DNA from: a virus | Strand: one strand, 5' to 3' | DNA: 64,000 nt | IMG/VR virus record: IMGVR_UViG_3300015078_000001 | Coordinates: 18,468-82,467 of that record | Shown: positions 1 to 64,000 of the stretch, piece after piece | Layout: the number at the start of each line of letters is the position of its first letter | How positions within the stretch are numbered: position 1 is the stretch's first letter | Notes under the pieces: generated by a model | What the model was told of the DNA's origin: nothing | What the model saw: only the letters and a program-made list of their open reading frames with translations | The model's database searches: none | Program-made: the position numbers and the translations under genes

Positions 1-1165
1 CTGCATTATCCAACCAGGTATCAGTAATACCTTTCTGAAGTCGCTGCTCAGCCCCGATTGTTTTCGCCAAACCTAAAGACCAGAACGCCTCCGGTGTATC
101 CCACCATCCAACTGATAAAAAGGGAATTTTACCATAAGGATTGGGCTGATTACAGATAACTAGTTTCTTCTGCACTACCACAGTGACGTTATCGTTATCC
201 CACCGTTCCAATACTTCTAACGGATGGTTCAAGATATCGGCAGTAGAATCTACGTATCTAGGGTCTGATCTGGAATCGTATAGCGGGTTTCTGGCCGCTG
301 TTTCGTTTATAGCAGGTTGCGCTTCCTCTACAGGAGGCAGGAACCAGCTTAATACTTCTTGTTCAGAAGGTATGTTGTACCCAGGCGTCTGTCTGAGTTT
401 ATCTAAGTCCTTATATGTAAGGTACAGACGGTGTACAACATACTTCGCTTTCTGAATATCCGGAACATTTAATCCGGGATCAATTAAAACTTCCCTGAGA
501 TTAGTTATGTTCTCAAAATAAGGTCGGTCTATGTATTCTTCGTAAGTTACTTCTTCGATGTCTTCATCATTATGAAGATCGAAAGATTTATCCCCGCCTA
601 GCGCACCTAACGGATTAGGTATCTTCAGTGACGGAGTTTTACGTTCGTATATAGTACGTTTTTTTGTATATGTTTCCCATCCCCATTTCCATATACCTGT
701 ACCGAAAAGGATGGCATTACGAACTCCAAGTTCTACCTGGGTTCTGAAATTGATATCTTCTAACTGGTAACCAATAAGTGCGCCGATAGCGCGGGCAGCT
801 TCATCCTTTGTTTTAGGACGCTTCTGAATCATGAACGGAGGGCTTTCGTAAAACAATCCTTGCATGACTTTCGGAACTAATGAGTTAACTGCTATGGCTA
901 CCGTGAAGAAAGGTACATCGGCTCTAGGAGTAGTACTTCCCTCCCAGTATCTGGGAGTAAAAGGACTCTGGTATAGAATAGAAGCTTGAGGATGAAACAA
1001 CAACCAGGCTTTCGTAGCCGAGAAGTTCTCTGCCCGAATAGTATCCATAACTACAAGACGTAACGCCGGATCATCTTCATACGTTCCGGTATTTACCGCG
1101 TGCTGAGCTTCTTCCTGGTTAATCGGAAGATTAGGATCATAAACGGTTTTAGGTATTAGCGACAT
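1..1165 (-). CDS. Portal protein (partial, runs off the window start)
   Basis: Hand-translated open frame from ATG at 1165 (MSLIPKTVYDPN...) that stays in frame to base 1. It contains ILFGTGIWKWGW, LEVLERWD and NPYGKIPF, and lies downstream of the terminase. Confidence 0.7.
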   Translation of the reverse strand, partial: MSLIPKTVYDPNLPINQEEAQHAVNTGTYEDDPALRLVVMDTIRAENFSATKAWLLFHPQASILYQSPFTPRYWEGSTTPRADVPFFTVAIAVNSLVPKVMQGLFYESPPFMIQKRPKTKDEAARAIGALIGYQLEDINFRTQVELGVRNAILFGTGIWKWGWETYTKKRTIYERKTPSLKIPNPLGALGGDKSFDLHNDEDIEEVTYEEYIDRPYFENITNLREVLIDPGLNVPDIQKAKYVVHRLYLTYKDLDKLRQTPGYNIPSEQEVLSWFLPPVEEAQPAINETAARNPLYDSRSDPRYVDSTADILNHPLEVLERWDNDNVTVVVQKKLVICNQPNPYGKIPFLSVGWWDTPEAFWSLGLAKTIGAEQRLQKGITDTWLDNA

Positions 1166-1180
1166 CTATGATCCTTTATC

Positions 1181-1792
1181 TTAGTCTTTTGAAACTAGAC
1201 CGGCCTTCATATTACGAGAAGGAGGGGCACCAACGGTCACGTTATTCTGGGGAACATACTGAACCACGCCTTTTTCCCCGCCGCAGATGTATCCGGTTTG
1301 AAGGTCAATCATTTCGGTGATACCTATCTCACCTGTATCACCTTCACCTTCACCTTGATTGATTCCTATAGAGAAAGCAGCGGCTACTTTTGAACCACGA
1401 TCACCCGGAACAGGAGTCATCGGGCCGTCATCTTCGATATGACGCGGGCCTTCCTGATTGACATTGTATCGGGCTAGTTCGTTCTTTCCGCCAACGGTTC
1501 CGTAAGTCCCGCCTTGTCCGGAAAATGGACTAACCGACTTCACAGGGAAGTCTTTACCTTCAACACGATAAGGGTCTTTCTGATAATCAGACTGACCGAC
1601 TAGTTTATTTTTAGCGGCAAGATCGTCAGAAGTCTGGCCGTGACCAGGAGTGACTTTACCTTTCTTTCCGCCATGCGGCCCCGCATTAACGTCCTCTTCA
1701 GGTTTATAACCTGACGCACCTTTATATACGGGAGTTTTTGGGTCTACGCTGGAACCTTTACCGGCAACGGCAGGTTTAAATGGTGTAATCAT
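1181..1792 (-). CDS. Gly/Pro-rich hypothetical protein between terminase and portal
   Basis: 203-aa ORF, co-oriented and closely packed with its neighbours. Confidence 0.6.
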   Translation of the reverse strand: MITPFKPAVAGKGSSVDPKTPVYKGASGYKPEEDVNAGPHGGKKGKVTPGHGQTSDDLAAKNKLVGQSDYQKDPYRVEGKDFPVKSVSPFSGQGGTYGTVGGKNELARYNVNQEGPRHIEDDGPMTPVPGDRGSKVAAAFSIGINQGEGEGDTGEIGITEMIDLQTGYICGGEKGVVQYVPQNNVTVGAPPSRNMKAGLVSKD

Positions 1793-1806
1793 ATTGTCCT
1801 TTATAT

Positions 1807-3819
1807 TTATAAGGCTCCGAGTATCGCGTCGAGGCCGTGTTCGTTTCTATAATCTGGCTCAGGCTCTACTGAGACTTGCACTATTGGGTTTGGTAATTCT
1901 TCTGAAACTAATTCCATTTCAAATGTATCGGGATTGTGTCTTAAAACATATCCTTTGAACGGAGAAGCCATATTCTGAGAATACGAATCTCCGTATAGTT
2001 CACCAGTAGCGTCAAATACATTCTGCCAGTTACCATCTGACCGACTGTAGTTGTTTAACTGTTGTAGTTGGACTATCTGAGACATCCTCGGAGCATATCT
2101 TATTTGATAAGATATAACATCTGGAATATCCTCATGATGGTGCTTTCCGGTACATTTCTCAAATTCGTCGTACAATACATCTATATTGCCGCCAAGTAAA
2201 TGAGAGACGAAATAAAGCATATCGTTGGTTAGCCAGGGATGCAGTGCCTTAATTCTTGTTTGCTTGGCATCTTTACCCTGATCTGGTTTAACCCAGTCTA
2301 TTCTAGAACATACGTCATATATATCAGGAAGCTTGGTTTTGATAGCTTCTTGCTGGATAGCCATACTAAGGAATTCAGCACCAGCGGATTTTTCAACACC
2401 TATGATAAAGGGCTTATACTTAACAGCAAAGTCCACAACAGCTTTGGCTAACGCCGCAGGTTTGAACTTCGCCCGAATCATATCTATAACAATAGCCTGA
2501 TTCTTGGGATTCCAGATCATACATGATCCGGTAGTCCAGTCTCTGCCTTTTTCCGTACTATATGCAAAATCCCAGAACTGACAAATAGGGCCACTTGTAG
2601 GAATGATAGGATCGTTAAACGGTATAGTGTGCTTCATCATTAAAGCACGATCAAAAACTATATTACTAGCTGACCTTGGGTTCTGGTTCTGCTGGCCTTC
2701 GAATATCTTTTCGTTTTTATTATATTCGTACAAACACCATTCGTATGTATGAAGCTCGGGGAATAGAAGAGTACATCCTTCTTTTCCTGCTTCTGCGTAT
2801 GTAATAGGTCTGTTATCAGCTTCTAGTTTAGCGCGAACTTCGGGTTTGATTACTATACTCTTACCAATAAGAATACGTAATCCACTTTCTTCGTTATCTA
2901 TTAATTCCCAGTTATCACCAACAGTTCTTGTGATCTTACCAATATTCTTTTGAATATCTTCGCCGTACATATCTTCATCGGCGTATCTAGTTCCGATTTT
3001 ATCGGCATATCCGGTAGGAACGAGAGTTTTATGTTTCTGGCTATATCCGGTCGATATCTTTTTACACTGAGTGTCATTATTACTGTTCTGTTCAGAAACT
3101 GAATCATCCGCTTTAATAACTTCATAGTGACCACCTGTACCTGTAGCATCAATAGCATCGGCTCGCACCGTAGGTTCTTTTCTTTTAAGACCCTTCTTTA
3201 CCCACAATGCACACGGACATATAAGTTCATCAGCCTGTCCCGATTGTTTATGGTAGAAGCAGAATTCAGGGAAATAAAGGTTCATCAAACTAGGTTCATC
3301 ATCATTTATAATAAAATGACCCTTAGTTTCTCCAACGAATCCTTCTCCGAGTGGAAGAGTAGCAGTAAGATATAAAATACGTATATCAGGAAAGTTCAAT
3401 ATCCATTGAACAACATCATATCTATCCCAGGCTGATTTACCTGTACCTCTAGGGTATAATATAAGACGCTCTTTACGCCAGTCCTGCTGACCTATAGGTT
3501 TTGTCTTATCTTTCTTGACGAACATATCGCATACCCTGCGGTGTACGTGTTCACAAAAAAAGTTGTCCGTAATCGGTTTACCGACTCCGAAGACATCTGT
3601 ATCCCATAGAAAATATTTACCAAGGAACCATAAATCCTGCTCGCATCTGCGACGAACTTCTTTTACTAGTGGGTACGTGAGCAGGTGTTCTAGTCCATAC
3701 TCTCCCGCTTTTTTAACACTCTCGAAGATATCCGGACGAATTATATAGTCATATAAGTTTTCATCGGTTATATCAGTACCTTTACCTTCGTCCAGAAGTT
3801 CTTCGATATTTTGATCCAT
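1807..3819 (-). CDS. terL: Terminase large subunit
   Basis: Walker A-like LILYPRGTGKS, Walker B-like IKADD, C-terminal nuclease-like FWDFAYS and HHEDIPD; 670 aa; next to the portal. Confidence 0.9.
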   Translation of the reverse strand: MDQNIEELLDEGKGTDITDENLYDYIIRPDIFESVKKAGEYGLEHLLTYPLVKEVRRRCEQDLWFLGKYFLWDTDVFGVGKPITDNFFCEHVHRRVCDMFVKKDKTKPIGQQDWRKERLILYPRGTGKSAWDRYDVVQWILNFPDIRILYLTATLPLGEGFVGETKGHFIINDDEPSLMNLYFPEFCFYHKQSGQADELICPCALWVKKGLKRKEPTVRADAIDATGTGGHYEVIKADDSVSEQNSNNDTQCKKISTGYSQKHKTLVPTGYADKIGTRYADEDMYGEDIQKNIGKITRTVGDNWELIDNEESGLRILIGKSIVIKPEVRAKLEADNRPITYAEAGKEGCTLLFPELHTYEWCLYEYNKNEKIFEGQQNQNPRSASNIVFDRALMMKHTIPFNDPIIPTSGPICQFWDFAYSTEKGRDWTTGSCMIWNPKNQAIVIDMIRAKFKPAALAKAVVDFAVKYKPFIIGVEKSAGAEFLSMAIQQEAIKTKLPDIYDVCSRIDWVKPDQGKDAKQTRIKALHPWLTNDMLYFVSHLLGGNIDVLYDEFEKCTGKHHHEDIPDVISYQIRYAPRMSQIVQLQQLNNYSRSDGNWQNVFDATGELYGDSYSQNMASPFKGYVLRHNPDTFEMELVSEELPNPIVQVSVEPEPDYRNEHGLDAILGAL

Positions 3820-3980
3820 TAAGTAGTTCCGTCTGCCAGTTTCTTAACTGCTTTAGTCAGTCCTTCGGGAGAACTTGATTTAATTTTTAGTTTTATTTTT
3901 GTCTTGGATTTATCTGTTTTCTTAATCTTTTTTGCGTTAATTTTGGTACCTAAAATTCTTTTCGCCGCTGTACGCGCCAT
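3819..3980 (-). CDS. Small Lys-rich basic protein (MARTAAKRILGTK...)
   Basis: Hand-translated 53-aa ORF; its TAA overlaps the terminase ATG (TAATG). Confidence 0.6.
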   Translation of the reverse strand: MARTAAKRILGTKINAKKIKKTDKSKTKIKLKIKSSSPEGLTKAVKKLADGTT

Positions 3981-3987
3981 GCTACTC

Positions 3988-4170
3988 CTACGTAGTAAAT
4001 AGTTTATAAATTATATTGGCTAGGGCTACCATAGCATCGGTAGCTCCGTAATTACCGACAATAAGAAAATCCGTCTTACCTGCCGTATCTAGGGGCAAAG
4101 AAGCGGTTTTAACTTTATCGACACTTACAGCACCGTCATCAGCAATACTTACAACAAACTGAGCTTTCAT
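3988..4170 (-). CDS. Hypothetical protein
   Basis: Short ORF (MKAQFVVSIADDG...) preceded by AAGGA. Confidence 0.5.
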   Translation of the reverse strand: MKAQFVVSIADDGAVSVDKVKTASLPLDTAGKTDFLIVGNYGATDAMVALANIIYKLFTT

Positions 4171-4177
4171 GTTATCC

Positions 4178-5203
4178 TTAAGGAAGAGATTGATATACAA
4201 CAAATGCGTGCTGCCCGGCAGCGTTTGAATCCGTATTAATATTTATAAAATCATTCTGTTTCAAACCGCCGTAATAAGTAGTAATTAACATTGACGGACT
4301 GGTTACACTAGTGCCGCTTCTTATCTGGTTGTTAACGTTTGTTGATCCACCTGCGGGAACCAGATTCATTCCAATTGTTCTGCTTATCCCGGTATTATTA
4401 AAATAGTATATTGTTCCTTTAAGAGGACTTCCTGCGGCTACTCCTTCTACATTAGCCATTAGCTGAAGTCCGTTAGAAGGATTTATAAATAATGTGTTAT
4501 CTCCGGAACTAAAAGTACCTAATCTAGCTACGTTTATATTAGCAGAACTGTCAAATTCTAAAATATATGACCATAAAGATAGTCCGGTATTGTTTGCATT
4601 AACAGCAAAACTTTCTCCGGCGTTCAGAAGCATAGGAACAAGCAGAGAGGTACTGCCTATTGTTCCGGGAGCGGGAGCATTAGACACAAAATCAAAAGTA
4701 GTGTATACTCCGTTTACTTTATACTGAGCAAAACATTGTACAGTAAACGCATTTCCCGTAGGATTGGTGAAAGTAGTTTCAACTACTAAAGCTTTTTTAC
4801 CGGTCGGACACGTATACAAATCTGTTGTTCCTGACGGAAGATTTATAACATTGGCCGTGGATATTACTTTTAGATTAGTAACCGGAAGACCTATAGTTCC
4901 CATAGTTATAGTACTTACGGTTCCTCCGGGAAGAGTAAAGTCCGGTCTGTTATCCGTTATGGTATGTATACCGAGAGCATCCGTAACTATAGTGGCTATA
5001 GGAAGACATCCAGACGTAAACCCAGATGTATTGATTGAAAGGTTTCCTGAACTATTTATAAATATAAAATTAGACGCACTAGGAGTTAGACTAAGAACTG
5101 TTTGAGGAATTAAAGTTGGAGTAGTTCCGACTATAACTATTCCCGCATTTATAGTAATAACAAATCCGCCACCTACTATTATAGGGGCGAGCGGATTTTG
5201 CAA
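4178..5203 (-). CDS. Probable virion structural/fibre-like protein
   Basis: 341 aa, rich in Thr/Ser/Gly/Asn, beta-strand-like composition, in the late module. Confidence 0.5.
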   Translation of the reverse strand: MQNPLAPIIVGGGFVITINAGIVIVGTTPTLIPQTVLSLTPSASNFIFINSSGNLSINTSGFTSGCLPIATIVTDALGIHTITDNRPDFTLPGGTVSTITMGTIGLPVTNLKVISTANVINLPSGTTDLYTCPTGKKALVVETTFTNPTGNAFTVQCFAQYKVNGVYTTFDFVSNAPAPGTIGSTSLLVPMLLNAGESFAVNANNTGLSLWSYILEFDSSANINVARLGTFSSGDNTLFINPSNGLQLMANVEGVAAGSPLKGTIYYFNNTGISRTIGMNLVPAGGSTNVNNQIRSGTSVTSPSMLITTYYGGLKQNDFININTDSNAAGQHAFVVYQSLP

Positions 5204-5213
5204 GTTTAAAATT

Positions 5214-5711
5214 TTAGCCTCCTAGTTTAACTAATTCTGATAGTTCTTTCATCATCTCACTTCGGTGAGTTATATTGGTTACTAAGTCTGAAATTTCTAC
5301 CTGACTTACTTCTGAAAAATGTTTCTTATTTAATGTTTTAGTAAGATACGTAGCGCCGAAGGAAACAGGTTTTGCTTTTATAATCGATACTATTCGTATT
5401 GCCTCAGGATCGGAAAGAAGTTCTAATCTTCGTAAAGCAGTCTGCCTATCAACTAGCAAAGAAGCATCACATAATAATCCCTTTAGCTTTTCTACTAGCG
5501 ATATCTGCGGTACGATATAATCATATACTACGTGAACGTTATAGAAATTGCCTAATACGTTTACCAAACCATCGAAGGTCTGACTCATAAACGGCAATCC
5601 ATTTATAGTGACGGTATACATCTTGTCCATTTCCCGGACATCGAGTTTTCTACCGTCTATAACTATACTAGGATTTTCCTGCATTTTTAGCTTCCGATAA
5701 CGAGATCGCAA
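5214..5711 (-). CDS. Hypothetical protein
   Basis: ORF track; start uncertain. Confidence 0.5.
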   Translation of the reverse strand: MRSRYRKLKMQENPSIVIDGRKLDVREMDKMYTVTINGLPFMSQTFDGLVNVLGNFYNVHVVYDYIVPQISLVEKLKGLLCDASLLVDRQTALRRLELLSDPEAIRIVSIIKAKPVSFGATYLTKTLNKKHFSEVSQVEISDLVTNITHRSEMMKELSELVKLGG

Positions 5712-5850
5712 TGGCCTGAGAACGATCAGTTACTCGCGGGCCTTTCTTAGACCCGCTGCGAAGAGTACCCGCTTTAAATTCCTTCATTACCCGACCGATC
5801 TTTCGTTTGGTTCTTTTAGTACCGAGTACTCTTTTAGCAGCTAGTCTCAC
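5668..5850 (-). CDS. Small basic protein, DUF6496-like
   Basis: RVMKEFKAGTLRSGSKKGPRVTDRSQAIAISLSEA resembles the KVMxEFKxGxLHSGS...QAIAIALSEA family. Confidence 0.6.
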   Translation of the reverse strand: MRLAAKRVLGTKRTKRKIGRVMKEFKAGTLRSGSKKGPRVTDRSQAIAISLSEAKNAGKS

Positions 5851-6152
5851 ATACCGCCCATACCACCACCCATTGCAGCCCCTGGTGAAGGAGAAACAGG
5901 AGGGGCTGCGGGAGGCGGGGTAGACATATGGTCATCCATATGCTGATGAAGGGCGTCCATATCCGGTACGGCGTGTTCTTCATCTTGTGGCGCAGCATCT
6001 TCAGGAGAAGGTTTGAATGAATGTTTAGCTATGAATCCACCGTTAGCTGCGTGACGGATATTCATTTCGTGTACGGGTTTCTTCCCTGCTTTTTTCTTTT
6101 TCTTTTTGGGCTTGCTTCCGCCCATCGTTGTTTGTCCGCGTTTTTCTGCCAT
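5847..6152 (-). CDS. Hypothetical protein (Lys-rich N-terminus, His/Pro-rich C-terminus)
   Basis: 101-aa ORF overlapping the next gene by 4 nt. Confidence 0.6.
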   Translation of the reverse strand: MAEKRGQTTMGGSKPKKKKKKAGKKPVHEMNIRHAANGGFIAKHSFKPSPEDAAPQDEEHAVPDMDALHQHMDDHMSTPPPAAPPVSPSPGAAMGGGMGGM

Positions 6153-6156
6153 ATCC

Positions 6157-6696
6157 TTAATTAACCGCTTCTATTAGTTGTTGTCTCTGTGTCGAAGAAT
6201 TGCTTGTACTACCTGCTGAAAAAGCTACAGTAGTTTGTAAAGTTTGAGCTGCTGTAGAATCCAAAGTACCCACAGTAGCGGTATTAGTATCGCTGAATGT
6301 AGCATCGGCCACACCGGGAGTCGCTCCTAAATCAATTACCATGTTTCCATGACATTCAAAAGCTGCTGCCGCACCCGCCGTTTGTGTAGTAATATAAATG
6401 TTTGCGTTCCAGGAGTTGTTAGTAACAGTTCCGGGGTTTGCGCTGGATGTAGCTGAAAATAATGTTAGCGCGCCTAGTTTTACTTTTATTGTTATAGTTG
6501 CGGTAGACGCAATAGGAGTACTGTATACCCCCGCTATAAATATACGAAAAGTCTTTCCAACAGAGTTTAACAATCCGGCAGTTATACTACCAGACATTAA
6601 GTTTTGGTCGCCTGTGGTATTTGCATTAACAGTAACAGGAGTTACGTTTATACTTACACTGGATTCAGTAGCTGCTGTAGGATTGAATATAGACAT
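6157..6696 (-). CDS. Probable structural protein
   Basis: 179 aa, Thr/Ala-rich, late module. Confidence 0.5.
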   Translation of the reverse strand: MSIFNPTAATESSVSINVTPVTVNANTTGDQNLMSGSITAGLLNSVGKTFRIFIAGVYSTPIASTATITIKVKLGALTLFSATSSANPGTVTNNSWNANIYITTQTAGAAAAFECHGNMVIDLGATPGVADATFSDTNTATVGTLDSTAAQTLQTTVAFSAGSTSNSSTQRQQLIEAVN

Positions 6697-7031
6697 TAGG
6701 TCATCTCTTTAGCAAGATACTGATGGTTAGTTGTTGCAGCAACTATATTAATTTGCTCTACACTACACGGCCCGCTGTCACTGTCGTATGATCCACCGGG
6801 AAGAAGTTCGATACTTCCTCCGGTAGTTGAGCTGGCTCCACCTGTAAAGTTTATAAATAAGTTTTCGGCAGTACCTATTCCCTGACTGGTGGCAGTAGCC
6901 GGATTCTGAATAATCATTCTACGACGACAACCGTTGGCGGGAATCGCAATTTGAGATGTTCCGCCAACGACTATCTTACGAGACCAATCGGTATAAATAC
7001 CGGGAGTTAAATATACTTCATATGTGAGCAT
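6696..7031 (-). CDS. Probable structural protein
   Basis: 111 aa; RRRMIIQN and LFINF motifs; coupled to its neighbour. Confidence 0.45.
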   Translation of the reverse strand: MLTYEVYLTPGIYTDWSRKIVVGGTSQIAIPANGCRRRMIIQNPATATSQGIGTAENLFINFTGGASSTTGGSIELLPGGSYDSDSGPCSVEQINIVAATTNHQYLAKEMT

Positions 7032-7043
7032 CTTACTCCTTAA

Positions 7044-7718
7044 TTAAAGGGCTACTTCTTCCCACAGAAGACGACCAGCTACACTGTGAGTAACAGACGA
7101 TACAGTATTCAGAAGAGCCAAAACACCACCAGGAGGAACAATTAAGTTTCCGTCGAAGTTCTGTACACCATTAACCGAAGGAGTCGGGGTAGCAGCGGCA
7201 ACAGTAGTAGTCAGCAATCCGGATGCTGTGTTAAAATCAGCGGCATCAAAAACCACCAGGTTGTTAACTAACCCGGTCAGCAAACTAGCGGTAGACAAAG
7301 AGAATGCTTTGGCTTGCGAGCCTGTACTAGAAAGTGTTTTACGGTTAAAAGGAGCCAGACCAGCAGACAAGTTAGTATTGTTACCAGTAGAAGCCGCCCA
7401 GACAAACGCGCCGGGAGCGACAGAAGTAACGTTATTAATTTCATCAACCAGCATTGCCTGAAGAATACTAATATTAACGGGAGAGTTGGGAGGATTCCAC
7501 ACACCAACAATCGGCTGTGCAGAAGCGGTCAGAAGGATAGTTGCGGCGGATAGCGCAGTTAACTGGCATCCGATGGAGTACAAATTGCCGCGATAATTCT
7601 GTTCATAAAAACGTCCGTGAAGTTCAGAAACATCCATATCGCCCTGTTTACCAAGACGAACAGACTGAGTTGATCCATCGGAGAATTGCTGCGGGCCTAC
7701 AGTTCCTACAAATAACAT
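7044..7718 (-). CDS. Probable structural protein
   Basis: Start placed at MLFVGTVG (AAGGA RBS); Ala/Thr-rich; ends WEEVAL. Confidence 0.5.
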   Translation of the reverse strand: MLFVGTVGPQQFSDGSTQSVRLGKQGDMDVSELHGRFYEQNYRGNLYSIGCQLTALSAATILLTASAQPIVGVWNPPNSPVNISILQAMLVDEINNVTSVAPGAFVWAASTGNNTNLSAGLAPFNRKTLSSTGSQAKAFSLSTASLLTGLVNNLVVFDAADFNTASGLLTTTVAAATPTPSVNGVQNFDGNLIVPPGGVLALLNTVSSVTHSVAGRLLWEEVAL

Positions 7719-7728
7719 ATTAATTCCT

Positions 7729-7938
7729 TTACGAAATATTTTGCGTAAATTCCTGTTCGTTAAAAACAGAAAGTACATCAAAGTCGTCGGGAACTGCCGA
7801 CCTGTCTTGCGTTGCCATGTGCACAATCGCCAAGCGTATACCACGCAGTTCTACTAAAATTTGTTCTAAAATTTCTTCTGTTTGGGGAGGAAGCTGAACA
7901 AACGGATAAAGTCCATCAGGCATTATGGTCTCCTCCAT
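7729..7938 (-). CDS. Hypothetical protein
   Basis: Short ORF between structural genes; start uncertain. Confidence 0.45.
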   Translation of the reverse strand: MEETIMPDGLYPFVQLPPQTEEILEQILVELRGIRLAIVHMATQDRSAVPDDFDVLSVFNEQEFTQNIS

Positions 7939-8270
7939 ATTGTTAAAGTTCCTGCCGATATAGTTACACTAAAATCTCTCCACTGAAGAGGAACCGTAAA
8001 TTGCCAGTAGGGATCGGCACCCACAAAAGCAGCGGGAGTTGTACTGGCAAAAAGAACAGTGCCGTCTATAGGGTCAGTAACAGTGACGCTAGCCGATGCT
8101 CCGGGAGTTTTCCATAACATCTGATATATCTGAAGACCGAATTGAGCTTTAACAGGGCCTGGATTTTGCAGAGTAGCGGGTAAATTGGAAGTATTTAAAG
8201 TCTGATTGGCTTTCCAGGATACAAACGTTGTATCTATCCTGATGGGCTGACTATTATATGAGTTGGCCAT
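7923..8270 (-). CDS. Probable structural protein
   Basis: 115-aa ORF coupled to its neighbours. Confidence 0.5.
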   Translation of the reverse strand: MANSYNSQPIRIDTTFVSWKANQTLNTSNLPATLQNPGPVKAQFGLQIYQMLWKTPGASASVTVTDPIDGTVLFASTTPAAFVGADPYWQFTVPLQWRDFSVTISAGTLTIWRRP

Positions 8271-8569
8271 TAATCCGTATCCTTTTTCTGTCTGACAAAC
8301 CTACAACAGCCGTGTTCCATATCTATTTCAACACACTTCTCTCCATCATATTCTGTTCGGAGAGATACTAATTTAGGGTCTTTTAACACGGCGGGATGAA
8401 TACAAAAAGGAAGTTCACTTTCATATCCACCTATTCTGTGCAGACAATCCTCGCAATGATAAGGCCCGTCAGTCGCGTATCCGGATACTTTAGTACCTTG
8501 TTCTTTTTGGGTTCCTTTTAAAACAAGAGGAGCCTTTTCAGACTCCTCTCCGAGGATGTTCTTTTTCAT
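8270..8569 (-). CDS. Cys-containing hypothetical protein
   Basis: CxxC and additional Cys residues; 99 aa. Confidence 0.5.
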   Translation of the reverse strand: MKKNILGEESEKAPLVLKGTQKEQGTKVSGYATDGPYHCEDCLHRIGGYESELPFCIHPAVLKDPKLVSLRTEYDGEKCVEIDMEHGCCRFVRQKKDTD

Positions 8570-8585
8570 TTAAGTACCTTATAAA

Positions 8586-9182
8586 CTAGTACTGCTCCAA
8601 CGACAGTTCGATAAGAGTAGTAGAAGTAATACCAGCGGAACAGGTGATCGTAGCAAAGAAAGCCAACTGGCTGGCATTAGTAACTACGGCAGCAGCAACC
8701 AGCGGGTTAGTAGCAGAAAGAGCGGGAGTAACTACAGGAACGGCAGGAGTCGTAATCAGGTTATTATAACTACGTGTCTTAACAGCCATAACTTGCTGTA
8801 GACTGGAATCCCACATAACCATAGCTTCTAGCAATGCGACAGCGGGCTTAGAAGCCACAGCGATAGCACCCGAACCAATTAACAGAACATCAGAAGTAAA
8901 CGTGGTAAGGTTGGTGTTGGTACCTACGTTCCAGTAAATATTGAAGGTAAAGTTACCGGCACCTGTACCGATAGCTTTAGCAATACCTTTAACAAGGAAC
9001 GGATGTCCGTCAAGAAATCCGCCGGCAACATCGTTACCAGGGGCAACTAGTGCTCGAATAGTGGAAAGAGTGGGAGTAGCAGTAATTCCGCCGATACCGT
9101 TAACAGTAGCTACGGCAGTCTCTGTGGTAGAAATAGGGCCGGCGAGGTCTTGGATTTGTGCGAATGTATTTATATTAGCCAT
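8586..9182 (-). CDS. Probable structural protein
   Basis: 198 aa, Ala/Thr/Val-rich; strong AAGGAG RBS. Confidence 0.5.
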   Translation of the reverse strand: MANINTFAQIQDLAGPISTTETAVATVNGIGGITATPTLSTIRALVAPGNDVAGGFLDGHPFLVKGIAKAIGTGAGNFTFNIYWNVGTNTNLTTFTSDVLLIGSGAIAVASKPAVALLEAMVMWDSSLQQVMAVKTRSYNNLITTPAVPVVTPALSATNPLVAAAVVTNASQLAFFATITCSAGITSTTLIELSLEQY

Positions 9183-9595
9183 TTAAGGCTCCTTATTATT
9201 TTATTTATTGTACAGAGAGTCGTTCAGCTAGGCAGAATGTCTCGCTCTTGTCCATTTTCCGGACTTGTGAAGTTCACTAAAGGTAGTACCCGTCCACATT
9301 CTTTGCAAACAAGCCGACCTTCGGGATCGACTGAAAAGAGATGGAAGCACTCACCGTTCATCGTATTTGCTTGTTGTTCCATAATAGTTAATACTAAGGG
9401 GCTTAACGGCGCAATCACTATAGAGTACACGGCGACTTAAGTATCGCCCCTGTCGGCAGAACTGCTGAATCAGACTTATGTTGTCCCTGCCGAATTAAAA
9501 TTGTGCAGAAAGAGATATAAGGGTCTCTTACCGCGATATTACCCCGCCCGTATCCGCTCAGGTGCCAGAGCGCATCCATCAACTAGGATGGAAGA

Positions 9596-9748
9596 TTAAA
9601 CTTTCTTAATCAATGATTTAGCGGAAGCTTCCAGGCTGGTTACCTTAGCAACTGCTTCGTTGTACTTAGCTTCTATTTTACTGTAGTACAGGTAAACAAC
9701 CGTTCCACCCGCAACTACTCCGAGAATAAAGGGAATCAAAAAACTCAT
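9596..9748 (-). CDS. Small membrane protein (holin/spanin-associated candidate)
   Basis: Hand-translated MSFLIPFILGVVAGGTVVYLYY..., 50 aa, one hydrophobic helix, immediately after the spanin-like gene. Confidence 0.5.
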   Translation of the reverse strand: MSFLIPFILGVVAGGTVVYLYYSKIEAKYNEAVAKVTSLEASAKSLIKKV

Positions 9749-9755
9749 AACATCC

Positions 9756-10457
9756 TTATTTAATAAATTTTAATGCAAATGATCCTATAGCAACTAGTGT
9801 CACTATTACAGTATTTCTTTTAGCTTTTCTTACTTGTACTTCCAGAACTTTCTTCTCAGCTACGCACACTTTAGATTGGTCGGTTATCTGAAGATTTAAC
9901 CCGTCAACCTGACTTTTTAAACTATTATTAACGTTCTGTAATCCGGTTAAAAGGGTGTTGGCGTTATCCGTCAACTTCTTCTGGTCTTCAATGTTACTTT
10001 TTAGTACAGGAACTTCTTCAAGAGAGTTAACCGTTGTTCTTGCTGTAGTTCCGGAAATCGTTACTCTATCTCCGGAAGTACTGAAATCATCGGGGTTAAC
10101 TTTGATTAAATCGGCCCATCGTTTAGAAAGCTCAGGTAAGGTAGAAGTATTATTTACAGATTGCTGTTTCTGAAGTGTAGCATTCCTGCTAGCAAGAGCC
10201 TGAAGTAAAGAGGTATTCTGAGCCGTTACCTGAGAGAGCAATGTTTCATATTTCTGTTGCTGAGTAGTTACTAAAGCCTGTAGTTCCTGGTTCTTACTTT
10301 CCTGTATGGCTAACGCCTGGTGTGCAGTATCGGCTTGTAGTGTTGCTACATGTTCTTCGTGATCTATCCACTTACTTCCAATAAAGAAAAGAACAACTGC
10401 CGCCACAAGAACTATGGCAAGATGTTTATGTGCTGTTAGAAATTCACTTACTGCCAT
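9756..10457 (-). CDS. Spanin-like (Rz-like) membrane-anchored coiled-coil protein
   Basis: N-terminal TM segment (LAIVLVAAVVLFFIG), long coiled coil, directly after the endolysin. Confidence 0.55.
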   Translation of the reverse strand: MAVSEFLTAHKHLAIVLVAAVVLFFIGSKWIDHEEHVATLQADTAHQALAIQESKNQELQALVTTQQQKYETLLSQVTAQNTSLLQALASRNATLQKQQSVNNTSTLPELSKRWADLIKVNPDDFSTSGDRVTISGTTARTTVNSLEEVPVLKSNIEDQKKLTDNANTLLTGLQNVNNSLKSQVDGLNLQITDQSKVCVAEKKVLEVQVRKAKRNTVIVTLVAIGSFALKFIK

Positions 10458-10888
10458 GTACCTAAACTCATTTGTGTTGAAAGTCTGGTAGCTCTCGCTC
10501 CAACCTGTGCCGCCCATCGGCTTTGAAGCATATTAACTGCCGCCGCAGGATAGTTACCTATACGTACAAGATCAATAGTATTTCGGAAAGAAAGTAGTTT
10601 ACTTATTCCCATATTGAAGCACATGTTTATCAACACAGCTTCTCTTATTTCATCTAACTGGAGTACCCAGGATAAAGCATGTATCAAAGAATTTTTAGCT
10701 ACACTTATATCCTGTACTAGCCACGTATCAGACTGTGCCTGAGATATAATCTGTCCTAATTCTAAACCTTCATTATGAGATTCACAATTATGACCAACAC
10801 CTGCCGTTAATATACCGAGACTATCCTTGTATACGTAAAGCTTCTGCCCTTCGTCGCGTTTCAACTGATCAACAAGATTTGTTACCAT
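10448..10888 (-). CDS. Endolysin (phage lysozyme, GH24-like)
   Basis: QLKRDEG..YVYKDSLGILTAGVGHN, VLINMCFNMG and SRWAAQVGARA motifs. Confidence 0.9.
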   Translation of the reverse strand: MVTNLVDQLKRDEGQKLYVYKDSLGILTAGVGHNCESHNEGLELGQIISQAQSDTWLVQDISVAKNSLIHALSWVLQLDEIREAVLINMCFNMGISKLLSFRNTIDLVRIGNYPAAAVNMLQSRWAAQVGARATRLSTQMSLGTWQ

Positions 10889-11229
10889 ATATCGTTAAAC
10901 GCTCCTTTTTTAGCAAGTCTCAACATAGCCTTGTTAAACAAAGGGCCGTGATGATTTTTTTCTTCCTGATCTAAAAGATGCAGGTCTAGATGTACGCATT
11001 CATGGAGTAAAACTAGCTTCCACATCCACGGAGCATATTTAAGCTTTTTGGATAACACTATCTCGTTAGGCTTGAAAAGATCGGAAGGGTTGTGACAGTA
11101 CCCTACTAGTTGTTCTCCGGCTACTGTTATGGTTTTACCTTTAGACCATCGTACAGTTACATCGTGTAGCCTACTATTGAAATACTTAGCATTATATTCA
11201 TCGAACTGTTTTTGCAGGTCTATTTTCAT
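10882..11229 (-). CDS. SprT-like zinc metalloprotease-domain protein
   Basis: FDEYNAKYFN...LLHECVH...HHGPLF (HExxH...HG). Confidence 0.75.
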   Translation of the reverse strand: MKIDLQKQFDEYNAKYFNSRLHDVTVRWSKGKTITVAGEQLVGYCHNPSDLFKPNEIVLSKKLKYAPWMWKLVLLHECVHLDLHLLDQEEKNHHGPLFNKAMLRLAKKGAFNDIW

Positions 11230-11230
11230 A

Positions 11231-11307
11231 TGGAGCTAACGGTAAGGAATCGAACCCTACGGCCCGTATATTACAAGTATACCGCTCTGCCTCTGAGCTA
11301 CGAAAGC
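11231..11307 (-). tRNA. tRNA-Thr(UGU), atypical
   Basis: Cloverleaf with anticodon loop CTTGTAA and encoded CCA; two T-T mismatches in the acceptor stem and a 6-bp T stem. Confidence 0.75.
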
Positions 11308-11464
11308 GTAAATTTTTGACAGACTTAATCGGCATCTGTCGTGAGCATCTCCGTGCAGCCGGAACATTTCTGTTCACTATTGGTGGAGCTTTAGAGATTT
11401 GAACTCTACTGAATTTTTCTTTGCAAAAGAAACGACCACCCCGAGCAGTCCCAAACCCCAATAA

Positions 11465-11650
11465 CTATTCCTCTACTACAATATCTATCTCAATACCATG
11501 TGTATTGTGTAACTTGTGTTGTGCTTCTTTCAGCTTATGGAACAGGACTTTTACCTTATGTTCCAGAACTGCCACTCTATGTTCCAGAGTACCGGTATCA
11601 CCGGTCTTGGCGGGTACATTAAATTCCAAATTCGTCGCTTCGTTACTCAT
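11465..11650 (-). CDS. Hypothetical protein
   Basis: 61-aa ORF with AAGGA RBS. Confidence 0.5.
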   Translation of the reverse strand: MSNEATNLEFNVPAKTGDTGTLEHRVAVLEHKVKVLFHKLKEAQHKLHNTHGIEIDIVVEE

Positions 11651-11702
11651 ATCATCCTTTAGATAAGATTGCCGTCAGGCTTTTACACCTGACGGCTTGT
11701 TA

Positions 11703-12335
11703 TTAAGCAGTAACTAAGAAGCTAGCCGCCTTCGAAGTCATACCGTTAACAGTAACTATAAAATCAGCAGGGATTGCCGACGCCACAGGAATTGCAAACG
11801 TTATGGAAGTATCAGACCAGGCCGAAACCTGAGCCTTCGCTCCACCAACAGTTACCGAACTCACACCCTGGATTGCTCCAAAGTTAAGACCGGAAACAGT
11901 TACGTTAGAGCCAATCGGCCCTGACGCAGGAGAGAAGCTGTTAATCACAGGTGGATTGCCCGGATTACCATTCTGAGGGACAGCGGTACCAAGCACGAAG
12001 CTCAGACTTGTTGCTGCTCCGCCTGTACCAACGCCAGCAACCACGTCGATCAAAACCGTAGCAACTGCAACACTAGTATCAAGAGTACCGTCAGCCTTTA
12101 GAGCCGAAGCAGTCAGAAGCAGGTTAGCCTGAAGCTTACTTGCACCAAAAATGAAACCAGACGCCAGCATACCCGCTGCGGGAGTAGCATCAGGAACAAT
12201 TGTTGCCGAAGCTAAATCAGCCGAAACAACGCTGATTGTGTCGCCAAGCGGCAACGCTGCCGGGGCGAGTTTAGAATCTAATCCACTAACTGAGTAGGAA
12301 ACCTTTTGATCGGTACCTAATTGAAAATTTGCCAT
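11703..12335 (-). CDS. IPT/TIG (Ig-like) domain protein, probably virion-surface
   Basis: C-terminal PVINSFSPASGPIGSNVTVSGLNFG...WSDTSITFAIP is a typical IPT/TIG signature. Confidence 0.8.
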   Translation of the reverse strand: MANFQLGTDQKVSYSVSGLDSKLAPAALPLGDTISVVSADLASATIVPDATPAAGMLASGFIFGASKLQANLLLTASALKADGTLDTSVAVATVLIDVVAGVGTGGAATSLSFVLGTAVPQNGNPGNPPVINSFSPASGPIGSNVTVSGLNFGAIQGVSSVTVGGAKAQVSAWSDTSITFAIPVASAIPADFIVTVNGMTSKAASFLVTA

Positions 12336-12502
12336 TTTTATATCTTTTATTACTTTATTTTACTTTACTACCTCTGTCATATCTGGTCTGTAGCCTTATA
12401 AATCCTATACTACCTTCTCAGAAAAGAAAAATCTAATGACAGGAATCCGGTTACACCGGTCTTGTACCTATTGGGTACAAACTTTTAAAAACTTATTAAT
12501 AA

Positions 12503-12576
12503 TGGTCTGGGTTAATTGAATCGAACAATTTCCACATGTTTCCAGAACACGGATGCGACCACTACACCAAACCCAG
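12503..12576 (-). tRNA. tRNA-Pro(UGG)-like, atypical anticodon loop
   Basis: CTGGGTT/AACCCAG acceptor, A73, CCA and TTCGATT T loop; anticodon loop TCTGGAA (C33, A37). Confidence 0.6.
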
Positions 12577-12832
12577 ATACTTACAAACTAAAGTTTGCGG
12601 GTCGCGGGTTTGGGTTAAATACCACTATATTACCTTTAAGGGTGTTATCTTACTTTCAAAGTATTGTTCTACTATTAGAACATCAGCGTCTATCTGATCC
12701 TGAGTATATAGCTTATTATCAGATTTGTTTATAACATCCTGGTATAGTCTTGTCCAGGCTTCATATACTTTGTCTACACTAGACATATTGTCCTTATATT
12801 AACACTGAGAGTCAGGGCCATATACGACCCCT

Positions 12833-13153
12833 TTAAAGATTTTTAATCCGTTTTAGTATTGATTTTACTAATTCAAATTTTTCCTCCGACTTGAAAAAGT
12901 GTTTTGCTATTTCCTTGCTTGTCCAGCCTAAACGCCAGTAATGATATGCTATCTGATATTTCAACCTAGATTCAGTAAATATCTTATCCTGAAGCTTCTT
13001 ATCATTATATACCCAGTCAGGAGCTTTGGTCTTAGTGGGTTTACGTAAACTCTTAGTCTGGAAGCCCGGTATGTGGATTGTTTTATGTTTTACACCTTCC
13101 TGGGTTATATCAGATGCCGAGGCATCGTACATCGGAATCTCCGATCTGTCCAT
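12833..13153 (-). CDS. Putative HTH DNA-binding protein
   Basis: YQIAYHYWRLGWTSKEIAKHF resembles a sigma region-4/HTH motif. Confidence 0.4.
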   Translation of the reverse strand: MDRSEIPMYDASASDITQEGVKHKTIHIPGFQTKSLRKPTKTKAPDWVYNDKKLQDKIFTESRLKYQIAYHYWRLGWTSKEIAKHFFKSEEKFELVKSILKRIKNL

Positions 13154-13958
13154 TTTCCGGACATGAATCCTTCCAGGTACTTTGTAATAGAAACAGAGTA
13201 TGCTCCAATCGTTCTGCTAATTCTTTTGACATTTTATCTAAAGCATCTACTGTTGCCGGATTAGACATACAGTAATCTTCTATTATGGCTAAGTATTCAT
13301 CATTGGTACAGTAATCCTCCCACATTGTACCTGTTACACTTCTGTTCTTTGAGACTTTGGTAGATTCAATCCCCATAACTTCCTATCCTCCCATTTCAGA
13401 ATATCGTACTGTTCTACTACTTCCCACTTACCTTCATCCTCTTCTATTGATATAATACTTCCCGGTTTAACTTTACTATTGTAATCAAGCCAGGTTAATA
13501 TAAAGACGTTATTACCTTTTGTATTATCAGGATTTCTAACTAACCGAAGTTTTGTCTGTATTCGCTTCATACCAGATATCCCTTCTTGTACGGTCGTCCA
13601 TTTTCCGGACATCGTTCACTTGTTCTTCTGCCATTACTCTTTCCTGAGTCCAGTTAGGGCCGTACCAGGTATCAAACATACCTAATACAAATACTATATC
13701 AGATATAGGTCGCCCACATATTATGGCGTTTCTAAAAGCATTTACAGCATTCACTATTAATTCAGCATCTTTAGGGTCTTTCACATATCCCTTAACTCCG
13801 ACATGGTTGGCTGTAAGTATAAGATTATCTCCATAATATCTAGATTCCGGAGTTTCGGGAACATCTTTCTTTAAATCTCCGTTCTCTAATTTCCATAATG
13901 GTTCTTCTTTATACGCTATCCATTTACCAGACATCAATTGTTCTGCTTTTATCTCCAT
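13110..13958 (-). CDS. Three overlapping small hypothetical genes (13110-13376, 13334-13612, 13536-13958)
   Basis: ORF track; co-oriented and overlapping. Confidence 0.45.
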
Positions 13959-14143
13959 TATATCTCCGTACTCATTTGTATTCTGTGTATAAGGTATTCT
14001 CCAACCAATTTAGAGAAATGCCTGCCGATACAGAAGTTAGCTATAGAATTGGCAGCCTGTATATCTTTATCATCCATTCTGCCAAATTTCGAGCATTCGG
14101 ATAAAGGCAGTACTACTATTGGTTTTTCTATTTCTTTATTCAT
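13958..14143 (-). CDS. Hypothetical protein, probably leaderless
   Basis: ATG (MNKEIEKP) lies 7 nt downstream of a consensus -10 box. Confidence 0.55.
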   Translation of the reverse strand: MNKEIEKPIVVLPLSECSKFGRMDDKDIQAANSIANFCIGRHFSKLVGEYLIHRIQMSTEI

Positions 14144-14149
14144 AATACT

Positions 14150-14178
14150 ATTATACACAGCCCACTAGTGCATGTCAA
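14150..14178 (-). promoter_or_regulatory. Consensus sigma70-type promoter driving the leftward operon
   Basis: TTGACA-17 nt-TATAAT, exact consensus on the minus strand. Confidence 0.85.
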
Positions 14179-15173
14179 ATCTAAGTTCCAGGGACGTTAT
14201 AAGGTAGTAGAAGTGTACCGTCCCAGATGGTACCTTATTAAAGGAAACAGGACTGGCTTGTACTTTTTGTATATTGGTGTATATTGGCGTATACCTGTGC
14301 AGGCCGAGGGTATTACCAAGTCACCCAAGCCCGCTCCCCCTACTCAAAGGGGGTTGATCCCCCTGCCTAGTCTAGCTAAATCGTAAAGTAGTACTCCCTA
14401 GATATAAATATAATCATATCTAAGACTTAGCTCAGGATATAAACCCGAGAATTCTCGCATTTTAGGCCAATTGGCGTATACTTGAGAAAACAGCTATTTT
14501 GTGAATATACAGTTTGGCGTATACTTTTGCGAATGACGTAAAACAGGGGAAAATAGAATGGAGTGGTGGACTAGGTAACCCTATGGTAATCCCATAGATA
14601 TATTTACGCTGATATCTACGCCAATTGTATATTTATACCTGTAATCGGACCGCGATTCCGCCTTTTCAACGCAATCCGCTGATTCCAAAGGCTTTACGCG
14701 ATATCGCCGAAACGCTCAAAACCTGTCAAGCCCCTTTTTTCGCTTTGTTTTGAATGAGTTAGAGCCGGTCGCCGAAACACCGTGCTAGATTGCATTCACC
14801 GCAACGGAGCAGCGGCAAACATGAAAATCACTATCTACCCCGACAATAAACAAAATATCCACGTATCTGAAGTGCTAGCAATGCCCGTACATATTCCGGT
14901 ATATTTTGAAGTGTTTAACGGGACATACGAGTATTACATTTACGTCTAGTCACTATCGGGCACACTCACCGAGTGTTTCCGAGTAGAAACTAGCGTCCAA
15001 CACTGGCTGAATGCAAAGAGACGGTCTGAGACACGGGGAATACCCCTTAGCATATCTCAGGCTGTTAGATGCCGTGAAAAACTGGTATAAGTCTGGTTTA
15101 CCTGTAGGGGAATACGCTTTGGGAAATAGTTAAAAGCCTTTGTTATCAGGCATTTAGCCTTCCCTTGATTCCG

Positions 15174-15622
15174 CCGGTATGTGTAAAGCCTTTACAGGGT
15201 GCATGTTAGTTAGCGGTCTCTGAGTCTAAACGGGATTACTCACGGTTACGACCGTCACCGTCACAGAGTCTGACATGTATCCTGTTAAGGTTTTACTGGT
15301 ATCATACCGGGGATAAGCTACTACGGGATGGAAGAGCATGACAGGGTAATCTCAATACCCTATGTGATTGAATAGACTTCGCCTATGGTTAAAGCGGATT
15401 TATAACCCGCCCAGAATCGGCCTGTATTTGAGCAACGGATACAGGCGTTATCCGGTTAGCACTATGCGAGTTAGGTCAATCCATGAGAACAAGCAATCCG
15501 ATTGTCGGTTGTGAACGGTCAACGGGAAACAAACCCGAAGGGCAAACCGAATGACATCTAGGATTTATCCTACACACTCGATACAGGATTACACACGGTG
15601 ATTACCGTGTCATGCTCTTCCA
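15174..15622 (+). ncRNA. Putative structured RNA with two long stems
   Basis: 15174-15208 pairs with 15271-15310 (G-U pairs); 15329-15350 pairs with 15601-15622 (22 bp, 1 mismatch); no ORF of 60 aa or more. Confidence 0.55.
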
Positions 15623-15649
15623 ATGGCAGTCTAACAGGGTAATTACCCT

Positions 15650-15841
15650 TTGGAGGATAGTTTGAGATATCTCGTAATCGCAGTATTGCTCATGTCCGCT
15701 ATGTGCCTGGGAGAGTCAAAGCAGATTCTTCAGGTGAAGAGAATTAACCCGTCGAATGTGGTTCTCTCCTGTGCCAACGGAGCTGATCCAACGGGGAAAG
15801 AGATAAGCAAGCATGTATTGCTTATCAGTTGCGGGGAATAA
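15650..15841 (+). CDS. Small secreted/membrane protein
   Basis: Signal-peptide-like LVIAVLLMSAMCLG; a GGAGG RBS points to a start a few codons into the ORF. Confidence 0.5.
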   Translation: MEDSLRYLVIAVLLMSAMCLGESKQILQVKRINPSNVVLSCANGADPTGKEISKHVLLISCGE

Positions 15842-16016
15842 ATAGTAAACACGGTGAAGTGATTACCGTGTTAGGCTGCTAAGTTCTTTCAAGTCTTAGG
15901 GAAATAGGTTCGCTATGATGTCCATTTACTGGACATGATAGGGAATCTACGGATATCCCAACGGGAGTAAACCCTAAAAAAATCAGGACATACGCAAGTA
16001 TGTGAAGTAAATTAAC

Positions 16017-16421
16017 ATGGCTAACCCGATTAACCCGACAACGGGCAAAGAATACACTATCGCGGAACTTATGGCGAAGGTCGCCGAACTTGAGGCCCAG
16101 GCCGCCGCGAAGAACACGCTTTTCATGGGTGTTTCCGAAGAGACCGGCGTTATCTGCTTGTACGGTCTTCAGAAATTCCCCGTTTCCCTTCACCGGGAGC
16201 AATGGGAACGTGTCATCTCTCCCGAAACCCAGGCACTGGTCAAAGGATTCATCTCGAATCCCGATGTGATCACACTGACGCCTGGCAAAGCAAGCGCCGA
16301 AGATGCCAAAAAGAACGCGGCTACTCTGCGCAAGGCAAGTCAGAAACAGCTCAACGGATTGCCGATTGTACGCCGGCAGTCCGCTGAAACCAAAGCGAAG
16401 TTTGCTAAGGCATCGGCGTAG
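16017..16421 (+). CDS. Early protein, coiled coil plus VSExxGVxxYGLxxFPVxLxxEQW family
   Basis: Motif GVSEETGVICLYGLQKFPVSLHREQWERV. Confidence 0.7.
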   Translation: MANPINPTTGKEYTIAELMAKVAELEAQAAAKNTLFMGVSEETGVICLYGLQKFPVSLHREQWERVISPETQALVKGFISNPDVITLTPGKASAEDAKKNAATLRKASQKQLNGLPIVRRQSAETKAKFAKASA

Positions 16422-16476
16422 TATTGTTAGGCCGGATACTAACCTATCCGGCTTATAGAGTACTATTCAAGATGTT

Positions 16477-16716
16477 ATGAACAACACAATCATGTCCCGT
16501 CCATTAAGCGGAAACGCTTTGTTAGGCGCAATCAGGCGCATTCAAAACCATTTTACCGGCGTACATCGGTACAGGCCGGTATGTGGTGCGGTCGCAGTAA
16601 CATTCGCCGATGGTATGACTTTTGCCCATCGGTCAGCCAGGGAACTTCGGCATATCAGGCCCGTAGCAGAACGTATCGACGCAGAGTACAAACGGCATAG
16701 CAAGGCGAAAGAGTAA
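16477..16716 (+). CDS. Hypothetical early protein
   Basis: 79-aa ORF flanked by long hairpins. Confidence 0.5.
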   Translation: MNNTIMSRPLSGNALLGAIRRIQNHFTGVHRYRPVCGAVAVTFADGMTFAHRSARELRHIRPVAERIDAEYKRHSKAKE

Positions 16717-17826
16717 CATGACGGAGCATATACTTCGCTGTATGCTTCGATGATATTACTCTAAATGGAGAAAACATGGAATATACAATAAGGGAATCTC
16801 AGCCTATGACGGATGATACTGTTACTTGTCCGCATTGTGGTGCAATAACCTGTATTGCAGTACCCTGCCCACGTTGCGGGAAAATCAGTTAGTCCAGTAA
16901 ATGGACATGGCCGATATCCTTCGGGGTATCGGCTTTCTTTTTGTCTGGAGTATTCGCTTTTTGTACGCCTGGCGGAAAACGCGCCAGGATGCCCTATAAA
17001 CGCTCGACAGCATTTTGAGCATGTACCCTGCGTGGATCAATGCAAACGGGCCTGTATCGGCCACGGAGGCATCAAAAACCCGTATCCTGGTGACCGATTG
17101 AACCCCTGCCGTTCACGTTCCGCCGAATGACCGCTAGAATTTCCCCTGAATTTCCATCCTACCTATACTCTATAAGTCAAGGTATTTATTCAAAATACCA
17201 TATAAAAATCCTCAAAATACTACAAATTGTATACAAAATATAGTTTTTTGTATATGTTTTATAATATATTCGATGCTATTATATAGCCCTGGCATAGTAA
17301 TAGCCGTGCCCTGGCCGGCGAGCCGATGTCCGGAAAATGGACATAAACCGAATCGAATCAGCGGTTTAGCGGCGATGCCGCACCGTCCTGAGCAATTTCA
17401 GGGCCAAAATCTGTCAAGCCCCAAACGAAAAAAAATTTCTCGTTTGTTTTCAACGGTTTACAGCCGAAAATTTTTTGCGGCTCCGTTGTTTGCAGTCGGT
17501 CGTGCGACAATGGTGTTGCGCCAAAGCCCGTGTATAGCAGGGCAGGGAAGGAAAGATGGCACAACCAATACGGGTAAGAGTAACTAAGCCGCTAATGAAG
17601 TCTACCTGGAATCCTGGTAAGATGAACAGGAAAATAAAGGTAAATGCGGCTAAGAACAAACTTAATGAGTTTGGGAATAGGGAGGCTGTAAAATGAATAC
17701 TAAAGTACTAGCCTTTGAAGAACGTAAATCAAGGTTTTTACTATACACTATGGAAAAACCTTATAAGTTTGTATGGGCGGAAAGTTTAGGATGTTGGATG
17801 GCGTTTAGGTTAGCAAACTTACCAGT

Positions 17827-18880
17827 TGTATGGTAGCCTGTACTTACAGGCAAGCTACAGGAATTAACTCCCTGTATCTTGCTGGTAAGTATAGATTAGT
17901 CAGCGCGGTACTTGAATCCTAAAGAGTATACCGGGTGTCTTACGAGACATAAAGCCTGGTATTCAGGGTGATAAATTCAGAGCACCCAACAAGTACAGTC
18001 CATACATTTATCCGGCCATAGGCCGTAGTATAGGGCAAAAGTAGCCGCTATCATACTTGCAAGTCACGGAAGTGGCGACCAATGATGGGTATAAACAATT
18101 TGTCTGGGGTACTTTCAGCGTAGCTTTTGCTTATTTCTCTACGTTCTTTCAGCCTTGAGACACCTGCAAACATAATCCCGATTAATTCGGAATTGCACTA
18201 GTGTGCATATTGCATGTTTATATCTATCATTGGTTGCCATTTCGCAGGCATTCTATGATGTATACAATCAATATCAGGGTTATCTTATCACCTCCTAATG
18301 TATAATCCCTGTATTTGAGTTAAACTCCTCCAATAGTGCGGATAGGACTTCACTATTGCAGTGATTGTATATATCATAGAGTGCCTATTTATGGCGTTCT
18401 ATAGAGTAGATAATAGGGTCGTTAGCGGAGAAATTACCAGCAAGTGCGTAGGAAAACGGTAGTAAGCTTCGTAAGATATCCATTGATTGAATTCCTACCT
18501 TTGAGATATTCACTATTGTCTATTCTATAGAGCGTCATACGTGGCGAGGTAGTTTAATTCTGTAACAATGCTATACGGCAATTAGGGGAGCCGATAACCA
18601 CTCCATTAACATCAGGTTATCATACTTACCTAATATCAGGTAGAAAACATTGTCAGCTAAATTAGAAAGGGTCTGTCCCTTCTAGTCCTGGCAACAAGAT
18701 TCTGTCGGCTGTATAGATCAGGAATAGAATTGGCTATCTTTCCGGGCTGCTCCTGATTATAATTAATCGAGAGGCCGTTTAACCGAGTGTAGGTTTAATG
18801 CTATAGGCATATAGATTGCCGATAGTATACTCTATACTCAGTTAAGCGGCCTTTCTTTTGGTTATAACAGGGCAGCCTAG
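17827..18880 (+). ncRNA. Putative giant structured non-coding RNA locus
   Basis: About 1.05 kb with no credible ORF; four long duplexes of 25-30+ bp, many short hairpins, an 11-bp long-range pairing; wobbles are G-U on the + strand. Confidence 0.7.
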
Positions 18881-18994
18881 AGAAGGGAAGCCTTGAGAGG
18901 TAACGACTGCCGGGAGACCGAAAACGATACTTCTCCCCTTCCTATGAGCAATTATGTCCAGAAAATGGACAGATTGTTGATAGGAGAGGAAAAT

Positions 18995-19279
18995 ATGGCT
19001 AAAATTACAATTAGTGAAGGCCTGACCTGGCTTAAAACCCTGGAGAAACGTCATGCAGAACTTGTAAGATTGCGTGATAATAATTCAAAATCAGTATCGT
19101 CGAACTATAACGGTGCTGTTACTACTCAGGTACCTGAGTATAATGCCAAAGAACTTGATAAGCGTATCACATTGCTTGCCAGAGAACTAAGGCTTTGTGA
19201 AACAGCTATCAAGAAAGCTAACGCTGTTACAGTTTTGGAATATCACCAGGATGATAATGTTCTCGGTGAATTGGTTTAA
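18995..19279 (+). CDS. Helical protein resembling DIP1984/DUF6847-like family
   Basis: MAKITISEGL...IKKANAVTVL pattern; all-helical; GGAGAGGA RBS. Confidence 0.45.
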   Translation: MAKITISEGLTWLKTLEKRHAELVRLRDNNSKSVSSNYNGAVTTQVPEYNAKELDKRITLLARELRLCETAIKKANAVTVLEYHQDDNVLGELV

Positions 19280-19292
19280 TTAAGTTTAAGTT

Positions 19293-19478
19293 TTTCTTAG
19301 GATGTGGATAATCTAGTCTGTCTTGTCATTGTGGACAGACGATAAACTATAAATTTGATGACAACTACTTGCGGAGTAGGTGGGACAATACTCAAAATTT
19401 ATTAATTAGTTCCCTTTATTCTTAATTAGTAGTTGAATTATTAGTAATTAGTTATTTACCGATTATCGGCCTAAGAAA
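19293..19478 (+). ncRNA. Putative pseudoknotted RNA
   Basis: 9-bp enclosing stem, 7-bp hairpin, and loop TTGTCAT complementary to ATGACAA at 19358-19364. Confidence 0.45.
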
Positions 19479-20009
19479 CAGGAACAGGGATTAAGTTCCC
19501 TGTCTCCTGCTGAGATGTCCATTTACCGGACATTTGAGCAGGAGGGAGTATGAAGAAGATTATCACTATTTCATTTACTTATAACGATCCAAAGCACTTG
19601 GATAACAGCGTAATTGAAATGCTGCACATTCTCTATAGGGGAATAGTTACTACATTTAACTGGTTTATTGCTTCATCTTTTAAGGTTAGAGATGAAGAGT
19701 AGTTTCTCGACTCAGCCTATTATATAGTAGGCTGCGATGGGGGAATTATGAGAAAATTTGCAGTAGAGATCACTCTGTCCGATGAAGATGTACAAGCAAT
19801 AGCAAATAGCTATGGGGAAAAGAATCTGTCCGATTCTATCCTTCGTCATGACGTACAATCTGTGTATGAGGATCACGTTGAATTAGTAAAAAGCAGGTAG
19901 TATGAAATACTCTCATATTCATGCTTCTGACCATCTTACCTAATTGAAAAGAAGTTTAACATAGTAATTTTTGAAGATTACAGACTTTATCAAAAACCCT
20001 GGAGGTAAT

Positions 20010-20453
20010 ATGAACGCACAAATTGAACAAGCCCTGAAAGATTGTAGAGAAGCCTGGGCACAACATCCCGAAGCAACTATCGCCTGGTGTTGTCACCATG
20101 AAGTACAGATTGAGCCGTTAGCCTTTCCTGTTGAAGAACGTATTGAGTATATTTTAAACAATAAACCTGAACAGGAAAGAGTTTTACGGTTTACTAATTT
20201 CCGACCTTTTATCGGTACGCTACCGAGAGGAATGCAGAAAGCTGATGCTGACTGGCAGAAAGCTTATGCTGACCGGCAGAAAGCTTATGCTGACCGGCAG
20301 AAAGCTTATGCTGACTGGCAGAAAGCTGATGCTGACTGGCAGAAAGCTGATGCTGACTGGCAGAAAGCTTATGCTGACTGTAAAGATGAAATCAACGTCC
20401 TTCATCAACAGCAAGTTCCAAACAATACCTGGAACGGAAAGAGTATCTTTTAG
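20010..20453 (+). CDS. Hypothetical protein with heptad repeats (QKAY/DADW/R)
   Basis: GGAGG RBS; seven 7-aa repeats. Confidence 0.75.
   Translation: MNAQIEQALKDCREAWAQHPEATIAWCCHHEVQIEPLAFPVEERIEYILNNKPEQERVLRFTNFRPFIGTLPRGMQKADADWQKAYADRQKAYADRQKAYADWQKADADWQKADADWQKAYADCKDEINVLHQQQVPNNTWNGKSIF
20234..20380 (+). repeat. 7 x 21-bp in-frame tandem repeat
   Basis: GCAGAAAGCT(G/T)ATGCTGAC(T/C)G x7. Confidence 0.95.
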
Positions 20454-20693
20454 CTAGTTTTTCGACCTAACTTTAATTTATTAGAGTTAGGATGGAGGAA
20501 TTACCTATGTCACCTAACTATAAACAACGTCGTGAACTGAAACACGCAGAGTATAACCGTTTGCGTAGCCTTAACGTCGGAACCAAAGATATGTCGGCAA
20601 GGTTGGGTAAGGGAAGATGCAGGCAAATGATTCAGAAGATTAAGTAGTTTTTCGACCAAATACATATTTATTGTGTATTTGGATGGAGGAATT

Positions 20694-21358
20694 ATGAAAA
20701 CAAGAACAAAAGTAAAGAACGCGCTATCAACTGTCTCCGATATGATGGTAGGAGATTTGGGAGGGGAAGAGAGTAAGTTTTGGCATATTATCTCAGCCCT
20801 TCGTGGGCCTGATTTGGATAGTCATGTAATATATAAACTGTCCGAAACAGAAACTATATATGCAGATCAATTGAAAGAAGCTGTTACCGCAGTAATTCGA
20901 TATAATCTTGGTCTTTTCCAGGATAATTCCGGAGGATGTATCGTTCGTACAGATACTGAAGAGTTTGCGGAGATACGTAGGAAATTTAACAAGGGTGGGC
21001 ACGATATCTGCCGGCATTTTCTTTCCCACTCTAGGTTGGCTTTTGAAGCTCTTGATCTTAAATGGGATGAAGTTAATCCCGATCTTCAGGGAGAAATTAG
21101 TTATAAGGTTTAGGAGAAAAGATGATTTTAATGATAACTATTGAAGAAATTTGTGAAAAGGGTTTGTGGGATGAATACTGTGAACTATCAGGCACTAATG
21201 TTTGGGCTAGAAATGAAGGCCAGATATTAAGTACTGATACAGTTAACGTCCCTGAAAGTATGATCTGTAAGTTTATGCCATACCGAGAATATGTAGAAAA
21301 AAGCCGAAGAGAGTGTGGTTGCGGCGGGTTTCATGCCGGTTTTGAAAGATGTGATTAG
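20694..21358 (+). CDS. Two hypothetical genes (20694-21113, 21122-21358)
   Basis: ORFs with RBS. Confidence 0.6.
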
Positions 21359-21421
21359 TATTGATCCAATACCTGAAAAGGTATTGGGCTGAGTACTAAA
21401 ATCGTTAATCTTGGAGGATTT

Positions 21422-22051
21422 ATGATTGTTGGAATGAATACAGGTAACACCGCGCTTCAGACTGTTTTGGCTGCTTTGCAAACTTCAACCTTTACCTTTC
21501 AGCTTACAGGTAGCAGGTATTTCCAAACTCATAGTGAGTATTCTGACTACGACTTCTTTGTGCAGGATGATCTTGGAAGTCATTACGGTACAAGCAGTGT
21601 TCGTGGTTTTCTGTACGAGAATGATTTTAGCCATGAGTTTGTATCGAATATGGATTACAGTGACGACAAGTCTGTTAATGATGTTTATAAACATTCTTGT
21701 GGTGTTCATATCCAGATAGTGAAAGATTTTAAGGTGAAAGAAGCTGCTCAGATTGAGTTGTTTGTTAATGGAGTAGGTCTTTATCTTCGGGATAAGAGTT
21801 TTGCCAAAGTATTGTGGAAAATGGCTATTACTTTTGCTGAGAGAAATAAGCCCGTAAAGCCCATTACGGCAAGTTATTTGTTCAATGATGATGCCTTGGC
21901 TATTATCAGAGAGGTGTATCCCGTTTTTCCGGGGTTTGGGAAAACGAACAGTTTGTCAGCCAATAAAATTTCAGCCATTGGGCTTCATAGAAGGCTTACT
22001 GGTATGGGATTAAGAGAAAGCAAAGATGAGGTTGAATCTCTTCTGAAATAG
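21422..22051 (+). CDS. Nucleotidyltransferase-like domain fused to a ribosomal L7/L12 CTD-like domain
   Basis: LTGSRYF...SDYDFF (GS...DxD) and C-terminal NKISAIGLHRRLTGMGLRESKDEVE. Confidence 0.6.
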   Translation: MIVGMNTGNTALQTVLAALQTSTFTFQLTGSRYFQTHSEYSDYDFFVQDDLGSHYGTSSVRGFLYENDFSHEFVSNMDYSDDKSVNDVYKHSCGVHIQIVKDFKVKEAAQIELFVNGVGLYLRDKSFAKVLWKMAITFAERNKPVKPITASYLFNDDALAIIREVYPVFPGFGKTNSLSANKISAIGLHRRLTGMGLRESKDEVESLLK

Positions 22052-22096
22052 TCTTGACGTAGTGTCCATTTACTGGACATTACGATGAGGATTATT

Positions 22097-22405
22097 ATGA
22101 AACTATGGTTAGATGATATTCGTGATCCTTTAGAATATGGTGCTATCGGTTTTATATGGGTAAAGACAGTAGAAGATGCTATCACTATGCTTAAAACAGG
22201 TGAAGTGTCTTTTGCTTCTTTAGATCATGATTTATCTATACTAGCTACATTAGGTAATTTTGAGAAAGAACAAACAGGATACGAATTAGTTTGCTGGATG
22301 GAAGAAAATAATGTTTGGCCCGTAGATGGGGTAAGAGTACATTCTATGAACCCTATCGGTCGTCAAAGAATGGAAAAGGTAATAAGAAGAGCTTATGAAA
22401 CCTAA
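22097..22405 (+). CDS. Cyclic-phosphate-processing receiver-domain protein
   Basis: LWLDDIRDP, SLDHDL, TGY and HSMNPIG motifs. Confidence 0.75.
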   Translation: MKLWLDDIRDPLEYGAIGFIWVKTVEDAITMLKTGEVSFASLDHDLSILATLGNFEKEQTGYELVCWMEENNVWPVDGVRVHSMNPIGRQRMEKVIRRAYET

Positions 22406-22564
22406 ATATACCTGCAAAAGCCTTATACAATTCGTTAAGGATGGCGAAACCTTTAGCGGTAAAATTGTCGAAATTACATTGTTTCGTCGGGAAAACAGTA
22501 TTGGATATGGTGTTCGCAGCCTTGACAATACTGAACTTCTGTACATTGGAGAGGAGCAGATTAT

Positions 22565-22804
22565 ATGAGCGGAACTATGAAAATGAAACACCCTAAACGG
22601 GGTGGGTGGAAAGGTGCTAAGAAGTCCCGGCGTAACTTTGATTCTGCTGTTGCTTTTAAAGAACATCAGAAGAAAGATAGAAAGAAGCAGGTATGGGTTG
22701 TATCTCCCGTAGGTATTAGGGAAGAATGGTTGGAACCTGGTAATTTTTGCAATGAAAAAGGTGTACGAAATCTTATGCCTTTGCGTACTAAGGTACCTGC
22801 ATAG
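22565..22804 (+). CDS. Basic hypothetical protein
   Basis: 79-aa ORF ending at a family B hairpin. Confidence 0.5.
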   Translation: MSGTMKMKHPKRGGWKGAKKSRRNFDSAVAFKEHQKKDRKKQVWVVSPVGIREEWLEPGNFCNEKGVRNLMPLRTKVPA

Positions 22805-23081
22805 TTTTGATCCTGTGTCCATTTTCTGGACATAGGGCTGAGAACTAAGGAGGAATTGTGGAAATAACAGAAGTAGATAATTTGATATTCAACATGGCTT
22901 CAGGTCTTTTACCAGAAGATTTGACAGAACATGAAGTATCTCTTTTGCGTACTATGTACGGTGAAAATTGGTTTGAGAATATGGGCTATACCGAGCCTAA
23001 GTATAAAAAGTCAGTTTATTAGTTTTGACTTAGTGTCTAGGAAATGGACATTAAGATGAGAACTAATGAGAATTAGTTTAT

Positions 23082-23160
23082 CGCGCCTTAGTCCAATTTG
23101 GTAGGAGACAGAGAACTTAAAATTCTCCCAGTGTCAGTTCGAATCTGACAGGCGCGACCA
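23082..23160 (+). tRNA. tRNA-Leu(UAA) with short variable loop
   Basis: CGCGCCT/AGGCGCG, A73, CCA; anticodon loop CTTAAAA; GTCAG-TTCGAAT-CTGAC; 5-nt variable region. Confidence 0.85.
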
Positions 23161-23174
23161 ATTTTAGGAGAACA

Positions 23175-23711
23175 TTGAAAACAACTATTGAATTCTTTCG
23201 AGTTTGGCGTTCAGAAACTATAGAGTATTTAGGCGGAAAATGCGCTAAATGTGGATCAACAGAGAAATTAGAGTTCGATCACATAAACCCTGAAGATAAA
23301 TTGCTCGATTTAGCCCATAGTTGGGGTATGGCTAATAAAGCTTTACTTCAGGCTGAAATAGATAAATGTCAATTACTATGTCATGAGTGTCATAAAAAGA
23401 AAACAAATCAGGAAAACTCCCTTAGATTTAAAAAAGATCGTTCTTTATGTCACGGAACTACATCACAATATACGAGATATAAATGTAGGTGTGAGTTATG
23501 TCGTAAAGCATATTCCGACTGGAAAAAGATTTATTTAGCTAAAAAGGGTGTTACTACCGGAAACGATCAATATAGCTTACCCGTTCCTCATGGTTCCAAA
23601 CGATCATATAGCAGAGGATGTAAATGTGATTTATGTAGAGCGGCTAATGCTTTATATAATGGTAGCTGTACAAAAGGTATTAAACTATCTTCTATAGAGA
23701 GGATAGTTTAA
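23175..23711 (+). CDS. HNH endonuclease
   Basis: CAKCG...LEFDHINP...CQLLCHECHKKKT plus two C-terminal HG..Y..GCxCxLC repeats. Confidence 0.85.
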   Translation: MKTTIEFFRVWRSETIEYLGGKCAKCGSTEKLEFDHINPEDKLLDLAHSWGMANKALLQAEIDKCQLLCHECHKKKTNQENSLRFKKDRSLCHGTTSQYTRYKCRCELCRKAYSDWKKIYLAKKGVTTGNDQYSLPVPHGSKRSYSRGCKCDLCRAANALYNGSCTKGIKLSSIERIV

Positions 23712-23714
23712 ACT

Positions 23715-25324
23715 TTGATTTATACCGATTTTGTCAGTATAAATGAAAGTTTTGGAGGTAGCATGAGTTACGGTACACCACTATTGATGAACAGAAGTAT
23801 TCCGTTTCTTCGATTCCATAAACCTGCTTCTAATCCTATAAAATATAAATCTCATAAAGATTCCGCCCATCAGGGTAAGTTTGATAAAACTTGTCAGGCG
23901 TGTAAGGAATTACGGTATAGGAGGAAGTAATGGAAATTTTAATTAGGATATTATCTGGATTAATATTTATAATAATTATAGCTTTAGCGATGCTTTCTAG
24001 TAGCTATATTATTATAAGTATAGCTATTTTTATTCAAGAATACAAATGGAAATCATTGATTGTACCTGTTATAGTATACATTGCGTATCTGTTGGGCGGT
24101 GTTGTGTGGAAATAGTATACAGAACTCCTGTTATAGTAAGTAATGATGATGAGGAAGAAATAGCTTATCATCGGAGAAAGAATATGAAAGTACTCAGATA
24201 CGATGATATAGAGGTAGAAGACGGTGGAGCTTGATAATGACTTGGAAGAAATTAGAGTATCTGACGCAACTCCTTCTCTCGTATGTACTTTAGTATACAT
24301 GATACAACGGTTGAGAAATGAGTTATCAGAACAAAGACATGATTTAGTTTGTGATATCTTAACTGATGGGTTGTGAATGTCGCAGTAAGGGTAGTTTACT
24401 ATCTTTACTGAGGTATTTATTATGGGATGGTTAATTAGTATAGCGTTAGTATTAGCTTTTTGTTTGGGAGTTTTTATTGGCGCAGGTATGGCTTTACACG
24501 ATGTTCGTATAGGTCGATATAATCCAATTACCCGTAAATTTAAATACTAGAGGTATTTATGTCAAGAACAAAACGACATGTTCCGCACTGGGCCACTCCT
24601 GAACAGCTTGCAAAGCTTGTAGAGTATGTTCGGCCTAAAATTATACCTGAACGTGCGGCTTTCTATCACGGTTATGATAAAATGGGTAGGAAATCTTCTA
24701 TCTTAAATCCGGATGATAGAGAAGAAGTTTGGGGCGAGAAGAATAAGCGTTATCTCCGTACCAAGCTTTCTCGTAAGGTACGCAGATATGGGAAGAAGTT
24801 AATTCAAGAACAGTTAGAAGAAGATCAAGAGTATTGGGAAGAGTTAATTAAAGAGTTGGATAGTTATTTTGAGGAAAGTGGTTATATGTATTTACATATT
24901 TAAACCTCGCGCATAGATGTCCATTTTCCGGACATCCTTGCGGGGTGTTTAAACAGCACTCCTGGTCAAGCCATAGTCACCCAAGTATATCCCAACTATA
25001 CTTGGCGGGGCTGACCCCAATTAGATAGTGCGTATTGATTGTTTCGTATATTTATTTTGCATAGTCTAAGGGTTGCAGAAAAGACAACCCTTGGCGGTAT
25101 GCAAGGAGGTAATGTGGAAAATAGATATTCTGTAGGTAGCTGTGATCCGTGTTATTGGGTCGTGGTATCAGTTTGGGCCGGGAAACTCGGTAGTATTTGG
25201 CTCGTATAGTGTTAAAGATTGCCGATACGTAGCCGCCCATTTGAATAACGGCAGACCTTTGGAAGAAGTAAAGAAAGAGTTAGAAGCGATAAAGAAAGAA
25301 GAATCATTGAAATATTCCGCATAA
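23715..25324 (+). CDS. Cluster of small hypothetical genes (including 23930-24115, 24559-24903, 25142-25324)
   Basis: Co-oriented short ORFs. Confidence 0.45.
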
Positions 25325-25357
25325 CCTGCGGTATTTAAAAATTATTAAAGGAGAATT

Positions 25358-25714
25358 ATGTCACAGCCTACGTATGAAGAACTTCTGGCGAGAGTAAAAG
25401 AACTGGAACAGGCCGGCAAGAAGCCTGGTATCCGTAAACCTATTGAACTATTCGTAACTCCTGAAGGTCTTCTTCAGGTAAGGAATGTGCTGAAGAATGG
25501 TACGGCACATAATCTGGAACCCGAAGTGCCAGAAGTATTGTTTAACCATGCTCCCGCTATTTTGGAGTTTGTTAAGAAGCATTCAGATATCCTTACCTTT
25601 GGTACCGATACTGAAGAAGTACAGGTAAGTAAGAGTAAGAAACGTCAAACTCTAGTTAACGCGGGTAGTTTGATTGTTCGTAAACCAAGGGAAAAGAAAG
25701 AAGTTGCTGTCTAG
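25358..25714 (+). CDS. Paralog-like relative of the 16017-16421 protein
   Basis: MSQPTYEELLARVKELE coiled coil, followed by a beta-rich segment and a similar C-terminus. Confidence 0.6.
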   Translation: MSQPTYEELLARVKELEQAGKKPGIRKPIELFVTPEGLLQVRNVLKNGTAHNLEPEVPEVLFNHAPAILEFVKKHSDILTFGTDTEEVQVSKSKKRQTLVNAGSLIVRKPREKKEVAV

Positions 25715-25756
25715 CTTCGACTCGGTACACTTTTAGTGTACCGCGATGGAGGCTAT

Positions 25757-26101
25757 ATGATTACTTTGGCAACATTGGCCACAGCAACTAAACAGGAAGT
25801 GTTCGACCAGGTTAAAAACCATCTTCTTTCTCAAAAGAAAAAGGCAGTTAGTGAATATGGTAGCTGCTATTACAGAGTATTGAAAGACGGTAAAATACTC
25901 AAATGTGCCGGAGGGTGTCTTATCGCAGATGATGAGTATAACCCACATATGGAAGGACGTTTGTGGGGTACTCTTCCAGATATTACAGATTACCATGCAG
26001 AGTTTATTTCAGAACTTCAACAGATACATGATAAAAATGATCCTGATAAATGGGAAGGATTACTGAAAATTGCAGCTACGAAGCATGAATTAGCGTTTTA
26101 A
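25757..26101 (+). CDS. Hypothetical phage protein
   Basis: CYYR...CAGGCLI motif; GGAGG RBS. Confidence 0.65.
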   Translation: MITLATLATATKQEVFDQVKNHLLSQKKKAVSEYGSCYYRVLKDGKILKCAGGCLIADDEYNPHMEGRLWGTLPDITDYHAEFISELQQIHDKNDPDKWEGLLKIAATKHELAF

Positions 26102-26413
26102 TTTCGATTCAGCCTATAGTTATATAGGTTGAAATGGGGGTTAAAATGGGCGTATCTAATTCAATAGTTGAATCTATAGATTCTAAAACTCATATAGGGT
26201 GTCCGGGTGTTTTAGTAATAAGTACAGAATATACAGAAAAGGGCGAAAAATTTGATGAAAGATGGTACCAAATTGAAGCAGATAAAATTACTACTTTTTT
26301 AATACGAATTTTTAGTATTAAAACTATACGTTGTATTGCAAAAAACCTTGAACATTATTTATAGTCTTTCGAGCAAATGTCCATTTTCCAGACATTTGTT
26401 GGGGAGATTAAAA

Positions 26414-27085
26414 ATGTTAATAGGTAGAGGAAGACATGAAGAAGTGATGGGATATCAGTTTCAGGACCATGGCTTATTTACCAAAGCTTTAACTCATAAA
26501 AGTTTTAGCTTGTTAAATAACGAAAAGCTTGAATTTCGGGGTGATTCTATCCTCGATTTTGTACTAACAGACTGGTTGCTTACTAAGTTCCCTGATAAGT
26601 CCGAAGGTGATTTAGCTAAGCTATGGGATAGAATGGCATCGGCCCATAATCTTGCGAGAATTAGTAAAGAAATTGGTCTGGATAAGTGGATAATTAAGAA
26701 GCAGCATGTACCTATATCCGATCAGTTACTTGCCGATACACTAGAAGCTGTTATCGGAGCTATTTATCTTGACGGAGGATTAGAACCTGCTACTTTGTTT
26801 ATCCATAGATGGGTTACTAACATCATACCCGAATCTGTAGACTATAAAACTCAGTTACAGGAAAAAACCCAGGCGTTTGGATATACCCCTGTATATGAAA
26901 CAATACAAAATACAGCTTCTCAGGGAAATAGATTGGTATTTACGGCTAAACTAGAAATTCCCCAGAGAGTTGTTCGGCGATATGATGGCGAGCTACATGA
27001 CGTTGTTATACGGTTTCTTGCAGAAGGTTATACCAAGAAAGAAGCAGAACAGAACGTAGCTAAAAAAGCTTTGGAGGTATTATGA
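26414..27085 (+). CDS. rnc: Ribonuclease III (catalytic domain plus dsRBD)
   Basis: ALTHKSF..NNEKLEFRGDSIL, ADTLEAVIGAIYLDGG, DYKTQLQE, GYTKKEAEQNVAKKALE. Confidence 0.93.
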   Translation: MLIGRGRHEEVMGYQFQDHGLFTKALTHKSFSLLNNEKLEFRGDSILDFVLTDWLLTKFPDKSEGDLAKLWDRMASAHNLARISKEIGLDKWIIKKQHVPISDQLLADTLEAVIGAIYLDGGLEPATLFIHRWVTNIIPESVDYKTQLQEKTQAFGYTPVYETIQNTASQGNRLVFTAKLEIPQRVVRRYDGELHDVVIRFLAEGYTKKEAEQNVAKKALEVL

Positions 27086-30000
27086 GCGTGGAACTGAAAA
27101 CTACTGTGGCAGGATTTACTATAACCGCCGATAGTTTTGAGCCGAAAGAAGACGGGTCTGCAAGAGTTTTTACCCTTGAAAAAGTTAATTGGAGAGATGA
27201 GTTAGAGATATGCAATAGACCCGCTACTTTGGCAAAGGCATTACGAGAAATAGCGGATTGGCTAGATACTTTTCCAGCTAGTAAACCTTCTACTATATTC
27301 TAATTCTTACCCAACCTGTAAAGGTTGGTGGAGGAATTATGTGGAGACTTTGGTGGTACCGTTTCAAGTATTTTATGAAACCAAGAGTTCAGTACATAGT
27401 AATTACTAAAACTGATAAACAAGATTGCTATGACGAGATTTTAGTTCGTAAATCTGTACAGCTTAGTATCTGTCCGGAAGAAGATGGTGATTGGTTTGAA
27501 GATCAGTATTTTCTTGCTAATGTAGAAGATATCAAACAAGATGCTCTGACCATTCGAGCTAAGTTGCCTACATTTGAATTAGGTGAGATTCTTATAGTTA
27601 ATCGTAGCGGAAGAGAAATAGCAGGAAAAGGTCGTAAATCTGATAAATGGTACGTAGAATATGAAACATTCTGGACTCTCAGAGCTGCTATAAAAAGAGC
27701 TAAAAACATACAAGGATATTAATCTTACCGAAGTCTTCGGACTTCGTGGAGGAATTATGTCAAAAAGTACAAATAGATACGGGCCTGTTACGAAAGTTCT
27801 TCGTAGTGCATTAGAAGCCAATCCTAAACCTTCTCCTGTATTGGTAGCAGAATGGAAGTTTTTAGATAGAGTTAGTAATTTTTTGTTTGGTAGCAGGTAT
27901 TTTAATCTTTCTAGTAAGATCAGGCTGTCTATCCATGAGATTATTAAAGGAGTTTATACTGATCCCGAACCAAGAATGAAATTAGTAAAAGCTAAAATTC
28001 TTTAATCTTACCTGAGTATCCGTACTCAGCGGAGGATATATGTTTATTGATGTTGACTGGAAAACAGAAGTATTAAAACGTTTGGATGTATTGGCGGATA
28101 AACTTGGAACTACAGGAACTTATCTTTGGCACGTATTGGTGAAGCAGGGAATAGTTATAGGAGCTATAGATTTATTTATAGCATCGGTATTTCTTATACT
28201 AGCTATTCTTGCTTTTAAGGTATCTTATAGAGGGTACTCTAATTTTGCTAATGATTGGGATGATACAGAATTTAAACACGGAAGTCGTTTTGCTGTAGGA
28301 TTTATAGCTGGTATTGTTGCTAGCGGAGTATTTTTGGTACATCTTACCGACGGTCTCCAGGAATTGCTAAATCCTGAATTTTATGCCCTTAACACTATTC
28401 TTGAGAAATTTGGTAAATAATCCTACCCTATACTTTGGTATAGGTGGAGGATATAAATATGAGCTTTAATACCAGTTCACTCGGTTCTGCCAAGACTTTT
28501 CCAGGTGGTAGGAAAGACTTTAAAGACTTTCAGGAAATGAGACATTTGGTAATAGAAGAACAAAATATTGTCGATAGTCTGGATGAACCTGCTGATGAAG
28601 TAGCTGCCGGTATCGTTGTAAACAATCCAGCTATGTTGGCCGATGCTATACAAAATACTCAGGAATTGAATGAAAGTGGGGTATAATGATAAAACTAACT
28701 TTATTCTCAGGTCATCCTATTTGGGTAAATCCTGACCGAGTAGCATCTGTACAAGATGTTATTAAAAATGATTCTCGTACAGGAAATGCCCGTTTAATCA
28801 TGACTTCAAGCGAAGTTATTGAAGTTAAATGCTATGCAGAAGTAGTAGTAAATATGCTTGAAGGATAATCCTGCCGATGTCCATTTACCGGACATCGTGG
28901 AGGACTATTATGTTTCTAGACTGGGAAGATGATTACTATGAATTTCCGTTAGGTGGTTTAGATTATGATTCCGAAGAAGAACTCTGCGGAGATGAAGATT
29001 GTCCGTGGTGCTATCCGAGAGACAGTCAATACATTCCTTTGTATTCGTACAGGGTGGAGGGATTATGTTTGGAATAGTAACCGCAGCAGCAGGAGATAAG
29101 AAACAGCTTATAGAAGGGCTAAAACAAGCTGTTCTTGATTTAGAATCAGAAAGCGGGGATAATTTTATAGGAACTGCGGCAGGATGTGACGTAGAAGCCG
29201 ATATTTTTGGTTGTGGGTTTAAGTATATGTCGGAATTTCTAAAGATTAATAAATTGAGATAAGGAGAAGTATGACAGTTGAAGAATTGATTGATATTTTG
29301 CTTGATATGCCCCCTGATTTAGAAGTTATCTATCCTTTTGATGGTACTGTAATTGTAGTTTCTGACGTAGATGAAGGAACAGATCACGTAATGGTTTCAT
29401 AACTTACGGAAGGTTTCGGCCTTCCCGGAGGAATTATGACTGAAAAACCTTTGAATTCACCAGGGCCATTGGGCCACCACTATGGGCCTCTACATCCTAG
29501 ATTATATTCACCTAGTATTCCGGATAAGAATAACGCGTATACAGAGAGATTACAGCCTTTGGAAGAGGGAGAAAAGATTGAATTTCCCTGTAACGCTAAT
29601 ATAATTATCGGTGATATGTCTATGAATGTTTTAGATGTAATGTTGTATAATGGCGGGGTAACTATATTAAACAATGATAAGCAAAAATACGTTCAAACAG
29701 CTAGTATTTGCGTAGCTAAAGAAGCTGTTCCTTTGCTTATTGAGACTCTGCAACGGGCTTTGATTAGTTTTAAACAGTAAATCTTGCTCATGTCCATTTA
29801 CCGGACATGACGGAGGACGTATGTCTAAGAGTAGAAACCATCGGTTAGTAGTTGGACAACTAGGATCAGGATGGGCTGCTATCGAATTAGCTGATTATGA
29901 AGATATGGAATGGGGTTCAGATGTAGCCCAAACGGGTATTGGAAGATACGCAACTAAAGAGGAAGCTATCGAAGAAGCAAAAGGTTGGTCGGAATCTGAT

Positions 30001-32269
30001 GAACTTCCTTTAATATTAGAAGGTATGGGAGGTTAGTATGTGGCTACTTTGCTGGCTATTTCATTTTGGCCATAATGATAGATATCTCAGACCGTACTGT
30101 TCTATAGCTACCTGTATCAGGTGCGGCAGAGAAAAGAATAAGCCGATAAGTTGGGAGGAATAGTGGCTTACGTTAGGTTTGGAAAGAGAAGTAATGTGTA
30201 TCTCTATGGCGATGTAAATGGTATGTTTTGCTGTTGTGGTTGTCAGTTACTTTGTGGTAGTTATCCACACCGGCGAGATAAATTGAAGTATCGTCAGGAA
30301 GATAGTGTTTGGCTTCCTGACAGATCAGCGGCTATTTTGCATCTTCGTCATCACCGTTTATATGGTCATGCTTTTCCTAAATATGCTGAAAAAAGACTTA
30401 TAGAAGAGCTTAAAGAAAGTGGCGAAAAACTTACTGGTAAAAAGATACCTTTTGCCAAATATTATAAAGAAAAGAAGTCTAATTTAGCTAGATTTTTAAA
30501 ACTCCTTAAAAGTAAGGAAAACCGCTAATGGAAGAGAAAGAAACAAGCCTATAAAGTGGGAGGAATAATGGAAAGTATGAAATCTATGTACAATGACTAC
30601 CTTGCTACGGGACAGGAATACGACGAACTAGACGATAGAATTAGCGATTTTATAAGATCGGTTTACGAAGAATGTAAACATAATAATATCAGTTTTCGAG
30701 ATATGTCCCATTTTATTGATATTATAAACAGAAATATAGAATCTGAATTCGTACTACTACGGGCAAGCGACATGTATAGAGAGGCACATCCGTCATGTCG
30801 GAAAAAGATATAAATCATACTATTCGTTACTATATTCAGGTATTTAAACGTAGTATAAGAGATGACGTATCTCCTCACTTCGGAGAATGGTGGAATTCGC
30901 TTTCTGATGCGATGAATGCTATAATGAGAGGGTTTCTCTCATTATTTGCTCTTATCTTCACGTTGTTAGCTGATATGTGTAATAGATGGAAGAGTAAGTG
31001 TTATAGAAAAGAAGCTGTTAGGTTAATACCAGGTAGTTGTGCCATACCACATGTAGAAGTTCCAAAGCTTGTATTGGTAGAAAAGAAAAAAGATATAAAC
31101 AATAAATTCTCGTTTTAATCCTGCTTGAATGTCCGTTTTCTGGACATTCGATGGAGGGCTTATGAAGAAATTGTGGAACATATTCCTTCATGTATTTGCC
31201 TGGGGGTGTGTGCTAGGCCCGCTTATTTGGTGTATAATAGATAATCAAAAGCATCCTGCGGAATATAATCCTTGTCAGGTGGAGAATAAATAATGTTTAT
31301 TATTAAATATAGTTATATGTTCGGAACTGCACTATATACAGAGTATTTTAAATCGAAATTCACAGCCAACGAAGCTTTTAATATTAAAGCAAAGTTACAT
31401 CATCAAGGATATAGATTTGTAGATATTATACCTGCATAATCCTGCCTAGTCCCTTTTCCGGACTAGCGGAGGATTTATGTCAATATCTTTGGATGAAATT
31501 CACGTATCAGATAGTATACAACGTAAAACAAGCCTAGTTACTTTAGAACAAAACATAGATACGTCTATTAGAGAAGCAATACGTAGAATAGAAAGAACTT
31601 CTATAGTTTTAGTAGATTATAAGCTTAATGATGCAGAGTTAGAAGATTTGAGACGTAAGTATACTGGAATTCAAATACAACAAAGTAAAGCTCTTTCAGG
31701 TATCGGGTATAAATTAGCATTTCTATGGAACTTGCCCACGTATTAGTACGTGGCGGAGGATATATGAATATTAGTGCAGAACAATACCAGGTACTCAGGG
31801 ATGCAGAAGAAGAGGATATGTATACAACATATGTAGAAGAATCTACTGTACACATTCTTACCTTTGGCAGTAAGCCTGTAGGGGTTTATTCTACTCCTGA
31901 ATTAGCTTTGGATGCCCGAGACAGATTCATAGAAACTGTGGACAAGCATCACGATAAAACCTGGATTGATATTATGTTTGACGTAGTACCAATGCAATTG
32001 GACATGCCTGTAGATATCACTAGAATCAGGCCAAACTAATGAATATTATAAAAATTAAGAGAATATCCGATCTTAGACAAAAACATCCTGGTATAGAAAA
32101 TATGTATCTATCTCTACAACGAGCCCCTATATGGGAAAATATACCGGGAATTCTTAAACTGGCGGAACAGTACATTCAAAATTTTAAAATGTGTCCCGAT
32201 CTTAGTTCTTTATTGCGTAGAAAATGTTCTTTTACTGATAAAGAAAGGGGTTTAATATTAGAGATATGA
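27082..32269 (+). CDS. Array of about 20 small hypothetical genes separated by junction hairpins
   Basis: ORF track; most have GGAGG RBS; 28040-28420 has two TM segments. Confidence 0.6.
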
Positions 32270-32730
32270 TTCATATAGGTTTTACGGGAAGTTCTTCTGT
32301 TATTACTCCTGTACAGGAAAAGATGTTAGAAAGAGAGATGACAGAATTTATCCTAGAAGATGTCTTTCTACACCACGGTGATTGCGTAATCGGAGATGCT
32401 ATAGCGGATAAAATAGGGCGGAAATTGGGATTTGATATAATAATCCATCCGCCTGTTAATCCTAGAAAGCGGGCATTCTGTAAGGGCAGAAATACGACTA
32501 TATTGCCTGAAAAAGATTATCTTGTACGTGATGTGGATATAGTCGTAGCTAGCTCTGTATTAATTGCCTGTCCTGAAACGAAATACGAAGTTATTCGATC
32601 AGGAACCTGGTATACGTATAGACAAGCTAAGAAAAGACACCTTCCTATTATCATAATAGAACCTGATGGTACGGTTTCTCATATAGATTTTAACGATATA
32701 TTTCGGAAACTGCACGATATTACTGTTTAA
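32266..32730 (+). CDS. SLOG-superfamily (DprA/YspA-like) nucleotide-binding protein
   Basis: IGFTGS, HHGDCVIGD and RSGTWYTYRQAKK motifs. Confidence 0.7.
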   Translation: MIHIGFTGSSSVITPVQEKMLEREMTEFILEDVFLHHGDCVIGDAIADKIGRKLGFDIIIHPPVNPRKRAFCKGRNTTILPEKDYLVRDVDIVVASSVLIACPETKYEVIRSGTWYTYRQAKKRHLPIIIIEPDGTVSHIDFNDIFRKLHDITV

Positions 32731-33262
32731 TCCTGCTCATGTCCGAAAAATGGACATGATGGAGGAAGTATGCATATTTTCCATAAATGGAAGTTCTGGA
32801 ATAGTCAAACAGGGAAAACGTACTCATCGCTTAGTACAATACCTGTAGATCATTGGACTCAGGTAATGTATAAGTGTTTTTGTGGTAAAAGAAAAGTAGT
32901 GCGATACGATGGAATCTGGGAAGATAAGGATTTTCAATGAGCATAGAAACTGAAGGTGCTGCACGATATTATAGACGTAAGATAGATCAAGCCTGGGAAA
33001 TGGCAGGACTTGCAAGGCAAGATGGGGATAAAAAAGATGAAGAAAGATGGATAAAAGAAGCACTTGAGTTTCAAAGGCTTCTTGGAGAAGGCTAATGGCC
33101 TACGGAAAACGACTATTAACCGCTCAGTTAAAAGAGCTTATGAAGAGTGATAAAGCTTCTATAGCTCAGAAGATAGCGATAGCAAAACTAATCGCTGAAA
33201 TCAATAACTATAACAAATCTAAACAGTCGAGTATTAAAGGTCTCGGCAGAAAATGAGGAAGT

Positions 33263-35366
33263 ATGAGTTTTAATGTGAAGTTGTTTGATAAAGTAGTAAA
33301 GCACGTAGTAGAAGTTCCTGACCGACTTGCTATGGGCGTTCCTGTAGAAAAAATTAATGAAGATGGTTGTGTAGTCGATTATACAATAGGTAAAACTGTA
33401 GAAGTTCGTCCTCCTTGTGGAACAGCAGGATGTTTTGGAGGATGGACTGTTCTTCTTGGAGAACCGGGAAGAATGAGAGATAAAGTTAATAAGTGGTCTG
33501 CTAAAGGATGGATGTCCGTTTCGAAGGTTGCGGCTAACTTGCTCGGAATTGAAGAAGGGATTTTAGACGATAAACTCTTTCATGTATATAAATGGCCTGA
33601 GAAATATGGTAAAGCCTGGAAGAAAGCTCGTAAACCTTCTGACCGTGTAGCTATCTTTGCAGAACGTGCTGCCCAATTCAGGGCGTGGGCGTTAGAAGAA
33701 GGCTTGTAGTAGTAAAACCTTGCCGATGTCCGGAAAATGGACATCGTGGAGGGTCTATGGCTTGCGATTTATATGAACATATACCTTATACGTATTTAAG
33801 AGTAGAGTTAGCTGAAATAGATGCGATGAAAGTACAGCACGCCAGAGTATACGGTATCTGTAGAAAATGTCAAAGCAAATATTTGATTGGAAAAATACAT
33901 GTTCCTAAACTTCCTGCGTAGTCCGGAAAATGGACTACTGGAGGAATGTCATGAAACATTTCTATTTGCGCGATAAACATAGAAGGCCCGTTGGCTGTGT
34001 AGTCAGTCAGCGATTCGAAAATAACAAATTAGACGTGGTTATGTTTGCCGTATCCGCACATAATCCCTTAGACCGTTTCAGCAGGAAAGAAGCGTTTGTA
34101 GAAGCAGTACGAAATTTTGAAAAGAACGGTGTTATTCTTCCTACCAGGAAGGGTATTAAGATCGACATCATGAAAACTATTGTAGAGCATCCGGTATTAT
34201 TCCCACAGCGTACAAGAGATGCGGCTAAACTATGGTTGAAAGAGCATTCTAATTCCGCTAAAAATGGCTCTTATGTTGAGTGGCTCGATAAGAACGGAAT
34301 AACGTAGTATGCCTGAACCTATACTTAAAGATCATGGAGACGGGCACTATGCAATTATAGCGGATAATTGTATAATTCGTCTTCCTGCTGACGGGTCTAT
34401 TCAAATAGACCCTATGATAGATGGCGCAGTAGATATCAGTCTATACGATTGTTGTGTATCTATTACTCAGCGTAATTCTGAACTAGAACAATGGCCGTAT
34501 ATGAGAATCATAACAGAAGAGGAAAAAGATGCCTAAACCATCCTTAAAAGAGCCGTTCAGGTCTTTGGAATGTGCTATAATTGAAACTCTTATAGCAGGT
34601 CATAAAGAGTGGCGTCCCGATCTTTCTTACCCTGAAAGTCATTCAGATATGCAGGCAGCGGTAAGAGGATTACTTCGTATGTTTGACGTAAAACGCAGAC
34701 CGATTGCGTTAGAATCAAAAGACCTGATAGATATGGAGGATTAGTGAAAAAAGTATTGTATTGTGCAATGGAATATGGTGAATTTGAAGATTTAGTAAAG
34801 AAAGAATATGGCCAAGACTACGAGTTTGTGCCTGATATTGAATGTGGAAATGATTCCGATCATTCTTATAGTATAGAAAAAGAAGAATTAGATAGTTGGG
34901 ATGCTAAGTCGATAGAAGAGTTTAAGTCAACCGGAAAATATAGTTTTATGGCTAGACGATTACTTCAGGATTTGGTCAATAATGATAAACTTCCTGAAGG
35001 TGATTTTCTTATAACTGTGTCGTGGTAGCTTCGGGGGTATCTCAGGATACCTACGGGGGCTCAACTCTCGTTGGAAGAAATTCCGTAAAACATTTTAAAT
35101 TGGAGAACATAATTATGTCGAGTATCACTACTGTAAAGACCACTAAGACCGTCTCGAAGCCTTCTTTCACCTTTTCCGGATTTTCTGTCGGCCAGGCTTT
35201 CTTGCGTCCCGATACCGGAAACGTGTATCTGAAGACCGATTCGAATACTGCGGTTAAGATTGGTCAGGTTGGAAATAATGAGTTTAAGCAGCGTACCCGT
35301 TCGGGTAGCTATTTCGACAACCAGGCTGTTGTTCCTGTCGATGCTACTCTGACGATTGCGGTCTAA
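33263..35366 (+). CDS. Cluster of small hypothetical genes
   Basis: ORF track (33263-33709 with CGTAGCFGGW; 33951-34307; 34309-34536; 34529-34744; 34744-35028; C-terminal part of 35022-35366). Confidence 0.55.
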
Positions 35367-35400
35367 TCCTACCGAAGGGGAAACCCTTCGCGGAGGACGC

Positions 35401-38400
35401 ATGAATGACAAGTTTTTAGGTTCATATGATACTATAACTAATCCAGCAAAGTTGGATTTAGATTCGATAGAGCAATCATTAAAATTAATAATGAATGCTC
35501 CGAATGCTGATTCACTACAAAACTGGACTCAGTCTAAACTTATAAAAATACCCGATGATCCCTGGATCAGCTCTAATAGTGTAAAAAAACAAGAATCTGA
35601 TGTGCCTAGTACTATTCTTGATTTAGTGCCTGGATCAGTCCCGGAAGATTGGCATCATCATATCAATCTTTGTGATAGAGTTGGCGGACTTAATTTTTTA
35701 GGGGGTGGAATTCCTGTACAAGGTGGGTGGATTTATAAAAATACCGTTGTACATGAATCCGCCATAATTGGGTCTGATTGCGCTGTATACGATAACGCTG
35801 TAATAGGTGTAAATGTTCAGATATTTAATAATTGTAAAATATACGGCAATGCTAAGATTTTAAAAGGTATAATTTACAATAAAGTAAAAATATATGGCGA
35901 TGTAGTGATCGATAACAGCAGTATGATGAGTGTTAACGCACCGTATATACACCATAACGTAGAAATTTTCGGGAATGTAAGTATTTTTGGAGATTGTTAC
36001 GTCAGAGACGACAGTAAAGTTTATGAAAATGTCGTTATCAGACAAGATGTCAAAATTATTTCTTCAAAAGTATGTGGAAACGTCACTCTTTGTGATAATT
36101 CATACGTAAGCCGAAGCGATGTCTCAGGTACGGTAGTATTATTTAAAAATGCTTGTATAGTAGACTGTACTTTTATGGGTAAAGATTTTATATGTACAGA
36201 AGGTGTTATATATAGCCAGGAACAGGATGAAAAATACAGGTTAAAACCAATTTTATATAGAACTCAAAAGGCTAAAGGTCTTAAAGTTTTAATGAATTTT
36301 AATTTGTTAGATTCTTCTACTAGTTCTATTTTTGATATAAATACAGTTGAGCCTTGCGTACTATGTAAGAAGTTTGTACGTCCGTGTCCGGTTACTCCCC
36401 GACACGGTTTTGTCGATTCAAGGGTTGTTAAAACGATAGAAGAAGCGACAAAACTAATCGAAGAAACTAAACTTGCCGATCCAGAAGCGGAAATTATAGC
36501 TATGATTGCTTATGATCCGCCTTATTCCGGTGTATGGACACAGGGTAAAATTACTATCGGGCCTGGTAATGACGGGGCTACTTCAGGAAAAGATACCATA
36601 ACTATCCCTATTTCAGGAAGTATTACATATCCTGAAAAAATGGCTGTTATGTGTAAATATGCCGGGGTTACAGAATCTCCTTATGTGGAAATTTTATGGC
36701 TATCAACCTCTACTTATCACGGGGGTAATTATAATAACATATTTGCTCCAATATATGTTCAGTTAAGAGATGGCCCTAAACTTCCAGTTACTGTTGATTT
36801 TATACCTGAAGAATTTACAGTATCTTCTGTTGTTTTAGCAGAAGGAAGTCTTCTTGAATGGGAAGAAAAAGTAAAGACGTTTACACCCGGAACAGTTGTA
36901 TACCATCCCGGAGGCAGTCTTTCCAGCCATTATTCCGTACACTGTGTTTTGAATAACATCCCCGTTCTTATTAGTAAGCAGCCTAAAATCGAGGATAAGA
37001 TAAGGCCATGTCAGAATCAAAATTTTATTATGGATTCTGAAAAAATCAGGCAAGGGTTTGTATACTCCCTTACTTACGATATATCATATATGTCAGCTAC
37101 GTATATGATGCTCGTAGGGTGCCATTCTATATACGATTGGCGGGGAAAAGAAGATTTCCTGCTTGGATTTAGTTTAGGATGTGCGTTTCGGCTGACAGTA
37201 ATAGCCGGAGTAGCGGAATATCGTCACTACCACCATATTAAATCCATAGACGGTGAAAGAAGTACCGTTTATGATAATTTATGGGAATATACCGCGAAGT
37301 TTAGTACCCGCCATATGTTTTTGGAAGCATTAAAAGCCTTTAAAAAAGGTCCAAAACCAGGTTCTGGAGGCATCGGCGGGCCTAAATGGTATGATTATGG
37401 TATTCATGCTGTTGAAATCATGAACTATTTAATTCAGAATGATATTTCTAAATCATTTGAAGTACTGAATACTCTGATTAATGCTGTTCATAACGGTGGA
37501 TGGGGGTTTAATAAATTTGCCAATCAGTCTGATCTGGATGATGCAGCGGCCTCCCCTTCTATAGTTATGATGAAAGTAGCTCCGATTTTATATGAAATTA
37601 AGAAGCATGTCCGGAAAATGGACACGGTTGAATTTCAAAATCTGAGCAAATTCTTCGTAAATCGTAGAAAATGGGAACTTGATATGAGTAAGAGTATAAC
37701 TCAGGTCAATACTGATATCTGCGGATGCGAGGAACATGAGTGTCTTGTATGCTATCCTGAAGGCTGTAAGTGTAAGAGTAAAACATGTCACGATTGTGGT
37801 ATTTGTGGTAAGTGCTGTACTTGTAATAAATGTTTTTGCTTAAAATGTAAGCCTGAAGGTTGTAAATGTAAAAATAAATCGTGTCATGATTGTGACAACT
37901 GTGCGAAATGCTGCGGGTGTCAGAAACACGATTGTATTAAATGCTATAAATATGGTTGTGGTTGTAAAAGTAAAAAATGCCATGATTGTAAGCTTCCCGA
38001 TTGTATATACTGTACTAAAAAGAGTAAGATAACAGAAGTTCAGGCCAGAATACTTGGTAAGTTTATTCTTATTCATTATAAACGACAGGGTGCATCTGGA
38101 TATGAAACCATAAAGAAAGAAATACCGATCAATAATCTGGATAAAATAAAGTTGTGGATTAGTGAAAATAGTACTTCTTCTTCGTGGACAGATAGTACTA
38201 CGGTTATGTATGCTCCCGGTGTATGGAAATATACTACTTGGATGCTCGGGCCGTTTGCTGTCGAGTTACCTTTTCCTTTGGGTAGTTGCGGGTGTGATGG
38301 CCATACCTGTGTTATATGTTACCCTAAAGGCAATTGTCCGTGTAAAAATAAGTATTGCCACGATTGTTATAATCACTGTTGTCTGTATTGTTTTCCTGAC

Positions 38401-38601
38401 GGTTGTGCATGTAACTGTAAAGATTGCCATAAAATACCGTGTATATGCGACGTTATTGACGATGATTACTGCGGATGTCACGATCATGACTGTTCTAAGT
38501 GTTTTCCGGACGGATGTGACTGTTCCTGTGATAGTTGTCATGATGACGGATGTGATAATTGTATAACTCCGGACGAGCCGGAAGAAGAGGTAAGTTACTA
38601 A
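35401..38601 (+). CDS. Giant multidomain protein: left-handed beta-helix, PEP-utilizer-like phosphohistidine domain and Cys-rich repeats
   Basis: Hexapeptide repeats (AIIGSD, AVIGVN, VQIFNN); GTVVYHPGGSLSSHYSVH...NNIPVL; repeated CGCxxHxCxxCxPxGCxC units. Confidence 0.65.
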   Translation: MNDKFLGSYDTITNPAKLDLDSIEQSLKLIMNAPNADSLQNWTQSKLIKIPDDPWISSNSVKKQESDVPSTILDLVPGSVPEDWHHHINLCDRVGGLNFLGGGIPVQGGWIYKNTVVHESAIIGSDCAVYDNAVIGVNVQIFNNCKIYGNAKILKGIIYNKVKIYGDVVIDNSSMMSVNAPYIHHNVEIFGNVSIFGDCYVRDDSKVYENVVIRQDVKIISSKVCGNVTLCDNSYVSRSDVSGTVVLFKNACIVDCTFMGKDFICTEGVIYSQEQDEKYRLKPILYRTQKAKGLKVLMNFNLLDSSTSSIFDINTVEPCVLCKKFVRPCPVTPRHGFVDSRVVKTIEEATKLIEETKLADPEAEIIAMIAYDPPYSGVWTQGKITIGPGNDGATSGKDTITIPISGSITYPEKMAVMCKYAGVTESPYVEILWLSTSTYHGGNYNNIFAPIYVQLRDGPKLPVTVDFIPEEFTVSSVVLAEGSLLEWEEKVKTFTPGTVVYHPGGSLSSHYSVHCVLNNIPVLISKQPKIEDKIRPCQNQNFIMDSEKIRQGFVYSLTYDISYMSATYMMLVGCHSIYDWRGKEDFLLGFSLGCAFRLTVIAGVAEYRHYHHIKSIDGERSTVYDNLWEYTAKFSTRHMFLEALKAFKKGPKPGSGGIGGPKWYDYGIHAVEIMNYLIQNDISKSFEVLNTLINAVHNGGWGFNKFANQSDLDDAAASPSIVMMKVAPILYEIKKHVRKMDTVEFQNLSKFFVNRRKWELDMSKSITQVNTDICGCEEHECLVCYPEGCKCKSKTCHDCGICGKCCTCNKCFCLKCKPEGCKCKNKSCHDCDNCAKCCGCQKHDCIKCYKYGCGCKSKKCHDCKLPDCIYCTKKSKITEVQARILGKFILIHYKRQGASGYETIKKEIPINNLDKIKLWISENSTSSSWTDSTTVMYAPGVWKYTTWMLGPFAVELPFPLGSCGCDGHTCVICYPKGNCPCKNKYCHDCYNHCCLYCFPDGCACNCKDCHKIPCICDVIDDDYCGCHDHDCSKCFPDGCDCSCDSCHDDGCDNCITPDEPEEEVSY

Positions 38602-39896
38602 TGACTTGTCCTAAAAATAGCGGACTAAACCATGAGTGGCAGAGCAAAACTGCCACTCAGATATCTTGTATTCATTGTGACATGAACTGGAATGACTATG
38701 CTCCTGACACCGTAGAAAAAGAGCTAATACAAACAAACGATGGCCGACAGATTTATAAACCAAACGGTCATACAGTTTCGTGTATGTGTACCGATTGTAA
38801 CCCAGATGTAAAACAACACAATGTAGACTGTATTTGCTCGGACTGTGTAGATGATAATCTTGGATGGGTTGTAGTTTGCTCTACTTGTAAGGATAATGAT
38901 ATAGAATACCCTATAAAAGAGGGTGAAACAGAAGACCATACAGTAGCCTGGTGTAACAAATGTAATGCAAATTTTGATCCGTTTTGGGATATAGGAAACG
39001 ATACTCCGCCTGTTTCTACTCCCGGAAACAAACCGTTTCTGTTATCGTCAGGCGATCCTAACGTAAATAAACCTGTTAGTTATATTTCATATGCTTCTAC
39101 GGTGTGTAGTCATCCTCCTACTCATGTTATTAATGGTACGACATGGAATATATATGCAGGTAGACAGAACGACGTAGATAAAGCGGCAGATAATTTCGAT
39201 ATAGTTCTTAATCTTACCGGTTGGCCGTTACAAAGTGAAAAAGAACACGTTATTCCGTTCCAGGAACTCAGTAAATGGAAAAAGAAGTATAAAACTGACT
39301 ATAAATATAAAGAAATTTGTTTAAACTGGCCAGATATGGGAGTTGTTAATCTTCCTAAGGAATTCTGGCTAGATTTAATCAAACTTTTTGATAAAAAGAA
39401 GTCTAAAGTATTGATGTTTTGTATAGGTGGTCATGGAAGAACTGGTACAGCGATGGCGGTTCTTATGGTACTTGGTCTTGGCTATACTCCTGAAAAGGCA
39501 GTAGCCTGGGTAAGAGATAACTATTGTAAGCAGGCTATTGAAACCTGGAAACAGATTAACTATGTTTATAGTATGGTGGGAGAAACCGCACCACCTTCTA
39601 AAGAACGTAAAGACTTCGTATCTAATACATCTGCGACATCTATGTTTAAAAAAGATTGTAGCGCAGATGACAAATGTATTTGTATTACTTGTATGCCTGA
39701 TGCTGAGTATAAAATTCATAAAGAATCTAACTTTACTATCTGGCCACAGTCTTATTTAGACAGAAAAGCAGAACTTATGAAGAGAAAAAAAGAAACGGAA
39801 ACTATACAGGAAAAAATAGATAAAGATTTTGATAAAACATGGTTAAGGGATGGAGAAACAGAAGAAGATTATTTAGCGATGTGGTCAGGATTATAG
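38601..39896 (+). CDS. Protein tyrosine/dual-specificity phosphatase with Cys-rich N-terminus
   Basis: WPD loop (LNWPDMG) and CX5R P-loop FCIGGHGRTGT. Confidence 0.85.
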   Translation: MTCPKNSGLNHEWQSKTATQISCIHCDMNWNDYAPDTVEKELIQTNDGRQIYKPNGHTVSCMCTDCNPDVKQHNVDCICSDCVDDNLGWVVVCSTCKDNDIEYPIKEGETEDHTVAWCNKCNANFDPFWDIGNDTPPVSTPGNKPFLLSSGDPNVNKPVSYISYASTVCSHPPTHVINGTTWNIYAGRQNDVDKAADNFDIVLNLTGWPLQSEKEHVIPFQELSKWKKKYKTDYKYKEICLNWPDMGVVNLPKEFWLDLIKLFDKKKSKVLMFCIGGHGRTGTAMAVLMVLGLGYTPEKAVAWVRDNYCKQAIETWKQINYVYSMVGETAPPSKERKDFVSNTSATSMFKKDCSADDKCICITCMPDAEYKIHKESNFTIWPQSYLDRKAELMKRKKETETIQEKIDKDFDKTWLRDGETEEDYLAMWSGL

Positions 39897-39929
39897 CTTA
39901 CCCGAATCTTTGGATTCGGCGGAGGTTGT

Positions 39930-42560
39930 ATGAAAATTACACCAGACTTAGCAGAAGTAGTTGCTCCAAAACATAGCAGAACATCATGTTCAGATACTGA
40001 CCCTTGTAACGGAAGCTATTCTATTACAGAAGAAACCCTCAAAGGAGTGTTAATATCTAGAGAATTTATACAAGCTCCTAGATGTTTACGATGTTTTTTC
40101 TTATCTAATATAGATGTTTGGGACTGTAGATTAAGTCTATCGTGTACCTTATCCTTAGTACAACCTAGTTTTAAAATACAACAGGTAATTGAATAGTTAG
40201 TATTGCTCATGTCCATTTTCCGGACATGATGGAATATAGGAGACTAAAATGAGTTGGAAGTCACAAGATCGTACTCGGCTATATATCTACCCTAACTGTG
40301 AATGTTTGTTTTATCCTGGACGTACTCATTGCTATAATTGTGTACAGGATAACTATGAAGTAGATGAAGCAAGACAGAGAAATGAGTCAGAACCTAAGAA
40401 ACCTATCTGGTGGTGGAGATGGGCAAAAACAAGGCTTAATCAGCAAGACTTAAACTTTCTATCGGGGTTTATTCCTACAGTAGGGTGGAAGCCTTTTAAG
40501 GGAAAGAGAAAATAATGACTAAATCTAAAGAAGCCATCCTAATGTTAGCTTTATTTTGTCCGGAAAATGGACTAAATATGACACCAACAGAGATAGCATT
40601 ATTTGTCATAAACAGGTTAATTGACACAGAAGAAAAGGTATTGGATTTAGAGGAGGAACTTAGTAATGTCGGATGCTTCTAACGAAGTTAGTACGGGCAA
40701 TATAATTGAATTATGGCTATGTATTACGAGTGGCGGCTGTTTTGGGGCCGCTGTACATAATTTTTGGGCTGGAGCGTGTTTTTCTATGGTAACTTTATTA
40801 ATTTGGTCGCAATCAGAAGATTGGAGAACGGCATACAGGAGTAAAAAGTAATGGCGGATAACGGTACTATAAATCCTATATTCAAATACCTGCAAGGCCG
40901 AACTACCACGTTATTGTGGTTTTTCTCTGTTACAGGTACTGTGTTACAATATATACATAGACTAGACCCCGTTTATATAGGGTTAGCAGGGTTGATTCTT
41001 ACTGCCGCTATGGGGCACAGTATTAAAGAAGATTATAAAGAGTTTAAACTGTCTCCTAACGGCAACGGAAATGGCCATAAAGATGATGACAAGAACGCAG
41101 ATAAAGACGATAATTCTGCTTAAACGTCCAGAAAATGGACGTTTTACGGAGGATTTATGAGAGTATACAGGCATGAAATAAAGATTTTACCTTGGGATAA
41201 TATAACAGAACTAGAATCTCAAATGAACACAATGTCTAATGAAGATGACGGATGTAAGTGGAGAGCGGAGAATCATAAATTGAGCGGTACAGATAGCGGC
41301 GGATGGACTATGTATCGAAGAAGTTGGGAAGAAAATCCTCCGTTACTAGAAGCAAAAGTTAGAGCTTCGGCGGTATTTAATGCACTAAATAGTGCTTCTT
41401 TTCGTACTTTATGTGGTGATAATGAAGAACTTACTCATAAAATAAGTAAATATATCACAGATATTATTAAAGAAGCCGTACAGAAGGAAAACTAATGGAA
41501 ATAGAAAAGGTGTATTTAAATATAAAATTAACTTTAGAAGAAGCGGTTATACTTAAAAGTTTAATAGATAGTGTTTCAGGTACGGGAAGTACAAGAAACA
41601 CAGTTAATCACATTTCAGATACATTAGAAATAGCAGGAATACCTGTAAATTTTACACTTTCTGAAACTATATTTAGGGGTGAATTAATCGCTATTGATCC
41701 GAAGATGGGGAATAATGACCGAACAACACGTAAAATTTATTAGAACTAATGAAAATTGGTATGGTACTTTCGACCCTTTTGACGAGTCAGAGAACATAGA
41801 ATACTGTAATCCAAGACCTTTCCCGTGTTTTAAGTTAACTGTATCTAAGTTTCCCGGTAAAGATACATGGTATATATCTGCTACAGGTACAGATGACGGA
41901 GTATATCAAAAAGAATATAACACTCGACTTGAAGCTTTAACCGATTTTGAATATATAGAAGATTTTACTACTAGAGATTATTTCTCAGAAATGGGGTTTG
42001 AATACTGGTAATGAACTCATTTATATGTCCTCAATGTCATAACACTATAACTGAAACCGATTTCCACAAAATGAGCTGTAGTTATGCTGATTTGTCCAAG
42101 CGACAGATAGATGTAGAAGAGGGAAACAGAATTCGCAGACGTTTTGGTAGTTACGAAGAATAGGAGAATTATGGACAATATTATTAATTTAGTTATTGGC
42201 GATTGGTCAGATGATGGTCATGGAAAGACCCATACTGTAACGGTAAAATCCAACCTTCTTAAAGAAAACATTGATAGGGCGTATTTGGAAGGTGTTAAAA
42301 AAATAGGTGTAGATATATCTGAATATTGTGAAGATTACGAAGATACTTTAGTTCCGATGGAAGCTTTAAAGAAACTAGAAACAGCCGGATTTGATTTATA
42401 CACGTTAGACGGATATGGTGAAGATGAAGAATTTGGCATTTGGTATGAAGATTTTGCTAAAATCTGGATGTTTATAGCTAAAACAGGAAATCCTGATTTG
42501 ATCCTCGTACCCGCTGATCCTAATAGTATAAATATAGGCGGATACGGCCTATTTACTTAA
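39930..42560 (+). CDS. Cluster of small hypothetical genes
   Basis: ORF track; several preceded by family A hairpins. Confidence 0.55.
40851..41123 (+). CDS. Small two-TM membrane protein (holin-like)
   Basis: Two hydrophobic segments and a charged C-terminal tail. Confidence 0.4.
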   Translation: MADNGTINPIFKYLQGRTTTLLWFFSVTGTVLQYIHRLDPVYIGLAGLILTAAMGHSIKEDYKEFKLSPNGNGNGHKDDDKNADKDDNSA

Positions 42561-42591
42561 GTAACCTATACCTTTGGGTATAGTGGTACTT

Positions 42592-42682
42592 GCCGGCACG
42601 CATAGGTTGCCTGGGTGTCTTATAAACATCATAAACAGTAGATGACTGTTCTGAGACGTTTCGAATACGTCTGCCGGTACCA
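42592..42682 (+). tRNA. tRNA-Ile(UAU)-like with long variable arm
   Basis: GCCGGCA/TGCCGGT, A73, CCA; anticodon loop CTTATAA; AACAGT/ACTGTT variable stem; reduced D arm. Confidence 0.65.
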
Positions 42683-42687
42683 AATTT

Positions 42688-42762
42688 CAAAGGTTAAGTT
42701 AACAGAATAAACCTCGTTCTTCTAAAGCGAGAATAGCGGTTTGAGTCCGCTACCTTTGTCCA
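42688..42762 (+). tRNA. tRNA-Arg(UCU)
   Basis: CAAAGGT/ACCTTTG, CCA; anticodon loop CTTCTAA. Confidence 0.85.
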
Positions 42763-42767
42763 AGCTA

Positions 42768-42849
42768 ACTCTTAATGTGCGTTCCGTGTTAAGAGTCGTA
42801 TCGCCCTAACGGAACTATGGTAGAGTCAGACCGGAAAGACTCAGGGGCG
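42768..42849 (+). ncRNA. Putative pseudoknotted RNA inside the tRNA cluster
   Basis: Three stems plus a 7-bp loop pairing GTTCCGT/ACGGAAC. Confidence 0.5.
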
Positions 42850-42855
42850 GCCTTT

Positions 42856-42967
42856 GGGAAGTTAGCTCAACTAGCAGAGCAGCTACAGCAAGACCTCTCC
42901 TATAGTTCATTACTATAGTGAAGTCCCTAGTGAAGAAGGTTACAGGTGCGAGTCCTCGTACTTCCCA
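42856..42967 (+). ncRNA. tRNA-like RNA with greatly extended anticodon arm
   Basis: GGGAAGT/ACTTCCC acceptor, GCTC/GAGC D stem and T-like arm, with about 60 nt in place of the anticodon/variable arm. Confidence 0.65.
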
Positions 42968-42972
42968 TCAAT

Positions 42973-43049
42973 GTGTAAGAAGCCAACGTAGTGAGGCGCA
43001 AGATTGTGGCTCTTGTCTATAGCGGACGCAAGTTCCGCCTTACACTCCA
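42973..43049 (+). tRNA. tRNA-His(GUG), atypical
   Basis: GTGTAAG/CTTACAC, U73, CCA; loop TTGTGGC; T loop CGCAAGT. Confidence 0.75.
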
Positions 43050-43082
43050 AATTCATGTCCATTTTCCGGACATAGGAGTAAT

Positions 43083-43340
43083 ATGCATATAAAACGATTC
43101 TTTTGCTTTGAATGCAGACCTTATAGATGGTTCCGTCGCAGAAGAGATTTAAAAAATCATATGATAGATGGTGCTCACCGAAGAGGTCAATATATGATGT
43201 TTCTTACTGAAAGAGCAATAATGAGAAAACATACTTCTGCGGCTAAATGGCTTAGAGTAGAGAACAAACGATCCGATCATTGGTTTGAGAATAGCGAAGT
43301 TTTAGAATTTAGGTGGTGGGGTAGAAGGAAAAAGAAATGA
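43083..43340 (+). CDS. Basic hypothetical protein
   Basis: 85-aa ORF with RBS immediately after a dyad site. Confidence 0.5.
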   Translation: MHIKRFFCFECRPYRWFRRRRDLKNHMIDGAHRRGQYMMFLTERAIMRKHTSAAKWLRVENKRSDHWFENSEVLEFRWWGRRKKK

Positions 43341-44347
43341 TAAACATCTCGATTGACTTTGAAAGCGCGTCATCTGTTGATCTATCCGTATGCGGCTTAG
43401 ATAGGTATGTTACAGATAAATCAACTAAAATTTTGATGATGGCGTATGCTTTTGAGGATGAATCTGTACAGATATGGGAACCGCACAAAGAGAAATTTCC
43501 TGACCGAGTATTGAAAGCTTTCTATGATTCTGAAGTAACTATATTTGGGTGGAATGTAAGCTTTGAACGGCAGATACTTGCATATTGTTTAGGTCATGAA
43601 CTTCCGTATGTTAAATTCAAAGATTCTATGGTCATGGCCCGGTATATGGCTTTACCAGGGTCGTTAGATGAATGCGGAAGTGTGTTAGGAATTGATACTA
43701 GCCTTCGGAAGATGCAGAATTCTGATAGATTGAAAGATATGTTTTGCCTACCAGCTAAAGAAGGTGGAGAAGAAACGCTTTTCGGTATATCTGAAGATGT
43801 GTTTCGTACACATGAAACTAATCCTGTTGAATGGCAGGATTTTGTCTCATACTGCAAACAAGACGTAGTTGCAGAACGTGCTATTAAGAACAGATTAAAG
43901 AACTTCCCTCTCCCTGAACATGAATGGGAGGCCTGGTACTTAGATCAGGAGATAAATGAGCGGGGAATAGCCGTAGATATGGAATTAGTTGAAGGTGGTA
44001 GCTATATTGCGGGTATAGATAAGCAAAGACAATTAGATAAAATACAATCTATTACTAAACTTGATAATCCTAACAGCCGAGATAAAATTCTTCAATGGTT
44101 AAGAGACCGTGGCTACCCTTTTCATGAATTAGGAAAAGCTTTCGTAGCTAGAGCTTTGGCTGAGAAAAATGAAATGACTGACGAAGCTAAAGATATTCTT
44201 TTATTAAGACAAAAATCAGCTAAAACTTCATCACAAAAACTTATCAATATAGCTAATCAAGTTAGTAATGACGGACGTTTACGCTTTCAATATAGTTTTA
44301 TGGGTGCGAGCCGAACCGGAAGATTTTCATCAGGAAGTGGAGAATGA
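43337..44347 (+). CDS. polA: DNA polymerase family A, N-terminal part (3'-5' exonuclease plus thumb)
   Basis: ISIDFES (ExoI), WNVSFER (ExoII), YCKQDVVAE (ExoIII); ends GASRTGRFSSGSGE. Confidence 0.88.
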   Translation: MINISIDFESASSVDLSVCGLDRYVTDKSTKILMMAYAFEDESVQIWEPHKEKFPDRVLKAFYDSEVTIFGWNVSFERQILAYCLGHELPYVKFKDSMVMARYMALPGSLDECGSVLGIDTSLRKMQNSDRLKDMFCLPAKEGGEETLFGISEDVFRTHETNPVEWQDFVSYCKQDVVAERAIKNRLKNFPLPEHEWEAWYLDQEINERGIAVDMELVEGGSYIAGIDKQRQLDKIQSITKLDNPNSRDKILQWLRDRGYPFHELGKAFVARALAEKNEMTDEAKDILLLRQKSAKTSSQKLINIANQVSNDGRLRFQYSFMGASRTGRFSSGSGE

Positions 44348-44532
44348 TACTTTACGCAGCAACTTATTACGAAACTGATGGGTATACCTATGGTGTAGAA
44401 ACAGTTCTAGCAATTTGTGATAGCAAAAGTAAAGCAGATGAAGTGTGTTTAAAAGATAACGAAGTTTATCCCGCAAGAGATTTAACCTATTATGAGGTTA
44501 AAGAATTCGAGATTAACCAACTGTGGGAATAA
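44344..44532 (+). CDS. Small ORF inserted within the polymerase gene
   Basis: 62 aa; ATGA overlap with the upstream stop and overlap with the downstream GTG start. Confidence 0.65.
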   Translation: MILYAATYYETDGYTYGVETVLAICDSKSKADEVCLKDNEVYPARDLTYYEVKEFEINQLWE

Positions 44533-45566
44533 ATGTTCAAAATTTAGTTCGACCAGGAAGTGAAGTATCTAAAAACTTAGAAGAAGCTATCTCTCTTGTG
44601 AAGGCAAAAGACCTTGAAGGTATTCAGAAAAGATTTAAAACTGAGCCGTTAGATTTAGTGGGAAGTCTTATCCGATCAGTTTTTGTCGCACCTAAAGGTA
44701 AAAAGCTAGTTATATGCGACTTATCGGCGGTTGAGAATAGAGTTTTAGCTTATATTTGCGACGCACCTTCTATCTTAAAAGTATTTCAAGATAAACTTGA
44801 TCCGTATGTATATTTTGCTGTTGATCTTTATAACGAACCATACGAAGTTTTGTTAAAAGATAAACAGAAAAGACAAAATGCTAAACCAGCAGTTTTGGGC
44901 GCAGGATACGGATTGTCTGGTGGAGAACAGATTACTTCCGATAATGGCGATATCGTTTTCACCGGACTCATGCAATATGGGCGTTCACTAGGAGTGGAGA
45001 TATCTAGGGAACTAGCTCACAAATCTGTAGAAGTATTTAGAGAGAAACATCATGAAGTGGTTAGTTGCTGGTATGCTTTAGAAAAAGCAGCTACTAAGTG
45101 CATTCTTACTAGACAGCCACAAATAGTCAATATAGTTAAATTTAGTATGGTAGAAGATGTTATGTGCATAACTCTTCCTAGTGGCAGAGATTTACACTAC
45201 GTTTCTCCTAGAATAATAGACGATGTTTGGCCTAATGGTAGAAAGAAAAAATCCATAGAGATTTTCGGTATGGATTTAGTTACTCATGTTTGGAACAGAA
45301 CTAGAACTTATGGTGCCAAAATTTTGGAAAATATTGACCAAGCTATATCGAGAGATTTGTTAGTAGAATCCATGTTTAATGCCCGAAAAATGGGATTTGA
45401 TATAGTTATGCATTCGCACGATGAGTTGGTAACAGAGGTAGAAAAAGATTCAAAACTAGGGATTGACCAACTACGTTCTTGTATGATACAATCTCCTATA
45501 TGGAGTAACTCTAATTTAATTTTAGACGCCGCTGGATTTGAATCAAAAATTTACAGAAAAGAGTGA
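44523..45566 (+). CDS. polA: DNA polymerase family A, C-terminal part (palm/fingers)
   Basis: INVQNL, motif A ICDLSAVENRVLA, motif B RQNAKPAVLGAGYG, motif C MHSHDELV. Confidence 0.9.
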   Translation: MGINVQNLVRPGSEVSKNLEEAISLVKAKDLEGIQKRFKTEPLDLVGSLIRSVFVAPKGKKLVICDLSAVENRVLAYICDAPSILKVFQDKLDPYVYFAVDLYNEPYEVLLKDKQKRQNAKPAVLGAGYGLSGGEQITSDNGDIVFTGLMQYGRSLGVEISRELAHKSVEVFREKHHEVVSCWYALEKAATKCILTRQPQIVNIVKFSMVEDVMCITLPSGRDLHYVSPRIIDDVWPNGRKKKSIEIFGMDLVTHVWNRTRTYGAKILENIDQAISRDLLVESMFNARKMGFDIVMHSHDELVTEVEKDSKLGIDQLRSCMIQSPIWSNSNLILDAAGFESKIYRKE

Positions 45567-45567
45567 T

Positions 45568-47311
45568 ATGAAACTTAAAAGTTTAATCGGAAAAACCATA
45601 GATAAACTAGAACTTAACACACAATCAGACGAATTTACCATCCATTTCACAGACGGATTGTATATTAAATTCGGAGTAGAAGGAGATTGTTGCTCCCATA
45701 GCTGGATTGAACACTTAACAGCCCCTAATGACGTACATGGTGCGGTAATAACGGATGTATTTGAAGGCGGTAGTGCGGCCTGGGATAACCATGAATGTGT
45801 AGATGGAAAAGATAAATACGGATATGTTACACACGTATGTGGTCATGACTGTCTACAGGTATATAATACTCAGTTTGATACGGATAGAGGGTCGATTATA
45901 TTAGAATATAGAAACGATTCTAATGGCTACTATGGTGGTAATTTAACACTTATTGACACTAATTTGCCTAAAAATGACGAAGATGACTGGAGTTGGAATT
46001 ATATCTCTTACTAATTCTGCCTATGTCCATTTACCGGACATAGAGGAGGAGAAAATGAGAAAAAGCTTAGTATTGTTATTTTGTTTAATACTTGTTATAT
46101 GTGGTTGTAATTCAGTAGGATACAAGCAATTCTATGTAAGGTCACACGGTAATGGGTACAGTGTATCTTGTCATCATTCTGGTGGAGACGTAGATATAAC
46201 TAAATCATTTGTTAGCCCTAAAGAAGCTCAGGATTTGGCTGAAAAATTAAATAAAGAAGTCGGAGATAACTGGGCCGCAAAGGACACGAATTAATATGAG
46301 AAAAGAAGTTCCGATAACAGATACTATAGTAGAAGCTACTTGCGATCTATGCGGCGATATACAAGAGTTTGTGGGTGACGTAGAAAAATGTCCGGGGTGT
46401 AAAAGAGATTTTTGCCGAAAAAATACTTGCTATAAATCCCTGTATCCATTAGACTATGTGTTCTCCTATCCTAACGCACTATGCTCCATATGCTATCCAA
46501 AAATAGATATGTTTATAGACAAAGCCAGGCAACTTCAAAAAGAATTAGACGACAAAATTTCTGCATTAAAAACTAATATAAAACAGGTGCTTAATTATGT
46601 CAAGTGAACCTAATGAACATATAAATAAATACGAGAAAGTAGAATTTGATTGCGGTACTACAGCTACTTTAACTCATATGTCTCCGCAGATGGCCCAACC
46701 TGTAGACCATGATTTCCTTGTAGGTGTAACTATAAATGCAGAACACAGCGGAGGACTTCGTATTCATAACGGCGTTTATACGGGTGAAGTACAAATGCTT
46801 TTTTATTTACGTAATATACCCGCTATTATACATATGCTACAGAGAATTTATAAATCGGGTATGGGTACACATTAATGAGTAAACTCAGCAGATGTACCAG
46901 ATGTGACAGAACTTCAGATGACGTTGAAACTATTCTAGACCCCGACGAGACATTTGAATCTTCTTTATGCTATTTTTGCAGAGTAGATTGGCAGAATTTG
47001 TTCGAAGAGTTTATAAACAATGAAATTTAGTTTGCTCGGAACCAAAGCCTCGTTATCTGGGAGAGGACTCACCCTTTGGTTTCGTGGAGGCGAAAATGAG
47101 TAAAGAACTAGAGTTACTACAAGAACTTGAAAAGCATCTACGAAATACTATACTAGAGGGCGAATTTGTACTTTTAAACACCGAAATTTTTATGTATGAT
47201 CCACCCAATTATGAAGAGTTTCGCGTAGAATCTTGTTATATCGGCGGATTAGAAAGTATCTTAGAGGAATTAGATGAAATACGACAGCAAAAAGAACCGC
47301 TGGAAAACTGA
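45568..47311 (+). CDS. Cluster of small hypothetical genes
   Basis: 45568-46014 (GDCCSHSW...NDSNGYYGG), 46055-46294 (lipoprotein-like), 46296-46607, 46597-46875. Confidence 0.55.
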
Positions 47312-47852
47312 CCGAAAAGTATTTGTAGCGAGTGACCATCATATAGGTCACAAGAATATCATAGAATATGACGGCAGACCGTTCAAAGATGTCCAGGAAA
47401 TGGACGAAATTCTGGTATTAAACCACAATAGTGTAGTATCTCCCAATGATGTAGTTATATTTGCCGGAGATTTTGCGTTAGGTAGTCTGGAACATGCTAG
47501 TAAGATAAGAGATAGATTGAACGGTGATATTTACATTACCTGGGGAAACCATGACGGTCACGCTCGTAACCTTCCCTGGAAGTCTTCAAGTGAGAGAATG
47601 GTAATAAAAGTACAAGGGTATCCTTGTATGGTTATATCTCACTATGCTCAGAGAACATGGTTAAAACAAAGTAAAGGGTATTGGCATCTGTATGGCCATT
47701 CTCACGGTAGTTTACCAGAAGATGGCTCGTTGTCTTTCGATATAGGGGTGAATAGTCACAACTACTATCCCTGGAGTATGGAAGAAATAGCAAAGAAAAT
47801 GAATACAAAACAGATAAAAATAGTCGATCATCACAAAGGAGATAAAGAATGA
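47274..47852 (+). CDS. Calcineurin-like metallophosphoesterase
   Basis: SDHHIGH, GDFA, GNHD and HLYGHSH. Confidence 0.9.
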   Translation: MKYDSKKNRWKTDRKVFVASDHHIGHKNIIEYDGRPFKDVQEMDEILVLNHNSVVSPNDVVIFAGDFALGSLEHASKIRDRLNGDIYITWGNHDGHARNLPWKSSSERMVIKVQGYPCMVISHYAQRTWLKQSKGYWHLYGHSHGSLPEDGSLSFDIGVNSHNYYPWSMEEIAKKMNTKQIKIVDHHKGDKE

Positions 47853-48076
47853 AAGTCACAAATAAATACGTATTTAATGAATTAGAATCAATTATTTCTA
47901 ATCTTAAAAGTGGGTATACGACCACATCAGATGCTCGCGTATCTTTAGCAACTCTTAGAGCGCAAGCTAAAGAAATTGGACTAGATTTGACAGTTCCTTC
48001 TGATACAGAACTTATATTGTTGTTCAACGTAGATGACGAAGATTACAATTCTAGTGAACCTTGGGGCAGCAGCTAA
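47849..48076 (+). CDS. Hypothetical protein (paralog of 48997-49218)
   Basis: Shared ELESI...QAKEIGxDLTxPS. Confidence 0.65.
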   Translation: MKVTNKYVFNELESIISNLKSGYTTTSDARVSLATLRAQAKEIGLDLTVPSDTELILLFNVDDEDYNSSEPWGSS

Positions 48077-49000
48077 ATGCTTATTATAGGGTCTACTGCA
48101 CTTAAGGAGGGTCTCAAGAAATACGGCCTGGAATTAGGCAGAGACCCTAAAGATTTTGATCTTATTTGTAGCTACAATGAAATGGAAGAATTTTGTCAGG
48201 AATATCAATCAATACCTGAAAAACTAGCCGATTATAAATGGCACGTAGTTCTTCCGCAGGGTTCTCATGTAGAATTTGAATTATTAGAGCGTAGTATATC
48301 CGGGCAGATGTATATAGAGTATATAAAGAAATTTAAAAATAACACTGTTCAGTCTACTATACAAAATAGATACTATGCTCCGTTAGAAGTAATGCTGTCT
48401 ATTAAGCGTAGCCATAGACACTATCCTCGACAATTTGACAAGCATATACGAGATTATTCTCTTATTAAAACAGTAATGCCTATAGATATATTAGATGGTA
48501 TTACTAAAATAAGAGAACAGGAAACAGCAGAAAGATACGGCAATTTAAAAACTCCATCACTGAATAAATCGGCTAAAGATTTCTTTACTGACAACGTGTC
48601 TAATCGTGTATTTATACACGATTAAATACATAAGATTATGGCGTATAACGATAATATTCCGATGTACGAACTATACAGTTTGGGTGACGGCACGGTAAAA
48701 TGCAGCAAAGACAAGTTCTTTGAGCTAGGGCATAATCAAAGAGTTATGGGTGTATTGGAAGAAGCGTATGTAATAGCATTAGAACGGGTACTTATACCCA
48801 TGATGTACCAAGGCGGGCCGCTATCTACTCCTGAGAAAGCATTTAAAGGGGCATTAATGAGAATCTGCACTACACTGACTTCAGGTTGGTTTAGAGATTT
48901 TGCTACAGAAAATTATGTAAATATATACAATACCTGTCGAAAAGACTATGCAGAATTATTCTTTGACGCAGTAGATTCGGGAAAGATTAAAAGAATATGA
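48077..49000 (+). pseudogene. Nucleotidyltransferase-like gene interrupted by one in-frame TAA at 48623-48625
   Basis: IIGSTAL...PKDFD N-terminus; the frame continues HD*IHKIMAY directly into 48638-49000. Confidence 0.55.
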
Positions 49001-49218
49001 ATCAAACTGTAACAAAAAGCTATATCTTTTACGAGATAGAATCTATTCTCTCTTATCTCAAAGCCGGATATTATACTACATATTGGAAAGCTTACGATAA
49101 ACTTAAAGAACTACAAATACAAGCTAAAGAAATTGGTATAGATTTAACTATTCCGTCCATAAAAGAACTGGAATTAGCGCAGGATATAGATTATTTAGAT
49201 AAGGAATCGGTATTATGA
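48997..49218 (+). CDS. Hypothetical protein (paralog of 47849-48076)
   Basis: Shared motifs as above. Confidence 0.65.
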   Translation: MNQTVTKSYIFYEIESILSYLKAGYYTTYWKAYDKLKELQIQAKEIGIDLTIPSIKELELAQDIDYLDKESVL

Positions 49219-49640
49219 AAGCTTTTTCAGGTATAAAAGCATTTCTATCCAATATGTACGTGGATAATGAAGGATTCTGCGTAGAATATAGATATCAAGC
49301 AGAAAAAGCTTGTAATGATGGGGATAGAGAATGGATATTATCCGCTAAAACTCCTTATGAAGCTAAGAAGAGGGGTAGAAAAGTACAAAAATGGGATAAA
49401 TTTGACGAGAATAAAGAAGCTATTATGTTGAAATGGACTCGTCGAAAGTATCAAAATCCCGAACTTAGACAAATGTTATTAGATACAGGCAACGAAACTT
49501 TGACCGAGTTTAATTATTGGCATGATACGTTTTTTGGGATATGTGACGGTACGTGTAGAAATCCTCACAAAGACCCCATAGGTGAAAATAGATTAGGTAA
49601 AATACTTATGCAGGTACGGGAGGAAATTAGAAATGCGTGA
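49215..49640 (+). CDS. NADAR (YbiA-like) family protein
   Basis: FLSNMY, YQAEK, LLDTG..L.E and GENRLGKILM. Confidence 0.88.
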   Translation: MKAFSGIKAFLSNMYVDNEGFCVEYRYQAEKACNDGDREWILSAKTPYEAKKRGRKVQKWDKFDENKEAIMLKWTRRKYQNPELRQMLLDTGNETLTEFNYWHDTFFGICDGTCRNPHKDPIGENRLGKILMQVREEIRNA

Positions 49641-50250
49641 AATAACAGTAGAACATCACATGGATAGAAGTATAGTTAGTTATGAAGGATCGGATAAAGA
49701 AATGAGAGGGGCGTCCTTTTGGGGCGCAGGTATGGTTGGTAGAGCTAATGACTATAAAGATTTTGTTGAAGATATGCTAGAATCAATAGAAGAAGATAAA
49801 TTAGAGTTACTATCTGACGGTGATTATGACTAGTTTATTTATCACTACTCAACACATATTTAGTGGTATATGTATATGCGGGCATAGCTGGTCAGCACAT
49901 CATGGTATGGTTATAGCAAATAGAGAAGCTTCTTTAGCTATGAAATCGGGTACCTGGTATTGTGAATGCCTGTATTTTGGCAGAAATGAGTACGAAGAAC
50001 CCTGTCCTTTCTGTCCCAGAGGATTTATAGATAAAGATGATCCGCTAAGAAACGAGAAAATAAATGAATGAATCCGATGTATACATATCCGCAGAAACAT
50101 TAAAAATCCTAAAACAAAATTTATACCCCTGGGTCATGGCGGCTGCTTTAAGCGACTTACCAATGCACATGGCTGTAGAAAGATATAGTCCGCACCGCAC
50201 CGAACGTATTAATAGTGCTTTTGGCACGATGTGCCGGGATTTTAAACGTA

Positions 50251-51183
50251 CTATTGATTCGCTTTTCGACAATAATTCCATATAATACCCGTCAAAGCTC
50301 CTAAATCACATCCACTATTAACAGAACTATACAGTGCAAGTTCACGAAGTGTGCTTGCCAGTGTGTCGTTCCCATACTTTAGTAATTGAAATCTCATAGA
50401 ACTGGATATCATAGTTCTGAGAGCGTTAGAATCAGAAGCTTTTGCTTTCAACAAGGCTTGAGACGCTAATGTCCATTTTCCGGACATGCAAGACGCTACG
50501 ATAGATTTCAATTCAGGGTCTGAATCTACATTCTGAACACATTCATCGGCAGGTAGTCCATTAGCATATAGCTCAGTACTACGAATGATATCTCTGGGCG
50601 CGGTCATACCTACAGATTGAATAGCATCCAGAATTTTATCTGAAGTCTCAAAACTATCCATCTTTATTAGAACTTTATCTACCAGAATTTGTATATCGTC
50701 TGAGTCTAAACCCTTTAGGTTGAACGACATACAACGATTACGTAACGCAGGTATCAGTTTTTGAGGATCGGTAGTAGTCACTATGAAAATAGTAGGGCTG
50801 TTCTTCTTCTCCATAGGTTCTAGCAATACATTCTGAGCGGCGTCAGTAAGTTGTTGAGCTTCGTTGAGAATGATTACCCGATAATTACCTACTAAGGGTA
50901 GATAGTCTGTACGAGACACAAGTTCTCTGATGTCGTCTATGCCCCTGGTATCGGCGGCATTAATACTCAATATTTCAGGTTCATCATCAAAATCTTTCCC
51001 CTGTACGAGTTTAGCTACGATGCCCGCTAATGTCGTTTTGCCCGTCCCAGAGGCACCGGAGAACATAAACGCGGTGGGAATGTTGCCGGACTCAATCTGG
51101 GCCTGTAAAGCCGCTACAACGTCTTTATTGCCGATTACCTGCGAGAAATTCTGGGGGCGGAGTTCGATAGTGAGATTTTGCAT
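50251..51183 (-). CDS. dnaX: DnaX (tau/gamma)-like clamp-loader AAA+ ATPase
   Basis: LRPQNFSQVIG, GASGTGKTT, INAADTRGIDDIREL, RVIILNEAQ and RNRC. Confidence 0.85.
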   Translation of the reverse strand: MQNLTIELRPQNFSQVIGNKDVVAALQAQIESGNIPTAFMFSGASGTGKTTLAGIVAKLVQGKDFDDEPEILSINAADTRGIDDIRELVSRTDYLPLVGNYRVIILNEAQQLTDAAQNVLLEPMEKKNSPTIFIVTTTDPQKLIPALRNRCMSFNLKGLDSDDIQILVDKVLIKMDSFETSDKILDAIQSVGMTAPRDIIRSTELYANGLPADECVQNVDSDPELKSIVASCMSGKWTLASQALLKAKASDSNALRTMISSSMRFQLLKYGNDTLASTLRELALYSSVNSGCDLGALTGIIWNYCRKANQ

Positions 51184-51188
51184 GAATT

Positions 51189-51238
51189 TCATTATAGCAC
51201 GGTCTGACGGTTTTGCAGCCGTTTGAGCGTGGTATAAT
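51189..51238. promoter_or_regulatory. Back-to-back extended -10 promoters
   Basis: TGcTATAAT on the minus strand (-10 at 51191-51196) and TGgTATAAT on the plus strand (-10 at 51233-51238). Confidence 0.7.
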
Positions 51239-51651
51239 GAACCAATGTCCATTTTCCGGACACGAGAGGCGATATGAAAATATACGTTATGTATGTAGAA
51301 TATGATTATGAAGGGTATAGCGACCCATCTTTAACCACCGACAGAGATAAAGCTGTAAAATTTATTAACTTTAACATGGGTGATGGTATGACTGTAGATG
51401 TATATGATACTATTCCCGATGAAGATATAAAACTTATTAAAAGTTACTTCCGTCGGGAAGAAGACAAATTAATAGAAGAAATGTTATGATATTAGTTTCT
51501 GACGAATGGTTAGAACGTATGGCTAAGTTAGAAGAAAATTCTGATGTATCGGCAGGTATACCGTGTGACTGTCCCTGCCACGATGATACGTGTACGGCAT
51601 ATAAAATTCTTAAAGATAGCATACCATTAGGTAAATGTAGTTGTTGTGAAT

Positions 51652-51725
51652 AGCCGGATCGTTCAATGGTAGGACGTAATCCTTTGGAGATTACTATAAG
51701 CGTTCGAATCGCTTTCCGGTTACCA
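51652..51725 (+). tRNA. tRNA-Gln(UUG)
   Basis: Cloverleaf; loop CTTTGGA; CCA. Confidence 0.9.
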
Positions 51726-51727
51726 AT

Positions 51728-51816
51728 GCAGGTTAGGCCGATACGGTTTAGCGGCGTGAGTCTGTAAAACTCATTTCCTTCGGGGAGTACAAGTCCGAAT
51801 CTTGTAACCTGCACCA
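51728..51816 (+). tRNA. tRNA-Tyr(GUA)
   Basis: Loop CTGTAAA; long variable arm; A73, CCA. Confidence 0.9.
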
Positions 51817-51824
51817 GTTTTTAC

Positions 51825-51911
51825 TTGGGGTTGGTGGAAAGGCAGACACACTAGTTTTAGGAACTAGCGGGAGAAATCCTATTAGGAGTTCAAATCTCCT
51901 ACCCCAAACCA
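51825..51911 (+). tRNA. tRNA-Leu(UAG)
   Basis: Loop TTTAGGA; long variable arm; A73, CCA. Confidence 0.9.
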
Positions 51912-52546
51912 ATTTTTAATGGAGAAGTAAATGATCTTTAATGAAGATACTCTTACTAAATATAACAAAGCCATCAATGAATATAGAAATAGAATAAGGA
52001 GAAATGATATGGGCGGGTGTATAGATTTAGAGGATATACCGTTTGGGTATATATCCGATGAGAAACTTCCCTGCGGGTGTCGTAAACCGTGGGCAGTACC
52101 TAACATACAATGTGTACTAAATAAACCGTTAATGATGGTGATTCCTCCGGATGGAGCTCATCTTTCATGCCCTGCTCATGCCGAAGGGCATCATGTATTT
52201 GGTAGTCAGGTGACTTATTAAATGAGTAAAGCCCGTAGACGTACACACATTCGATTTACAAAACAAGAAACCATAGTACACAGATTTGATCTATACCCAC
52301 AGGTTAACAAGTATTCTAGTAGTGTTGGCCCAGTCTTATCAGGCCTCCAGCATTCAGCAAAACATGAAAAAGAAGAAGAATATAAAGCTTTTAGAAAGTG
52401 TAATGAGATAGTATACTCCTTCTATAAAGAATCTTTGATGTCTCAGAAACCTCCACAAGAGTCAGCCTTTGACGAACAACTTCGTCATAATGACAGTGTA
52501 CATGCTTTGAAAGAAATGTATAAACGTTTTACAAGGGAGTCATTAG

Positions 52547-53689
52547 GTGTCTGAAAAACCATTAAGTCATCAGGTAAAAGTAGTAAGAGTTCCTGCGCCG
52601 AGAATCCATTCAAATGCAGATAGCTTGGAAATCCTGGACACGCTTGGATTCCAAACTGTAGTAAGAAAGGGAGAGTACAAAGAAGGCGATCTAGCATTTT
52701 TTGTTTGCCCCGATTCTATAATTCCGCCGGATAAATATCAGTTCTCTTTTCTTTGGGATGGAAAAACTGCTCCAGGAGAAGATATTCCTGTAAAATATCG
52801 AAGAATAAGGGCCGTAAGATTGCGTTCTGTTTGGTCTGAAGGCTTACTAATGCCGGTTAAGTCTTTTCCAGAATTGAAAGATTGTAAAGTAAATGACAAT
52901 GTATCAGATATATTAAATATCCAACACTACCAACCGCCCGATCCCGAAGATATGAAAGGTCAGAACGAACGTGGGCCTAAACGTCATCTTCCTAAGACAT
53001 TTAAAGGCTGGTGCTTCTATATATACTGGAATATAATTGGTAGACTAGGGTTTTCTACTCCTTTACAAGGTAGTAATGAGAAAGGGCCGAAGAACGGAAA
53101 ACCGTATTACGATATTGACAATGGAAAGCACTTCCCGGATGTATTTCAAGAAGGGGAACAGGTAGTAATTACAGAGAAGCTCCACGGTTGTCAGGGAAAA
53201 TATGTATACCAGGATGGTAAAATGTACGCAGGTTCTCGTAACTATTGGAAGAGTAAGAATAGTACCTGTGTATGGAGAAAGACTTTAGCACAAAATAGCT
53301 GGATAGAAGATTGGTGTAAAAAGAACGAAGGACTTACGCTTTATGGAGAAATTGTGCCTGTACAGGGTCAAAACTTCATGTACGGTTGTAAGCCCGGAGA
53401 ATTAAAGTTCTTTGTGTTTGATATACTGAAATTTAATCATACGTGGGTTAGTAAGAAAGATACCGAACCTAATGATTTCTTCGGCTTACTGAATCATTGG
53501 GTTCCGATATTATACATAGGTGAATATGTTAAAGAAGAAGTGAAGAAACTAGTAGAGGGTAAAAGTACTCTCGATAAAAACACCGTTCGAGAAGGTATTG
53601 TTATTACGAGTTACGAAGAAGAACATGTACGGGGTTTGGGAAGAAAGATTTTGAAGCTAATTTCGAACGACTATTTATCTAAAAATTAA
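52547..53689 (+). CDS. RNA ligase (DRB0094/Rnl2-like family)
   Basis: HSNADSLE...VVRKGEYKEGDL OB-like N-terminus; TEKLHG, YGEIV, FVFDI and REGIVI. Confidence 0.88.
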   Translation: MSEKPLSHQVKVVRVPAPRIHSNADSLEILDTLGFQTVVRKGEYKEGDLAFFVCPDSIIPPDKYQFSFLWDGKTAPGEDIPVKYRRIRAVRLRSVWSEGLLMPVKSFPELKDCKVNDNVSDILNIQHYQPPDPEDMKGQNERGPKRHLPKTFKGWCFYIYWNIIGRLGFSTPLQGSNEKGPKNGKPYYDIDNGKHFPDVFQEGEQVVITEKLHGCQGKYVYQDGKMYAGSRNYWKSKNSTCVWRKTLAQNSWIEDWCKKNEGLTLYGEIVPVQGQNFMYGCKPGELKFFVFDILKFNHTWVSKKDTEPNDFFGLLNHWVPILYIGEYVKEEVKKLVEGKSTLDKNTVREGIVITSYEEEHVRGLGRKILKLISNDYLSKN

Positions 53690-54019
53690 TCTTGCCGATG
53701 TCCGGAAAATGGACATCGTGGAGGATTATGAAAACCAATGGAACTTGAATATTTAGTATTGACAAAAGACGAAGCCTGTGATATTCTGAACGGTGATAGC
53801 GAATACAAATCCATTTTGGAAGAATTTATAGGCAATGGCAGATGGTCTCTACATTATAGACTGGTATTCGAAAAAGATGGTATGTTTTACGAGACTAGTT
53901 ATAGCCGTGGTGCAACAGAAAGTCAGGACGAACAGCCGTTTGAATACCAAGATGAAGTAAAATGTAAGAGAGTTTACCCGTACCAGAAAACAACAACTGA
54001 TTACAAATAAGGAGAACAT

Positions 54020-54865
54020 TTGTCAGAATTACCCGTTATACAAGTAGATAAAGGAATTGCAGAACCTACGTTTACACCTAACATAGATATCACCATGTCG
54101 TCTGGTATAGGAAAGCTTTCAGCAGCTATTGCTAAAGCAAGACCGAACTTTGACGCTATTAAAAAGAATCAGACTAACCCCTTTTATCATAAGAAATATA
54201 GCGATATTTCTGAGTTGATAGGTGCTACCGCTTTGCCGTTAGCTGAACAAGAAGTAACTATCTTTCAGTTTCCCGGTAAAGTAATAGGAAAAGATGTCTT
54301 CGTAACTACTATTGTCGCTCATTCATCCGGAGAGTTCATCCAGTCTATTGCGTCGGGGCCAGGAGAACAAAAGAACAAAGACGGCAATAAGTTTGATATG
54401 CAGACGGTGGGCATTGCTATTACGTATCTTCGCCGGTATTCTCTTGGGGCTATGTTGAATGTAGCTGCGGACGACGACGATGCCAATGGTCTGGCAACTA
54501 ATAGAGCAGAACCCGCTAAGTCTGTCATTCTGCCTACTATACAACAGGCTCGTATAGACGGCCCTAAAGGCGGGGCTTTAACAGCAACCGGGGTATCTTC
54601 TACTGAAGCACCTAAAGCTATTCCCGAGAAAGAAGAGAACCCGCTTCCTACTCCTGAACAGCGTACTCAGTTGTTTGATAGAATTAAGGCTTTGAAATTA
54701 GACGGAAGAGTAGTCAAAGGCCATATCCTCAGAGCTACAGGTAAAGCTTTCACCGAAGTTCCGTTTAAGGAATTTGAAGAATTAGTCCAGAAAATGGAAA
54801 AGACCGCAGAACAAGGCCAGGAAGCAATCCAGGAACTTGTAAGTAAGAAAGATGAAAAAGATTAG
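54020..54865 (+). CDS. erf: ERF-family ssDNA annealing protein
   Basis: KKNQTNPFYHKKYS, HSSGEFI and ITYLRRYSL..M..ADDDDAN. Confidence 0.88.
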   Translation: MSELPVIQVDKGIAEPTFTPNIDITMSSGIGKLSAAIAKARPNFDAIKKNQTNPFYHKKYSDISELIGATALPLAEQEVTIFQFPGKVIGKDVFVTTIVAHSSGEFIQSIASGPGEQKNKDGNKFDMQTVGIAITYLRRYSLGAMLNVAADDDDANGLATNRAEPAKSVILPTIQQARIDGPKGGALTATGVSSTEAPKAIPEKEENPLPTPEQRTQLFDRIKALKLDGRVVKGHILRATGKAFTEVPFKEFEELVQKMEKTAEQGQEAIQELVSKKDEKD

Positions 54866-55255
54866 GTAGTATACTGCCTAGCAAGCTGGTGGCCTGTAAA
54901 TATACAAATAGCGGGGGAATAGACCTTGTTCTAAGCACCACCAGCTTTTTAATTTTGTCCGGAAAATGGACATGAAAGGAACATATGGGAACTTTATTGT
55001 CTCCGGCATGTACAGAAGAACTACATTTAGCTTGCTCAGGAGAATGTGACGAAGATGAGTATACCAATTCATTGACAGGTTTAGCGGAAGCTTGCGAATG
55101 TAAATGCCATTGGCCGAGGAGAGAAGACTAAATGACTACCGAAATCTGCCATTTTTACTACACTCATATGTCGTGTTTTATGATTGGATTTGTTGGTGGT
55201 TTGATTATTTTTAACGGAGTAGATTTTGTAAAGTATTTACTTTGGAAAAGGAAAC

Positions 55256-56200
55256 ATGCCAGGATTTAAAGCAAAAACTATAAAAAGTATAATTCGACGT
55301 AAAATAGATCAATGGCTGGAAACGATAGAAGATATTCCGCTACGAGAACAAGTATCTAAAAATGTCATAGTTACAGGCGGCAGTATTACTTCTATGCTAC
55401 TAGGTGAAGAAGTAAATGACTATGATTTGTATCTGCGAACACATGATTCAGCTTTAAACTTAGCTAAATATTATGTAGAGAAGTTTAAACTCAGAAAACA
55501 AAACGGTATTGACTGTCCTATGTTTATAGAAGACAAAGACGGTCGTATTAAGATAGTTGTTAAATCGGCGGGTATCGCTAATTCAGAAGGAACAACCAAG
55601 CCTTATGAATACTTTGAGGGTTCGCCGGATGAACATGCTGCTGCATATGTCGGGGAAGTATTAACCGATCCGGAAAAGATAGAAGATGTTTATCAGGAAA
55701 CAGAAGAAAAAGCACTGAAAACTACGGATGAATTTAAATATAAACCTGTGTTTTTGACATCTAACGCTATTACTCTTAGTGATAAAATACAGATTATAGT
55801 CAGATTTTATGGTGAACCGGATCAGATACATGAGAACTACGATTTTGTACACTGCACTTGTTACTGGACTAGCTGGAATAATCAGTTAGTACTACGTCCA
55901 GAAGCATTAGAAGCTATGTTGTGTAAAGAATTGAAATACGTGGGCAGCAAATATCCGCTTTGTTCGATAGTTCGGTTACGTAAGTTTATACAACGTGGCT
56001 GGAAAATTAACGCGGGGCAGATACTTAAGATGTGTATGCAGCTAAGTCAACTGGATTTAACTAATCTTTCTGTACTAGAAGATCAGTTAACAGGCGTTGA
56101 TACCGCTTTCTTTTTGCAATTGATAGATAAATTGAAAGAGAAAGACCCTGAGAAAGTAAATGCAGCGTATTTAATTGAAATTGTTGATAGGATATTCTGA
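55256..56200 (+). CDS. Nucleotidyltransferase-fold protein
   Basis: VTGGSITSML...DYDLY, YDFVHC and RLRKFIQRGW. Confidence 0.6.
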   Translation: MPGFKAKTIKSIIRRKIDQWLETIEDIPLREQVSKNVIVTGGSITSMLLGEEVNDYDLYLRTHDSALNLAKYYVEKFKLRKQNGIDCPMFIEDKDGRIKIVVKSAGIANSEGTTKPYEYFEGSPDEHAAAYVGEVLTDPEKIEDVYQETEEKALKTTDEFKYKPVFLTSNAITLSDKIQIIVRFYGEPDQIHENYDFVHCTCYWTSWNNQLVLRPEALEAMLCKELKYVGSKYPLCSIVRLRKFIQRGWKINAGQILKMCMQLSQLDLTNLSVLEDQLTGVDTAFFLQLIDKLKEKDPEKVNAAYLIEIVDRIF

Positions 56201-56377
56201 TGAATATTTTTTGTAAAGTAGGCATACATTTCTGGGATAAAATATTTATAGACTATATACCTTATAACGACTGTAGGCAGTGTATTATGTGCAGTAATAT
56301 AGAAGTATTTGTACCTATTATAGGGTGGATGTCAGAATCAGAATCAGAACAATACGAACCGGAATAAAAGGAGAATA

Positions 56378-56779
56378 ATGAGTAAGAGTATTAATGTAGT
56401 AATTTTATCAGGTAATTTGGGCAAAGATGTTGAAGTGCGTTATACCCAAAGCGGAAAGGCTGTAGGAACATTTAGTCTTGCAGTTAACTCTTCTGCTAAA
56501 GATTCGTCAGGTAACTGGGCGGATAAGACCGATTGGTTTAATATACTAGCCTGGGATAAATTAGCAGAACTTGCACAACAATATCTAACTAAGGGTAGTA
56601 AGGTATCTGTACAAGGTCGATTGAGCAATTCCTCCTGGGAGGATAAGCAGACGGGAGAAAAGAAATATCGTACAGAAATCGTAGCCTCGGATATTATCTT
56701 TCTCGATAGTAAAGGAGATTCTAAAAGTACAGCAAGTAATAGTTCTACCGCAGAAGAAGACCAAGAGTTGCCATTCTAG
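56378..56779 (+). CDS. ssb: Single-stranded DNA-binding protein
   Basis: INVVILSGNLGKDVEVRYT, KGSKVSVQGRL and acidic ELPF tail. Confidence 0.95.
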   Translation: MSKSINVVILSGNLGKDVEVRYTQSGKAVGTFSLAVNSSAKDSSGNWADKTDWFNILAWDKLAELAQQYLTKGSKVSVQGRLSNSSWEDKQTGEKKYRTEIVASDIIFLDSKGDSKSTASNSSTAEEDQELPF

Positions 56780-56841
56780 TGTAATAGTAATACCGTTTAT
56801 AAGTAGTACAGATTTACCAAATATAATACACAAGGAGAATT

Positions 56842-57341
56842 ATGAGTTCTAAAAAGAAGAATGTTTTGAATATCGAAAAGGAAGTTTTGCCTGTCGAACC
56901 TATAACCATTAAGAATACTATCGTCTTTACTTTTGAACCTGATGATGAAGATGGTGTTAATCTTATGGGTACCGGATGCGGAGATACTTGGTATCTGTTG
57001 AACTTTAAAACAGATGGAACTGTGCGTAAATACTCTAGTATTCCGGGAGAACTTGGATTTAATTTAGATGGATTTGGTAACTTAATTATAGAAGAGGAAG
57101 AATAATGGCGACTAAGAAAAGTGAAATCGTTCTGAATGTCGAAACAATCACAACTAATAAACTTACTTTCAAACTAGAGAAAGAGTATAATGAAGTAATG
57201 CTTAGAGTAACAAACAGTGACGGAGATGAATTTACACTGATTGAGTTTGGTTCTGACGGCACTGCTACTACATGGGGTGGCTTGCCCGCTACATTAGGTC
57301 TTAAGATAGATAAGGAAGGAAATTTGCTTCTTAATAAATAA
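56842..57341 (+). CDS. Tandem pair of paralogous small proteins (56842-57105, 57105-57341)
   Basis: Both have FxxDGT...P..LGxxxDxxGNL. Confidence 0.6.
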
Positions 57342-57952
57342 TGGTAAAACAATTAATTGTATTTTTGTTGATTGGTACTTCTTTTGTTGGCGGTGTATCG
57401 AGGCATGTAAAACCTCGGCACCGCTGGCATTATACTTCCATAATAGCCGGTAGTCATGAAAGCATGGATATACAGAATAGAGAAATAGATAAGCTTCAAC
57501 TACCGAGAATATCCGATGATAATCAGTTACACAGTTTGGAATCGCAGGGCGAATTAGTTCGTATCTCCAGTAAGGTTGAAGTAGCTACCAACCTTCGGGA
57601 TGATCGGAAGTATCTCCGGCCCTGGGCAGAGTTGTTCCTGGAAGACATGGCGTATGAATTTTCTAGTAAGTGGAATATTCGGTTAAGAGTAAACTCCGCA
57701 GTCAGAACTATGGAACAGCAACATGAACTTCGTAAACATAATAAATATGCCGCACCTGAATCAAGAAGCTCTCACTTAGCGGGTATTACTTTTGATCTTA
57801 GTAAGAAATATAACAAGAACCAGAGAAAATGGATAGTTAATTATCTGTATAATATGCGGCAAAAAGGTTATATTACTGTCGCCGAAGAACCAAATTGTTA
57901 CCATATAGTAGTCTTCGAAAGGTACAATGAAATACTTAGTTCTAAGCTATAA
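57341..57952 (+). CDS. Secreted M15-like (DUF5715-like) zinc peptidase
   Basis: Signal peptide; VNSAVRT, SSHLAGITFD, EEPNCYHI. Confidence 0.7.
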   Translation: MVKQLIVFLLIGTSFVGGVSRHVKPRHRWHYTSIIAGSHESMDIQNREIDKLQLPRISDDNQLHSLESQGELVRISSKVEVATNLRDDRKYLRPWAELFLEDMAYEFSSKWNIRLRVNSAVRTMEQQHELRKHNKYAAPESRSSHLAGITFDLSKKYNKNQRKWIVNYLYNMRQKGYITVAEEPNCYHIVVFERYNEILSSKL

Positions 57953-58090
57953 ATTAGAGGCTGGTAATATAAATAAACACACTAAAGAATTTAAAACGTA
58001 TGAAAAAGCTAAACCTTATTTTGAGTCAGAATGCGCTGACGAAAGTAATACCCATGTCCAGTTAATGGACGTGATTGAGGAGAAAAATAA

Positions 58091-59046
58091 ATGAGTAAAA
58101 CTCCTGTTTTAGATAAATTTAGGCTGCACCCATTTGGCGGATATTGTACATGCTTCTCCAGCCCGTACTCCGAGTGTCGTATATGCAAAGCTTCTGCGGA
58201 ATCTGTAAAACGTTGGAAGGAGTTATCGCCGAAAAACCGAGCCAAAGCTATAGAAGAAATGGATGAAGCTTACCCACGAACCTCAAACCAAGATGGGAGA
58301 TAGTATGATCCGAAAATTTAATGTTATTTGTCAGGTAGATATACCCGTAGAAATAGATGATTCAGATATAACTGAAGATGAAAGTATAGAAGATATTGCC
58401 GTAAATGAGGCAATAAATGAATTGTATATGTTTAATGATGTGGTAGCTAATAGTGTAGGGGAGATATAATGGGATACATAACTAGCTATTCGTTAAAGAT
58501 TTGCAGGAAAGATCAATCAAATATCGGCCACAATTTAGCTGAAGAAGTTATTGAACTACTTAGAAAACAAGATAGTCCTAGATACGCGCTAACCGAATGC
58601 GGGGATATTAAGAACTCTTGTACATGGTACGACCACGAAGAAGATTTAATTAAATTTTCTAAGTACCATCCCGATTTATTATTTACTCTTAGCGGAGAAG
58701 GTGAGGAAGCGGGAGATATCTGGAAGAAATATTTTATAAACGGTAAAGTACAAGTAGAAAAAGCACAGATAACTATAAAAGAATTTAATCCTAAATATTT
58801 TAAGGACGTATAATGGATATAAAGAAAACTCTGGATAATATTATATCTGATAAAAGAATATCTCTATTATGCGCCATAGAACAGGGTTTTTATATAGGTG
58901 ATAACCATCCCTGGAACGATACTTTATTAGATATGGAGAAGAATGGTCTTATTGAAAAAGTATGGGAATACGAAATAACCAAAGAAGGCTACCAGGTTAT
59001 GAGAAATGCTGGACTAAGTGTATTAGAATTAGAGGATGCTGAATGA
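58091..59046 (+). CDS. Cluster of small hypothetical genes
   Basis: ORF track, translationally coupled. Confidence 0.55.
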
Positions 59047-60038
59047 AACCTGGCTTATATACAAATATACTCGAAGAACAATACCATGCCGATGAAGCGG
59101 TATCTAGCCACGGTCTAAAGGCTCTATCCCGTAGTCCGCTACACTACTGGGCTTATTATAAGAATCCTGAAAGACCGCCTCAGAAGGAAACTCCCGCTCT
59201 CAAGATAGGTTCGGCTATCCATAAAGCCATCTTAGAACCCGATAAATTCGAAAAAGAGTACGTACAAGAGCCGCAACTTACTGATTACAAAGGAGTTCTG
59301 GATAAATTAGAGGATTATAAGGAAAGAGCTAAGACACTAGGTTTGCCTGTTTCAGGAACGAAGGGAGTGTTAAAGTCTAAAATCCTACAGGCAGAAACGC
59401 TCCAGGATGCCCCAGGAAGCGTTTTCTGGGATGACATAGTGGGTACCATCACCCAGGGTCGTATCAGCCTCTCTAAAGCCGAATACAGAGCATGTAGGGG
59501 TATCTCTTATCGCGTTCATAAGCATCCTGCGGCTAGTAAGATATTTTCATACGGTACTCCCGAAACGTCCATTTTCTGGACAGACCCTGATACAGGTGTC
59601 AGTTGTCGTGGTAGAATAGACTGGATGCAACCCGATACTGAATATGTTGATTACCGTACTATAGTAGATATTAAATCTACTCAGAACGCTAGTCCTGAAT
59701 CTTTCCAAAGAGATGTATTTAAGTACGGGTACCATATACAGGCTGCTATGTATTGGGATGGTATGACAGCTTTAGGATATTATCCCCAAAGCTTTGTATT
59801 CTCTGCATGGGAAAAGAAACCGCCTTTTGCTACCGCTCTTTACTATATGACAGAAGAGTTATTAGAAGCTGGTAGGAAAGAATATAAGAAGTTACTCAAA
59901 ATATATGCCGAATGTCTAAAGACTGATACCTGGCCTGGGTATAGTAATAGTATAGAGCCTTTACTATTACCTGACTGGTATGGTAAAACTGAGATATCAG
60001 AGGAAGTAGAGAGCGATGACTGGTTATCTGAACTGTAA
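59043..60038 (+). CDS. RecE/exonuclease VIII-like PD-(D/E)XK nuclease with SAP-like insertion
   Basis: GSAIHKAILEP, ETSIFWTD, CRGRIDW, IVDIKST and YHIQAAMY. Confidence 0.88.
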   Translation: MKPGLYTNILEEQYHADEAVSSHGLKALSRSPLHYWAYYKNPERPPQKETPALKIGSAIHKAILEPDKFEKEYVQEPQLTDYKGVLDKLEDYKERAKTLGLPVSGTKGVLKSKILQAETLQDAPGSVFWDDIVGTITQGRISLSKAEYRACRGISYRVHKHPAASKIFSYGTPETSIFWTDPDTGVSCRGRIDWMQPDTEYVDYRTIVDIKSTQNASPESFQRDVFKYGYHIQAAMYWDGMTALGYYPQSFVFSAWEKKPPFATALYYMTEELLEAGRKEYKKLLKIYAECLKTDTWPGYSNSIEPLLLPDWYGKTEISEEVESDDWLSEL

Positions 60039-60151
60039 GCATAAATGGTTTGATCTGGCAGAACCGATACAAGGTAAGTACGCAAGGGTTTGTCTATCTT
60101 GTAACTGGTATCAGTATAGAGATGATTTAAGTATTATATGGAAGGATTTTA

Positions 60152-61402
60152 GTGGAAGAGATTAAAAACACAAAGAAAGATATAGATCAGATAATTCTTG
60201 GAAAGAGGATTATAGGATTTCATAAGATATTTGCCGACATAACAGGGAATATTAATTCAGCTTTATTCCTATCTCAGGCATACTTCTGGAGCGATAAAGG
60301 TAAGAAAAAGAAGGGGTGGTTCTATAAAACCCAAAAAGACTGGAACGATGAAACAGGGTTAACTCGATATCAGCAGGAATACTGCCGTAAAGTCCTTCGA
60401 GAAAAGGGAATTCTTCTTGAGAAGAAAGAAGGGAATCCGTATCAGTTATTCTTCAAAATAGATTTTGATCGAGTCAGGCAGTTGATTTTAGAGGTAGAAG
60501 AAACCGAGGACGAAGAGGAAACCGATGAAAACTCCGATACGACAGGCCTAGGTTGCAGCCCAACCCCTAGCCTAGACAGTCGAGAAACTAGCAAGGCCTT
60601 TGCAGACGAACCCCTGCCTGAGGGTGCAGGCGAACCCCTTACTCTATATACAGAGAGTACCAGAGAAAAAGCAGAGAACACTCTCATAAAGCCCAAGACG
60701 AGTTCAAAATCTATTTTGCCTGTATGTCCGGAAAATGGACATGAGCCTATTCTCAACAACGGGGTTTCTACTCAAGACAAGCAAAAAGCGTTTAGTACAT
60801 TTACTCCCGCTGTATCGCAGAAGGAACTCATACCGGCAAAGCTCTTCCCTCGTATCTGTAGAGAGAAAGGTCTTACTATAGAATCAGATAAGTTCTGGAA
60901 AGATGATATAAAGAAACTTACCTTAGCTTATGGGGGTACTAGTGTAGTAGATGCATTCCAAAGATGGGTAGATATACAAGTAGGAGATATAAAGTATCCT
61001 GTAGGTAAGTTCTGTAAAGTAGCTTCTTCTTATATCCAAAACTTAACAGAAGCTAAGAAAGAACATCCTGATCTTCAGGCTTTATGTATTTCCCTATACA
61101 AGCTAGGTGATAATCCTTTTACAGGAAAGTATAAATCTTTTCTTAATACTTTATTAGACAGTTATAAGTTTCAGGAAATAGAAAAAGCTTATAAAGACTT
61201 TATCAACGGTAAAGATGATTATGATATGAAGTTTGCAGCTAAGAACTTTACAGAAGGTGCTGCTGAAACTATTATACTTACTAACAGGGAAGAATCAGAA
61301 CGCAAACGTTTACAACTATACCAAATGAATGAGGCTGCTAGGATGGAAAGAGAAGCTATAGAATCTGAACCTATACCTGAAACAGTAAAGGAGGAGTTAT
61401 GA
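60152..61402 (+). CDS. Phage replication initiator (N-terminal wHTH)
   Basis: ALFLSQAYFW...GWFYKTQKDW.DETGLTRYQQ pattern followed by an acidic linker. Confidence 0.7.
   Translation: MEEIKNTKKDIDQIILGKRIIGFHKIFADITGNINSALFLSQAYFWSDKGKKKKGWFYKTQKDWNDETGLTRYQQEYCRKVLREKGILLEKKEGNPYQLFFKIDFDRVRQLILEVEETEDEEETDENSDTTGLGCSPTPSLDSRETSKAFADEPLPEGAGEPLTLYTESTREKAENTLIKPKTSSKSILPVCPENGHEPILNNGVSTQDKQKAFSTFTPAVSQKELIPAKLFPRICREKGLTIESDKFWKDDIKKLTLAYGGTSVVDAFQRWVDIQVGDIKYPVGKFCKVASSYIQNLTEAKKEHPDLQALCISLYKLGDNPFTGKYKSFLNTLLDSYKFQEIEKAYKDFINGKDDYDMKFAAKNFTEGAAETIILTNREESERKRLQLYQMNEAARMEREAIESEPIPETVKEEL
60554..60639 (+). repeat. Three iteron-like repeats TGCAGnnnAACCCCT
   Basis: 60554-60568, 60601-60615 and 60625-60639. 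Confidence 0.7.
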
Positions 61403-61461
61403 TTAAGTTTATAAAAAATCTTGATCCTTTTGTACAGGGGGTGTTAACCGGGTCTATAACT

Positions 61462-61490
61462 TTGATACTTAGCACAGTAATTAGTATAAT
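61462..61490 (+). promoter_or_regulatory. sigma70-type promoter
   Basis: TTGATA-17 nt-TATAAT. Confidence 0.7.
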
Positions 61491-61511
61491 AATTTGTCAA
61501 TGGTTACTAAA

Positions 61512-62105
61512 ATGAAAGTACTTATAGGCTGTGAGTTCTCAGGTATAGTAAGAGAAGCTTTTAAAGAAAGAGGTCACGATGCATGGAGTTGTGACTTAGT
61601 ACCTACTGAGATACCTGGTAATCATATACAGGATGATATACTAAATCATTTAGATAAAGGATGGGATTTAGCTATCTTCCATCCTCCCTGTACAGATATA
61701 GCGTGTAGTGGGGCCAGATGGTTTGAACAAAAGAGAAAAGACGGTAGACAACAAGCAGGTATAGATTTCTTTATGAAACTTACAGAGGCTCCTATACCTA
61801 AAATAGCTATAGAGAATCCTATCGGGGTGATGTCGTCCATTTACCGGACACCCGATCAGATTATACAACCGTGGATGTTCGGAGAACCTTTCCAGAAGTC
61901 TACCTGTTTGTGGTTAAAGAATCTGCCACTATTGATTCCTACTAACATAGTAGATAAAGGTGAATTTATTACTTATAAGAGTGGTAAGAAGATGCCTAAA
62001 TGGTATGCAGATGCATGGAAATTATCTAAAGAAGAAAGGGCAAAACTTCGTAATCGTACTTTTAAAGGAATAGCGGTTGAGGGTTTTGCTAATCAATGGG
62101 GTTGA
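61512..62105 (+). CDS. DNA cytosine methyltransferase-like protein
   Basis: MKVLIGCEFSG...SCD...FHPPCT (PC catalytic motif), ENPIG. Confidence 0.8.
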   Translation: MKVLIGCEFSGIVREAFKERGHDAWSCDLVPTEIPGNHIQDDILNHLDKGWDLAIFHPPCTDIACSGARWFEQKRKDGRQQAGIDFFMKLTEAPIPKIAIENPIGVMSSIYRTPDQIIQPWMFGEPFQKSTCLWLKNLPLLIPTNIVDKGEFITYKSGKKMPKWYADAWKLSKEERAKLRNRTFKGIAVEGFANQWG

Positions 62106-62594
62106 TATGTTTTTTAAAATAGAAGAAAGTTATTTTGGCGGATTTAACTTATACGTACTCAGTAGTGGAAGAATAATTCATTCTACTCATCCAAAACCTT
62201 TACTTAGATATATAGAGGGATATCTGAAAGGATTGTATAGATGAATATATATAAGCAAATAATATATTTTCTTTTTAAAGTATACGCAACAGTAGCGGTA
62301 GTTTTATTTACTGGAGGCTTTTATCTCGCTTGTGAATCCTATCATAACGATACTATATTCATTCAGATATGGGTGAAACGATCTGAAGTAAATGAGCTTA
62401 AGAACTGTAAACTTGGTACTCATGTACGAGTAGAAAGACCTAACGATGAATATTATATCCTACCTTGTAGTGCTATAAAGGAATTGCGATGAGACATTGT
62501 TTTATTTATAGACTTATTAAATATCCGTTTTATATTATAGCTTACGTAGTATTTGGAATATTATATTATTTGGAAGAAATATGGAAGGCAACCG

Positions 62595-63062
62595 ATGAAT
62601 GCTAGATTAAAACTCGCATACAGTTTAGCCGAATACGCTCACGAAGGGCAGAAACGTAAGGGCGGTCAGCCTTATATATATCACCCCTGGGCAGTAGCAG
62701 AAGCAGTTAAACACTTAGGAGAAGACTATCAAATAGTGGGAGTTCTTCATGATGTAATAGAAGATACTTTTATTATATTAGATACAATAGATAACTCGTT
62801 TGGAGAAGTAGTTTCGGATGCAATTTATTCTGTTACAAGAATAGAACGAGAAGCAAACTGTACCGGAAGTATACCGCACTGGAGCGAACCATACGAGAAA
62901 TTTATTCTACGGGCTAAGAAAAATACTATCGGTAAACAGGTAAAGATAGCCGATATTAAACATAATCTATCTACGTTAGATGGTATTCAATCTGAATCTG
63001 AGAAAGAATATCTTAGAAACAAATGGGTTAAAGCTCTATCTATACTGGAGGATAGTGACTAA
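62595..63062 (+). CDS. HD-domain hydrolase (SpoT/Mesh1-like)
   Basis: AHEGQKRKGGQPYIYHP, LHDVIEDT, VKIADIKHN. Confidence 0.88.
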   Translation: MNARLKLAYSLAEYAHEGQKRKGGQPYIYHPWAVAEAVKHLGEDYQIVGVLHDVIEDTFIILDTIDNSFGEVVSDAIYSVTRIEREANCTGSIPHWSEPYEKFILRAKKNTIGKQVKIADIKHNLSTLDGIQSESEKEYLRNKWVKALSILEDSD

Positions 63063-63531
63063 AAAAGAATTAATATCTTTATTCGAGAAACATAATCCCG
63101 CTAACTATGAAGAAACTGTCGATTTAGGTATACGATTGAAGTGCATAGGCGTTGGAGTATACCGGGAAGTGTACTCCGTACCTAGACTAAATATAGCAAT
63201 TAAATTTCCAAGAATGTCTGATGAATACGATGAAAGCTGGTATGGGTGTAATGTTAGCCATGCTATCTTAGAAATGGAAGCTATAGAGCTTATTAACTCT
63301 ATAGATAGAAAATTAGCTAAGCATGTTCCTGAAGTGTATTATTTTGACGAAGGAACAGGAGTGCTTATAACTAAAAAGTACAAACAAACTCACGCATACA
63401 AGCACTATAAGTTCGTAGATAAGATATCAGAAATACTTGGAATAGATTTAGGTAACAACGATTTTATAGGAAGTAATATAGGAATAGATAAAGACGGTAC
63501 TAAAATACTGTTAGATTTGGGGTTAAGATAA
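63055..63531 (+). CDS. Protein-kinase-like protein
   Basis: IGVGVYREVY, IAIKFP, E helix, NDFIGSNIG and LLDLG. Confidence 0.55.
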   Translation: MTKKELISLFEKHNPANYEETVDLGIRLKCIGVGVYREVYSVPRLNIAIKFPRMSDEYDESWYGCNVSHAILEMEAIELINSIDRKLAKHVPEVYYFDEGTGVLITKKYKQTHAYKHYKFVDKISEILGIDLGNNDFIGSNIGIDKDGTKILLDLGLR

Positions 63532-64000
63532 ATGCTAGTAACTTTTTTATCTGATACGCACGGGCTTCATAATCAGGTACAGATAGAGCCTTGTGATATA
63601 CTTATACATGCCGGTGATTTTACTAATCTAGGTGAGAAAGACGTTCATAATAGCTTTGTAGAATGGTTTGAGGAACAGCCTGCTAAACATCGCATTTTAA
63701 TAGGCGGCAACCATGATTTACATTTGAGCAATTTTCCTAATAATATACATACGTTTAACGATCATGGTATAACCTATCTTGAAGATGAAATGACTGTTGT
63801 AGATGGGATAAAGATATACGGAAGTCCGTGGACTCCTAGATTCGGAGACTGGGCCTTTATGATGTCGAGAGAAACTATCGGGTATATGTGGGATAAAATT
63901 CCCGATGACGTTGATATCCTAGTAACTCACGGCCCTGCTTATGGTATACTAGATCAACCGTGGGGCGGATATGAACACGTAGGGTGTAAATCCTTACTAG
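63532..64000 (+). CDS. Metallophosphoesterase (partial)
   Basis: Hand-translated SDTHG, HAGDFT, GGNHD and THGP. Confidence 0.88.
   Translation, partial: MLVTFLSDTHGLHNQVQIEPCDILIHAGDFTNLGEKDVHNSFVEWFEEQPAKHRILIGGNHDLHLSNFPNNIHTFNDHGITYLEDEMTVVDGIKIYGSPWTPRFGDWAFMMSRETIGYMWDKIPDDVDILVTHGPAYGILDQPWGGYEHVGCKSLL

Follow-up and report, generated by a model that had tools for sequence, protein, structure and literature searches.

Selected 17-bp dyad sites dispersed through an uncultured soil phage genome are probably docking sites for a DNA-binding protein

Arrays of 17-bp dyad repeats have already been seen in phages and are so far unexplained. The closest known case is that of the Cluster O mycobacteriophages (Corndog and its relatives), whose TGTTCGG-NNN-CCGAACA repeats have no known function and for which a dimeric protein was predicted by the authors (PMC4351075). 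The stoperators of Cluster A phages (sites of L5 gp71 and Bxb1 gp69) are asymmetric sequences of 13-14 bp bound by the monomeric immunity repressor of temperate phages, and their orientation follows the direction of transcription (PMC9283540, PMC6550527). The OB sites of KorB (plasmid RK2) and the NBS sites of Noc (Bacillus chromosome) are dispersed palindromes read by a helix-turn-helix dimer, with roles in distant silencing or DNA organisation; sites of the ParB family are symmetric palindromes of 13-16 bp, the N-terminal CTPase domain of these proteins permits sliding and spreading, and ParB/Noc specificity lies in a few residues, including R173 at the start of the recognition helix (PMC11790492, PMC8429893, PMC7383237).

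We studied a window of 64,000 bp (bases 18468-82467) of the 109,031-bp record of an uncultured soil phage (G000), about 72% complete; coordinates below are those of the window unless stated otherwise. The genome has a GC content of 39.5% and strong GGAGG SD sequences, and its closest isolate in a TerL search is Tunturiibacter phage Tunturi_3, at 27% identity. Its genes include those for RNase III (26414-27085), ERF, an exonuclease, Endo VII and a primase-helicase. Related phages G001, G004, G005, L040-L045, L199, L200 and L206 served for comparison.

The original prediction described 37 copies of a quasi-palindrome across the window. The repeat is real: allowing up to two mismatches to TGTCC-ATTTWCY-GGACA, we found 38 sites (1515 to 61850) where 0.06 are expected, that is, one per 1.7 kb on both strands, and the exact sequence TGTCCATTTWCYGGACA is present in 20 copies, compared with 0.00 in 100 dinucleotide-preserving shuffles. 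In an unbiased scan of every inverted repeat with 5-mer arms and a spacer of 0-12, TGTCC-N7-GGACA ranked first (28 against 0.06 expected), and the motif is the top-ranking inverted repeat in both G000 and G001. The full record holds 51 sites in both orientations, 22 coding and 29 intergenic, spaced more evenly than random (CV 0.70, p = 0.003), as they also are in G004 (CV 0.58, p = 0.0003). Each site consists of 5-bp arms around a conserved asymmetric 7-nt centre, with GTCC-ATTTWCY-GGAC as the core and GTCC/GGAC arms that are invariant across nearly all 51 copies. As had been claimed, the asymmetric spacer is retained in either orientation; the position tables of coding and intergenic copies are identical, spacer included.

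Several sites of the window lie in or between minus-strand genes. Copies with one mismatch are found within CDS 1181-1792(-) (1515-1531, minus orientation), within CDS 5214-5684(-) (5624-5640, plus) and between genes of the minus-strand late block (9249-9265, plus). Two copies overlap starts of minus-strand ORFs, in agreement with the original prediction: an exact one over a start codon in the overlap of genes 12833-13153(-) and 13110-13376(-) (13147-13163, plus), and one with a single mismatch that lies in CDS 13536-13958(-) and covers the start of ORF 13334-13612(-) (13595-13611, plus). The same CDS contains a degenerate copy with two mismatches (13917-13933, plus). The non-coding switch region holds two exact sites, one being a near-perfect palindrome variant with an ATTTACT spacer (15919-15935, plus) and the other at 17327-17343 (minus); a non-coding copy with one mismatch (16891-16907, minus) adjoins a terminator-like hairpin (16909-16934). 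Sites upstream of genes are the exact copies at 18955-18971 (minus; gene 18995-19279), 43056-43072 (plus; immediately before the SD of gene 43083) and 54956-54972 (minus; small gene 54985; conserved in L040 and L042), together with a TTAAC-spacer variant ahead of gene 58091 (58055-58071, minus) that is found in the same form in L040, L041 and L042.

A large group forms the tops of hairpins at gene junctions. Exact copies in plus orientation cap the SD-locking hairpin ahead of gene 19550 (19516-19532), the hairpins ahead of genes 22097 (22063-22079) and 22858 (22816-22832), and those at 28878-28894, 29791-29807, 40210-40226 and 46024-46040; plus copies with one mismatch cap the hairpin that locks the SD of the RNase III gene (26378-26394) and that at 31130-31146. 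In minus orientation we found 32740-32756 (one mismatch) and 33727-33743 (exact), both opposite in orientation, 33920-33936 and 41125-41141 (two compensating end changes each, A..T and C..G, respectively), 23034-23050 (two mismatches, following gene 22858-23022) and 53699-53715 (exact, conserved in L040 and L042). A further exact copy (24918-24934, plus) lies within the hairpin following gene 24559-24903.

Coding copies occur in three reading frames and two orientations. Exact ones lie in the 1066-aa gene 35401-38601 (37608-37624, minus), in the clamp-loader gene 50251-51252(-) (50470-50486, plus; kept in L040 and L042 and GTCC-type in G004) and in the linker of the O-like initiator gene (60725-60741, minus; CPENGH; kept in L040-L042, with a TTCC version in L043). 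The exonuclease copy (59566-59582, plus; ETSIFWTD) has a 15-nt core identical in five relatives, down to 60% amino-acid identity, and reads TTCC..GGAA in L043; a copy with two mismatches encodes VQEMDE in the 192-aa protein of CDS 47274-47852 (47390-47406, minus). These last three in-gene copies are as originally described. The remaining ones are a degenerate copy in the ERF recombinase gene (54784-54800, minus; LVQKMEK), conserved in 5 of 6 relatives, and copies with one mismatch in or adjoining small ORF 40515-40682 (40557-40573, minus) and within CDS 61500-62105 (61834-61850, plus). Finally, an exact site (51246-51262, plus) begins 7 nt past the extended -10 TGGTATAAT (51230-51238), bearing out the copy proposed at a predicted transcription start; it is conserved in L040.

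This arrangement closely resembles that of Cluster O, where a 17-bp dyad likewise occurs in over 30 dispersed copies, the phage does not look temperate, about 1/3 to 1/2 of copies lie inside genes and few at promoters, and a central T/A-rich asymmetry follows no orientation rule relative to transcription (PMC4351075). The two differ in architecture (5-bp arms and a conserved asymmetric 7-nt spacer here, 7+3+7 there), in consensus, and in phage lineage and hosts, which are unrelated; here, sites also sit in SD-locking hairpins. With Cluster A stoperators our sites share tens of dispersed short copies, mostly intergenic, and a site sequence that co-evolves with its reader among related phages (PMC9283540, PMC6550527), but they have dyad arms, lie in either orientation and often in genes, and no integrase or repressor was recognised in about 50 proteins scanned of the roughly 72% complete record. 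The likeness to L5/Bxb1 stoperators that had been proposed fails for orientation: intergenic copies in plus-strand operons are split into about 14 in the same and 13 in the opposite orientation, so that no rule relative to transcription applies. The idea of a phage-wide repressor in the classical sense likewise fared poorly. Among the 51 copies in the genome only one overlaps a recognisable promoter, and such a role can therefore be at most a side function; the site at 51246, right at the predicted start site of a conserved promoter of the sigma70 type, would be an ordinary operator there.

Selection on the sites was assessed by ascertaining them in G000 and reading them in relatives L040-L044, at codons with identical amino acids. 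Synonymous differences affected 5 of 52 codons (9.6%) in the core and 2625 of 5791 (45%) outside (Fisher p = 5e-8). This shows that the sites, including in-gene copies, are under purifying selection at the nucleotide level, in line with the conservation originally expected of them. Moreover, close relatives differ in the orientation of two orthologous sites. The 51246 site is inverted in L042, and in a sigma-like gene G000 and L199 read GTC CAT TTT CCG GAC (VHFPD) where L041 reads GTC CAG AAA ATG GAC (VQKMD). Orthologous positions are retained while the flanks diverge. The orientation of the sites is free, and they probably work irrespective of junction, coding or promoter context.

The sequence of the motif also changes in concert within lineages. 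L043 carries TTCC-ATTTTCC-GGAA throughout, including at the orthologous exonuclease, clamp and initiator sites, and at orthologous coding sites this switch costs amino-acid changes from T to V/K/N. The version of G004 is TTCCA-TTATC-TGGAA (37 copies), that of L045 is AGTTCAC-TWA-GTGAACT, and that of L206, with asymmetric arms, is GTTCA..GGAC. Such concerted change is what would be expected if the sites co-evolve with one trans-acting reader. Together with the selection on in-gene copies, it makes a docking site for a DNA-binding protein the most likely nature of the motif. From these comparisons of sequence, we consider it likely that a protein reads the motif on duplex DNA, and probable that the 17-mer is the double-stranded recognition site of a phage-encoded, sequence-specific protein, most likely bound as a dimer, with some 50 selected and evenly spread sites. 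What counts against a symmetric dimer is the consistent asymmetry that it leaves unexplained, in the spacer and also in the arms of L206.

The first alternative is that the motif acts in the transcript as an RNA hairpin signal, recognised for instance by the phage RNase III or by a translational repressor acting at junctions. The phage does encode an RNase III, 18 junction copies sit in paired flanks as tops of SD-sequestering hairpins, and these flanks covary (50 of 54 pairs formed), with G.U pairs present on the sense strand; in G001 and G004, intergenic copies are often located 8-14 nt ahead of start codons. Yet the extended hairpins are found at gene junctions only. Coding copies have no extra stem (18 of 57 flank pairs), the motif is present in 17 of 44 junction gaps, and the other 27 hairpins work with arbitrary, covarying tops. 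This supports the view that the motif is a separable module set atop generic SD-locking hairpins, as the original prediction had it, its own dyad having been co-opted as their top. An RNA signal would furthermore need two conserved loops, AUUUUCC and GGAAAAU, since the same transcripts carry both orientations, and it would have to survive the flips at orthologous sites. In 35 of 51 sites, positions 6/12 hold an A.C mismatch where an A-T pair would make the stem longer, so that selection is on sequence rather than on stem length; the 4:1 orientation bias of coding copies agrees with background word usage on the coding strand. Flips, synonymous constraint and concerted changes of specificity all indicate that the motif is read as DNA, as was first proposed, and not as an RNA loop, and we regard the RNA reading as improbable.

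About as improbable is a hairpin on single-stranded or cruciform DNA, read together with its loop as a nicking, priming or recombination-initiation site, in which orientation would merely set the strand that bears the active form. A conserved asymmetric loop in free orientation does fit a strand-specific reader, sites of like orientation form blocks along the genome (mostly plus from 6 to 50 kb, mostly minus from 51 to 98 kb), and the phage has ERF, exonuclease, Endo VII and primase-helicase genes. Against this, a stem of 5 bp closing a 7-nt loop has little stability, the majority variant avoids a sixth pair, coding copies have no flanking stem to aid extrusion, and no HUH or IS200-like protein was seen among the proteins scanned.

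Less probable still is that the phage sites imitate a host regulator's operator, so that a Planococcaceae-like TetR repressor would occupy the phage genome. In three Planococcaceae genomes the exact TGTCCATTTTCCGGACA lies between the extended -10 and the SD of a TetR_N/TetR_C_8 gene, and most other orthologous loci at 63% identity or above have variants of this 17-mer with conserved boundaries. The identity extends to the asymmetric spacer and makes it plausible that a helix-turn-helix dimer has an operator of exactly this form. The GC content of our phage and its strong GGAGG SDs fit a Bacillales host, and TetR_N (PF00440) was not found in G000, G001, G004 or G005, with positive controls. However, the bacterial operator is a single copy per genome, in fixed orientation and adjacent to its TetR gene, whose orthologue was found in just 27 of the 151 genomes sampled from that order. 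The motif version differs between close phage relatives, and phages sharing the motif family range from 31% to 60% GC, which implies very different hosts.

A selfish or recombinogenic repeat (MITE/REP-like, or an inversion or module-shuffling site) spread by copying, as many near-identical junction copies and evolutionary spacer inversions might suggest, is highly improbable given at least 20 in-frame copies, indel-free and in three frames of unrelated conserved genes, which must have arisen by point mutation under selection, and given orthologous positions kept despite flank divergence with no rearrangement breakpoints at sites in the aligned 20 kb; the in-frame copies at orthologous positions, 22 in all, speak against a REP/RAYT or MITE-like mobile element. 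Nor do the sites fit origin iterons of the lambda O type: the initiator linker holds a lone copy and no tandem cluster, and G001 has the motif while only the C-terminal domain of the initiator was found there.

Returning to a phage-encoded protein that docks on duplex DNA, the three binders first suggested (12833-13153, 16017-16421 and 25358-25714) gave no Pfam match and no conservation signal. A different candidate is a 228-aa protein whose gene (86375-87061 of the G000 record) immediately follows that of the sliding clamp and lies 3.9 kb beyond the window on its right side. The protein is conserved in all relatives and belongs to a large uncharacterised phage family (686 clusters at 50% identity). 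Its best PDB match is the DNA-binding domain of Spo0J (Z 7.2, over Spo0J residues 98-208 only), that of KorB gives Z 5.2, and its AFDB Swiss-Prot matches are mostly Noc/ParB, with weak scores (probabilities 0.6-0.85, Foldseek E about 0.5). The predicted model thus weakly suggests a ParB/Noc/KorB-like DNA-binding fold, all Z being below 8. No link to ParB at the sequence level came from a PDB sequence profile search or from Pfam, where the protein had zero matches and the N-terminal CTPase domain of ParB was not found. The phage array shares with the ParB family its many dispersed palindromes and these best, weak matches of the candidate; it differs in having a 17-bp site with an asymmetric centre and a candidate lacking the CTPase domain by Pfam.

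A homodimer of the 228-aa protein was predicted with an ipSAE of 0.65 (0.00 in the best of three controls) and a pLDDT of at least 80, and runs share at least 94% of contacts. Among proteins solved as one-chain pairs, 20 of 30 reach this mark, compared with 1 of 23 among those solved as single chains. Helix 87-100, the putative recognition helix, falls outside the predicted interface, and residues 87-88 vary with the arm class: RS/RA goes with GTCC, KS with TTCC (two lineages) and RT with GTTC (L045 and L206) (Fisher p = 0.015). L040 is an exception, as it appears to have KG at 87-88 with GTCC sites, its protein being tentatively assigned. Partition-consistent columns (1 of 268) were not above the level of control proteins (2 of about 1200), and L200 has a divergent homologue yet no clear site array in 20 kb. 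On balance, the 228-aa protein may be the reader, and we propose it tentatively, at somewhat below even chances. A bolder reading, which we hold to be unlikely, is that the family is a CTPase-less relative of ParB/Noc that reads a dispersed 17-bp dyad code, able to evolve via the residues at the start of the recognition helix, and that the array is a general device for marking phage DNA rather than a repressor system. Its sites would then be orientation-free enhancers or loading sites that couple the adjacent sliding clamp and a phage sigma factor to late transcription or, alternatively, a scaffold for self-marking or compaction.

Over the dyad arrays described earlier, our analysis adds comparative evidence in the form of synonymous constraint, flips, lineage-specific versions and a candidate reader. 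Judged solely from the distribution of the sites, their occupancy along the whole genome, in the manner of Noc/KorB or stoperator arrays, would mark or organise the phage DNA and may block or time transcription at gene boundaries.

The dispersed 17-bp quasi-palindrome TGTCC-ATTTWCY-GGACA is real. The word TGTCCATTTWCYGGACA occurs exactly 20 times in the window and never in shuffled sequence; allowing up to two mismatches yields 38 copies in the window, against 0.06 expected, and the whole record (G000) holds 51. TGTCC-N7-GGACA also ranked first in an unbiased inverted-repeat scan. The original prediction had placed copies in intergenic hairpin loops, over start codons, at a predicted transcription start and inside conserved coding sequence, and every one of these placements was confirmed. 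When genes are called by codon usage, 22 copies of G000 fall within them and 29 are intergenic or at gene edges, a strong intergenic excess (p = 3e-14) for a genome whose non-coding share is about 12%. The copies are spaced more evenly than chance would place them, both in G000 (CV 0.70, p = 0.003) and in a distant relative, G004 (CV 0.58, p = 0.0003), with a weaker trend in a second one, G001 (CV 0.77, p = 0.11).

The 109,031-bp IMG/VR source record, whose bases 18468-82467 make up the window, comes from a soil metagenome, is 72% complete by the CheckV estimate, and represents a large tailed phage distant from all isolates, its top TerL match being Tunturiibacter phage Tunturi_3 at 27% identity. 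The structural and packaging block occupies the minus strand (1-14 kb) and a long early and replication block the plus strand (19-64 kb); recognisable genes include a split family A DNA polymerase, clamp loader, RNA ligase, ERF, SSB, exonuclease, O-like initiator and RNase III, together with eight tRNAs. The polymerase (43337-45566) consists of ORFs of 336 and 347 aa, interrupted by a 62-aa ORF (44344-44532) with a weak DUF7336 match. A perfect sigma70 consensus promoter, TTGACA-17-TATAAT, at 14150-14178 (minus strand) is directed into the minus-strand genes and borders a 5-kb ORF-poor region (14.4-19 kb) with six motif copies.

No close relative was found among phage isolates, nor in IMG/VR at the DNA level. 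Related genomes and contigs were gathered by exact-match scanning of IMG/VR and by retrieval of protein homologues. Exonuclease identity to G000 is 82-89% for L040, L041 and L042 (DNA identity 72-86%), 68% for L043 (whose proteins are 68-71% identical to those of G000), 60% for L044 and 54% for L045. The distant relatives are G001, a complete genome with terminal repeats (106.5 kb, GC 45%), G004 (GC 55%), G005 (GC 60%), L199, L206, L207 and L209. Orthologous sites are kept despite diverged flanks in the exonuclease, ERF, clamp-loader, initiator and primase-helicase genes and at several junctions. The original prediction had proposed synonymous-site conservation of the in-gene copies as a check and named its lack among the grounds for refutation, and these copies are conserved: with sites ascertained in G000 alone and same-amino-acid codons compared in relatives, 5 of 52 codons differ within the 15-nt core versus 2625 of 5791 elsewhere, a roughly five-fold effect whose Fisher p of 5e-8 is optimistic because the relatives are non-independent.

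Some sites have been turned around in place. The promoter-proximal site reads ATTTTCC in G000 and L040 and AGAAAAT in L042. In the linker of a sigma-like protein, the same codons read GTC CAT TTT CCG GAC (VHFPD) in G000 and L199 and GTC CAG AAA ATG GAC (VQKMD) in L041 (G000 87839-87853, which is 69372-69386 in window numbering and beyond the window, versus L041:15338-15352). At this site the DNA signal has been retained at the expense of the peptide. The motif is free in its orientation.

Different lineages carry different versions of the motif. L043 has TTCC-ATTTTCC-GGAA throughout, including the orthologous exonuclease, clamp and initiator sites, with ETSIFWTD of G000 becoming EVSIYWKD in the exonuclease and STSIFQT becoming NNSIFRN in the clamp. 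The version of G004 (37 copies) and L202 is TTCCA-TTATC-TGGAA. L045, which is without the GTCC motif, has AGTTCAC-TWA-GTGAACT five times in 21 kb (4483, 10927, 14545, 17235 and 20433), mostly within replication genes. The version of L206 (L206:1147-15950) combines a GTTCA half on one side with a GGAC half on the other, and these unequal arms suggest that the two half-sites are read differently. The 17-bp frame is common to every version, and the arms always occupy positions 2-6 and 12-16. That the version is constant within a genome and switches between genomes fits the prediction of a single trans-acting reader, and not of a mere stem. On sequence grounds, DNA-level, orientation-free recognition of a protein type is well supported for this motif.

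The anatomy of the copies separates the motif from the hairpins in which many of them lie. The plus-strand block has 44 intergenic gaps of 18-400 nt, and nearly all of them fold so that an anti-SD (TCCTGC) and the GGAGG of the following gene form the lower stem of a hairpin. The 17-mer forms the upper stem-loop, in either orientation, in 17 of the 44; the remaining hairpins are topped by an arbitrary stem and a tetraloop. Counting the three base pairs that flank each copy, 50 of 54 are formed at junctions, with many different pair types, against only 18 of 57 in coding sequence (p = 2e-11); the motif is hence a separate module recruited as a hairpin top. A long hairpin is not required by the motif. 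Coding and intergenic copies share one position table, down to the asymmetric spacer ATTT(T/A)C(C/T), and within genes the motif occurs in each of the three frames. In 35 of the 51 copies an A at position 6 faces a C at position 12, where a T would give one more pair. Coding copies do carry GGAAAAT on the sense strand more often than the reverse (36 versus 9 in three genomes), but matching sub-words elsewhere in coding strands show the same skew (2- to 9-fold), and the bias is hence one of codon usage. The anti-SD/GGAGG hairpins stand at nearly all junctions among the plus-strand gaps of 19279-58100, a stretch that also holds the phage's RNase III gene (26414-27085, Ribonuclease_3 plus dsrm); hairpins and enzyme may form a self-contained system of mRNA processing and translation timing.

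Could a host factor read the phage motif? An identical 17-mer, TGTCCATTTTCCGGACA, is found in Planococcaceae between a TGTCATACT-type extended -10 and the SD of a TetR_N/TetR_C_8 gene (L073:1718-1734, a Planococcus halocryophilus contig; L097:489-505; and L113), and most orthologous TetR loci (L169-L186, at least 63% identity) carry variants such as GTCCATTTTTCGGAC and GTCCACAGTTTGGAC. This 17-mer is probably the regulator's own operator and shows, by analogy, that a helix-turn-helix dimer can use a sequence of this kind as its operator. Among 185,579 species genomes the motif occurs only as singletons, and Planococcaceae genomes show no enrichment. The phages that share the motif family range from 31% to 60% in GC content, which makes a host reader unlikely.

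A role as promoter was rejected. Sigma70-like matches are no more frequent than in shuffled background, and TGGACA resembles a -35 element yet lacks a consistent -10 partner. In G000 a recognisable promoter lies next to one copy only, that at 51246, which begins 7 nt past TGGTATAAT, an arrangement kept in L040 and L042; in G004 three or four sites adjoin extended -10 elements, three of them 4-5 nt upstream of TGTGGTACAAT-type elements. Most motif copies are unable to regulate initiation. Extended -10 promoters stand back to back in the interval that separates the clamp-loader gene from a small gene and a tRNA cluster, TGCTATAAT at 51199 (minus strand) and TGGTATAAT at 51230 (plus strand), with the motif at the plus-strand start. 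Mimicry of an anticodon loop (5-bp stem, 7-nt loop) was rejected, since in most coding copies the sense strand bears the opposite loop, and so was a terminator, as no T-run lies 3′ of the sites.

With a single trans-acting protein as the preferred reading, the question becomes which protein this is. Three binders had been proposed (12833-13153, 16017-16421 and 25358-25714), and no domain was detected in any of them with Pfam or PHROGs; across these and about 40 other window proteins, the same searches gave no DNA-binding domain except a weak Sigma70_r4 in a 159-aa protein. The O-like initiator was discarded, as G001 has the motif and yet only the C-terminal domain of the initiator was found there. 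For the conserved small proteins, searches for classical domains, TetR and the ParB N-terminal domain included, were negative; four such proteins and the profile of a 228-aa family had no match among PDB sequences, and the ESM Atlas returned hypothetical viral clusters only.

In every relative, the gene of the 228-aa protein (G000 86375-87061, 3.9 kb past the window's right end) comes immediately behind that of the sliding clamp, with a small sigma-like gene one to four genes downstream. The protein's AF2 model (mean pLDDT 74) has as top match among 48,161 PDB representatives the DNA-binding part of Spo0J/ParB (Z 7.2 over 109 residues) and gives Z 5.2 with the KorB DNA-binding domain on operator DNA, both below the trustworthy level for helical folds; matches in AFDB Swiss-Prot are mostly Noc and ParB (probabilities 0.6-0.85, E about 0.5), again below that level, and neither Pfam nor the profile against PDB sequences gives a sequence-level link to these folds. 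The predicted homodimer reaches an ipSAE of 0.65, versus 0.00 for the best of three controls, with at least 94% contact agreement between runs and pLDDT of at least 80; of 30 proteins solved as same-chain pairs, 20 attain that ipSAE mark, as does 1 of 23 that were solved as single chains. This dimer leaves free helix 87-100, which follows a helix-turn motif.

Residues 87-88, at the start of that helix, are RS or RA with GTCC sites (G000, L041/L042, L044, L199, G001/L209 and G005), KS with TTCC (L043 and, independently, G004/L202) and RT with GTTC (L045, L206 and, weakly, L207). L040 is an apparent exception, having KG with GTCC sites, and contradicts a strict arginine-guanine/lysine-thymine code. 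The association with arm class (Fisher p = 0.015, 11 lineages) is uncorrected for phylogeny, and in a column-wise control one such tracking column alone was not above background. In ParB/Noc, R173 at the start of the recognition helix is one of four residues that set specificity (PMC7383237). At 50% identity the wholly uncharacterised family falls into 686 clusters, 177 with E below 1e-30, and one member (P0206) is fused to an N-terminal FtsK-gamma DNA-binding domain. We put the 228-aa protein forward, with somewhat less than even confidence, as a candidate reader.

Several phage genomes of lytic type are known to carry scattered dyad repeats, and the textbook example is that of the Cluster O mycobacteriophages. 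The Cluster O repeat, a 17-bp dyad in 34 copies, one third of them in genes, with no orientation rule and an unexplained function (PMC4351075), is the closest described case to the present motif. Stoperators differ from the present motif in symmetry, orientation rule and lifestyle; KorB and Noc arrays offer a mechanistic parallel, except that they require a CTPase domain, which is absent here. The motif joins a known but unexplained kind of phage repeat, now with a tentatively identified reader. This group of phages is an unusually clean natural experiment, in which the same sites can be traced from 89% to about 30% protein identity. Its motif versions number four or more, some sites have flipped inside genes, amino acids have changed so that the DNA signal is preserved, and there is one concrete candidate with helix-start residues that track the site version; together these make the question of reader and purpose directly testable. 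The group also shows that phage genes can carry, besides the protein code, a second one at the level of DNA whose demands prevail over the amino-acid sequence.

What the first reader, a model, noticed from the sequence alone, without database searches (positions are those of the whole stretch)
17827..18880. A ~1-kb ORF-free locus that folds into a giant, ornate RNA on the + strand
Seen: three consecutive near-perfect duplexes, 18069-18097/18215-18243 (29 bp), 18246-18270/18362-18386 (25 bp) and 18390-18416/18513-18539 (27 bp). Each closes a 90-120 nt loop. An irregular ~50-bp hairpin follows (18745-18877). Dense short hairpins fill 17827-18060. An 11-bp long-range pairing joins CTTGCTGGTAA (17878-17888) to TTACCAGCAAG (18434-18444, inside the third loop). 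A possible 8-bp loop-loop contact joins 18281-18288 and 18471-18478. The non-Watson-Crick pairs in the three long stems are all G-U on the + strand (10 in total) and would be A-C on the minus strand, which points to selection on RNA rather than DNA palindromes. Knowledge: large phage ncRNAs such as GOLLD and ROOL exist, but I cannot match this one by eye. Inference: either an undescribed giant ncRNA or a precursor from which the loops are excised as separate small RNAs.
Basis: partly seen in the sequence, partly recalled or inferred. Interest (0 to 1): 0.92.

Follow-up and report, generated by a model that had tools for sequence, protein, structure and literature searches.

The report
New giant structured phage RNA
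A 1-kb gene-free stretch of an uncultured soil phage folds, on one strand only, into a large RNA whose helices are kept by compensating mutations in a related phage; it matches no known RNA family and carries long perfect duplexes that the phage's own RNase III could cut.

Summary
All 10 non-Watson-Crick pairs are G-U on the + strand. In the 109-kb phage contig these are the only uninterrupted stems of 25 bp or more, and none of 18 bp or more exists on the minus strand. Fold z-scores are -19 (+) and -8 (-). No reading frame exceeds 48 aa, and Rfam 15 gives no match.

One full homologue exists (L003, a soil contig). A structure predicted from the window alone keeps 26 base pairs there through changes on both sides; slid controls give 2-8. 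The 5' core is 94% identical. The 3' domain is 71% identical but still paired.

The RNA is modular. L003 lacks the third duplex unit and has unrelated loop tips, so the loops are the least conserved part.

The phage encodes an RNase III 7.5 kb downstream. My best reading is a new large structured RNA whose perfect duplexes are RNase III processing sites. Transcription and cleavage are untested. Only two full copies are known.

The parts
17834..17896 (+). P1: 5' hairpin of 22 bp in three segments. It starts at the stop codon of the upstream small ORF. Homology with L003 resumes exactly here.
   Evidence: I4; z -6.2; the BLAST block starts at 17834. Two compensatory pairs in L003 (U-A to C-G, G-C to A-U). 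Identical copy in a lake-water contig with unrelated flanks.
17897..18068 (+). 5' core: multi-branched domain and the most conserved part (93.6% identity to L003, including a block of about 70 nt with no change).
   Evidence: Covariance model R1 scores 288 and 284 bits on the two copies and finds only weak hairpin-like matches elsewhere.
18069..18243 (+). Unit 1: 29-bp uninterrupted duplex (4 G-U) closing a 117-nt loop. The stem is conserved in L003; the loop is replaced there by an unrelated 52 nt.
   Evidence: In L003: 2 compensatory A-U to G-C changes, 2 wobble changes, 1 A-C mismatch.
18246..18386 (+). Unit 2: 25-bp uninterrupted duplex (2 G-U) closing a 91-nt loop. The proximal loop hairpins are conserved with covariation and display a CCUCC motif. 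The distal part of the loop is unrelated in L003.
   Evidence: One compensatory change (U-A to C-G) and 2 wobble changes in the stem. Four compensatory pairs in the proximal loop hairpin (18272-18313).
18390..18539 (+). Unit 3: 27-bp uninterrupted duplex (4 G-U) closing a 96-nt loop. Absent from L003. The base of its stem is paralogous to units 1 and 2. The indel is flanked by TGGCG.
18543..18744 (+). 3' domain: multi-branched. Only 71% identical to L003, yet it holds most of the compensatory pairs.
   Evidence: (for example 18559/18728, 18560/18727, 18581/18634, 18597/18617, 18642-18652/18692-18703).
18745..18877 (+). Terminal 133-nt hairpin. Its inner stem 18769-18855 is followed by a conserved U-rich run (18856-18859 within UUUCUUUUGG), so it resembles a terminator. 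The outer stem pairs across that run.
   Evidence: -76.6 kcal/mol, z -12.5; compensatory pairs 18749/18873, 18783/18841, 18786/18838. The terminator role is inferred.
26336..27085 (+). Phage-encoded class-1 RNase III (nuclease domain plus dsRBD), the candidate enzyme for the long duplexes. The link to this RNA is inferred.
   Evidence: PF14622, 3.9e-25; dsrm, 4.5e-08; NEKLEFRGDS and ADTLEA motifs; matches to solved RNase III and Drosha.
17406..17470 (+). Conserved upstream element, also present at 14718 before the other structured stretch and kept in L003. Candidate promoter or regulatory site (inferred).
   Evidence: 17428-17475: 3 differences in 48 nt in the relative.

Best explanation
The locus 17834-18880 encodes a new, roughly 1.05-kb structured noncoding RNA, read from the + strand as part of the rightward transcription unit of an uncultured soil phage.

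Its layout is: a 5' hairpin, a very conserved multi-branched 5' core, an array of two or three paralogous units, a fast-evolving but structurally conserved 3' domain, and a giant terminal hairpin. Each unit is a perfect 25-29-bp duplex capped by a variable 50-120-nt loop.

The perfect duplexes are most likely RNase III cleavage sites. They would be cut by the phage's own RNase III (26336-27082) or by the host enzyme, as rRNA processing stems are. Cutting would split the transcript into a stable 5' core RNA, loop-derived hairpin RNAs and a 3' domain RNA, and would separate the upstream and downstream mRNAs.

Shown: the structure, its strand bias, its conservation by covariation, its modularity, the absence of coding capacity, the absence of any known family match, and the presence of the RNase III gene.

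Inferred: transcription, cleavage, and any trans-acting role of the pieces.

I put about 0.85 on 'selected + strand RNA structure' and about 0.45 on the full reading that includes RNase III processing.
For: Structure and chance.

Strand: all 10 wobble pairs are G-U on the + strand. MFE is -416 (+) against -331 (-). z is -19 against -8. L003 shows the same bias, z -15.5 against -7.2. All flanking genes are on the + strand.

Not coding: the longest stop-to-stop frame is 48 aa, and no gene is called in the L003 counterpart.

Covariation: the window's own MFE structure, projected blind onto L003, gives 190 unchanged pairs, 20 kept after a one-sided change, 26 kept after changes on both sides, and 27 broken. 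Sliding the partners by 1-3 columns gives only 2-8 compensatory pairs. RNAalifold finds 34 compensatory pairs of 268.

Selection: the 5' core is 93.6% identical, while the adjacent 94-aa gene is about 86% identical in DNA and the 46-aa gene is 65% identical in protein.

RNase III link: only S1-S3 are uninterrupted for more than 20 bp; every other helix is broken by bulges. S2 stays perfect in L003, and S1 is perfect apart from one A-C. The phage carries an intact RNase III with a dsRBD, a gene that matches in only 13 of 50,697 phage records. From established knowledge, bacterial RNase III cleaves duplexes of about 20 bp or more, and rRNA processing stems have this size.
Against: There is no expression data: no RNA run holds the sequence. 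Only two full-length copies plus short fragments exist, so covariation cannot be given a proper statistical test such as R-scape. The loops that processing would release are not conserved, and one whole unit is dispensable. L003 carries an A-C mismatch in S1. The RNase III gene lies 7.5 kb away, and its link to the RNA rests only on co-occurrence in one genome; the L003 contig is too short to show whether that phage has the gene. G-T pairs are also the most tolerated mismatch in single-stranded DNA hairpins, so a DNA-level role is not strictly excluded.
Confidence: 0.45

Rival explanations
1. The RNA works intact as a large scaffold, as GOLLD and ROOL do. The long duplexes are rigid structural arms, for example for multimer assembly or protein docking. 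They are shielded from RNase III and are not processing sites.
For: The size, the many helices, the very conserved 5' core and the phage location resemble known large ornate RNAs (PMC12286853 for GOLLD/ROOL assemblies). The variable loop tips and the variable unit number fit peripheral arms.
Against: Uninterrupted duplexes of 25-29 bp are what RNase III cuts. The other helices of this RNA are all interrupted, which singles out these stems. The phage also adds its own RNase III. There is no match to the GOLLD or ROOL models.
Confidence: 0.25
2. It is a purely cis-acting intergenic mRNA element: a large processing and stability spacer in a polycistronic transcript, like the RNase III sites between phage T7 early genes. 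It uncouples the small upstream genes from the downstream operon and has no trans-acting RNA product.
For: It lies between co-oriented genes with no clear promoter before the downstream gene. The genome is full of junction hairpins, including one that pairs the next gene's Shine-Dalgarno at 18936-18990. RNase III is present.
Against: One kilobase with a 94%-conserved multi-branched core is far more than a processing site needs. The other gene junctions of this genome use hairpins of about 50 nt. The core is more conserved than the genes it would serve.
Confidence: 0.13
3. It acts at the DNA level: single-strand hairpins of a replication origin or priming site, or a tandem set of small palindromic mobile units (MITE-like) whose inverted ends form the stems.
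For: The locus lies 3-4 kb from the divergent-transcription and cumulative GC-skew turning point. The unit number varies, and homology breaks fall at unit borders. The arms of the three units are paralogous.
Against: No target-site duplication flanks unit 3 (sequence read directly). Mismatches between the arms are 10 of 10 G-T on one strand, and the arms co-vary between phages. Neither is expected for transposase-recognised ends. No other copy of any unit exists in the 109-kb contig. Multi-branched domains with many G-U pairs and compensatory changes are typical of RNA.
Confidence: 0.07

Closest known systems
GOLLD and ROOL (large ornate bacterial and phage ncRNAs; Rfam families)
   Same: Several hundred to about a thousand nucleotides, many helices, no coding capacity, found in phage genomes, no biochemical function assigned.
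   Different: No match to either covariance model even at E up to 10. This RNA carries an array of perfect 25-29-bp duplexes with swappable tips, which is not, to my knowledge, a feature of those RNAs. Only two full copies are known, against hundreds to thousands.
RNase III processing stems of bacterial rRNA operons, and RNase III sites of phage T7 early mRNA
   Same: Long duplexes formed by sequences that flank a segment of a longer transcript, of the size RNase III cleaves. They sit between functional units of one transcript.
   Different: Here the enclosed segments are about 50-120 nt, not conserved and variable in number. Three stems stand head to tail with 2-3-nt linkers. The enzyme may be the phage's own. 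Cleavage is untested.
Staphylococcus aureus RNAIII and other multi-hairpin regulatory RNAs with C-rich loops
   Same: A large multi-hairpin RNA. One conserved apical loop shows CCUCC, complementary to Shine-Dalgarno sequences. RNAIII-target duplexes are RNase III substrates (established knowledge).
   Different: Only one such loop is conserved. The 10-nt match to the 16S rRNA tail is not kept in L003 (C to A). No target has been identified. There is no sequence relationship.
Clustered pri-miRNA hairpins of eukaryotes and their viruses
   Same: A tandem array of long stem-loops in one transcript, potentially cut by an RNase III-family enzyme.
   Different: Bacterial class-1 RNase III has no measuring or loading machinery. 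Here the stems are conserved and the loops vary, the reverse of miRNA hairpins. This is an analogy only.

Membership tests
Any Rfam 15 family (including GOLLD, ROOL, OLE, HEARO, Y RNA-like, group I/II introns, 6S, tmRNA, RNase P) | Score at or above the family's gathering threshold with its covariance model | tested here: not met
   (whole window: only 4 tRNAs). (17500-19100 at E up to 10: only sub-threshold miRNA-like hairpin hits, best 23.5 bits against a gathering score of 68). (13900-17900: none).
Conserved structured ncRNA (generic) | Base pairs maintained by compensatory substitutions in homologues | tested here: met
   26 double-compensated pairs against 2-8 in slid controls; 34 of 268 pairs. 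Limited to one homologue, so no R-scape-type significance is available.
Conserved structured ncRNA (generic) | Transcribed from the predicted strand | not testable with these tools
   No RNA run holds the sequence. The strand is inferred from G-U asymmetry and gene orientation.
RNase III substrate | Uninterrupted dsRNA of about 20 bp or more | tested here: met
   29, 25 and 27 bp with only G-U wobble pairs.
RNase III substrate | Cleaved by RNase III with staggered cuts in the duplex | not testable with these tools
   Needs an in vitro or in vivo assay. The enzyme gene is present.
MITE-like or transposon unit | Terminal inverted repeats with a target-site duplication, and multiple dispersed copies | tested here: not met
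   No direct repeat lies immediately outside the arms of unit 3 (sequence). No other copy exists in the contig, in IMG/VR or in JGI metagenomes.
Protein-coding gene | An open reading frame conserved in homologues | tested here: not met
   the longest frame within the locus is 48 aa; no gene is called in L003:1555-2529.

The most novel reading that the evidence does not exclude
This is a phage-borne, expandable cassette array. Conserved perfect duplexes act as RNase III excision signals around rapidly exchanged 50-120-nt loop cargos (two units in one phage, three in another, tips swapped). The array sits in a conserved 1-kb scaffold RNA and is serviced by the phage's own RNase III. It would be a bacterial-virus counterpart of a pri-miRNA or sRNA cluster, delivering variable small RNAs such as anti-Shine-Dalgarno or anti-host antisense RNAs.
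Probability: 0.2. Interest if true: 0.9.

Novelty: new variant of a known kind. Interest (0 to 1): 0.7.

Why it matters
Only a handful of large structured RNAs beyond ribosomal RNA, RNase P and introns are known, and each new one has opened new RNA biology. The cryo-EM finding that GOLLD and ROOL form RNA-only cages is one example.

This locus adds a candidate with an unusual design. A strongly conserved core is joined to a variable-number array of perfect duplexes with swappable tips, in a phage that carries its own RNase III, which is a rare gene in phages. If the duplexes are processing sites, it would be a self-contained viral RNA-maturation system that makes several RNAs from one precursor.

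It can be tested directly with a synthetic locus and the recombinant enzyme, without culturing the phage.

Tried and rejected
Known families: Rfam at gathering score and at E up to 10 gave nothing.

More homologues were sought in several ways:
- blastn against 50,697 phage records found none.
- Exact-pattern scans of IMG/VR with three conserved 18-22-mers found none.
- Scans of JGI metagenome contigs found none for a 31-mer and only 14 chance hits in unrelated genes for an 18-mer.
- A scan of GTDB genome contigs found none.
- Neighbour-gene searches gave only L003 as a close relative. The more distant relatives of the downstream 94-aa gene (L002, L004-L008, 58-66% aa identity) have no detectable counterpart of the RNA by blastn or by covariance model R1.

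Paralogues in the same contig: none.

Expression: two sequencing-run searches found no RNA holder.

A 200-nt sliding-window energy scan was uninformative for the long-range stems. A z-score scan of the whole window timed out.

Ideas rejected:
- CRISPR-like array: the arms are inverted, not direct, repeats.
- Retron or bridge RNA: no Rfam match, and none of the neighbouring ORFs scanned against Pfam is a reverse transcriptase or recombinase (the contig was not searched exhaustively).
- tRNA-like elements: ARAGORN finds none in the locus.
- Circularisation of excised loops by the phage RNA ligase: the ends would not form a ligatable nick.

Full report
**What is in the sequence.** The window is part of a 109-kb IMG/VR virus contig, about 72% complete and with no close relative among deposited phages. 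Between the stop codon of a 47-aa ORF (17834-17836) and the start of a 94-aa gene (18995) lies 1.16 kb in which no stop-to-stop frame exceeds 48 aa.

Counting the pairs gives 25+4, 23+2 and 23+4 Watson-Crick plus G-U pairs and no other mismatch. The 5' hairpin 17838-17894 (z -6.2) and the 133-nt hairpin 18745-18877 (-76.6 kcal/mol, z -12.5) are also real.

**Is it more than chance, and which strand?** I scanned the whole contig for uninterrupted stems of 18 bp or more, with the arms up to roughly 500 nt apart.
- The + strand has 7 when G-U is allowed, and the three stems here are the only ones of 25 bp or more.
- The minus strand has none.
- Watson-Crick pairing alone gives none.

The 996-nt core folds at -385 kcal/mol against -261 +/- 6.5 for dinucleotide shuffles (z -19). 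Its reverse complement reaches only -302 (z -8). The full locus gives -416 against -331. So the structure is specific to the + strand, which is also the strand of all neighbouring genes.

**Known families.** Rfam 15 finds only tRNAs in the window at gathering score. At E up to 10 the locus gives only sub-threshold miRNA-like hits on the long hairpins. The upstream 4 kb gives nothing. GOLLD, ROOL, OLE, HEARO, Y-like RNAs, introns and ribozymes are therefore not matched.

**Homologues.** Public runs hold near-identical fragments in lake-water metagenomes and a diverged syntenic copy in another soil sample. I recovered the soil copy through the downstream gene (P0001, 91% aa identity) as contig L003.

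The BLAST and block-wise alignments give this map:

| Part | Window coordinates | In L003 |
|---|---|---|
| P1 hairpin | 17836-17896 | 85% identical |
| 5' core | 17897-18068 | 93.6% identical |
| Stem arms of units 1 and 2 | see Parts | 83-93% identical |
| Loop 1 | 18098-18214 (117 nt) | replaced by an unrelated 52 nt |
| Proximal half of loop 2 | 18271-18329 | conserved |
| Distal half of loop 2 | 18330-18361 | unrelated |
| Unit 3 | 18390-18542 | absent |
| 3' domain | 18543-18744 | 71% identical |
| Terminal hairpin | 18745-18877 | 71% identical |

The L003 RNA also folds far better than shuffles on the + strand (z -15.5) than on the minus strand (z -7.2).

More distant relatives of the downstream gene (58-66% aa identity) have no counterpart of the RNA. 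Pattern scans of IMG/VR, JGI metagenomes and GTDB genomes found no further copy.

**Covariation.** To avoid circularity I took the MFE structure of the window alone and asked how its pairs fare in L003:

| Outcome in L003 | Pairs |
|---|---|
| Unchanged | 190 |
| Changed on one side, still paired | 20 |
| Changed on both sides, still paired | 26 |
| Broken | 27 |

Many of the broken pairs lie at hairpin tips (notably 18793-18830) where the alignment has indels. Sliding the 3' partners by 1-3 columns gives only 2-8 doubly changed pairs that still pair, and 46-64 broken ones. RNAalifold on the pair of sequences reports 34 compensatory pairs of 268.

In the two shared long stems, L003 has 11 substitutions. 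Three pairs are fully compensated (A-U to G-C twice in S1, U-A to C-G in S2). Four changes run through G-U. One gives an A-C mismatch.

The 3' domain is the clearest case. It has diverged to 71% identity, and helix after helix is rebuilt, for example 18642-18652 with 18692-18703. The 5' core changes less than the flanking genes do. The 94-aa gene is about 86% identical in DNA. The 46-aa gene is 65% identical in protein. The 47-aa ORF is not conserved at all.

This is what selection on an RNA structure looks like. With one homologue it cannot be given a formal significance.

**Modularity.** The bases of the three stems are paralogous (GGCR followed by a YCWAU-rich run). The array therefore grew or shrank by unit. 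The unit 3 indel is flanked by TGGCG on both sides and has no target-site duplication outside the arms.

Homology breakpoints fall at helix ends. This holds in L003. It also holds in a lake-water contig that carries P1 (17834-17891) without a single difference but with unrelated flanks, and in another that matches from 18539 onward only.

The 11-bp contact also competes with P1's own stem. They are present in the sequence but have no comparative support.

The 10-nt match to the 16S tail is not.

**Context.**
- A terminator-like hairpin with a T-run at 16909-16934 closes the preceding genes.
- A roughly 60-nt element at 17406-17470 recurs at 14718, upstream of a second, less extreme structured stretch (14940-15900; z -6.9 on +, -5.3 on -). 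It is kept in L003. It is a candidate promoter.
- Downstream of the RNA, a hairpin tipped by the genome's abundant 17-bp palindrome pairs the Shine-Dalgarno of the next gene.
- At 26336-27082 the phage encodes a complete class-1 RNase III with a dsRBD and the acidic signature motifs. Only 13 of 50,697 phage records have a match to it.

**Mechanism.** Only S1-S3 are uninterrupted for more than 20 bp. Every other helix of the RNA is broken by bulges into shorter segments, the longest about 15 bp in the terminal hairpin. The perfection is kept in L003.

From established knowledge, bacterial RNase III cuts such duplexes, and the stems flanking 16S and 23S rRNA have this size. I therefore think the most likely mechanism is RNase III processing of a long + strand transcript. 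Cutting would release the conserved 5' core, hairpin RNAs carrying the variable loops, and the 3' domain.

- Shown: the structure, the strand bias, the covariation, the modularity and the presence of the enzyme gene.
- Inferred: transcription, cleavage, and what the pieces do.

Because the loops are the least conserved parts, they are either fast-evolving cargo or mere caps. The conserved core is the better candidate for the functional product.

The rivals are an intact GOLLD/ROOL-like scaffold with rigid arms, a purely cis-acting mRNA processing spacer, and a single-strand DNA or mobile-unit role. The last fits worst, given the one-strand G-T bias, the compensatory changes and the lack of other copies.

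**Novelty and limits.** The locus is not a member of any described RNA family by the only membership test available (Rfam covariance models). It belongs to the known kind 'large structured phage ncRNA of unknown function', with a new architecture. The catalogue of IMG/VR structured RNAs required at least three IMG/VR regions (PMC10690425), and this RNA has only one there, so it was probably missed.

The main weaknesses are the two-sequence comparison and the absence of any expression data.

Noticed in passing
window 26336-27085 (+): Complete phage-encoded class-1 RNase III (nuclease domain plus dsRBD; NEKLEFRGDS and ADTLEA motifs). Only 13 of 50,697 phage records give a tblastn match, several of which look like host-contaminated records.
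   Followed up: yes
window, 45 sites, e.g. 17327-17343, 18955-18971, 19516-19532: The 17-bp quasi-palindrome TGTCCGGAAAATGGACA occurs 45 times (up to 2 mismatches) against 0.19 expected. Copies bracket the RNA locus. At 18955 and 19516 it forms the tip of hairpins whose base pairs the next gene's Shine-Dalgarno.
   Followed up: partly
window 14940-15900 (+): A second ORF-poor structured stretch (z -6.9 on +, -5.3 on -) with a 23-bp stem 15329-15351/15600-15622 closing 248 nt. No Rfam match. No homologue was available, because L003 does not reach it.
   Followed up: partly
window 14718-14790 and 17406-17470; L003 about 900-970: A shared element of about 60 nt (AAAAYCTGTCAAGCCCC ... TCGYTTTGTTTTSAA) lies upstream of both structured stretches and is conserved in the relative. 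Candidate promoter or regulatory site.
   Followed up: partly
window 17556-17696 (+) and 17693-17836 (+): Two small ORFs lie just upstream of the RNA. The 46-aa basic protein is conserved in L003 (65% aa). The 47-aa ORF is replaced there by an unrelated 54-aa ORF.
   Followed up: yes
window 52547-53689 (+); tRNAs at 11231-12576, 23082, 42688, 51652-51911: An RNA ligase (PF09414 plus the PHA02142 OB fold) and eight tRNA genes. Together with RNase III they give this phage an unusually rich RNA-handling gene set.
   Followed up: no
window 19971-20453 (+): A 160-aa ORF with a tandem peptide repeat (WQKAYAD/WQKADAD, about 7 copies) over 20220-20414. No Pfam match.
   Followed up: no
lake-water contigs laid on window 17834-17891 and 18539-18762: A third lineage carries P1 with no difference but unrelated flanks, and carries the 3' domain preceded by unrelated sequence. 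The homology breaks fall at the ends of structural modules.
   Followed up: partly

Follow-up and report, generated by a model that had tools for sequence, protein, structure and literature searches.

Unpaired C-rich loops that bind Shine-Dalgarno (SD) sequences are known from the bacterial small RNAs RsaE, RNAIII (S. aureus) and LhrC (PMC2790875), which are discrete molecules of 100–500 nt, each having a promoter and a terminator of its own, several copies of UCCC and demonstrated targets. Among large RNAs, the closest published parallel for such a 16S-tail copy is OLE, a chromosomal RNA of Bacillota in which the anti-SD mimic CCUCCU, located in P6, is paired to an SD-like strand and bound by bS21 (PMC12054373). 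OLE also belongs, together with GOLLD and ROOL (both often found in phages and prophages), to the large ornate RNAs that assemble via intermolecular contacts into homo-oligomers (PMC12286853). Exposed anti-SD loops as such are already known from bacterial sRNAs, but the setting described here is different, one conserved loop of 13 nt in a modular phage RNA of 1.16 kb. As in RsaE, RNAIII and LhrC, the motif is an SD-complementary, C-rich hairpin loop, predicted to be unpaired, that stays the same while the helices vary. Unlike in those RNAs, a single ACCUCC is present, no extended target was found and there is no sequence or Rfam relationship. With OLE the phage RNA shares a large, structured, non-coding nature and, in the window, the CCUCCU of the 16S 3' tail, although its motif is predicted to be single-stranded in an RNA without GGAGG, whereas OLE forms an SD/anti-SD duplex, is not a phage RNA and has no homology to the RNA described here (no Rfam match). 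It resembles GOLLD and ROOL in being a large, multi-helix, phage-borne RNA supported by covariation, and departs from them in matching no Rfam model, in consisting of tandem modules closed by near-perfect stems of 25–29 bp, and in that the number and content of these modules differ between its two known members.

The window, by which we mean the whole 64-kb stretch of DNA analysed, is part of a 109-kb record of an uncultured virus, a soil phage whose nearest cultured large terminase (TerL) is that of Tunturiibacter phage Tunturi_3 (27% identity). Leftward structural genes, the large terminase (1807–3819) among them, end at 13958 and have a perfect sigma-70 promoter at 14178–14150 on the minus strand, while rightward genes run from about 19 kb up to the end of the window. 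The two blocks are separated by an ORF-poor, GC-enriched stretch that opens no long frame under reassigned stop codons either. Within it, an intrinsic terminator on the + strand (16909–16944) and an AT-rich spacer set the upstream part apart from a three-part unit made up of small ORFs (of which that at 17556–17696 is conserved), an ORF-free region (17837–18994) and the gene of a 94-aa protein (18995–19279). The only relative spanning this locus is a 6.5-kb Logan contig, hereafter L026, which was reached through its version of the 94-aa protein (91% identical). The main features of the locus are the following.

17556 to 17696, + strand: gene of a 46-aa basic protein upstream of the RNA, 65% identical in L026.
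17837 to 18994, + strand: predicted structured non-coding RNA of about 1.16 kb, from a small ORF (stop codon at 17834–17836) to the 94-aa gene.
18069 to 18243, + strand: stem-1 module, a 29-bp stem (18069–18097 with 18215–18243) around a 117-nt insert.
18246 to 18270, + strand: 5' arm of stem 2 (inverted repeat I3).
18362 to 18386, + strand: 3' arm of stem 2, the inverted repeat that pairs with 18246–18270.
18390 to 18539, + strand: stem-3 module, a 27-bp stem (23 Watson-Crick and 4 G.U pairs) and a 96-nt insert.
18995 to 19279, + strand: gene of a 94-aa helical protein immediately 3' of the RNA, with five homologues at 60–91% identity.
26336 to 27085, + strand: RNase III gene of the phage, located in the rightward block that also holds the RNA.

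No ORF was found in 17837–18994, and reassignment of TGA, TAG or TAA opened no long frame, which rules out a coding region under another genetic code. The predicted folding energy (MFE) of the region is -459 kcal/mol on the + strand vs -367 kcal/mol on the minus strand, that is, better by 92 kcal/mol on the former. Its three long stems comprise 71 Watson-Crick and 10 G.U pairs with zero mismatches, and all ten non-Watson-Crick pairs are G.U when read on the + strand. Since the opposite strand would have a C.A mismatch in place of each of these wobbles, and given the difference in folding energy, the RNA is read from the + strand. The L026 homologue folded by itself also gave a strongly negative score (z = -14), and in an RNAalifold consensus of both sequences the pairs changed on both sides amounted to 3/67, 22/135, 7/36 and 3/37 in four segments, none being broken. 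With about 35 compensatory pairs in total, 17837–18994 is, on the evidence of this predicted structure, a real and presumably transcribed RNA of the + strand. Leaving the loop aside, these compensatory pairs, although from a single comparison, place it among the better-supported new large structured phage RNAs.

No Rfam model matched the window RNA or its L026 homologue, whether at the gathering score or with E values as high as 10, except for pre-miRNA hairpin models, whose sub-threshold hits are due to the long stems, and the GOLLD and ROOL covariance models gave no match. A possible rRNA fragment was considered at 18565–18612, where GUAACAA, UAGGGGA and CCACUCCAUUA follow each other in what we take to be the same order as at the 3' end of E. 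coli 16S rRNA; this candidate was rejected, as the spacing differs and no SSU model matched at E values up to 10.

The RNA is unevenly conserved. Its 5' domain is 91% identical to L026, including a block of about 120 nt (17980–18097) that is nearly unchanged, at about 97% conservation, and the remainder is 67–73% identical. Stem 1 (25 Watson-Crick and 4 G.U pairs) carries two compensatory changes in L026, where an unrelated sequence of 52 nt takes the place of the 117-nt insert. In stem 2 a U-A pair has been replaced by C-G, as its one compensatory change, and two G.U pairs by A-U, while the stem-3 module is missing from L026 precisely and as a whole. This pattern suggests that modules have been gained, lost or replaced as units, the closing stems being kept.

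Several other routes were followed in search of relatives. Among the five homologues of the 94-aa protein, the RNA lies upstream only in L026; the contigs L027–L031 carry genes in that place instead. Among the relatives sharing TerL, one (G001) stops short of the RNA and three (G002–G004) are without it. No close relatives of the flanking proteins were found in IMG/VR, no matches to the neighbouring 140-aa and 46-aa proteins, and homologues of a 209-aa protein came only from contigs too short to use. Exact-pattern scans of IMG/VR returned nothing, pattern scans of metagenome and genome contigs gave only chance matches (L033, within a coding region, and L034, from Microcoleus), and a covariance model of hairpins A and B (see below) recovered only the window itself and L026. 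The RNA family has therefore two known members, and the conservation of the loop rests on one comparison.

An earlier note on this DNA had described two anti-SD mimics displayed in a loop that is closed by a stem of 25 bp. The stem is indeed there (18246–18270 with 18362–18386, 23 Watson-Crick and 2 G.U pairs), but the 91 nt inside it are predicted to fold into three hairpins rather than to stay open, giving a module of 141 nt with the following parts.

18271 to 18314, + strand: predicted hairpin A, an 8-bp stem (18271–18279 with 18307–18314) whose apical loop displays the first motif.
18283 to 18295, + strand: conserved loop motif UCUUAUCACCUCC, which holds the ACCUCC anti-SD core (18290–18295) and reads UCUUAUAACCUCC in L026.
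18287 to 18296, + strand: 10-mer matching the 16S 3' tail, AUCACCUCCU (AUAACCUCCA in L026).
18317 to 18327, + strand: predicted hairpin B, GAGU-UAA-ACUC, conserved as GAGU-UAAA-ACUC in L026.
18328 to 18361, + strand: predicted hairpin C, a variable arm replaced in L026 by a different and longer hairpin.

The two mimics fared differently. The second, CTCCTCC, does lie at 18325–18331 on the + strand, but it is not displayed. Its bases have predicted unpaired probabilities of 0.01–0.16 except for C18330, the sole unpaired base of the seven, as C18325–C18327 are part of the 3' strand of hairpin B and C18328, U18329 and C18331 pair at the base of hairpin C. Nor is it kept in L026, which reads CUCCUG. 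Judging from these folds, CUCCUCC (18325–18331, + strand) is an ordinary helix strand and not a displayed anti-SD sequence. The first, ATCACCTCCT, was found on the + strand at 18287–18296 as described, and here the prediction of a single-stranded motif held in both RNAs. In the apical loop of hairpin A each base of ACCUCC has a predicted unpaired probability of 0.92–1.0 in the full-length RNA of window and L026 alike, as compared to a mean unpaired fraction of 0.30–0.32 over the entire RNA (partition-function folding in both cases).

What is conserved is not exactly what had been proposed. The ACCUCC core is identical in L026, the sole homologue. The match to the 16S tail stands as far as the presence of the 10-mer in the window is concerned, but only 8 of its 10 positions are kept in L026, and the unit that is conserved is UCUUAU-N-ACCUCC (12 of 13 positions identical) and not the 16S tail; where the window has the CCUCCU that is also found in OLE, L026 reads CCUCCA. 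The exact 10-mer taken by itself is weak evidence, with one exact copy in the window and two with up to one mismatch, against 3.9 expected, so it is not significant window-wide. The loop motif differs from L026 at 1 of 13 positions and the stem of the same hairpin at 9 of 16 nucleotides (Fisher p = 0.008), even though all eight stem pairs are kept (four by double and one by single changes), and the domain in which they lie is only 67–71% identical overall. Moreover, ACCTCC and GGAGGT are strongly avoided in the 64-kb window, with 8 occurrences on both strands vs 22 expected, about three-fold under-represented, and ACCTCC occurs just twice on the + strand. The 13-nt element is probably under purifying selection, as far as two sequences can tell.

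These same data bear on the possibility that the loop has no sequence-specific function. Chance, or the way mutations happened to fall locally, would then have kept it alike in two phages that are fairly close, and its likeness to an anti-SD sequence would be a coincidence noticed post hoc. There is a single homologue, the exact 10-mer decays in it without having been significant in the first place, the second motif, singled out for the same reason, proved to be just one strand of a helix, and no target was found by scanning the 109-kb genome or 113 ribosome-binding sites (see below). The contrast between a nearly unchanged loop and its heavily substituted stem, within a domain of such modest identity, and the avoidance of ACCTCC elsewhere speak against it, and we regard coincidence as unlikely, albeit as an explanation to be taken seriously.

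A reading on the opposite strand was considered as well, in which the motifs would be the SD sequences of small unannotated genes. Read on the minus strand, AGGAGGTGAT and GGAGGAG are both strong SDs. However, as the earlier note had pointed out, neither is followed by ATG, GTG or TTG at 4–12 nt, and this is true in the window as well as in L026; the nearest minus-strand start after AGGAGGTGAT is a TTG 19 nt downstream. Wobble pairs and folding energy favour the + strand, and the perfect sigma-70 promoter of the leftward genes is located far to the left (14178–14150). Already contradicted by the lack of start codons and by the strand, this reading is extremely improbable.

Partners for the loop were sought first of all in the RNA itself, where neither GGAGG nor GGAGGU occurs between 17837 and 18994. 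Parts of the loop have a complement at three places in the window: AUUAGGGG (18581–18588), GGGUGAUAA (17966–17974) and the loop of hairpin C, GAUAGGA (18341). All three could pair in the window and were rejected, as L026 neither keeps nor compensates any of them and its changes break the pairing. This result weighs on the idea that the loop has a structural role, in which it would help the large RNA to fold or assemble by touching another loop, a receptor or a second copy of the RNA (a tertiary or quaternary contact), with its anti-SD likeness being incidental. The RNA is large, highly structured and strongly covarying, large ornate RNAs do assemble by intermolecular contacts (PMC12286853), and the window does offer those three partners; but with none of the three maintained in L026, no GGAGG or GGAGGU anywhere in the RNA and a motif that is not self-complementary, a structural contact seems quite unlikely. 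Were the loop structural or incidental, the finding would shrink to one ordinary feature of the RNA.

Outside the RNA, both strands of the 109-kb genome were scanned for duplexes with the loop, and no extended complementary site beyond the generic 6 nt of GGAGGU was revealed; the best + strand matches (-16.5 kcal/mol) fell within genes and not at their starts. Pairing of the loop with 113 candidate ribosome-binding sites gave no gain over shuffled loops (-9.2 vs -8.2 +/- 0.7 kcal/mol). Exact 6-bp partners do exist, since all six + strand copies of GGAGGT in the window are ribosome-binding sites, placed 3–4 nt before a start codon; the genes starting at 20010, 27082 and 39930 are examples of such GGAGGU-led genes.

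One gene next to the RNA has an anti-SD sequence of its own, in the following hairpin.

18937 to 18989, + strand: predicted local hairpin (z = -7.9) that sequesters the SD of the 94-aa gene, AUAGGAGAGG, by means of CCUUCCUAU.

This hairpin is identical or compensated in L026 and constitutes a cis anti-SD separate from motif 1. We found no indication of a cis-sequestering role for motif 1 itself: the next downstream SD is about 690 nt away and is provided with this conserved anti-SD hairpin. It had also been noted that SDs of the phage are hidden in junction hairpins, which holds for the examples folded. At five gene junctions (27306, 27724, 28007, 29403 and 39897) the arrangement stop-CUUACC-hairpin-GGAGG(A/U)-3 nt-AUG was observed, with a covarying hairpin of 7–8 bp and flanks that pair and enclose the SD (z = -2.9 to -3.8), an organization consistent with translational coupling. 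The suggestion that the loop might open these hairpins in trans fails on mechanistic grounds. An anti-SD sequence pairs with the SD strand, so the SD would stay blocked and one block would merely be swapped for another; freeing it requires the complement of the sequestering strand (CUUACC...). A global sponge for exposed SDs is, in our own assessment, unlikely, because one 6-nt site per RNA of about 1 kb would have to compete with the ribosomes of the cell.

The reading we prefer, tentatively and by analogy, is that ACCUCC could act as an anti-SD seed of the RsaE/RNAIII type, dampening initiation on leaders of the GGAGGU type, perhaps as a module released by RNase III. The RNA would be transcribed from the + strand at the head of the rightward gene block, and the phage-encoded RNase III may first cut the module out of the long RNA at the 25-bp stem. 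The partners of the ACCUCC loop would then be a limited number of mRNAs, of phage or host, that have ribosome-binding sites of the GGAGGU type, and pairing with these sites would lower 30S loading, which is how the C-rich, unpaired loops in RsaE, RNAIII and LhrC work. We infer transcription and processing of the RNA, its pairing with SDs and the effect on translation only from the sequence and its predicted folding.

Release of the module is conceivable because the phage encodes a complete RNase III with a dsRNA-binding domain (Pfam matches Ribonucleas_3_3 3.9e-25, Ribonuclease_3 3e-20 and dsrm 4.5e-8) and the closing duplex is 25 bp long. Precursors processed by RNase III include the processing stems of rRNA operons, the T7 early RNA and the prophage RNA DicF. 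The phage RNA resembles them in that long duplexes, of 22 bp or more (mismatch-free stems of 25, 27 and 29 bp), surround or border a putatively functional RNA and go together with an RNase III gene, here carried by the phage, although its stems have no recognisable homology to the known sites, and the 25–29 bp stems are candidate substrates.

Two further points stand against an anti-SD seed. There is one 6-nt seed per 1.16 kb of RNA, and 6 bp are short for a specific sRNA-target duplex; furthermore, a seed model does not account for the UCUUAU half of the loop, which is conserved as well. This second point is better accommodated if UCUUAU-N-ACCUCC is a protein-recognition loop for some protein whose normal ligand is the 16S 3' tail or a similar pyrimidine-rich strand, with the RNA serving as decoy or scaffold. 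Candidates would be the ribosomal proteins bS21 or S1, a host factor directed at the anti-SD, or a phage protein like the 46-aa basic one, whose gene is found directly 5' of the RNA in both phages. That protein is rich in lysine and arginine, starts with MAQPIRVRVTKP, has no Pfam family and is itself a candidate RNA-binding partner. The precedent of OLE, with CCUCCU in P6 bound by bS21 (PMC12054373), and the lack of an RNA partner for the loop in the 109-kb genome or within the RNA point in the same direction. On the other hand, the anti-SD of OLE is paired with an SD-like strand while the phage motif is predicted to be unpaired in an RNA without GGAGG, and no bS21 gene was found in the phage record. 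We consider recognition by a protein rather unlikely. Very unlikely, in our opinion, is the more specific proposal that the exposed copy of the 16S tail is a decoy, an abundant early phage RNA that would titrate a factor binding or attacking the anti-SD tail of the ribosome, whether S1, a protein of the bS21 type, or a nuclease (from host defence or a toxin) that targets the 3' end of the 16S. If it were true, the messages accepted by host ribosomes would be re-programmed, many phage SDs staying protected in hairpins until translation arrives.

If the loop is either the anti-SD seed that we prefer or such a decoy, the phage would carry a translation-control element within a large modular RNA of no described family, and phage-encoded regulators of ribosome-binding-site recognition have been little studied. 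The case is directly testable thanks to the small size of the module (141 nt) and to the six GGAGGU-led candidate partner genes.

Some further features were observed around the RNA. To the left, a second ORF-free conserved stretch extends over 14300–15120 of the window (1545–2130 in L025 (G001), and G003:C1:41833-42143). It contains patches 67–75% identical to a 13-kb relative with a 90%-identical TerL, and two 20-nt islands (14378–14397 and 14734–14754) that are 95% identical in a distant 98-kb relative (TerL 48% identical), a pattern of conservation typical of another, putative, structured RNA. Closer to the locus, some 740 nt (16821–17561 in the window, 325–1066 in L026) are 66% conserved, with a 26-aa fragment as the only common ORF; between the terminator at 16909–16944 and the 46-aa gene there may thus lie a leader or another non-coding RNA. 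Downstream, a 147-aa gene starting at 20010 and missing from L026 includes nine tandem 21-nt repeats (20213–20399) that encode WQKA(D/Y)AD heptads. Finally, a short hairpin, (A)UGUCC-N5-7-GGACA(U), with UUUAC or GAAAA (in either orientation) as its loop, is present in at least eight copies in the window, starting approximately at 13596, 15918, 16892, 17326, 18954, 19515, 22120 and 41170. It is often located just 5' of a start codon, and the copy at 18954 is found within the SD-sequestering helix of the 94-aa gene. A regulator of the phage might bind to this hairpin, or it might serve as a signal for processing.

Follow-up and report, generated by a model that had tools for sequence, protein, structure and literature searches.

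A rare phage RNase III that shares its early gene block with conserved RNA helices of RNase III size

Bacterial RNase III cleaves nearly any RNA helix of about two turns, and the targets of the host enzyme include the early-mRNA sites of phage T7, the stalks of rRNA and the leader of its own gene, rnc. Phages T7 and lambda borrow this activity from their hosts; their sites, in T7 early mRNA and in the lambda N leader, are irregular intercistronic hairpins of about two turns with a single small interruption. The E. coli enzyme, for its part, regulates rnc by cutting a stem-loop in the gene's 5′ leader. Class-1-like RNase III is also found in viruses of eukaryotes (chlorella virus PBCV-1, ascoviruses, iridoviruses and sweet potato chlorotic stunt virus), several of which suppress RNA silencing with it, a pathway that has no known equivalent in the host of the phage described here. 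Long helices in tandem around structured RNAs of ~100 nt are characteristic of processing stalks in rRNA operons, Rnt1 snoRNA precursors and Drosha pri-miRNA clusters. For polycistronic snoRNAs, RNase III processing is cited in one article (PMC12045711).

A phage bringing its own RNase III appears to be rare; the literature searched holds no description of a phage-encoded RNase III, and PHROGs contains one small family of such proteins, labelled "unknown function". Here we describe a distinctive phage RNase III of this rare kind, encoded in the same early block as conserved helices of RNase III size, a co-occurrence that is well supported.

The 64,000-nt stretch of DNA analysed (hereafter the window) corresponds to bases 18468-82467 of one 109,031-bp virus record (IMGVR_UViG_3300015078_000001) from an uncultured soil phage. 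Its genes include those for a large terminase, a split family-A DNA polymerase, a clamp loader and an RNA ligase, along with ERF and exonuclease recombination genes and eight tRNAs. Genes point leftward up to ~14 kb and rightward beyond, and the GC skew changes sign at the same place. Full-length DNA is held by one run only, a soil metagenome, while a lake-water metagenome carries fragments of a relative. None of the runs on record as RNA contains the stretch, and a megablast search with 26-30 kb returned no DNA-level match among GenBank phages. The features discussed below are collected in Table 1.

Table 1. Positions (window numbering) of the RNase III gene, its leader and the RNA helices of the early region
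Feature	Coordinates	Strand	Properties
Long interrupted hairpin	15174..15312	+	~34 bp with G.U; first ORF-free locus
22-bp helix	15329-15351/15600-15622	+	One G.G mismatch; encloses 248 nt of structured RNA
Intergenic hairpin	16416..16468	+	21 interrupted bp; immediately follows the stop codon of ORF 16017-16421; ΔG −29.5, z −5.3
Intergenic hairpin	16710..16762	+	21 interrupted bp; after ORF 16477-16716; ΔG −22.2, z −3.9
Interrupted hairpin	17838..17895	+	22 bp; start of second ORF-free locus; kept in L001
Structured-RNA core	17903..18068	+	95-100% identical to L001
Module 1	18069-18097/18215-18243	+	29-bp helix (25 Watson-Crick + 4 G.U); 117-nt loop
Module 2	18246-18270/18362-18386	+	25-bp helix (23 Watson-Crick + 2 G.U); 91-nt loop with CCUCC motifs
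Module 3	18390-18416/18513-18539	+	27-bp helix (23 Watson-Crick + 4 G.U); 96-nt loop
Irregular hairpin	18744..18880	+	~50 bp; ΔG −80.8, z −11.8
Seven junction hairpins before rnc	19699-19749, 20452-20506, 20644-20695, 22047-22096, 22796-22853, 25712-25755, 26094-26148	+	18-24 bp; SD-occluding
rnc leader hairpin	26362..26410	+	9 + 10 bp; SD GGGGAG paired; ΔG −22.2, z −4.75
rnc	26414..27085 (stop included)	+	223-aa class-1 RNase III; signature EFRGD; dsRBD residues 144-223

Sequence comparison and structural modeling agree that window positions 26414-27082 almost certainly encode a bacterial-type (class 1) RNase III. The coding region starts at an ATG (26414) preceded by the Shine-Dalgarno (SD) sequence GGGGAG (26402-26407, 6 nt before the ATG), and its stop codon (27083-27085) overlaps the ATG of the next ORF. 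Pfam recognised PF14622 (Ribonucleas_3_3, 2.9e-25), PF00636 (Ribonuclease_3, 2.3e-20) and PF00035 (dsrm, 3.6e-8), the last of these covering residues 144-223 as a single C-terminal double-stranded RNA-binding domain (dsRBD). The motifs EKLEFRGD and ADTLEA provide the catalytic residues E37, E40, D44, D108 and E111, to which E64 is added; all six are invariant in the alignment with relatives and bacterial homologues, and their numbering is nearly the same as in Aquifex RNase III. F41, the "ball" residue of the dimer junction, is likewise present. An AF2 model built on the homologue alignment reached a mean pLDDT of 88, and its best Foldseek matches were the RNase III enzymes of Aquifex (2ez6_A, E 3e-14) and E. 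coli (7r97_A, 4.9e-14), with the nuclease domain alone matching 3o2r at a TM of 0.89 and an rmsd of 1.6. In the model, the dsRBD consists of a helix (144-153), three strands (161-167, 174-187 and 194-205) and a second helix (208-222) that retains the motif K208-K209-x-A-x-Q.

The phage protein shares with the class-1 enzymes of E. coli, Aquifex aeolicus and Campylobacter jejuni the E-x-x-E-F-x-G-D and A-D-x-x-E-A motifs, one dsRBD, a length of ~220 aa and the fold. It departs from cellular class-1 RNase III in being phage-encoded, in its identity of at most 39%, and in three local features. The one deviation in the signature is R42 in place of the conserved leucine, which yields EFRGD in 5 of the best 120 homologues, all of them members of the same phage clade, versus EFLGD in the other 115. 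The β2-β3 hairpin of the dsRBD is lengthened by an extension of 12-25 residues, seen in both the alignment and the AF2 model, and the GPxH loop carries Asn where bacterial enzymes have His; both traits are common to all five clade proteins. The preliminary description, which had reported a full RNase III with its acidic catalytic residues and FRGD in place of FLGD, is borne out on both counts by the domain matches, motifs, residue conservation and fold. How RNase III specificity can be altered might be learned from the FRGD variant and the dsRBD extension.

Judged from its residues and its model, the enzyme is very probably active. The active-site residues are all kept in five clade proteins that share 57-78% identity, and this retention indicates purifying selection on the acidic set. 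A protein that binds double-stranded RNA while cleaving it poorly or not at all, owing to the Leu-to-Arg change beside the catalytic aspartate, would fit the presence of leucine at this position in all 115 non-clade proteins of the best 120, and also in the Drosha chains aligned. Such a binder would, however, have no need of the metal-binding acidic residues, every one of which is preserved in the five proteins, and we regard this reading as improbable.

Close relatives of the protein number only four among 5.8 billion proteins (59-76% identity); beyond these, identity falls to 39% or less and the matches are cellular RNase III of mixed phyla. Three of the four relatives' contigs were compared with the window, L001 (100.8 kb), L002 (16.7 kb) and L003 (6.9 kb), and all are syntenic with it. 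Together they delineate a small clade of uncultured soil and freshwater phages, ~100-110 kb in size, that keep rnc in the rightward early block; the 118-aa protein adjoining rnc is confined to the same clade. No relative of the phage RNase III was found in IMG/VR, and a tblastn search of 50,697 GenBank phage records gave 13 weak matches. The best of these, the only one examined, is a mislabelled bacterial contig with a lepA-lepB-rnc-era-recO block.

To place the potential substrates on a genome-wide scale, contiguous helices of Watson-Crick or G.U pairs (at least 16 bp, span at most 450) were sought across the whole 109 kb, with ten dinucleotide shuffles as the control. The + strand contains 14 such helices compared with 5-12 in the shuffled genomes, and only three uninterrupted helices of at least 25 bp exist in the 109 kb, arranged in tandem at 18069-18539. 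The earlier characterisation of the genome as rich in 22-30 bp duplexes is therefore not upheld, although the duplexes that it placed at 15.2-15.6, ~16.42-16.47, ~16.71-16.76 and 18.0-18.9 kb were all found. With just these three helices of at least 25 bp, the duplexes are confined to two ORF-free loci and to early gene junctions. The other long helices, which are interrupted, lie in the two ORF-free loci (15.17-15.62 and 17.83-18.88 kb), where folding exceeded that of shuffled sequences with z scores of −6.6 for the first and of −10.6 and −9.9 within 17.8-18.9 kb. Among the Rfam 15 covariance models, the gathering score was reached by tRNAs only, and 12.3-20 kb otherwise gave no E-value below 0.59.

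Comparison with L001, which is collinear with window positions 14149-18885, revealed an uneven pattern of conservation within these loci. In the first locus, the hairpin at 15174-15312 retains its stem sequence and has a divergent tip, the lake-water relative has 15 nt in place of 15183-15296, and the 22-bp helix that follows has no recognisable counterpart in L001. In the second locus, modules 1-3 are paralogues that have in common a stem base (5′ GGCRYYCTATGRWG and its partner) and not their loops. The L001 counterpart of module 1 keeps the helix through eight double changes around a loop unrelated to that of the window; module 3, whose stem base is similar to the one in L001 module 1, is missing from L001. 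Double changes and exchanges between G.U and G-C preserve the hairpin at 18744-18880 in L001.

Several features point to the long stems acting at the RNA level, as conserved + strand transcripts. In the three perfect helices, each of the 10 positions that depart from Watson-Crick pairing is a G.U pair on the + strand and would be an A.C mismatch on the − strand, an asymmetry with a computed p of ~0.001 if transitions hit either arm at random. Over the 1.1-kb locus, folding of the + strand is favoured by 84 kcal/mol relative to the − strand; in two coding controls of comparable length the margin is 29-37 kcal/mol. In an RNAalifold consensus of the window and L001, 29 of 248 pairs are changed on both sides and still paired, and no pair is broken by substitution, the three unpaired cells being alignment gaps. 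Identity in the structured-RNA core exceeds that of the proteins encoded by the window and L001 (45-90%); insertions of 20 nt and 51 nt in L001 show that this core is not coding, and unpaired segments are highly conserved as well. Short contigs from the lake-water run match parts of the RNA at 95-99% identity, whereas most of the coding DNA was not recovered there; two of the three changes listed for one 3′ arm convert G.U to G-C.

These observations also bear on whether the long inverted repeats work as DNA, for example as an origin of replication, as a signal for injection or packaging, or as MITE-like insertions flanked by terminal inverted repeats. They do lie near the strand switch with its change of GC-skew sign and adjoin an AT-rich palindromic stretch (17204-17270), and the presence or absence of whole modules sharing a stem base is reminiscent of mobile elements. 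A DNA element would nonetheless leave the G.U asymmetry, the 29 compensatory pairs and the conservation of unpaired segments without explanation, and we rejected an origin or MITE acting at the DNA level on account of the asymmetry and the compensatory changes, considering it the least probable of the readings weighed here.

Within the RNA, conservation is often lower in the loops than in the stems around them, and whole hairpin modules have been gained or lost between relatives (module 3; 15183-15296). Selection thus seems, from these comparisons, to act on long helices with a given base sequence at least as much as on the RNA that they enclose. Better preservation of stems than of loops, together with module turnover, makes a poor fit to the release of functional loop RNAs. 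The loci resemble known processing stalks in their tandem units, each a long helix around a structured RNA of ~100 nt; they differ from them in that the enclosed RNAs have no Rfam match and are less conserved than their stems, and in that the number of units varies between relatives.

The second set of potential substrates lies at gene junctions. We folded the 75 nt upstream of each + strand ORF with an SD sequence and tabulated SD-centred structures after energy filtering; a looser scan for hairpins of at least 18 pairs (83 on the + versus 58 on the − strand) was not discriminating. Of the SD-occluding hairpins with a ΔG near −20 kcal/mol or below, those at eight junctions between 19.7 and 26.4 kb measure 18-24 bp (ΔG −19.7 to −28.3), the last of them being the rnc leader. 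Each of the seven preceding it begins at or next to the upstream stop codon, and their orthologues in L001 and L003 have different upper stems that still pair. About 20 junctions share the SD-occluding design, among them 13 downstream of rnc with stems of 11-17 bp, and this split in length (18-24 bp up to rnc, 11-17 bp after it) recurs in L001, L002 and L003.

As had been noted previously, the ribosome-binding site of rnc is embedded in a dyad-bearing hairpin: the leader pairs the SD and displays a GTCC-N-GAC dyad in its upper stem, and the stop codon of the upstream ORF (TAG, 26362-26364) forms the first bases of its 5′ arm. The stem, 19 bp long in the window, reaches 22-24 bp in the three relatives. 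At all four loci the SD is part of a lower stem of 9-10 bp, followed by one mismatch and by an upper stem of 10-14 bp that varies in sequence yet stays paired; the upstream stop codon occupies the first 3-4 nt, and the 3′ arm carries the SD 3-6 nt ahead of the start codon. E. coli rnc autoregulation likewise involves a stem-loop immediately before the rnc start, here a covarying one. Unlike that leader, the phage hairpin type is not an rnc-specific operator: specificity was tested and fails, with the same design preceding at least seven other early genes.

The eight 18-24 bp hairpins, plus the two at 16.4 and 16.7 kb, reproduce an intercistronic layout of the T7 type. By analogy, the restriction of two-turn stems to the stretch up to rnc is compatible with T7-type RNase III sites. 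The resemblance to the T7 and lambda sites extends to the irregular stem of about two turns with a single small interruption; the differences are that the enzyme would be supplied by the phage, that the hairpins bury the SD and begin at the upstream stop, and that their cleavage is putative.

The same hairpins could equally serve translational coupling and mRNA stabilisation rather than cleavage, and we put the chances of this at about even. A ribosome ending at the upstream stop would melt the lower stem and free the next SD. The layout of all four loci, with the upstream stop in the 5′ arm and the SD in the 3′ arm, agrees with such coupling, as do the 13 junctions downstream of rnc, whose 11-17 bp stems are too short for canonical RNase III. 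Because the upstream stop lies inside the hairpin, a terminating ribosome would open the stem, and coupling needs no nuclease. It gives no account, however, of why stems measure 18-24 bp up to rnc and become shorter after it, or of the conserved single mismatch, at four loci. Translational coupling explains the junction hairpins at least as well as nuclease sites do, leaving this part of the candidate substrate set open to an equally good alternative. Coupling covers the junction hairpins only and can hold together with an RNA-processing explanation of the long stems.

On the strand that carries rnc, the stems occupy positions 7.5-11 kb upstream of the gene, and the second RNA locus is preceded by a strong terminator (16909-16934) and by the AT-rich region described above. 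Across 19-36 kb, neither a convincing terminator nor a strong promoter was found on the + strand; in the absence of a clear terminator over this interval, the structured RNAs and rnc may share one early transcript. We propose that a single long early transcript would begin near 17.3 kb, pass through the 1-kb structured RNA and continue into ~20 small genes and rnc. Phage RNase III would cut the 22-34 bp G.U-containing helices of both ORF-free loci, thereby separating the structured RNAs from the mRNAs that follow. It would probably also cut some of the 18-24 bp hairpins of the early cistrons, including the rnc leader, with feedback control as the outcome, and the phage gene would secure RNase III activity whatever the host supplies.

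That the phage RNase III processes the phage's own early RNA along this whole chain is the role that we favour for it, tentatively, at somewhat short of an even chance. A link between enzyme and stems is plausible in that it fits stem size, position and co-conservation. We infer both that the stems are cut and that the phage enzyme, rather than that of the host, cuts them. Uninterrupted helices of 25-29 bp are cut by any active class-1 RNase III, and since a host RNase III of any kind would do so too, the phage copy is not needed to explain the stems.

The enzyme might instead act mainly on other RNA, with the long stems being an independent structured RNA that merely lies nearby. Proposed targets include host rRNA or mRNA during takeover and the sense/antisense double-stranded RNA of infection, for instance in evading a host response to double-stranded RNA; the enzyme could also stand in for a host RNase III that is absent or inhibited. 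Consistent with this, rnc is surrounded by ~60 small early genes that lack an assigned function and include no dedicated partner gene (none of seven small neighbours matched Pfam), and it is separated from the stems by the distance given above. The phage invests in RNA metabolism through its eight tRNAs and RNA ligase, and eukaryotic viruses deploy RNase III against defences based on double-stranded RNA. Against it, the perfect 25-29 bp helices would be cut by any active class-1 enzyme present, and the sole available relative covering both regions (L001) keeps both. We consider action mainly on other RNA possible, albeit rather unlikely. Were the enzyme to clear double-stranded RNA in this way, such RNA would be something that the phage must control in its host.

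Co-occurrence of rnc and the stems was found in both contigs that cover the region, the window and L001, and searches by protein, RNA sequence and hairpin pattern found no close relative without rnc. Exact scans for a 32-mer of the RNA core in viral contigs and for a 21-mer in metagenome contigs gave no match. The junction-hairpin pattern had seven chance matches in viral contigs, none of which folds in the junction type or shares proteins with the phage, and a stricter version had none in metagenome contigs. The neighbouring 160-aa protein, tried as a route to relatives, led to 110 homologues, but the four long contigs compared proved to be unrelated phages with different neighbours. A 98-kb IMG/VR contig with a terminase 48% identical to that of the phage is without rnc; being GC-rich and having only structural genes in common with the phage, it has no bearing on the co-occurrence of rnc and stems.

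If phage RNase III does process the early RNA of its own phage, the locus would equip a bacterial virus with an RNA-maturation module that is self-sufficient, and it would offer a way into the function of a large structured RNA that belongs to no Rfam family. A more specialised arrangement can also be envisaged, in which the phage possesses a double-stranded RNA-processing module of its own: an RNase III re-tooled by the Arg in its signature and the longer dsRBD hairpin, and a matching, expandable tandem array of long-stem precursors (stem base GGCRYYCTATGRWG and its partner) that it would dice into regulatory small RNAs or short duplexes. We hold this to be unlikely; if true, it would give viruses of bacteria an equivalent of the pri-miRNA or snoRNA cluster, complete with its own enzyme. 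The diced products would, in such a module, act on host or phage gene expression.

A 19-nt quasi-palindrome, built as ATGTCC + ATTTWCC (or its complement GGWAAAT) + GGACAT, recurs about 30 times in both orientations across the 109-kb genome, with most copies at the tips of the junction hairpins, which occlude Shine-Dalgarno sequences between early genes. Comparison of orthologous leaders of the phage RNase III gene (rnc) revealed that the hairpin tip in the syntenic relative contig L003 matches the reverse complement of the tip in the window exactly, and that the dyad is absent altogether from the corresponding leader of a second relative, L002. The reverse-complemented tip and the leader without the dyad indicate that the element inverts through small inversions and that the hairpin can do without it. 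This pattern favors the quasi-palindrome as a putative DNA-level protein site over a signal read in the RNA loop.

The long-stem RNA units also vary among relatives. A third relative, L001, cleanly lacks, at its own position 3801/3802, unit 3 (window 18390-18539; 27-bp helix with a 96-nt loop), and the base of the unit 3 stem in the window is nearly identical to that of the first unit in L001. The units look as if they had been duplicated, swapped or lost as modules. A lake-water contig (run X2) joins 15182 to 15297 through 15 other letters in place of 15183-15296, so that in this relative the long hairpin of the first RNA locus has lost its inner 26 bp and retains the outer stem alone. Within the loop of unit 2 (18281-18331), CCUCC-type motifs are complementary to Shine-Dalgarno sequences. 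Of these, the first is retained as CCUCC in L001, and the second has become CUCCUAC there. By this complementarity, the motifs could be candidate pairing partners of mRNA ribosome-binding sites.

Ahead of the second RNA locus, a terminator and an AT-rich stretch are the probable boundary between two early units, the first ending here and the promoter region of the next following.

Additional features of the window and of L001 (window coordinates unless stated)
Feature	Position	Orientation	Description
19-nt quasi-palindrome	2419-60725 and beyond; e.g. 15919, 22063, 26378, 28878, 33727	both
Strong intrinsic terminator	16909-16943		11-bp GC-rich stem and T run
AT-rich stretch	17204-17270		overlapping palindromes, ~270 nt after the terminator
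1081-aa protein	35356-38601		matches only PHROGs of unknown function
Family-A DNA polymerase, split into two ORFs	43337-44347 and 44523-45566		PHROG matches give 336 and 347 aa
TnpB/IS605 OrfB gene	L001 6360-7445	-	Cas12f-like TNB domain; inserted among early genes

Among GenBank "phage" RNase III matches, CAKLQF020000007.1 (96049-108684), filed as "Acinetobacter phage MD-2021a", was rejected as a bacterial chromosome segment carrying nadB, degQ, lepA, lepB, rnc, era, recO and pdxJ. Several further matches in the GenBank phage collection are unannotated contigs and may represent similar bacterial contamination.

Elsewhere in the window, the two family-A DNA polymerase ORFs are separated by ~180 nt and a 62-aa ORF. 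The 1081-aa protein is conserved in L001 (54% identity) and L002 (40% identity). Next after it comes a 445-aa protein that weakly matches the thymidylate-synthase family. The TnpB gene, absent from the window, is flanked in L001 by the counterparts of two genes of the window, one that ends at 22051 and another that starts at 22395.

Follow-up and report, generated by a model that had tools for sequence, protein, structure and literature searches.

A Shine-Dalgarno-masking RNA hairpin repeated along the small-gene array of a soil phage, with a possible role in translational coupling

The DNA analysed here is a window of 64,000 nucleotides from the 109-kb metagenomic record (72% complete) of an uncultured soil phage, which we refer to as G000; positions are those of the window unless another genome is named. 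The window holds an array of small + strand genes whose products gave no Pfam matches. The first gene of the array, at 19.5 kb, has its Shine-Dalgarno (SD) sequence masked by a hairpin without an adjoining upstream ORF. Nearly all of the 30–65-nt gaps between 19.7 and 41.2 kb likewise contain an SD-masking hairpin, and at 46 other array junctions the genes overlap or are no more than 15 nt apart, the layout of classical coupling. The subject of this study is one type of hairpin, family A; together with a sister type, family B, it amounts to about 28 cassettes per genome. An RNase III gene (rnc) is located on the + strand at 26414–27085, one small ORF before the first family A copy. The enzyme, which the original prediction had invoked, is complete at 223 aa, with a double-stranded RNA-binding domain and a catalytic domain in which the acidic motifs are present. 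The phage also encodes ERF and a PD-(D/E)XK nuclease. No match to the tyrosine recombinase family PF00589 was obtained in the 109-kb record, and a T7-type RNA polymerase was looked for and not found. Promoter-like sites in the array occurred at chance level (62 versus 62.4 and 67 versus 67.1), which fits long polycistronic RNAs.

The family A module consists of a stop codon, TCYT-R-C, a variable stem-loop, N-GG-AGGA and a start codon. A strict regular expression located 12 copies in the window, and a looser expression combined with a pairing check located 14 in the whole 109 kb, all on the + strand at window positions 27305–53690. Folding of every junction added four more (29403, 33722, 39897 and 41114), for a total of 18. 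A covariance model built from these 18 recovered every one of them and added a copy at 31724–31766, in which the upstream stop lies within the hairpin loop. The 18 copies originally listed were thus all found again, while the count rises to 19. The pattern TCYTRC-N19-28-GGAGGA matched 11 times against 0.21 expected, a number reached in none of 100 shuffles. All 19 copies fall within 26 kb of the array (27.3–53.7 kb), on the + strand, and join about 20 small, probably early, genes. None was found elsewhere or on the − strand in the 109-kb record, nor in three complete or nearly complete relatives, so the description of the module as genome-wide was not borne out.

The copies, all on the + strand, vary around a common plan. 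The first (27301–27341) reads TAA-T, TCTTAC, a 7-bp stem with a GTAA loop, a T bulge, GGAGGA and ATG. TCTTAC directly follows TAA in copies 2 (27720–27759), which has a UUCG tetraloop and the top model score of 55 bits, and 3 (28003–28042), which has a TCCG loop. In copy 4 (28418–28461) TCCTAC directly follows TAA and the loop is TTTG; its ortholog in the related phage L137 has an entirely different upper stem in which pairing is retained. Copies 5 (28866–28912), 7 (29778–29823) and 9 (31437–31479) carry the dyad GTCC-N7-GGAC. The L137 ortholog of copy 5 differs by a change from C-G to U-A and an inverted loop, and that of copy 9 has a UUCG tetraloop stem in place of the dyad. The TAA stop of copy 6 (29400–29438; UUCG loop) shares the first anti-SD base (A-CTTAC). 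Copy 8 (31116–31164), also of the dyad type, has an upper stem of 11 bp and GGAGGG as its SD. Copy 10 (31724–31766), the one absent from the earlier 18, combines ACTTGC with a 7-bp stem and a TTAG loop that contains the upstream stop, and scored 32.6 bits. The dyad is in reversed orientation in copy 11 (32728–32772). Copy 12 (33707–33759) is a CCTTGC variant with tandem stops 12 nt upstream and an outer stem that extends to the start codon, and copy 13 (33906–33953) has the upstream TAG within its upper stem. Copy 14 (35364–35403; GAAA loop) precedes a gene of 1066 aa and has an upper stem identical to that in L137. Copy 15 (39894–39932; TAG-CTTAC, TTTG loop) lies 3' of a phosphatase gene. At copy 16 (40194–40251) the lower stem is TATT/AATA, so that the helix lacks an SD, and a separate AGGAG lies downstream, as had been noted originally; L137 retains this variant. 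Copies 17 (41109–41159) and 18 (46012–46057) are dyad-type TTCTGC variants; the upstream stop is within the stem in the former, and in the latter the L137 stems are the same with the loop inverted. The last, copy 19 (53687–53740), is of the dyad type and lies 3' of an RNA ligase gene. As noted originally, seven of the earlier 18 have tetraloops (GTAA, TTCG twice, TCCG, TTTG twice and GAAA), to which the new copy adds TTAG, and eleven have the dyad.

The stems pair as claimed despite their variability. In the alignment of 18 copies, 99.1% of cells are paired and both sides have changed in 10 of the 12 pairs, a pairing level reached in none of 500 shuffles; slid registers gave only 41–53%. With 52 copies pooled from four phages, 98.6% pair. 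A comparison of 13 orthologous junctions between G000 and L137 showed 31 changed pairs, of which 29 still pair; 15 changed on both sides. All wobble pairs are U-G in coding-strand sense, indicating that the helix is RNA, and because such pairs are frequent and A-C pairs absent, it is one strand that has been selected to fold. These results demonstrate the structure and its conservation: family A is a real, selected coding-strand RNA hairpin.

From TCYT to AGGA the hairpin measures 31–42 nt, with 12–17 bp, one mismatch and one bulge; tetraloop copies have 31 nt and about 12 bp plus the mismatch, and dyad copies 13–17 bp. The upper stem of 7–11 bp is free in sequence, and its loop is often of the UNCG or GNRA type. 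Upper stems have no common motif; the dyad is found in only 11 of the 19 copies, in both orientations, and also within genes. The core next to it is nearly invariant. Across the 52 copies a purine, never a pyrimidine, stands opposite G in 52, G-G is present in 52 and the C of the C-G pair in 51, and one extra 3' base, never G, is bulged in all 52, which confirms the R opposite G and the single bulge first noticed in G000. Between loop and mismatch there are 8 to 12 bp, depending on the copy. The mean predicted energies are −6.1 kcal/mol for the lower helix and −16.6 kcal/mol for the whole hairpin. The module has a single orientation, with the start codon 3–12 nt 3' of the hairpin; what follows is ATG and not a U-run.

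Three further metagenomic phages, L137, L140 and L141, have the module as well. In each of the four phages a gene of this rnc lineage closely precedes the first family A copy, and RNase III was not found in the three complete or nearly complete relatives without hairpins. Since the four phages are syntenic relatives, however, the co-occurrence of rnc and module may reflect a single gain. Two more distant relatives, L138 and L139, have SD-masking hairpins resembling family B, and no rnc was found within their 17.7- and 22.7-kb loci around the large gene. The layout of mismatch, one pair and 3' bulge recurs, in differing sequences, in family B and in the distant relatives. Three junctions have the full geometry with compensating changes but without a usable SD in the helix: TATT/AATA at 40201 together with its L137 ortholog, TTTT/AAAA at L140 10043, and CTT/AAG at L140 8391, where the actual SD is further downstream. 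That geometry is kept at such junctions indicates a role for the shape itself.

The relation of the hairpin to its two flanking genes was examined by folding. In minimum free energy folds of the free RNA, at least four of the six SD bases are paired in 47 of 50 copies. The upstream stop ends exactly at the first anti-SD base in 23 of 51 copies, at +1 in 9 and at −1 in 7. The position directly after a stop codon, noted originally, is therefore correct to within ±1 nt in 39 of 51; in 9 further copies the stop lies inside the hairpin, and in a few it is 4–12 nt upstream. TAA is commoner at these stops (39/51) than genome-wide (91/179). When a ribosome at the stop was modelled by keeping the RNA single-stranded to 5 nt beyond the stop, which is reportedly the position of the ribosomal helicase, the mean number of paired SD bases fell from 4.7 to 1.5, and at most one SD base remained paired in 33 of 50 copies. 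Occlusion of the SD and placement of the stop codon are thus demonstrated, and from them we infer unmasking by termination and the coupling that would result. The device originally envisaged survives as a real RNA hairpin that occludes the SD, with the stop placed for unmasking by a ribosome; it is not genome-wide, and its portability found no support.

We tentatively propose, with confidence a little short of even, that family A is an intercistronic RNA cassette that couples translation along the + strand array by termination-driven unmasking of the SD. The stable upper stem-loop of 7–11 bp would clamp a weak lower helix in which UCYU, just 3' of the upstream stop, pairs with the AGGA of the next GGAGGA. 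The purine-G mismatch and the 3' bulge would keep this lower helix separately meltable, with one guanine of the SD left unpaired. On free mRNA, masking of the SD would amount to about −6 kcal/mol on average. A ribosome at the adjoining stop would unwind exactly the UCYU strand and so free the SD a few bases away, across an upper stem that stays folded, and that ribosome or another close by could then initiate the downstream gene. Along the array, translation would be chained in this way where genes do not overlap, and after any cleavage of the mRNA the upper hairpin may act as a barrier at the 3' end.

Several observations run counter to coupling. The junctions without an SD have the geometry intact, and the invariant purine and constant bulge could equally be recognition features for a protein or nuclease. 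Stops 4–12 nt upstream are probably beyond the reach of a terminating ribosome, the adjacency of stop and hairpin could reflect mere genome compaction, and the hairpin at 19.5 kb masks an SD though no upstream ORF adjoins.

A somewhat unlikely but substantial alternative, which can coexist with coupling, is that family A copies are sites at which the phage RNase III, perhaps together with that of the host, processes the mRNA. The mismatch and bulge would confine the enzyme to cleaving once, in the 3' arm immediately before GGAGGA, so that a protective hairpin stays at the 3' end of the upstream cistron while the downstream one gains a free 5' SD. As family A begins right after rnc, about 20 genes would be licensed only once RNase III had been made. 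The early sites of T7 are a precedent for such processing. Early mRNA of phage SP82, cut by B. subtilis RNase III, is another (Panganiban and Whiteley 1983; Mitra and Bechhofer 1994, as cited in PMC4838370). Internal loops or bulges can limit RNase III to one cut that leaves a 3' hairpin (PMC1540722), and the mismatch and bulge of all 52 copies correspond to this one-strand-cut feature of known substrates. The complete enzyme gene just upstream (26414–27085), the position of rnc before the first copy in all four family A phages, the lack of RNase III in the three complete or nearly complete hairpin-free relatives and the SD-less variants with preserved geometry all favour processing. However, the helices are short: E. 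coli substrates typically have two helical turns, with a minimum of 34 nt below which reactivity drops strongly (PMC1540722), and the tetraloop copies have 31 nt. The distance from loop to mismatch is inconstant (8–12 bp), and L138 and L139 have family B-like hairpins with rnc absent from the 17.7- and 22.7-kb loci. A bulge-helix-bulge layout can also lead RNase III to bind a hairpin without cutting it (PMC1540722). The bolder idea that hairpins and phage RNase III form a self-contained operon-decoding system, with family A genes silent until the mismatch-bulge hinge is cut, is unlikely. If true, SD-led downstream messages and hairpin-capped upstream messages would be released, and a short, non-canonical class of RNase III substrate would be a built-in timer for about 20 genes.

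The constancy of the irregular core over 52 copies, its retention in SD-less variants and the recurrence of the mismatch, pair and bulge layout in family B and distant relatives would also suit an operator at which a phage RNA-binding protein represses or activates the whole gene set together, in the manner of T4 RegA or MS2 coat protein at their targets. We consider this improbable, as G50 and G51 belong to the SD and their invariance requires no further explanation, the mismatch and bulge are explicable as tuning of helix stability, and no candidate RNA-binding protein was found among array proteins, which lack Pfam matches. Comparison with L137 bears on a DNA-level role. Some genes present in only one of the two phages lie between hairpins at 27339–27722, 28040–28420 and 33757–33921, G000/L137 homology blocks end at hairpin edges, and dyad loops are inverted between orthologous sites, so that these palindromes do rearrange as DNA. 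Such bounded unshared genes and homology breaks, with the encoded ERF and PD-(D/E)XK nuclease, would be expected of a linker for cassette exchange, similar to PeSL or integron attC, in which RNA structure is secondary. This is very unlikely, since hairpins adjoin 18 of 22 shared genes versus 10 of 16 unshared ones, a distribution that also fails to support the portable junction for new genes suggested originally. The module is moreover SD-centred, has one orientation and always lies 3–12 nt before a start codon; U-G is frequent and A-C absent; there is no promoter or U-run; and a tyrosine recombinase was not found in the 72% complete record. Finally, a phage promoter in or at the 5' edge of the hairpin could gate expression such that only transcripts without the masking strand are translated. 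Gating of this kind is known at the T4 genes e and soc. Stop plus T gives xxTAAT, resembling a −10 element 6–8 nt before the upper stem, and a weak sigma-like match lies at 55643–55747. Nevertheless there is no conservation upstream of TAA, position 2 of the putative −10 is variable, sigma-70-type sites are no more frequent than expected by chance, a T7-type RNA polymerase was looked for without success, and upper stems lack a common motif, the dyad occurring in both orientations and inside genes. The covariation of the lower stem means that RNAs with both arms matter, and we regard promoter gating as extremely improbable.

Individual examples of SD-masking hairpins, and of RNase III sites between cistrons, are already known. 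Coupling by RBS masking, as between coat and replicase of MS2 and Q-beta or in bacterial operons, resembles family A in two respects: the SD of the downstream cistron is base-paired as long as the mRNA is free, and the opposing strand is so placed that ribosomes on the upstream cistron have to open it. Known examples are one-off, idiosyncratic and often long-range structures, whereas family A is compact, local and fixed in geometry, recurs about 19 times in each genome (about 28 if family B is included) and is conserved across several phages. Family A has in common with the RNase III sites of T7 early mRNA (R0.3–R1.3) and SP82 that hairpins recur between the cistrons of a long polycistronic early RNA, each a helix with a small internal loop or bulge just before the next RBS; after the predicted cut, the upstream message would end in a 3' hairpin. 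It differs in its helix of 12–17 bp against about two turns, in having the SD as one strand and the stop codon adjoining the other, and in its putative enzyme, which is phage-encoded rather than the host's.

What is new is that a phage lineage has standardised one compact cassette (stop, anti-SD, mismatch, one pair and bulge, free-sequence clamp stem, SD and start), which recurs at some 19 junctions of each genome, or some 28 with its sister family included, and whose geometry is constant while all stem sequences drift. It may be regarded as a natural standard part with which series of small genes are expressed, and it offers a system for studying termination-reinitiation with RBS unmasking over a folded spacer, whether phage RNase III uses very short substrates, and how hyperplastic early-gene arrays keep new genes expressed; the 52 natural variants are a ready mutational series.

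Other repeated phage and integron elements resemble family A in part. The C(UUCG)G hairpins reportedly described between T4 genes share with it very stable UNCG or GNRA caps, but they are without a conserved anti-SD/SD lower stem, mismatch-bulge core or fixed relation to a stop. PeSL of T4-type phages combine a sigma-70-like promoter with a terminator and mediate recombination (PMC2839356, PMC4122927). Both PeSL and family A are short regulatory cassettes repeated among small, variable, non-essential genes of a hyperplastic region. Unlike PeSL, family A has no promoter or U-run, its predicted action is at the level of translation and it shows no preference for variable genes; a PeSL-type cassette was rejected on the chance-level promoters, the ATG in place of a U-run and the 18/22 versus 10/16 distribution. 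Integron attC arrays, too, consist of small ORFs pointing the same way with an imperfect palindrome after each, in which the ends are conserved, the centre varies and one strand has conserved unpaired bases. In contrast to attC, family A has TCYTRC and GGAGGA as its ends and not the RYYYAAC/GTTRRRY core, it is the SD of the following gene that makes up its conserved 3' end, no integrase was found in the 72% complete record, and the strand that folds is the coding (RNA) strand.

The junction hairpin, family A, was confirmed as a whole by regex scans, junction-by-junction folding and a covariance model, which agreed on 19 copies in the window. These include all 18 copies of the original prediction, whose counts of seven tetraloop and eleven dyad copies were exact, and a further one at 31724-31766. 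All 19 map to + strand positions from 27.3 to 53.7 kb; the rest of the 109-kb genome has none. The element reads, in order, as an upstream stop codon, TCYT, a purine, C, the stem, the loop, one extra base, GG, AGGA, 3-12 nt and ATG, with ACYT, TTCT, CCTT and TATT as variants of TCYT. The upper stem is 7-11 bp long and differs in sequence in every copy, and the loop is either a tetraloop or the 7-nt centre of a GTCC-N7-GGAC dyad. A strict form of the pattern gave 11 matches versus 0.21 expected. Rfam returned only tRNAs at the gathering score, and a search of 27.25-35.45 kb at E values up to 1 yielded nothing relevant and no entry like family A.

In the 18-copy alignment, the 12 proposed pairs form in 99.1% of the cells, while shifted registers give 41-53% pairing. 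Changes on both sides are seen at 10 of the 12 pairs, which no shuffle equals. Wobble pairs are numerous and are all U-G when read on the + strand, and A-C pairs do not occur; it is therefore one strand, the mRNA, that is selected to fold. When 52 copies were pooled from the phage under study (G000) and three metagenomic relatives with family A (L137, L140 and L141), 98.6% of the cells were paired. Throughout this set the mismatched 5′ base is a purine (52/52) and never a pairing-competent C or U, the base that follows is C in 51, the bulge base is C, T or A and never G, and two G's are invariant. Over 13 pairs of orthologous junctions from G000 and L137, 31 base pairs differ; 29 still pair, and 15 are altered on both sides. 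The changes include one upper stem that was fully replaced, a paired deletion of one bp, inverted dyad loops and a dyad stem swapped for a UUCG stem. Since pairing is retained despite these changes, family A is an RNA structure that is conserved and under selection, with no sequence constraint on its upper stem. What the loop contains, be it the dyad or a tetraloop and whichever way round, does not matter to the element.

We tentatively prefer the reading, to which we give a little less than an even chance, that family A is a translational-coupling cassette opened by the ribosome. The whole hairpin has a mean folding energy of -16.6 kcal/mol and the lower helix containing the Shine-Dalgarno (SD) sequence only about -6; this helix is weak, G-U-rich and clamped by the strong upper one. 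Of 51 copies, 39 have the end of the upstream stop 0, +1 or -1 nt from the first anti-SD base, and another nine have the stop within the hairpin itself. TAA is over-represented at the copies (39/51 vs 91/179 genome-wide), and the next base is U. Takyar, Hickerson and Noller reportedly found in 2005 that the ribosome keeps the bases just 3′ of the A-site codon single-stranded, from which it follows that termination should melt precisely the UCYU strand. Folds constrained to mimic a terminating ribosome left on average 1.5 of the 6 SD bases paired, compared with 4.7 in the free RNA, and no more than one in 33 of 50 copies. We propose that a ribosome terminating at the abutting stop would melt the UCYU strand and expose the SD, while the upper stem could remain folded and thus hold the freed SD next to that ribosome. 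The invariant mismatch and bulge would be devices that keep the lower helix separately meltable and always weaker than the SD-16S duplex. Such a cassette would be the non-overlapping counterpart of the ATGA and TAATG overlaps in the array. The original prediction, a coupling or processing device opened by a ribosome, a phage protein or a nuclease, is in part supported; which agent opens the hairpin is what we infer here.

The main rival is that the hairpins are processing sites of the phage RNase III, a reading compatible with coupling that we consider somewhat unlikely. The enzyme, encoded by rnc, is complete, with ExxExxGD and ADxxEA motifs and a dsRBD. A single small ORF separates its gene from the first family A copy downstream. 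This arrangement is shared by 4/4 family A phages, and RNase III is absent from three complete or nearly complete relatives without the hairpins. However, this co-occurrence may represent one evolutionary event, and the loci fetched from two distant relatives (L138 and L139) contain hairpins like those of family B, a second type, and show no rnc. Small internal loops direct single RNase III cuts that leave protective 3′ hairpins (PMC1540722), but a bulge-helix-bulge can also block cleavage. The tetraloop copies have 31 nt and ~12 bp, the minimal E. coli substrate being 34 nt, and the distance from loop to hinge is variable. More in favor of processing are three junctions, TATT/AATA (in two phages), TTTT/AAAA and CTT/AAG, where the SD is gone from the helix and compensating changes have kept both pairing and geometry (window 40194-40251; L137 15164-15222; L140 8385-8455 and 10038-10079). 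The TATT/AATA and CTT/AAG types have a separate SD downstream; none is evident for TTTT/AAAA at L140 10043. Retention of shape without the SD is predicted for a shape-recognising factor and not for pure SD masking. That the hairpin is the operator of a dedicated RNA-binding regulator seems improbable to us.

Hairpins neatly enclose some of the genes unique to G000 or L137, and blocks of homology stop at hairpin edges. Yet the portable junction for gene insertion, as originally suggested, was not supported: the hairpins abut 18/22 conserved versus 10/16 variable genes in the comparison of G000 with L137, and no integrase or promoter-terminator structure was seen. A recombination linker was rejected for this lack of enrichment at variable genes and an integron-like array because no integrase was found in the 72%-complete record. 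An exchange linker is a very improbable explanation; gene swapping may still occur as a side effect of the hairpins. A terminator was rejected as the U-run is absent and an ATG follows 3-12 nt downstream, and a promoter because sigma-70-type sites are at chance level; gating by a promoter within the hairpin we regard as the least probable reading. The rest of the probability is assigned to readings outside those considered here. With promoters of the sigma-70 type no commoner than expected by chance and no U-run terminators behind the hairpins, the array is probably transcribed as a long polycistronic RNA.

Among known systems, family A resembles both MS2-type masking of a ribosome-binding site with ribosome-dependent unmasking and the intercistronic hairpins of T7 and SP82 early RNA. 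It appears to work like both at once, and from sequence alone it is assignable to neither. By contrast, it fails the defining tests of PeSL cassettes, attC sites and the promoter-in-hairpin gates of T4. The literature on phage hairpins and coupling describes single sites, and we found in it no phage that standardises an anti-SD/SD hairpin at ~20-30 junctions with an invariant non-canonical core. The principles underlying family A are already established; it is unusually clean in both anatomy and conservation and lends itself to direct testing.

The window comprises bases 18468-82467 of one 109,031-bp IMG/VR virus record, judged 72% complete. GC content is 39.5%, and GC skew is strongly positive across the + strand array, a long run of mostly small ORFs without database matches from ~19 kb onward. 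The window also holds a terminase gene on the - strand, eight tRNA genes, genes for a clamp-loader-like ATPase, an RNA ligase, ERF and a PD-(D/E)XK nuclease, and a family A DNA polymerase (43337-45566) split by a 62-aa ORF at 44344-44532. This polymerase is a single 639-aa gene in L139 and two abutting genes of 336 and 354 aa in L137, where no separate 62-aa ORF was called. Megablast found no near relatives among deposited phages, the terminase of the nearest isolate by tblastn is only 27% identical, and among the runs listed, the sole one containing the phage DNA is a soil metagenome and none is an RNA run. To go by the 38-39% GC and the GGAGGA sites, the host would probably be a low-GC Gram-positive. 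The 314-aa protein encoded at 55256-56200 is 65% identical to one in the related genome G004; it matches sigma-70 region 2 weakly (14.9 bits, E = 0.002) and could serve the phage as a sigma-like factor.

Searching with the dyad 15-mer uncovered a large clade of phages of roughly 105-110 kb and 45-55% GC. Three of these related genomes (G001, G002 and G004) have structural and replication genes in common with G000 at 30-50% identity. In these three the small-gene array is missing, family A gives no match and there are hardly any SD-masking junctions. The covariance model found no match in 100 loci with the 15-mer (865 kb) or in three whole related genomes, so that the higher-GC relatives with the dyad lack family A. 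A scan of IMG/VR with the combined module-plus-dyad pattern gave 12 matches, all due to chance, with no dyad and no model match, and a peptide scan with RNase III gave nothing. L137, a syntenic 100.8-kb contig from a different sample, was reached through a 61%-identical homolog of the 1066-aa protein; the array of this contig is 70-85% identical in DNA and has 19 model matches. RNase III homologs led to L140 (rnc 59% identical, at least 13 copies) and L141 (rnc 76% identical, copies beginning directly after rnc). The 1066-aa hexapeptide-repeat protein and an overlapping PTP-like phosphatase (35401-39896) form a conserved pair in many ~60-100-kb metagenomic contigs, with 126 homologs at E <= 0.001, most of them nameless in every source.

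Along the + strand from 19.5 to 64 kb, the genes overlap or lie no more than 15 nt apart at 46 junctions. Nearly all gaps of 30-65 nt between 19.7 and 41.2 kb contain an SD-masking hairpin, the sole clear exception being 30526-30570, with no hairpin, an MFE of -3.2 kcal/mol and a free GGGAGGA. Those at 19700-26416 (+ strand) belong to family B, which reads TAG, TTTYGAC, stem, GATGGAGG; its helices of ~21 bp are longer than those of family A and have the same layout of mismatch, one pair and 3′ bulge. The RNase III gene marks the end of family B in G000, L140 and L141, with B-type junctions upstream of rnc in the latter two. B-like copies (TAATCTTTTGAC ... GAGGAGATTA) occur in L138 and L139, whose loci as fetched have neither rnc nor the dyad. 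The - strand structural genes have no such module. At 19496-19552, the SD of the first gene beyond a 270-nt AT-rich gap pairs within a hairpin that contains the dyad (CTCCTGC ... GCAGGAG), with no abutting upstream ORF.

The 15-bp dyad, GTCC-ATTTWCC-GGAC, occurs in 46 copies in the 109-kb genome versus 0-3 in shuffles. It is spread over the whole window (e.g. 1516, 5625, 18956, 37609 and 51247), in both orientations, within and between genes, and it tops 11 family A stems, where it is dispensable. Distant relatives without family A have 21, 56 and 60 copies of GTCC-N7-GGAC with a partly different N7. The dyad looks like a protein-binding DNA site. Its asymmetric 7-nt centre is inverted between orthologs at 46025-46039 (L137 20405-20419) and again at 28879-28893 (L137 4646-4660), with unchanged flanking stems at both, a pattern that we take as a hairpin-loop flip at the DNA level. 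In L140 the dyad is TTCC-N7-GGAA instead of GTCC-N7-GGAC (e.g. 2103-2145, 6434-6475 and 8825-8866), its outer pair being changed on both sides throughout the locus.
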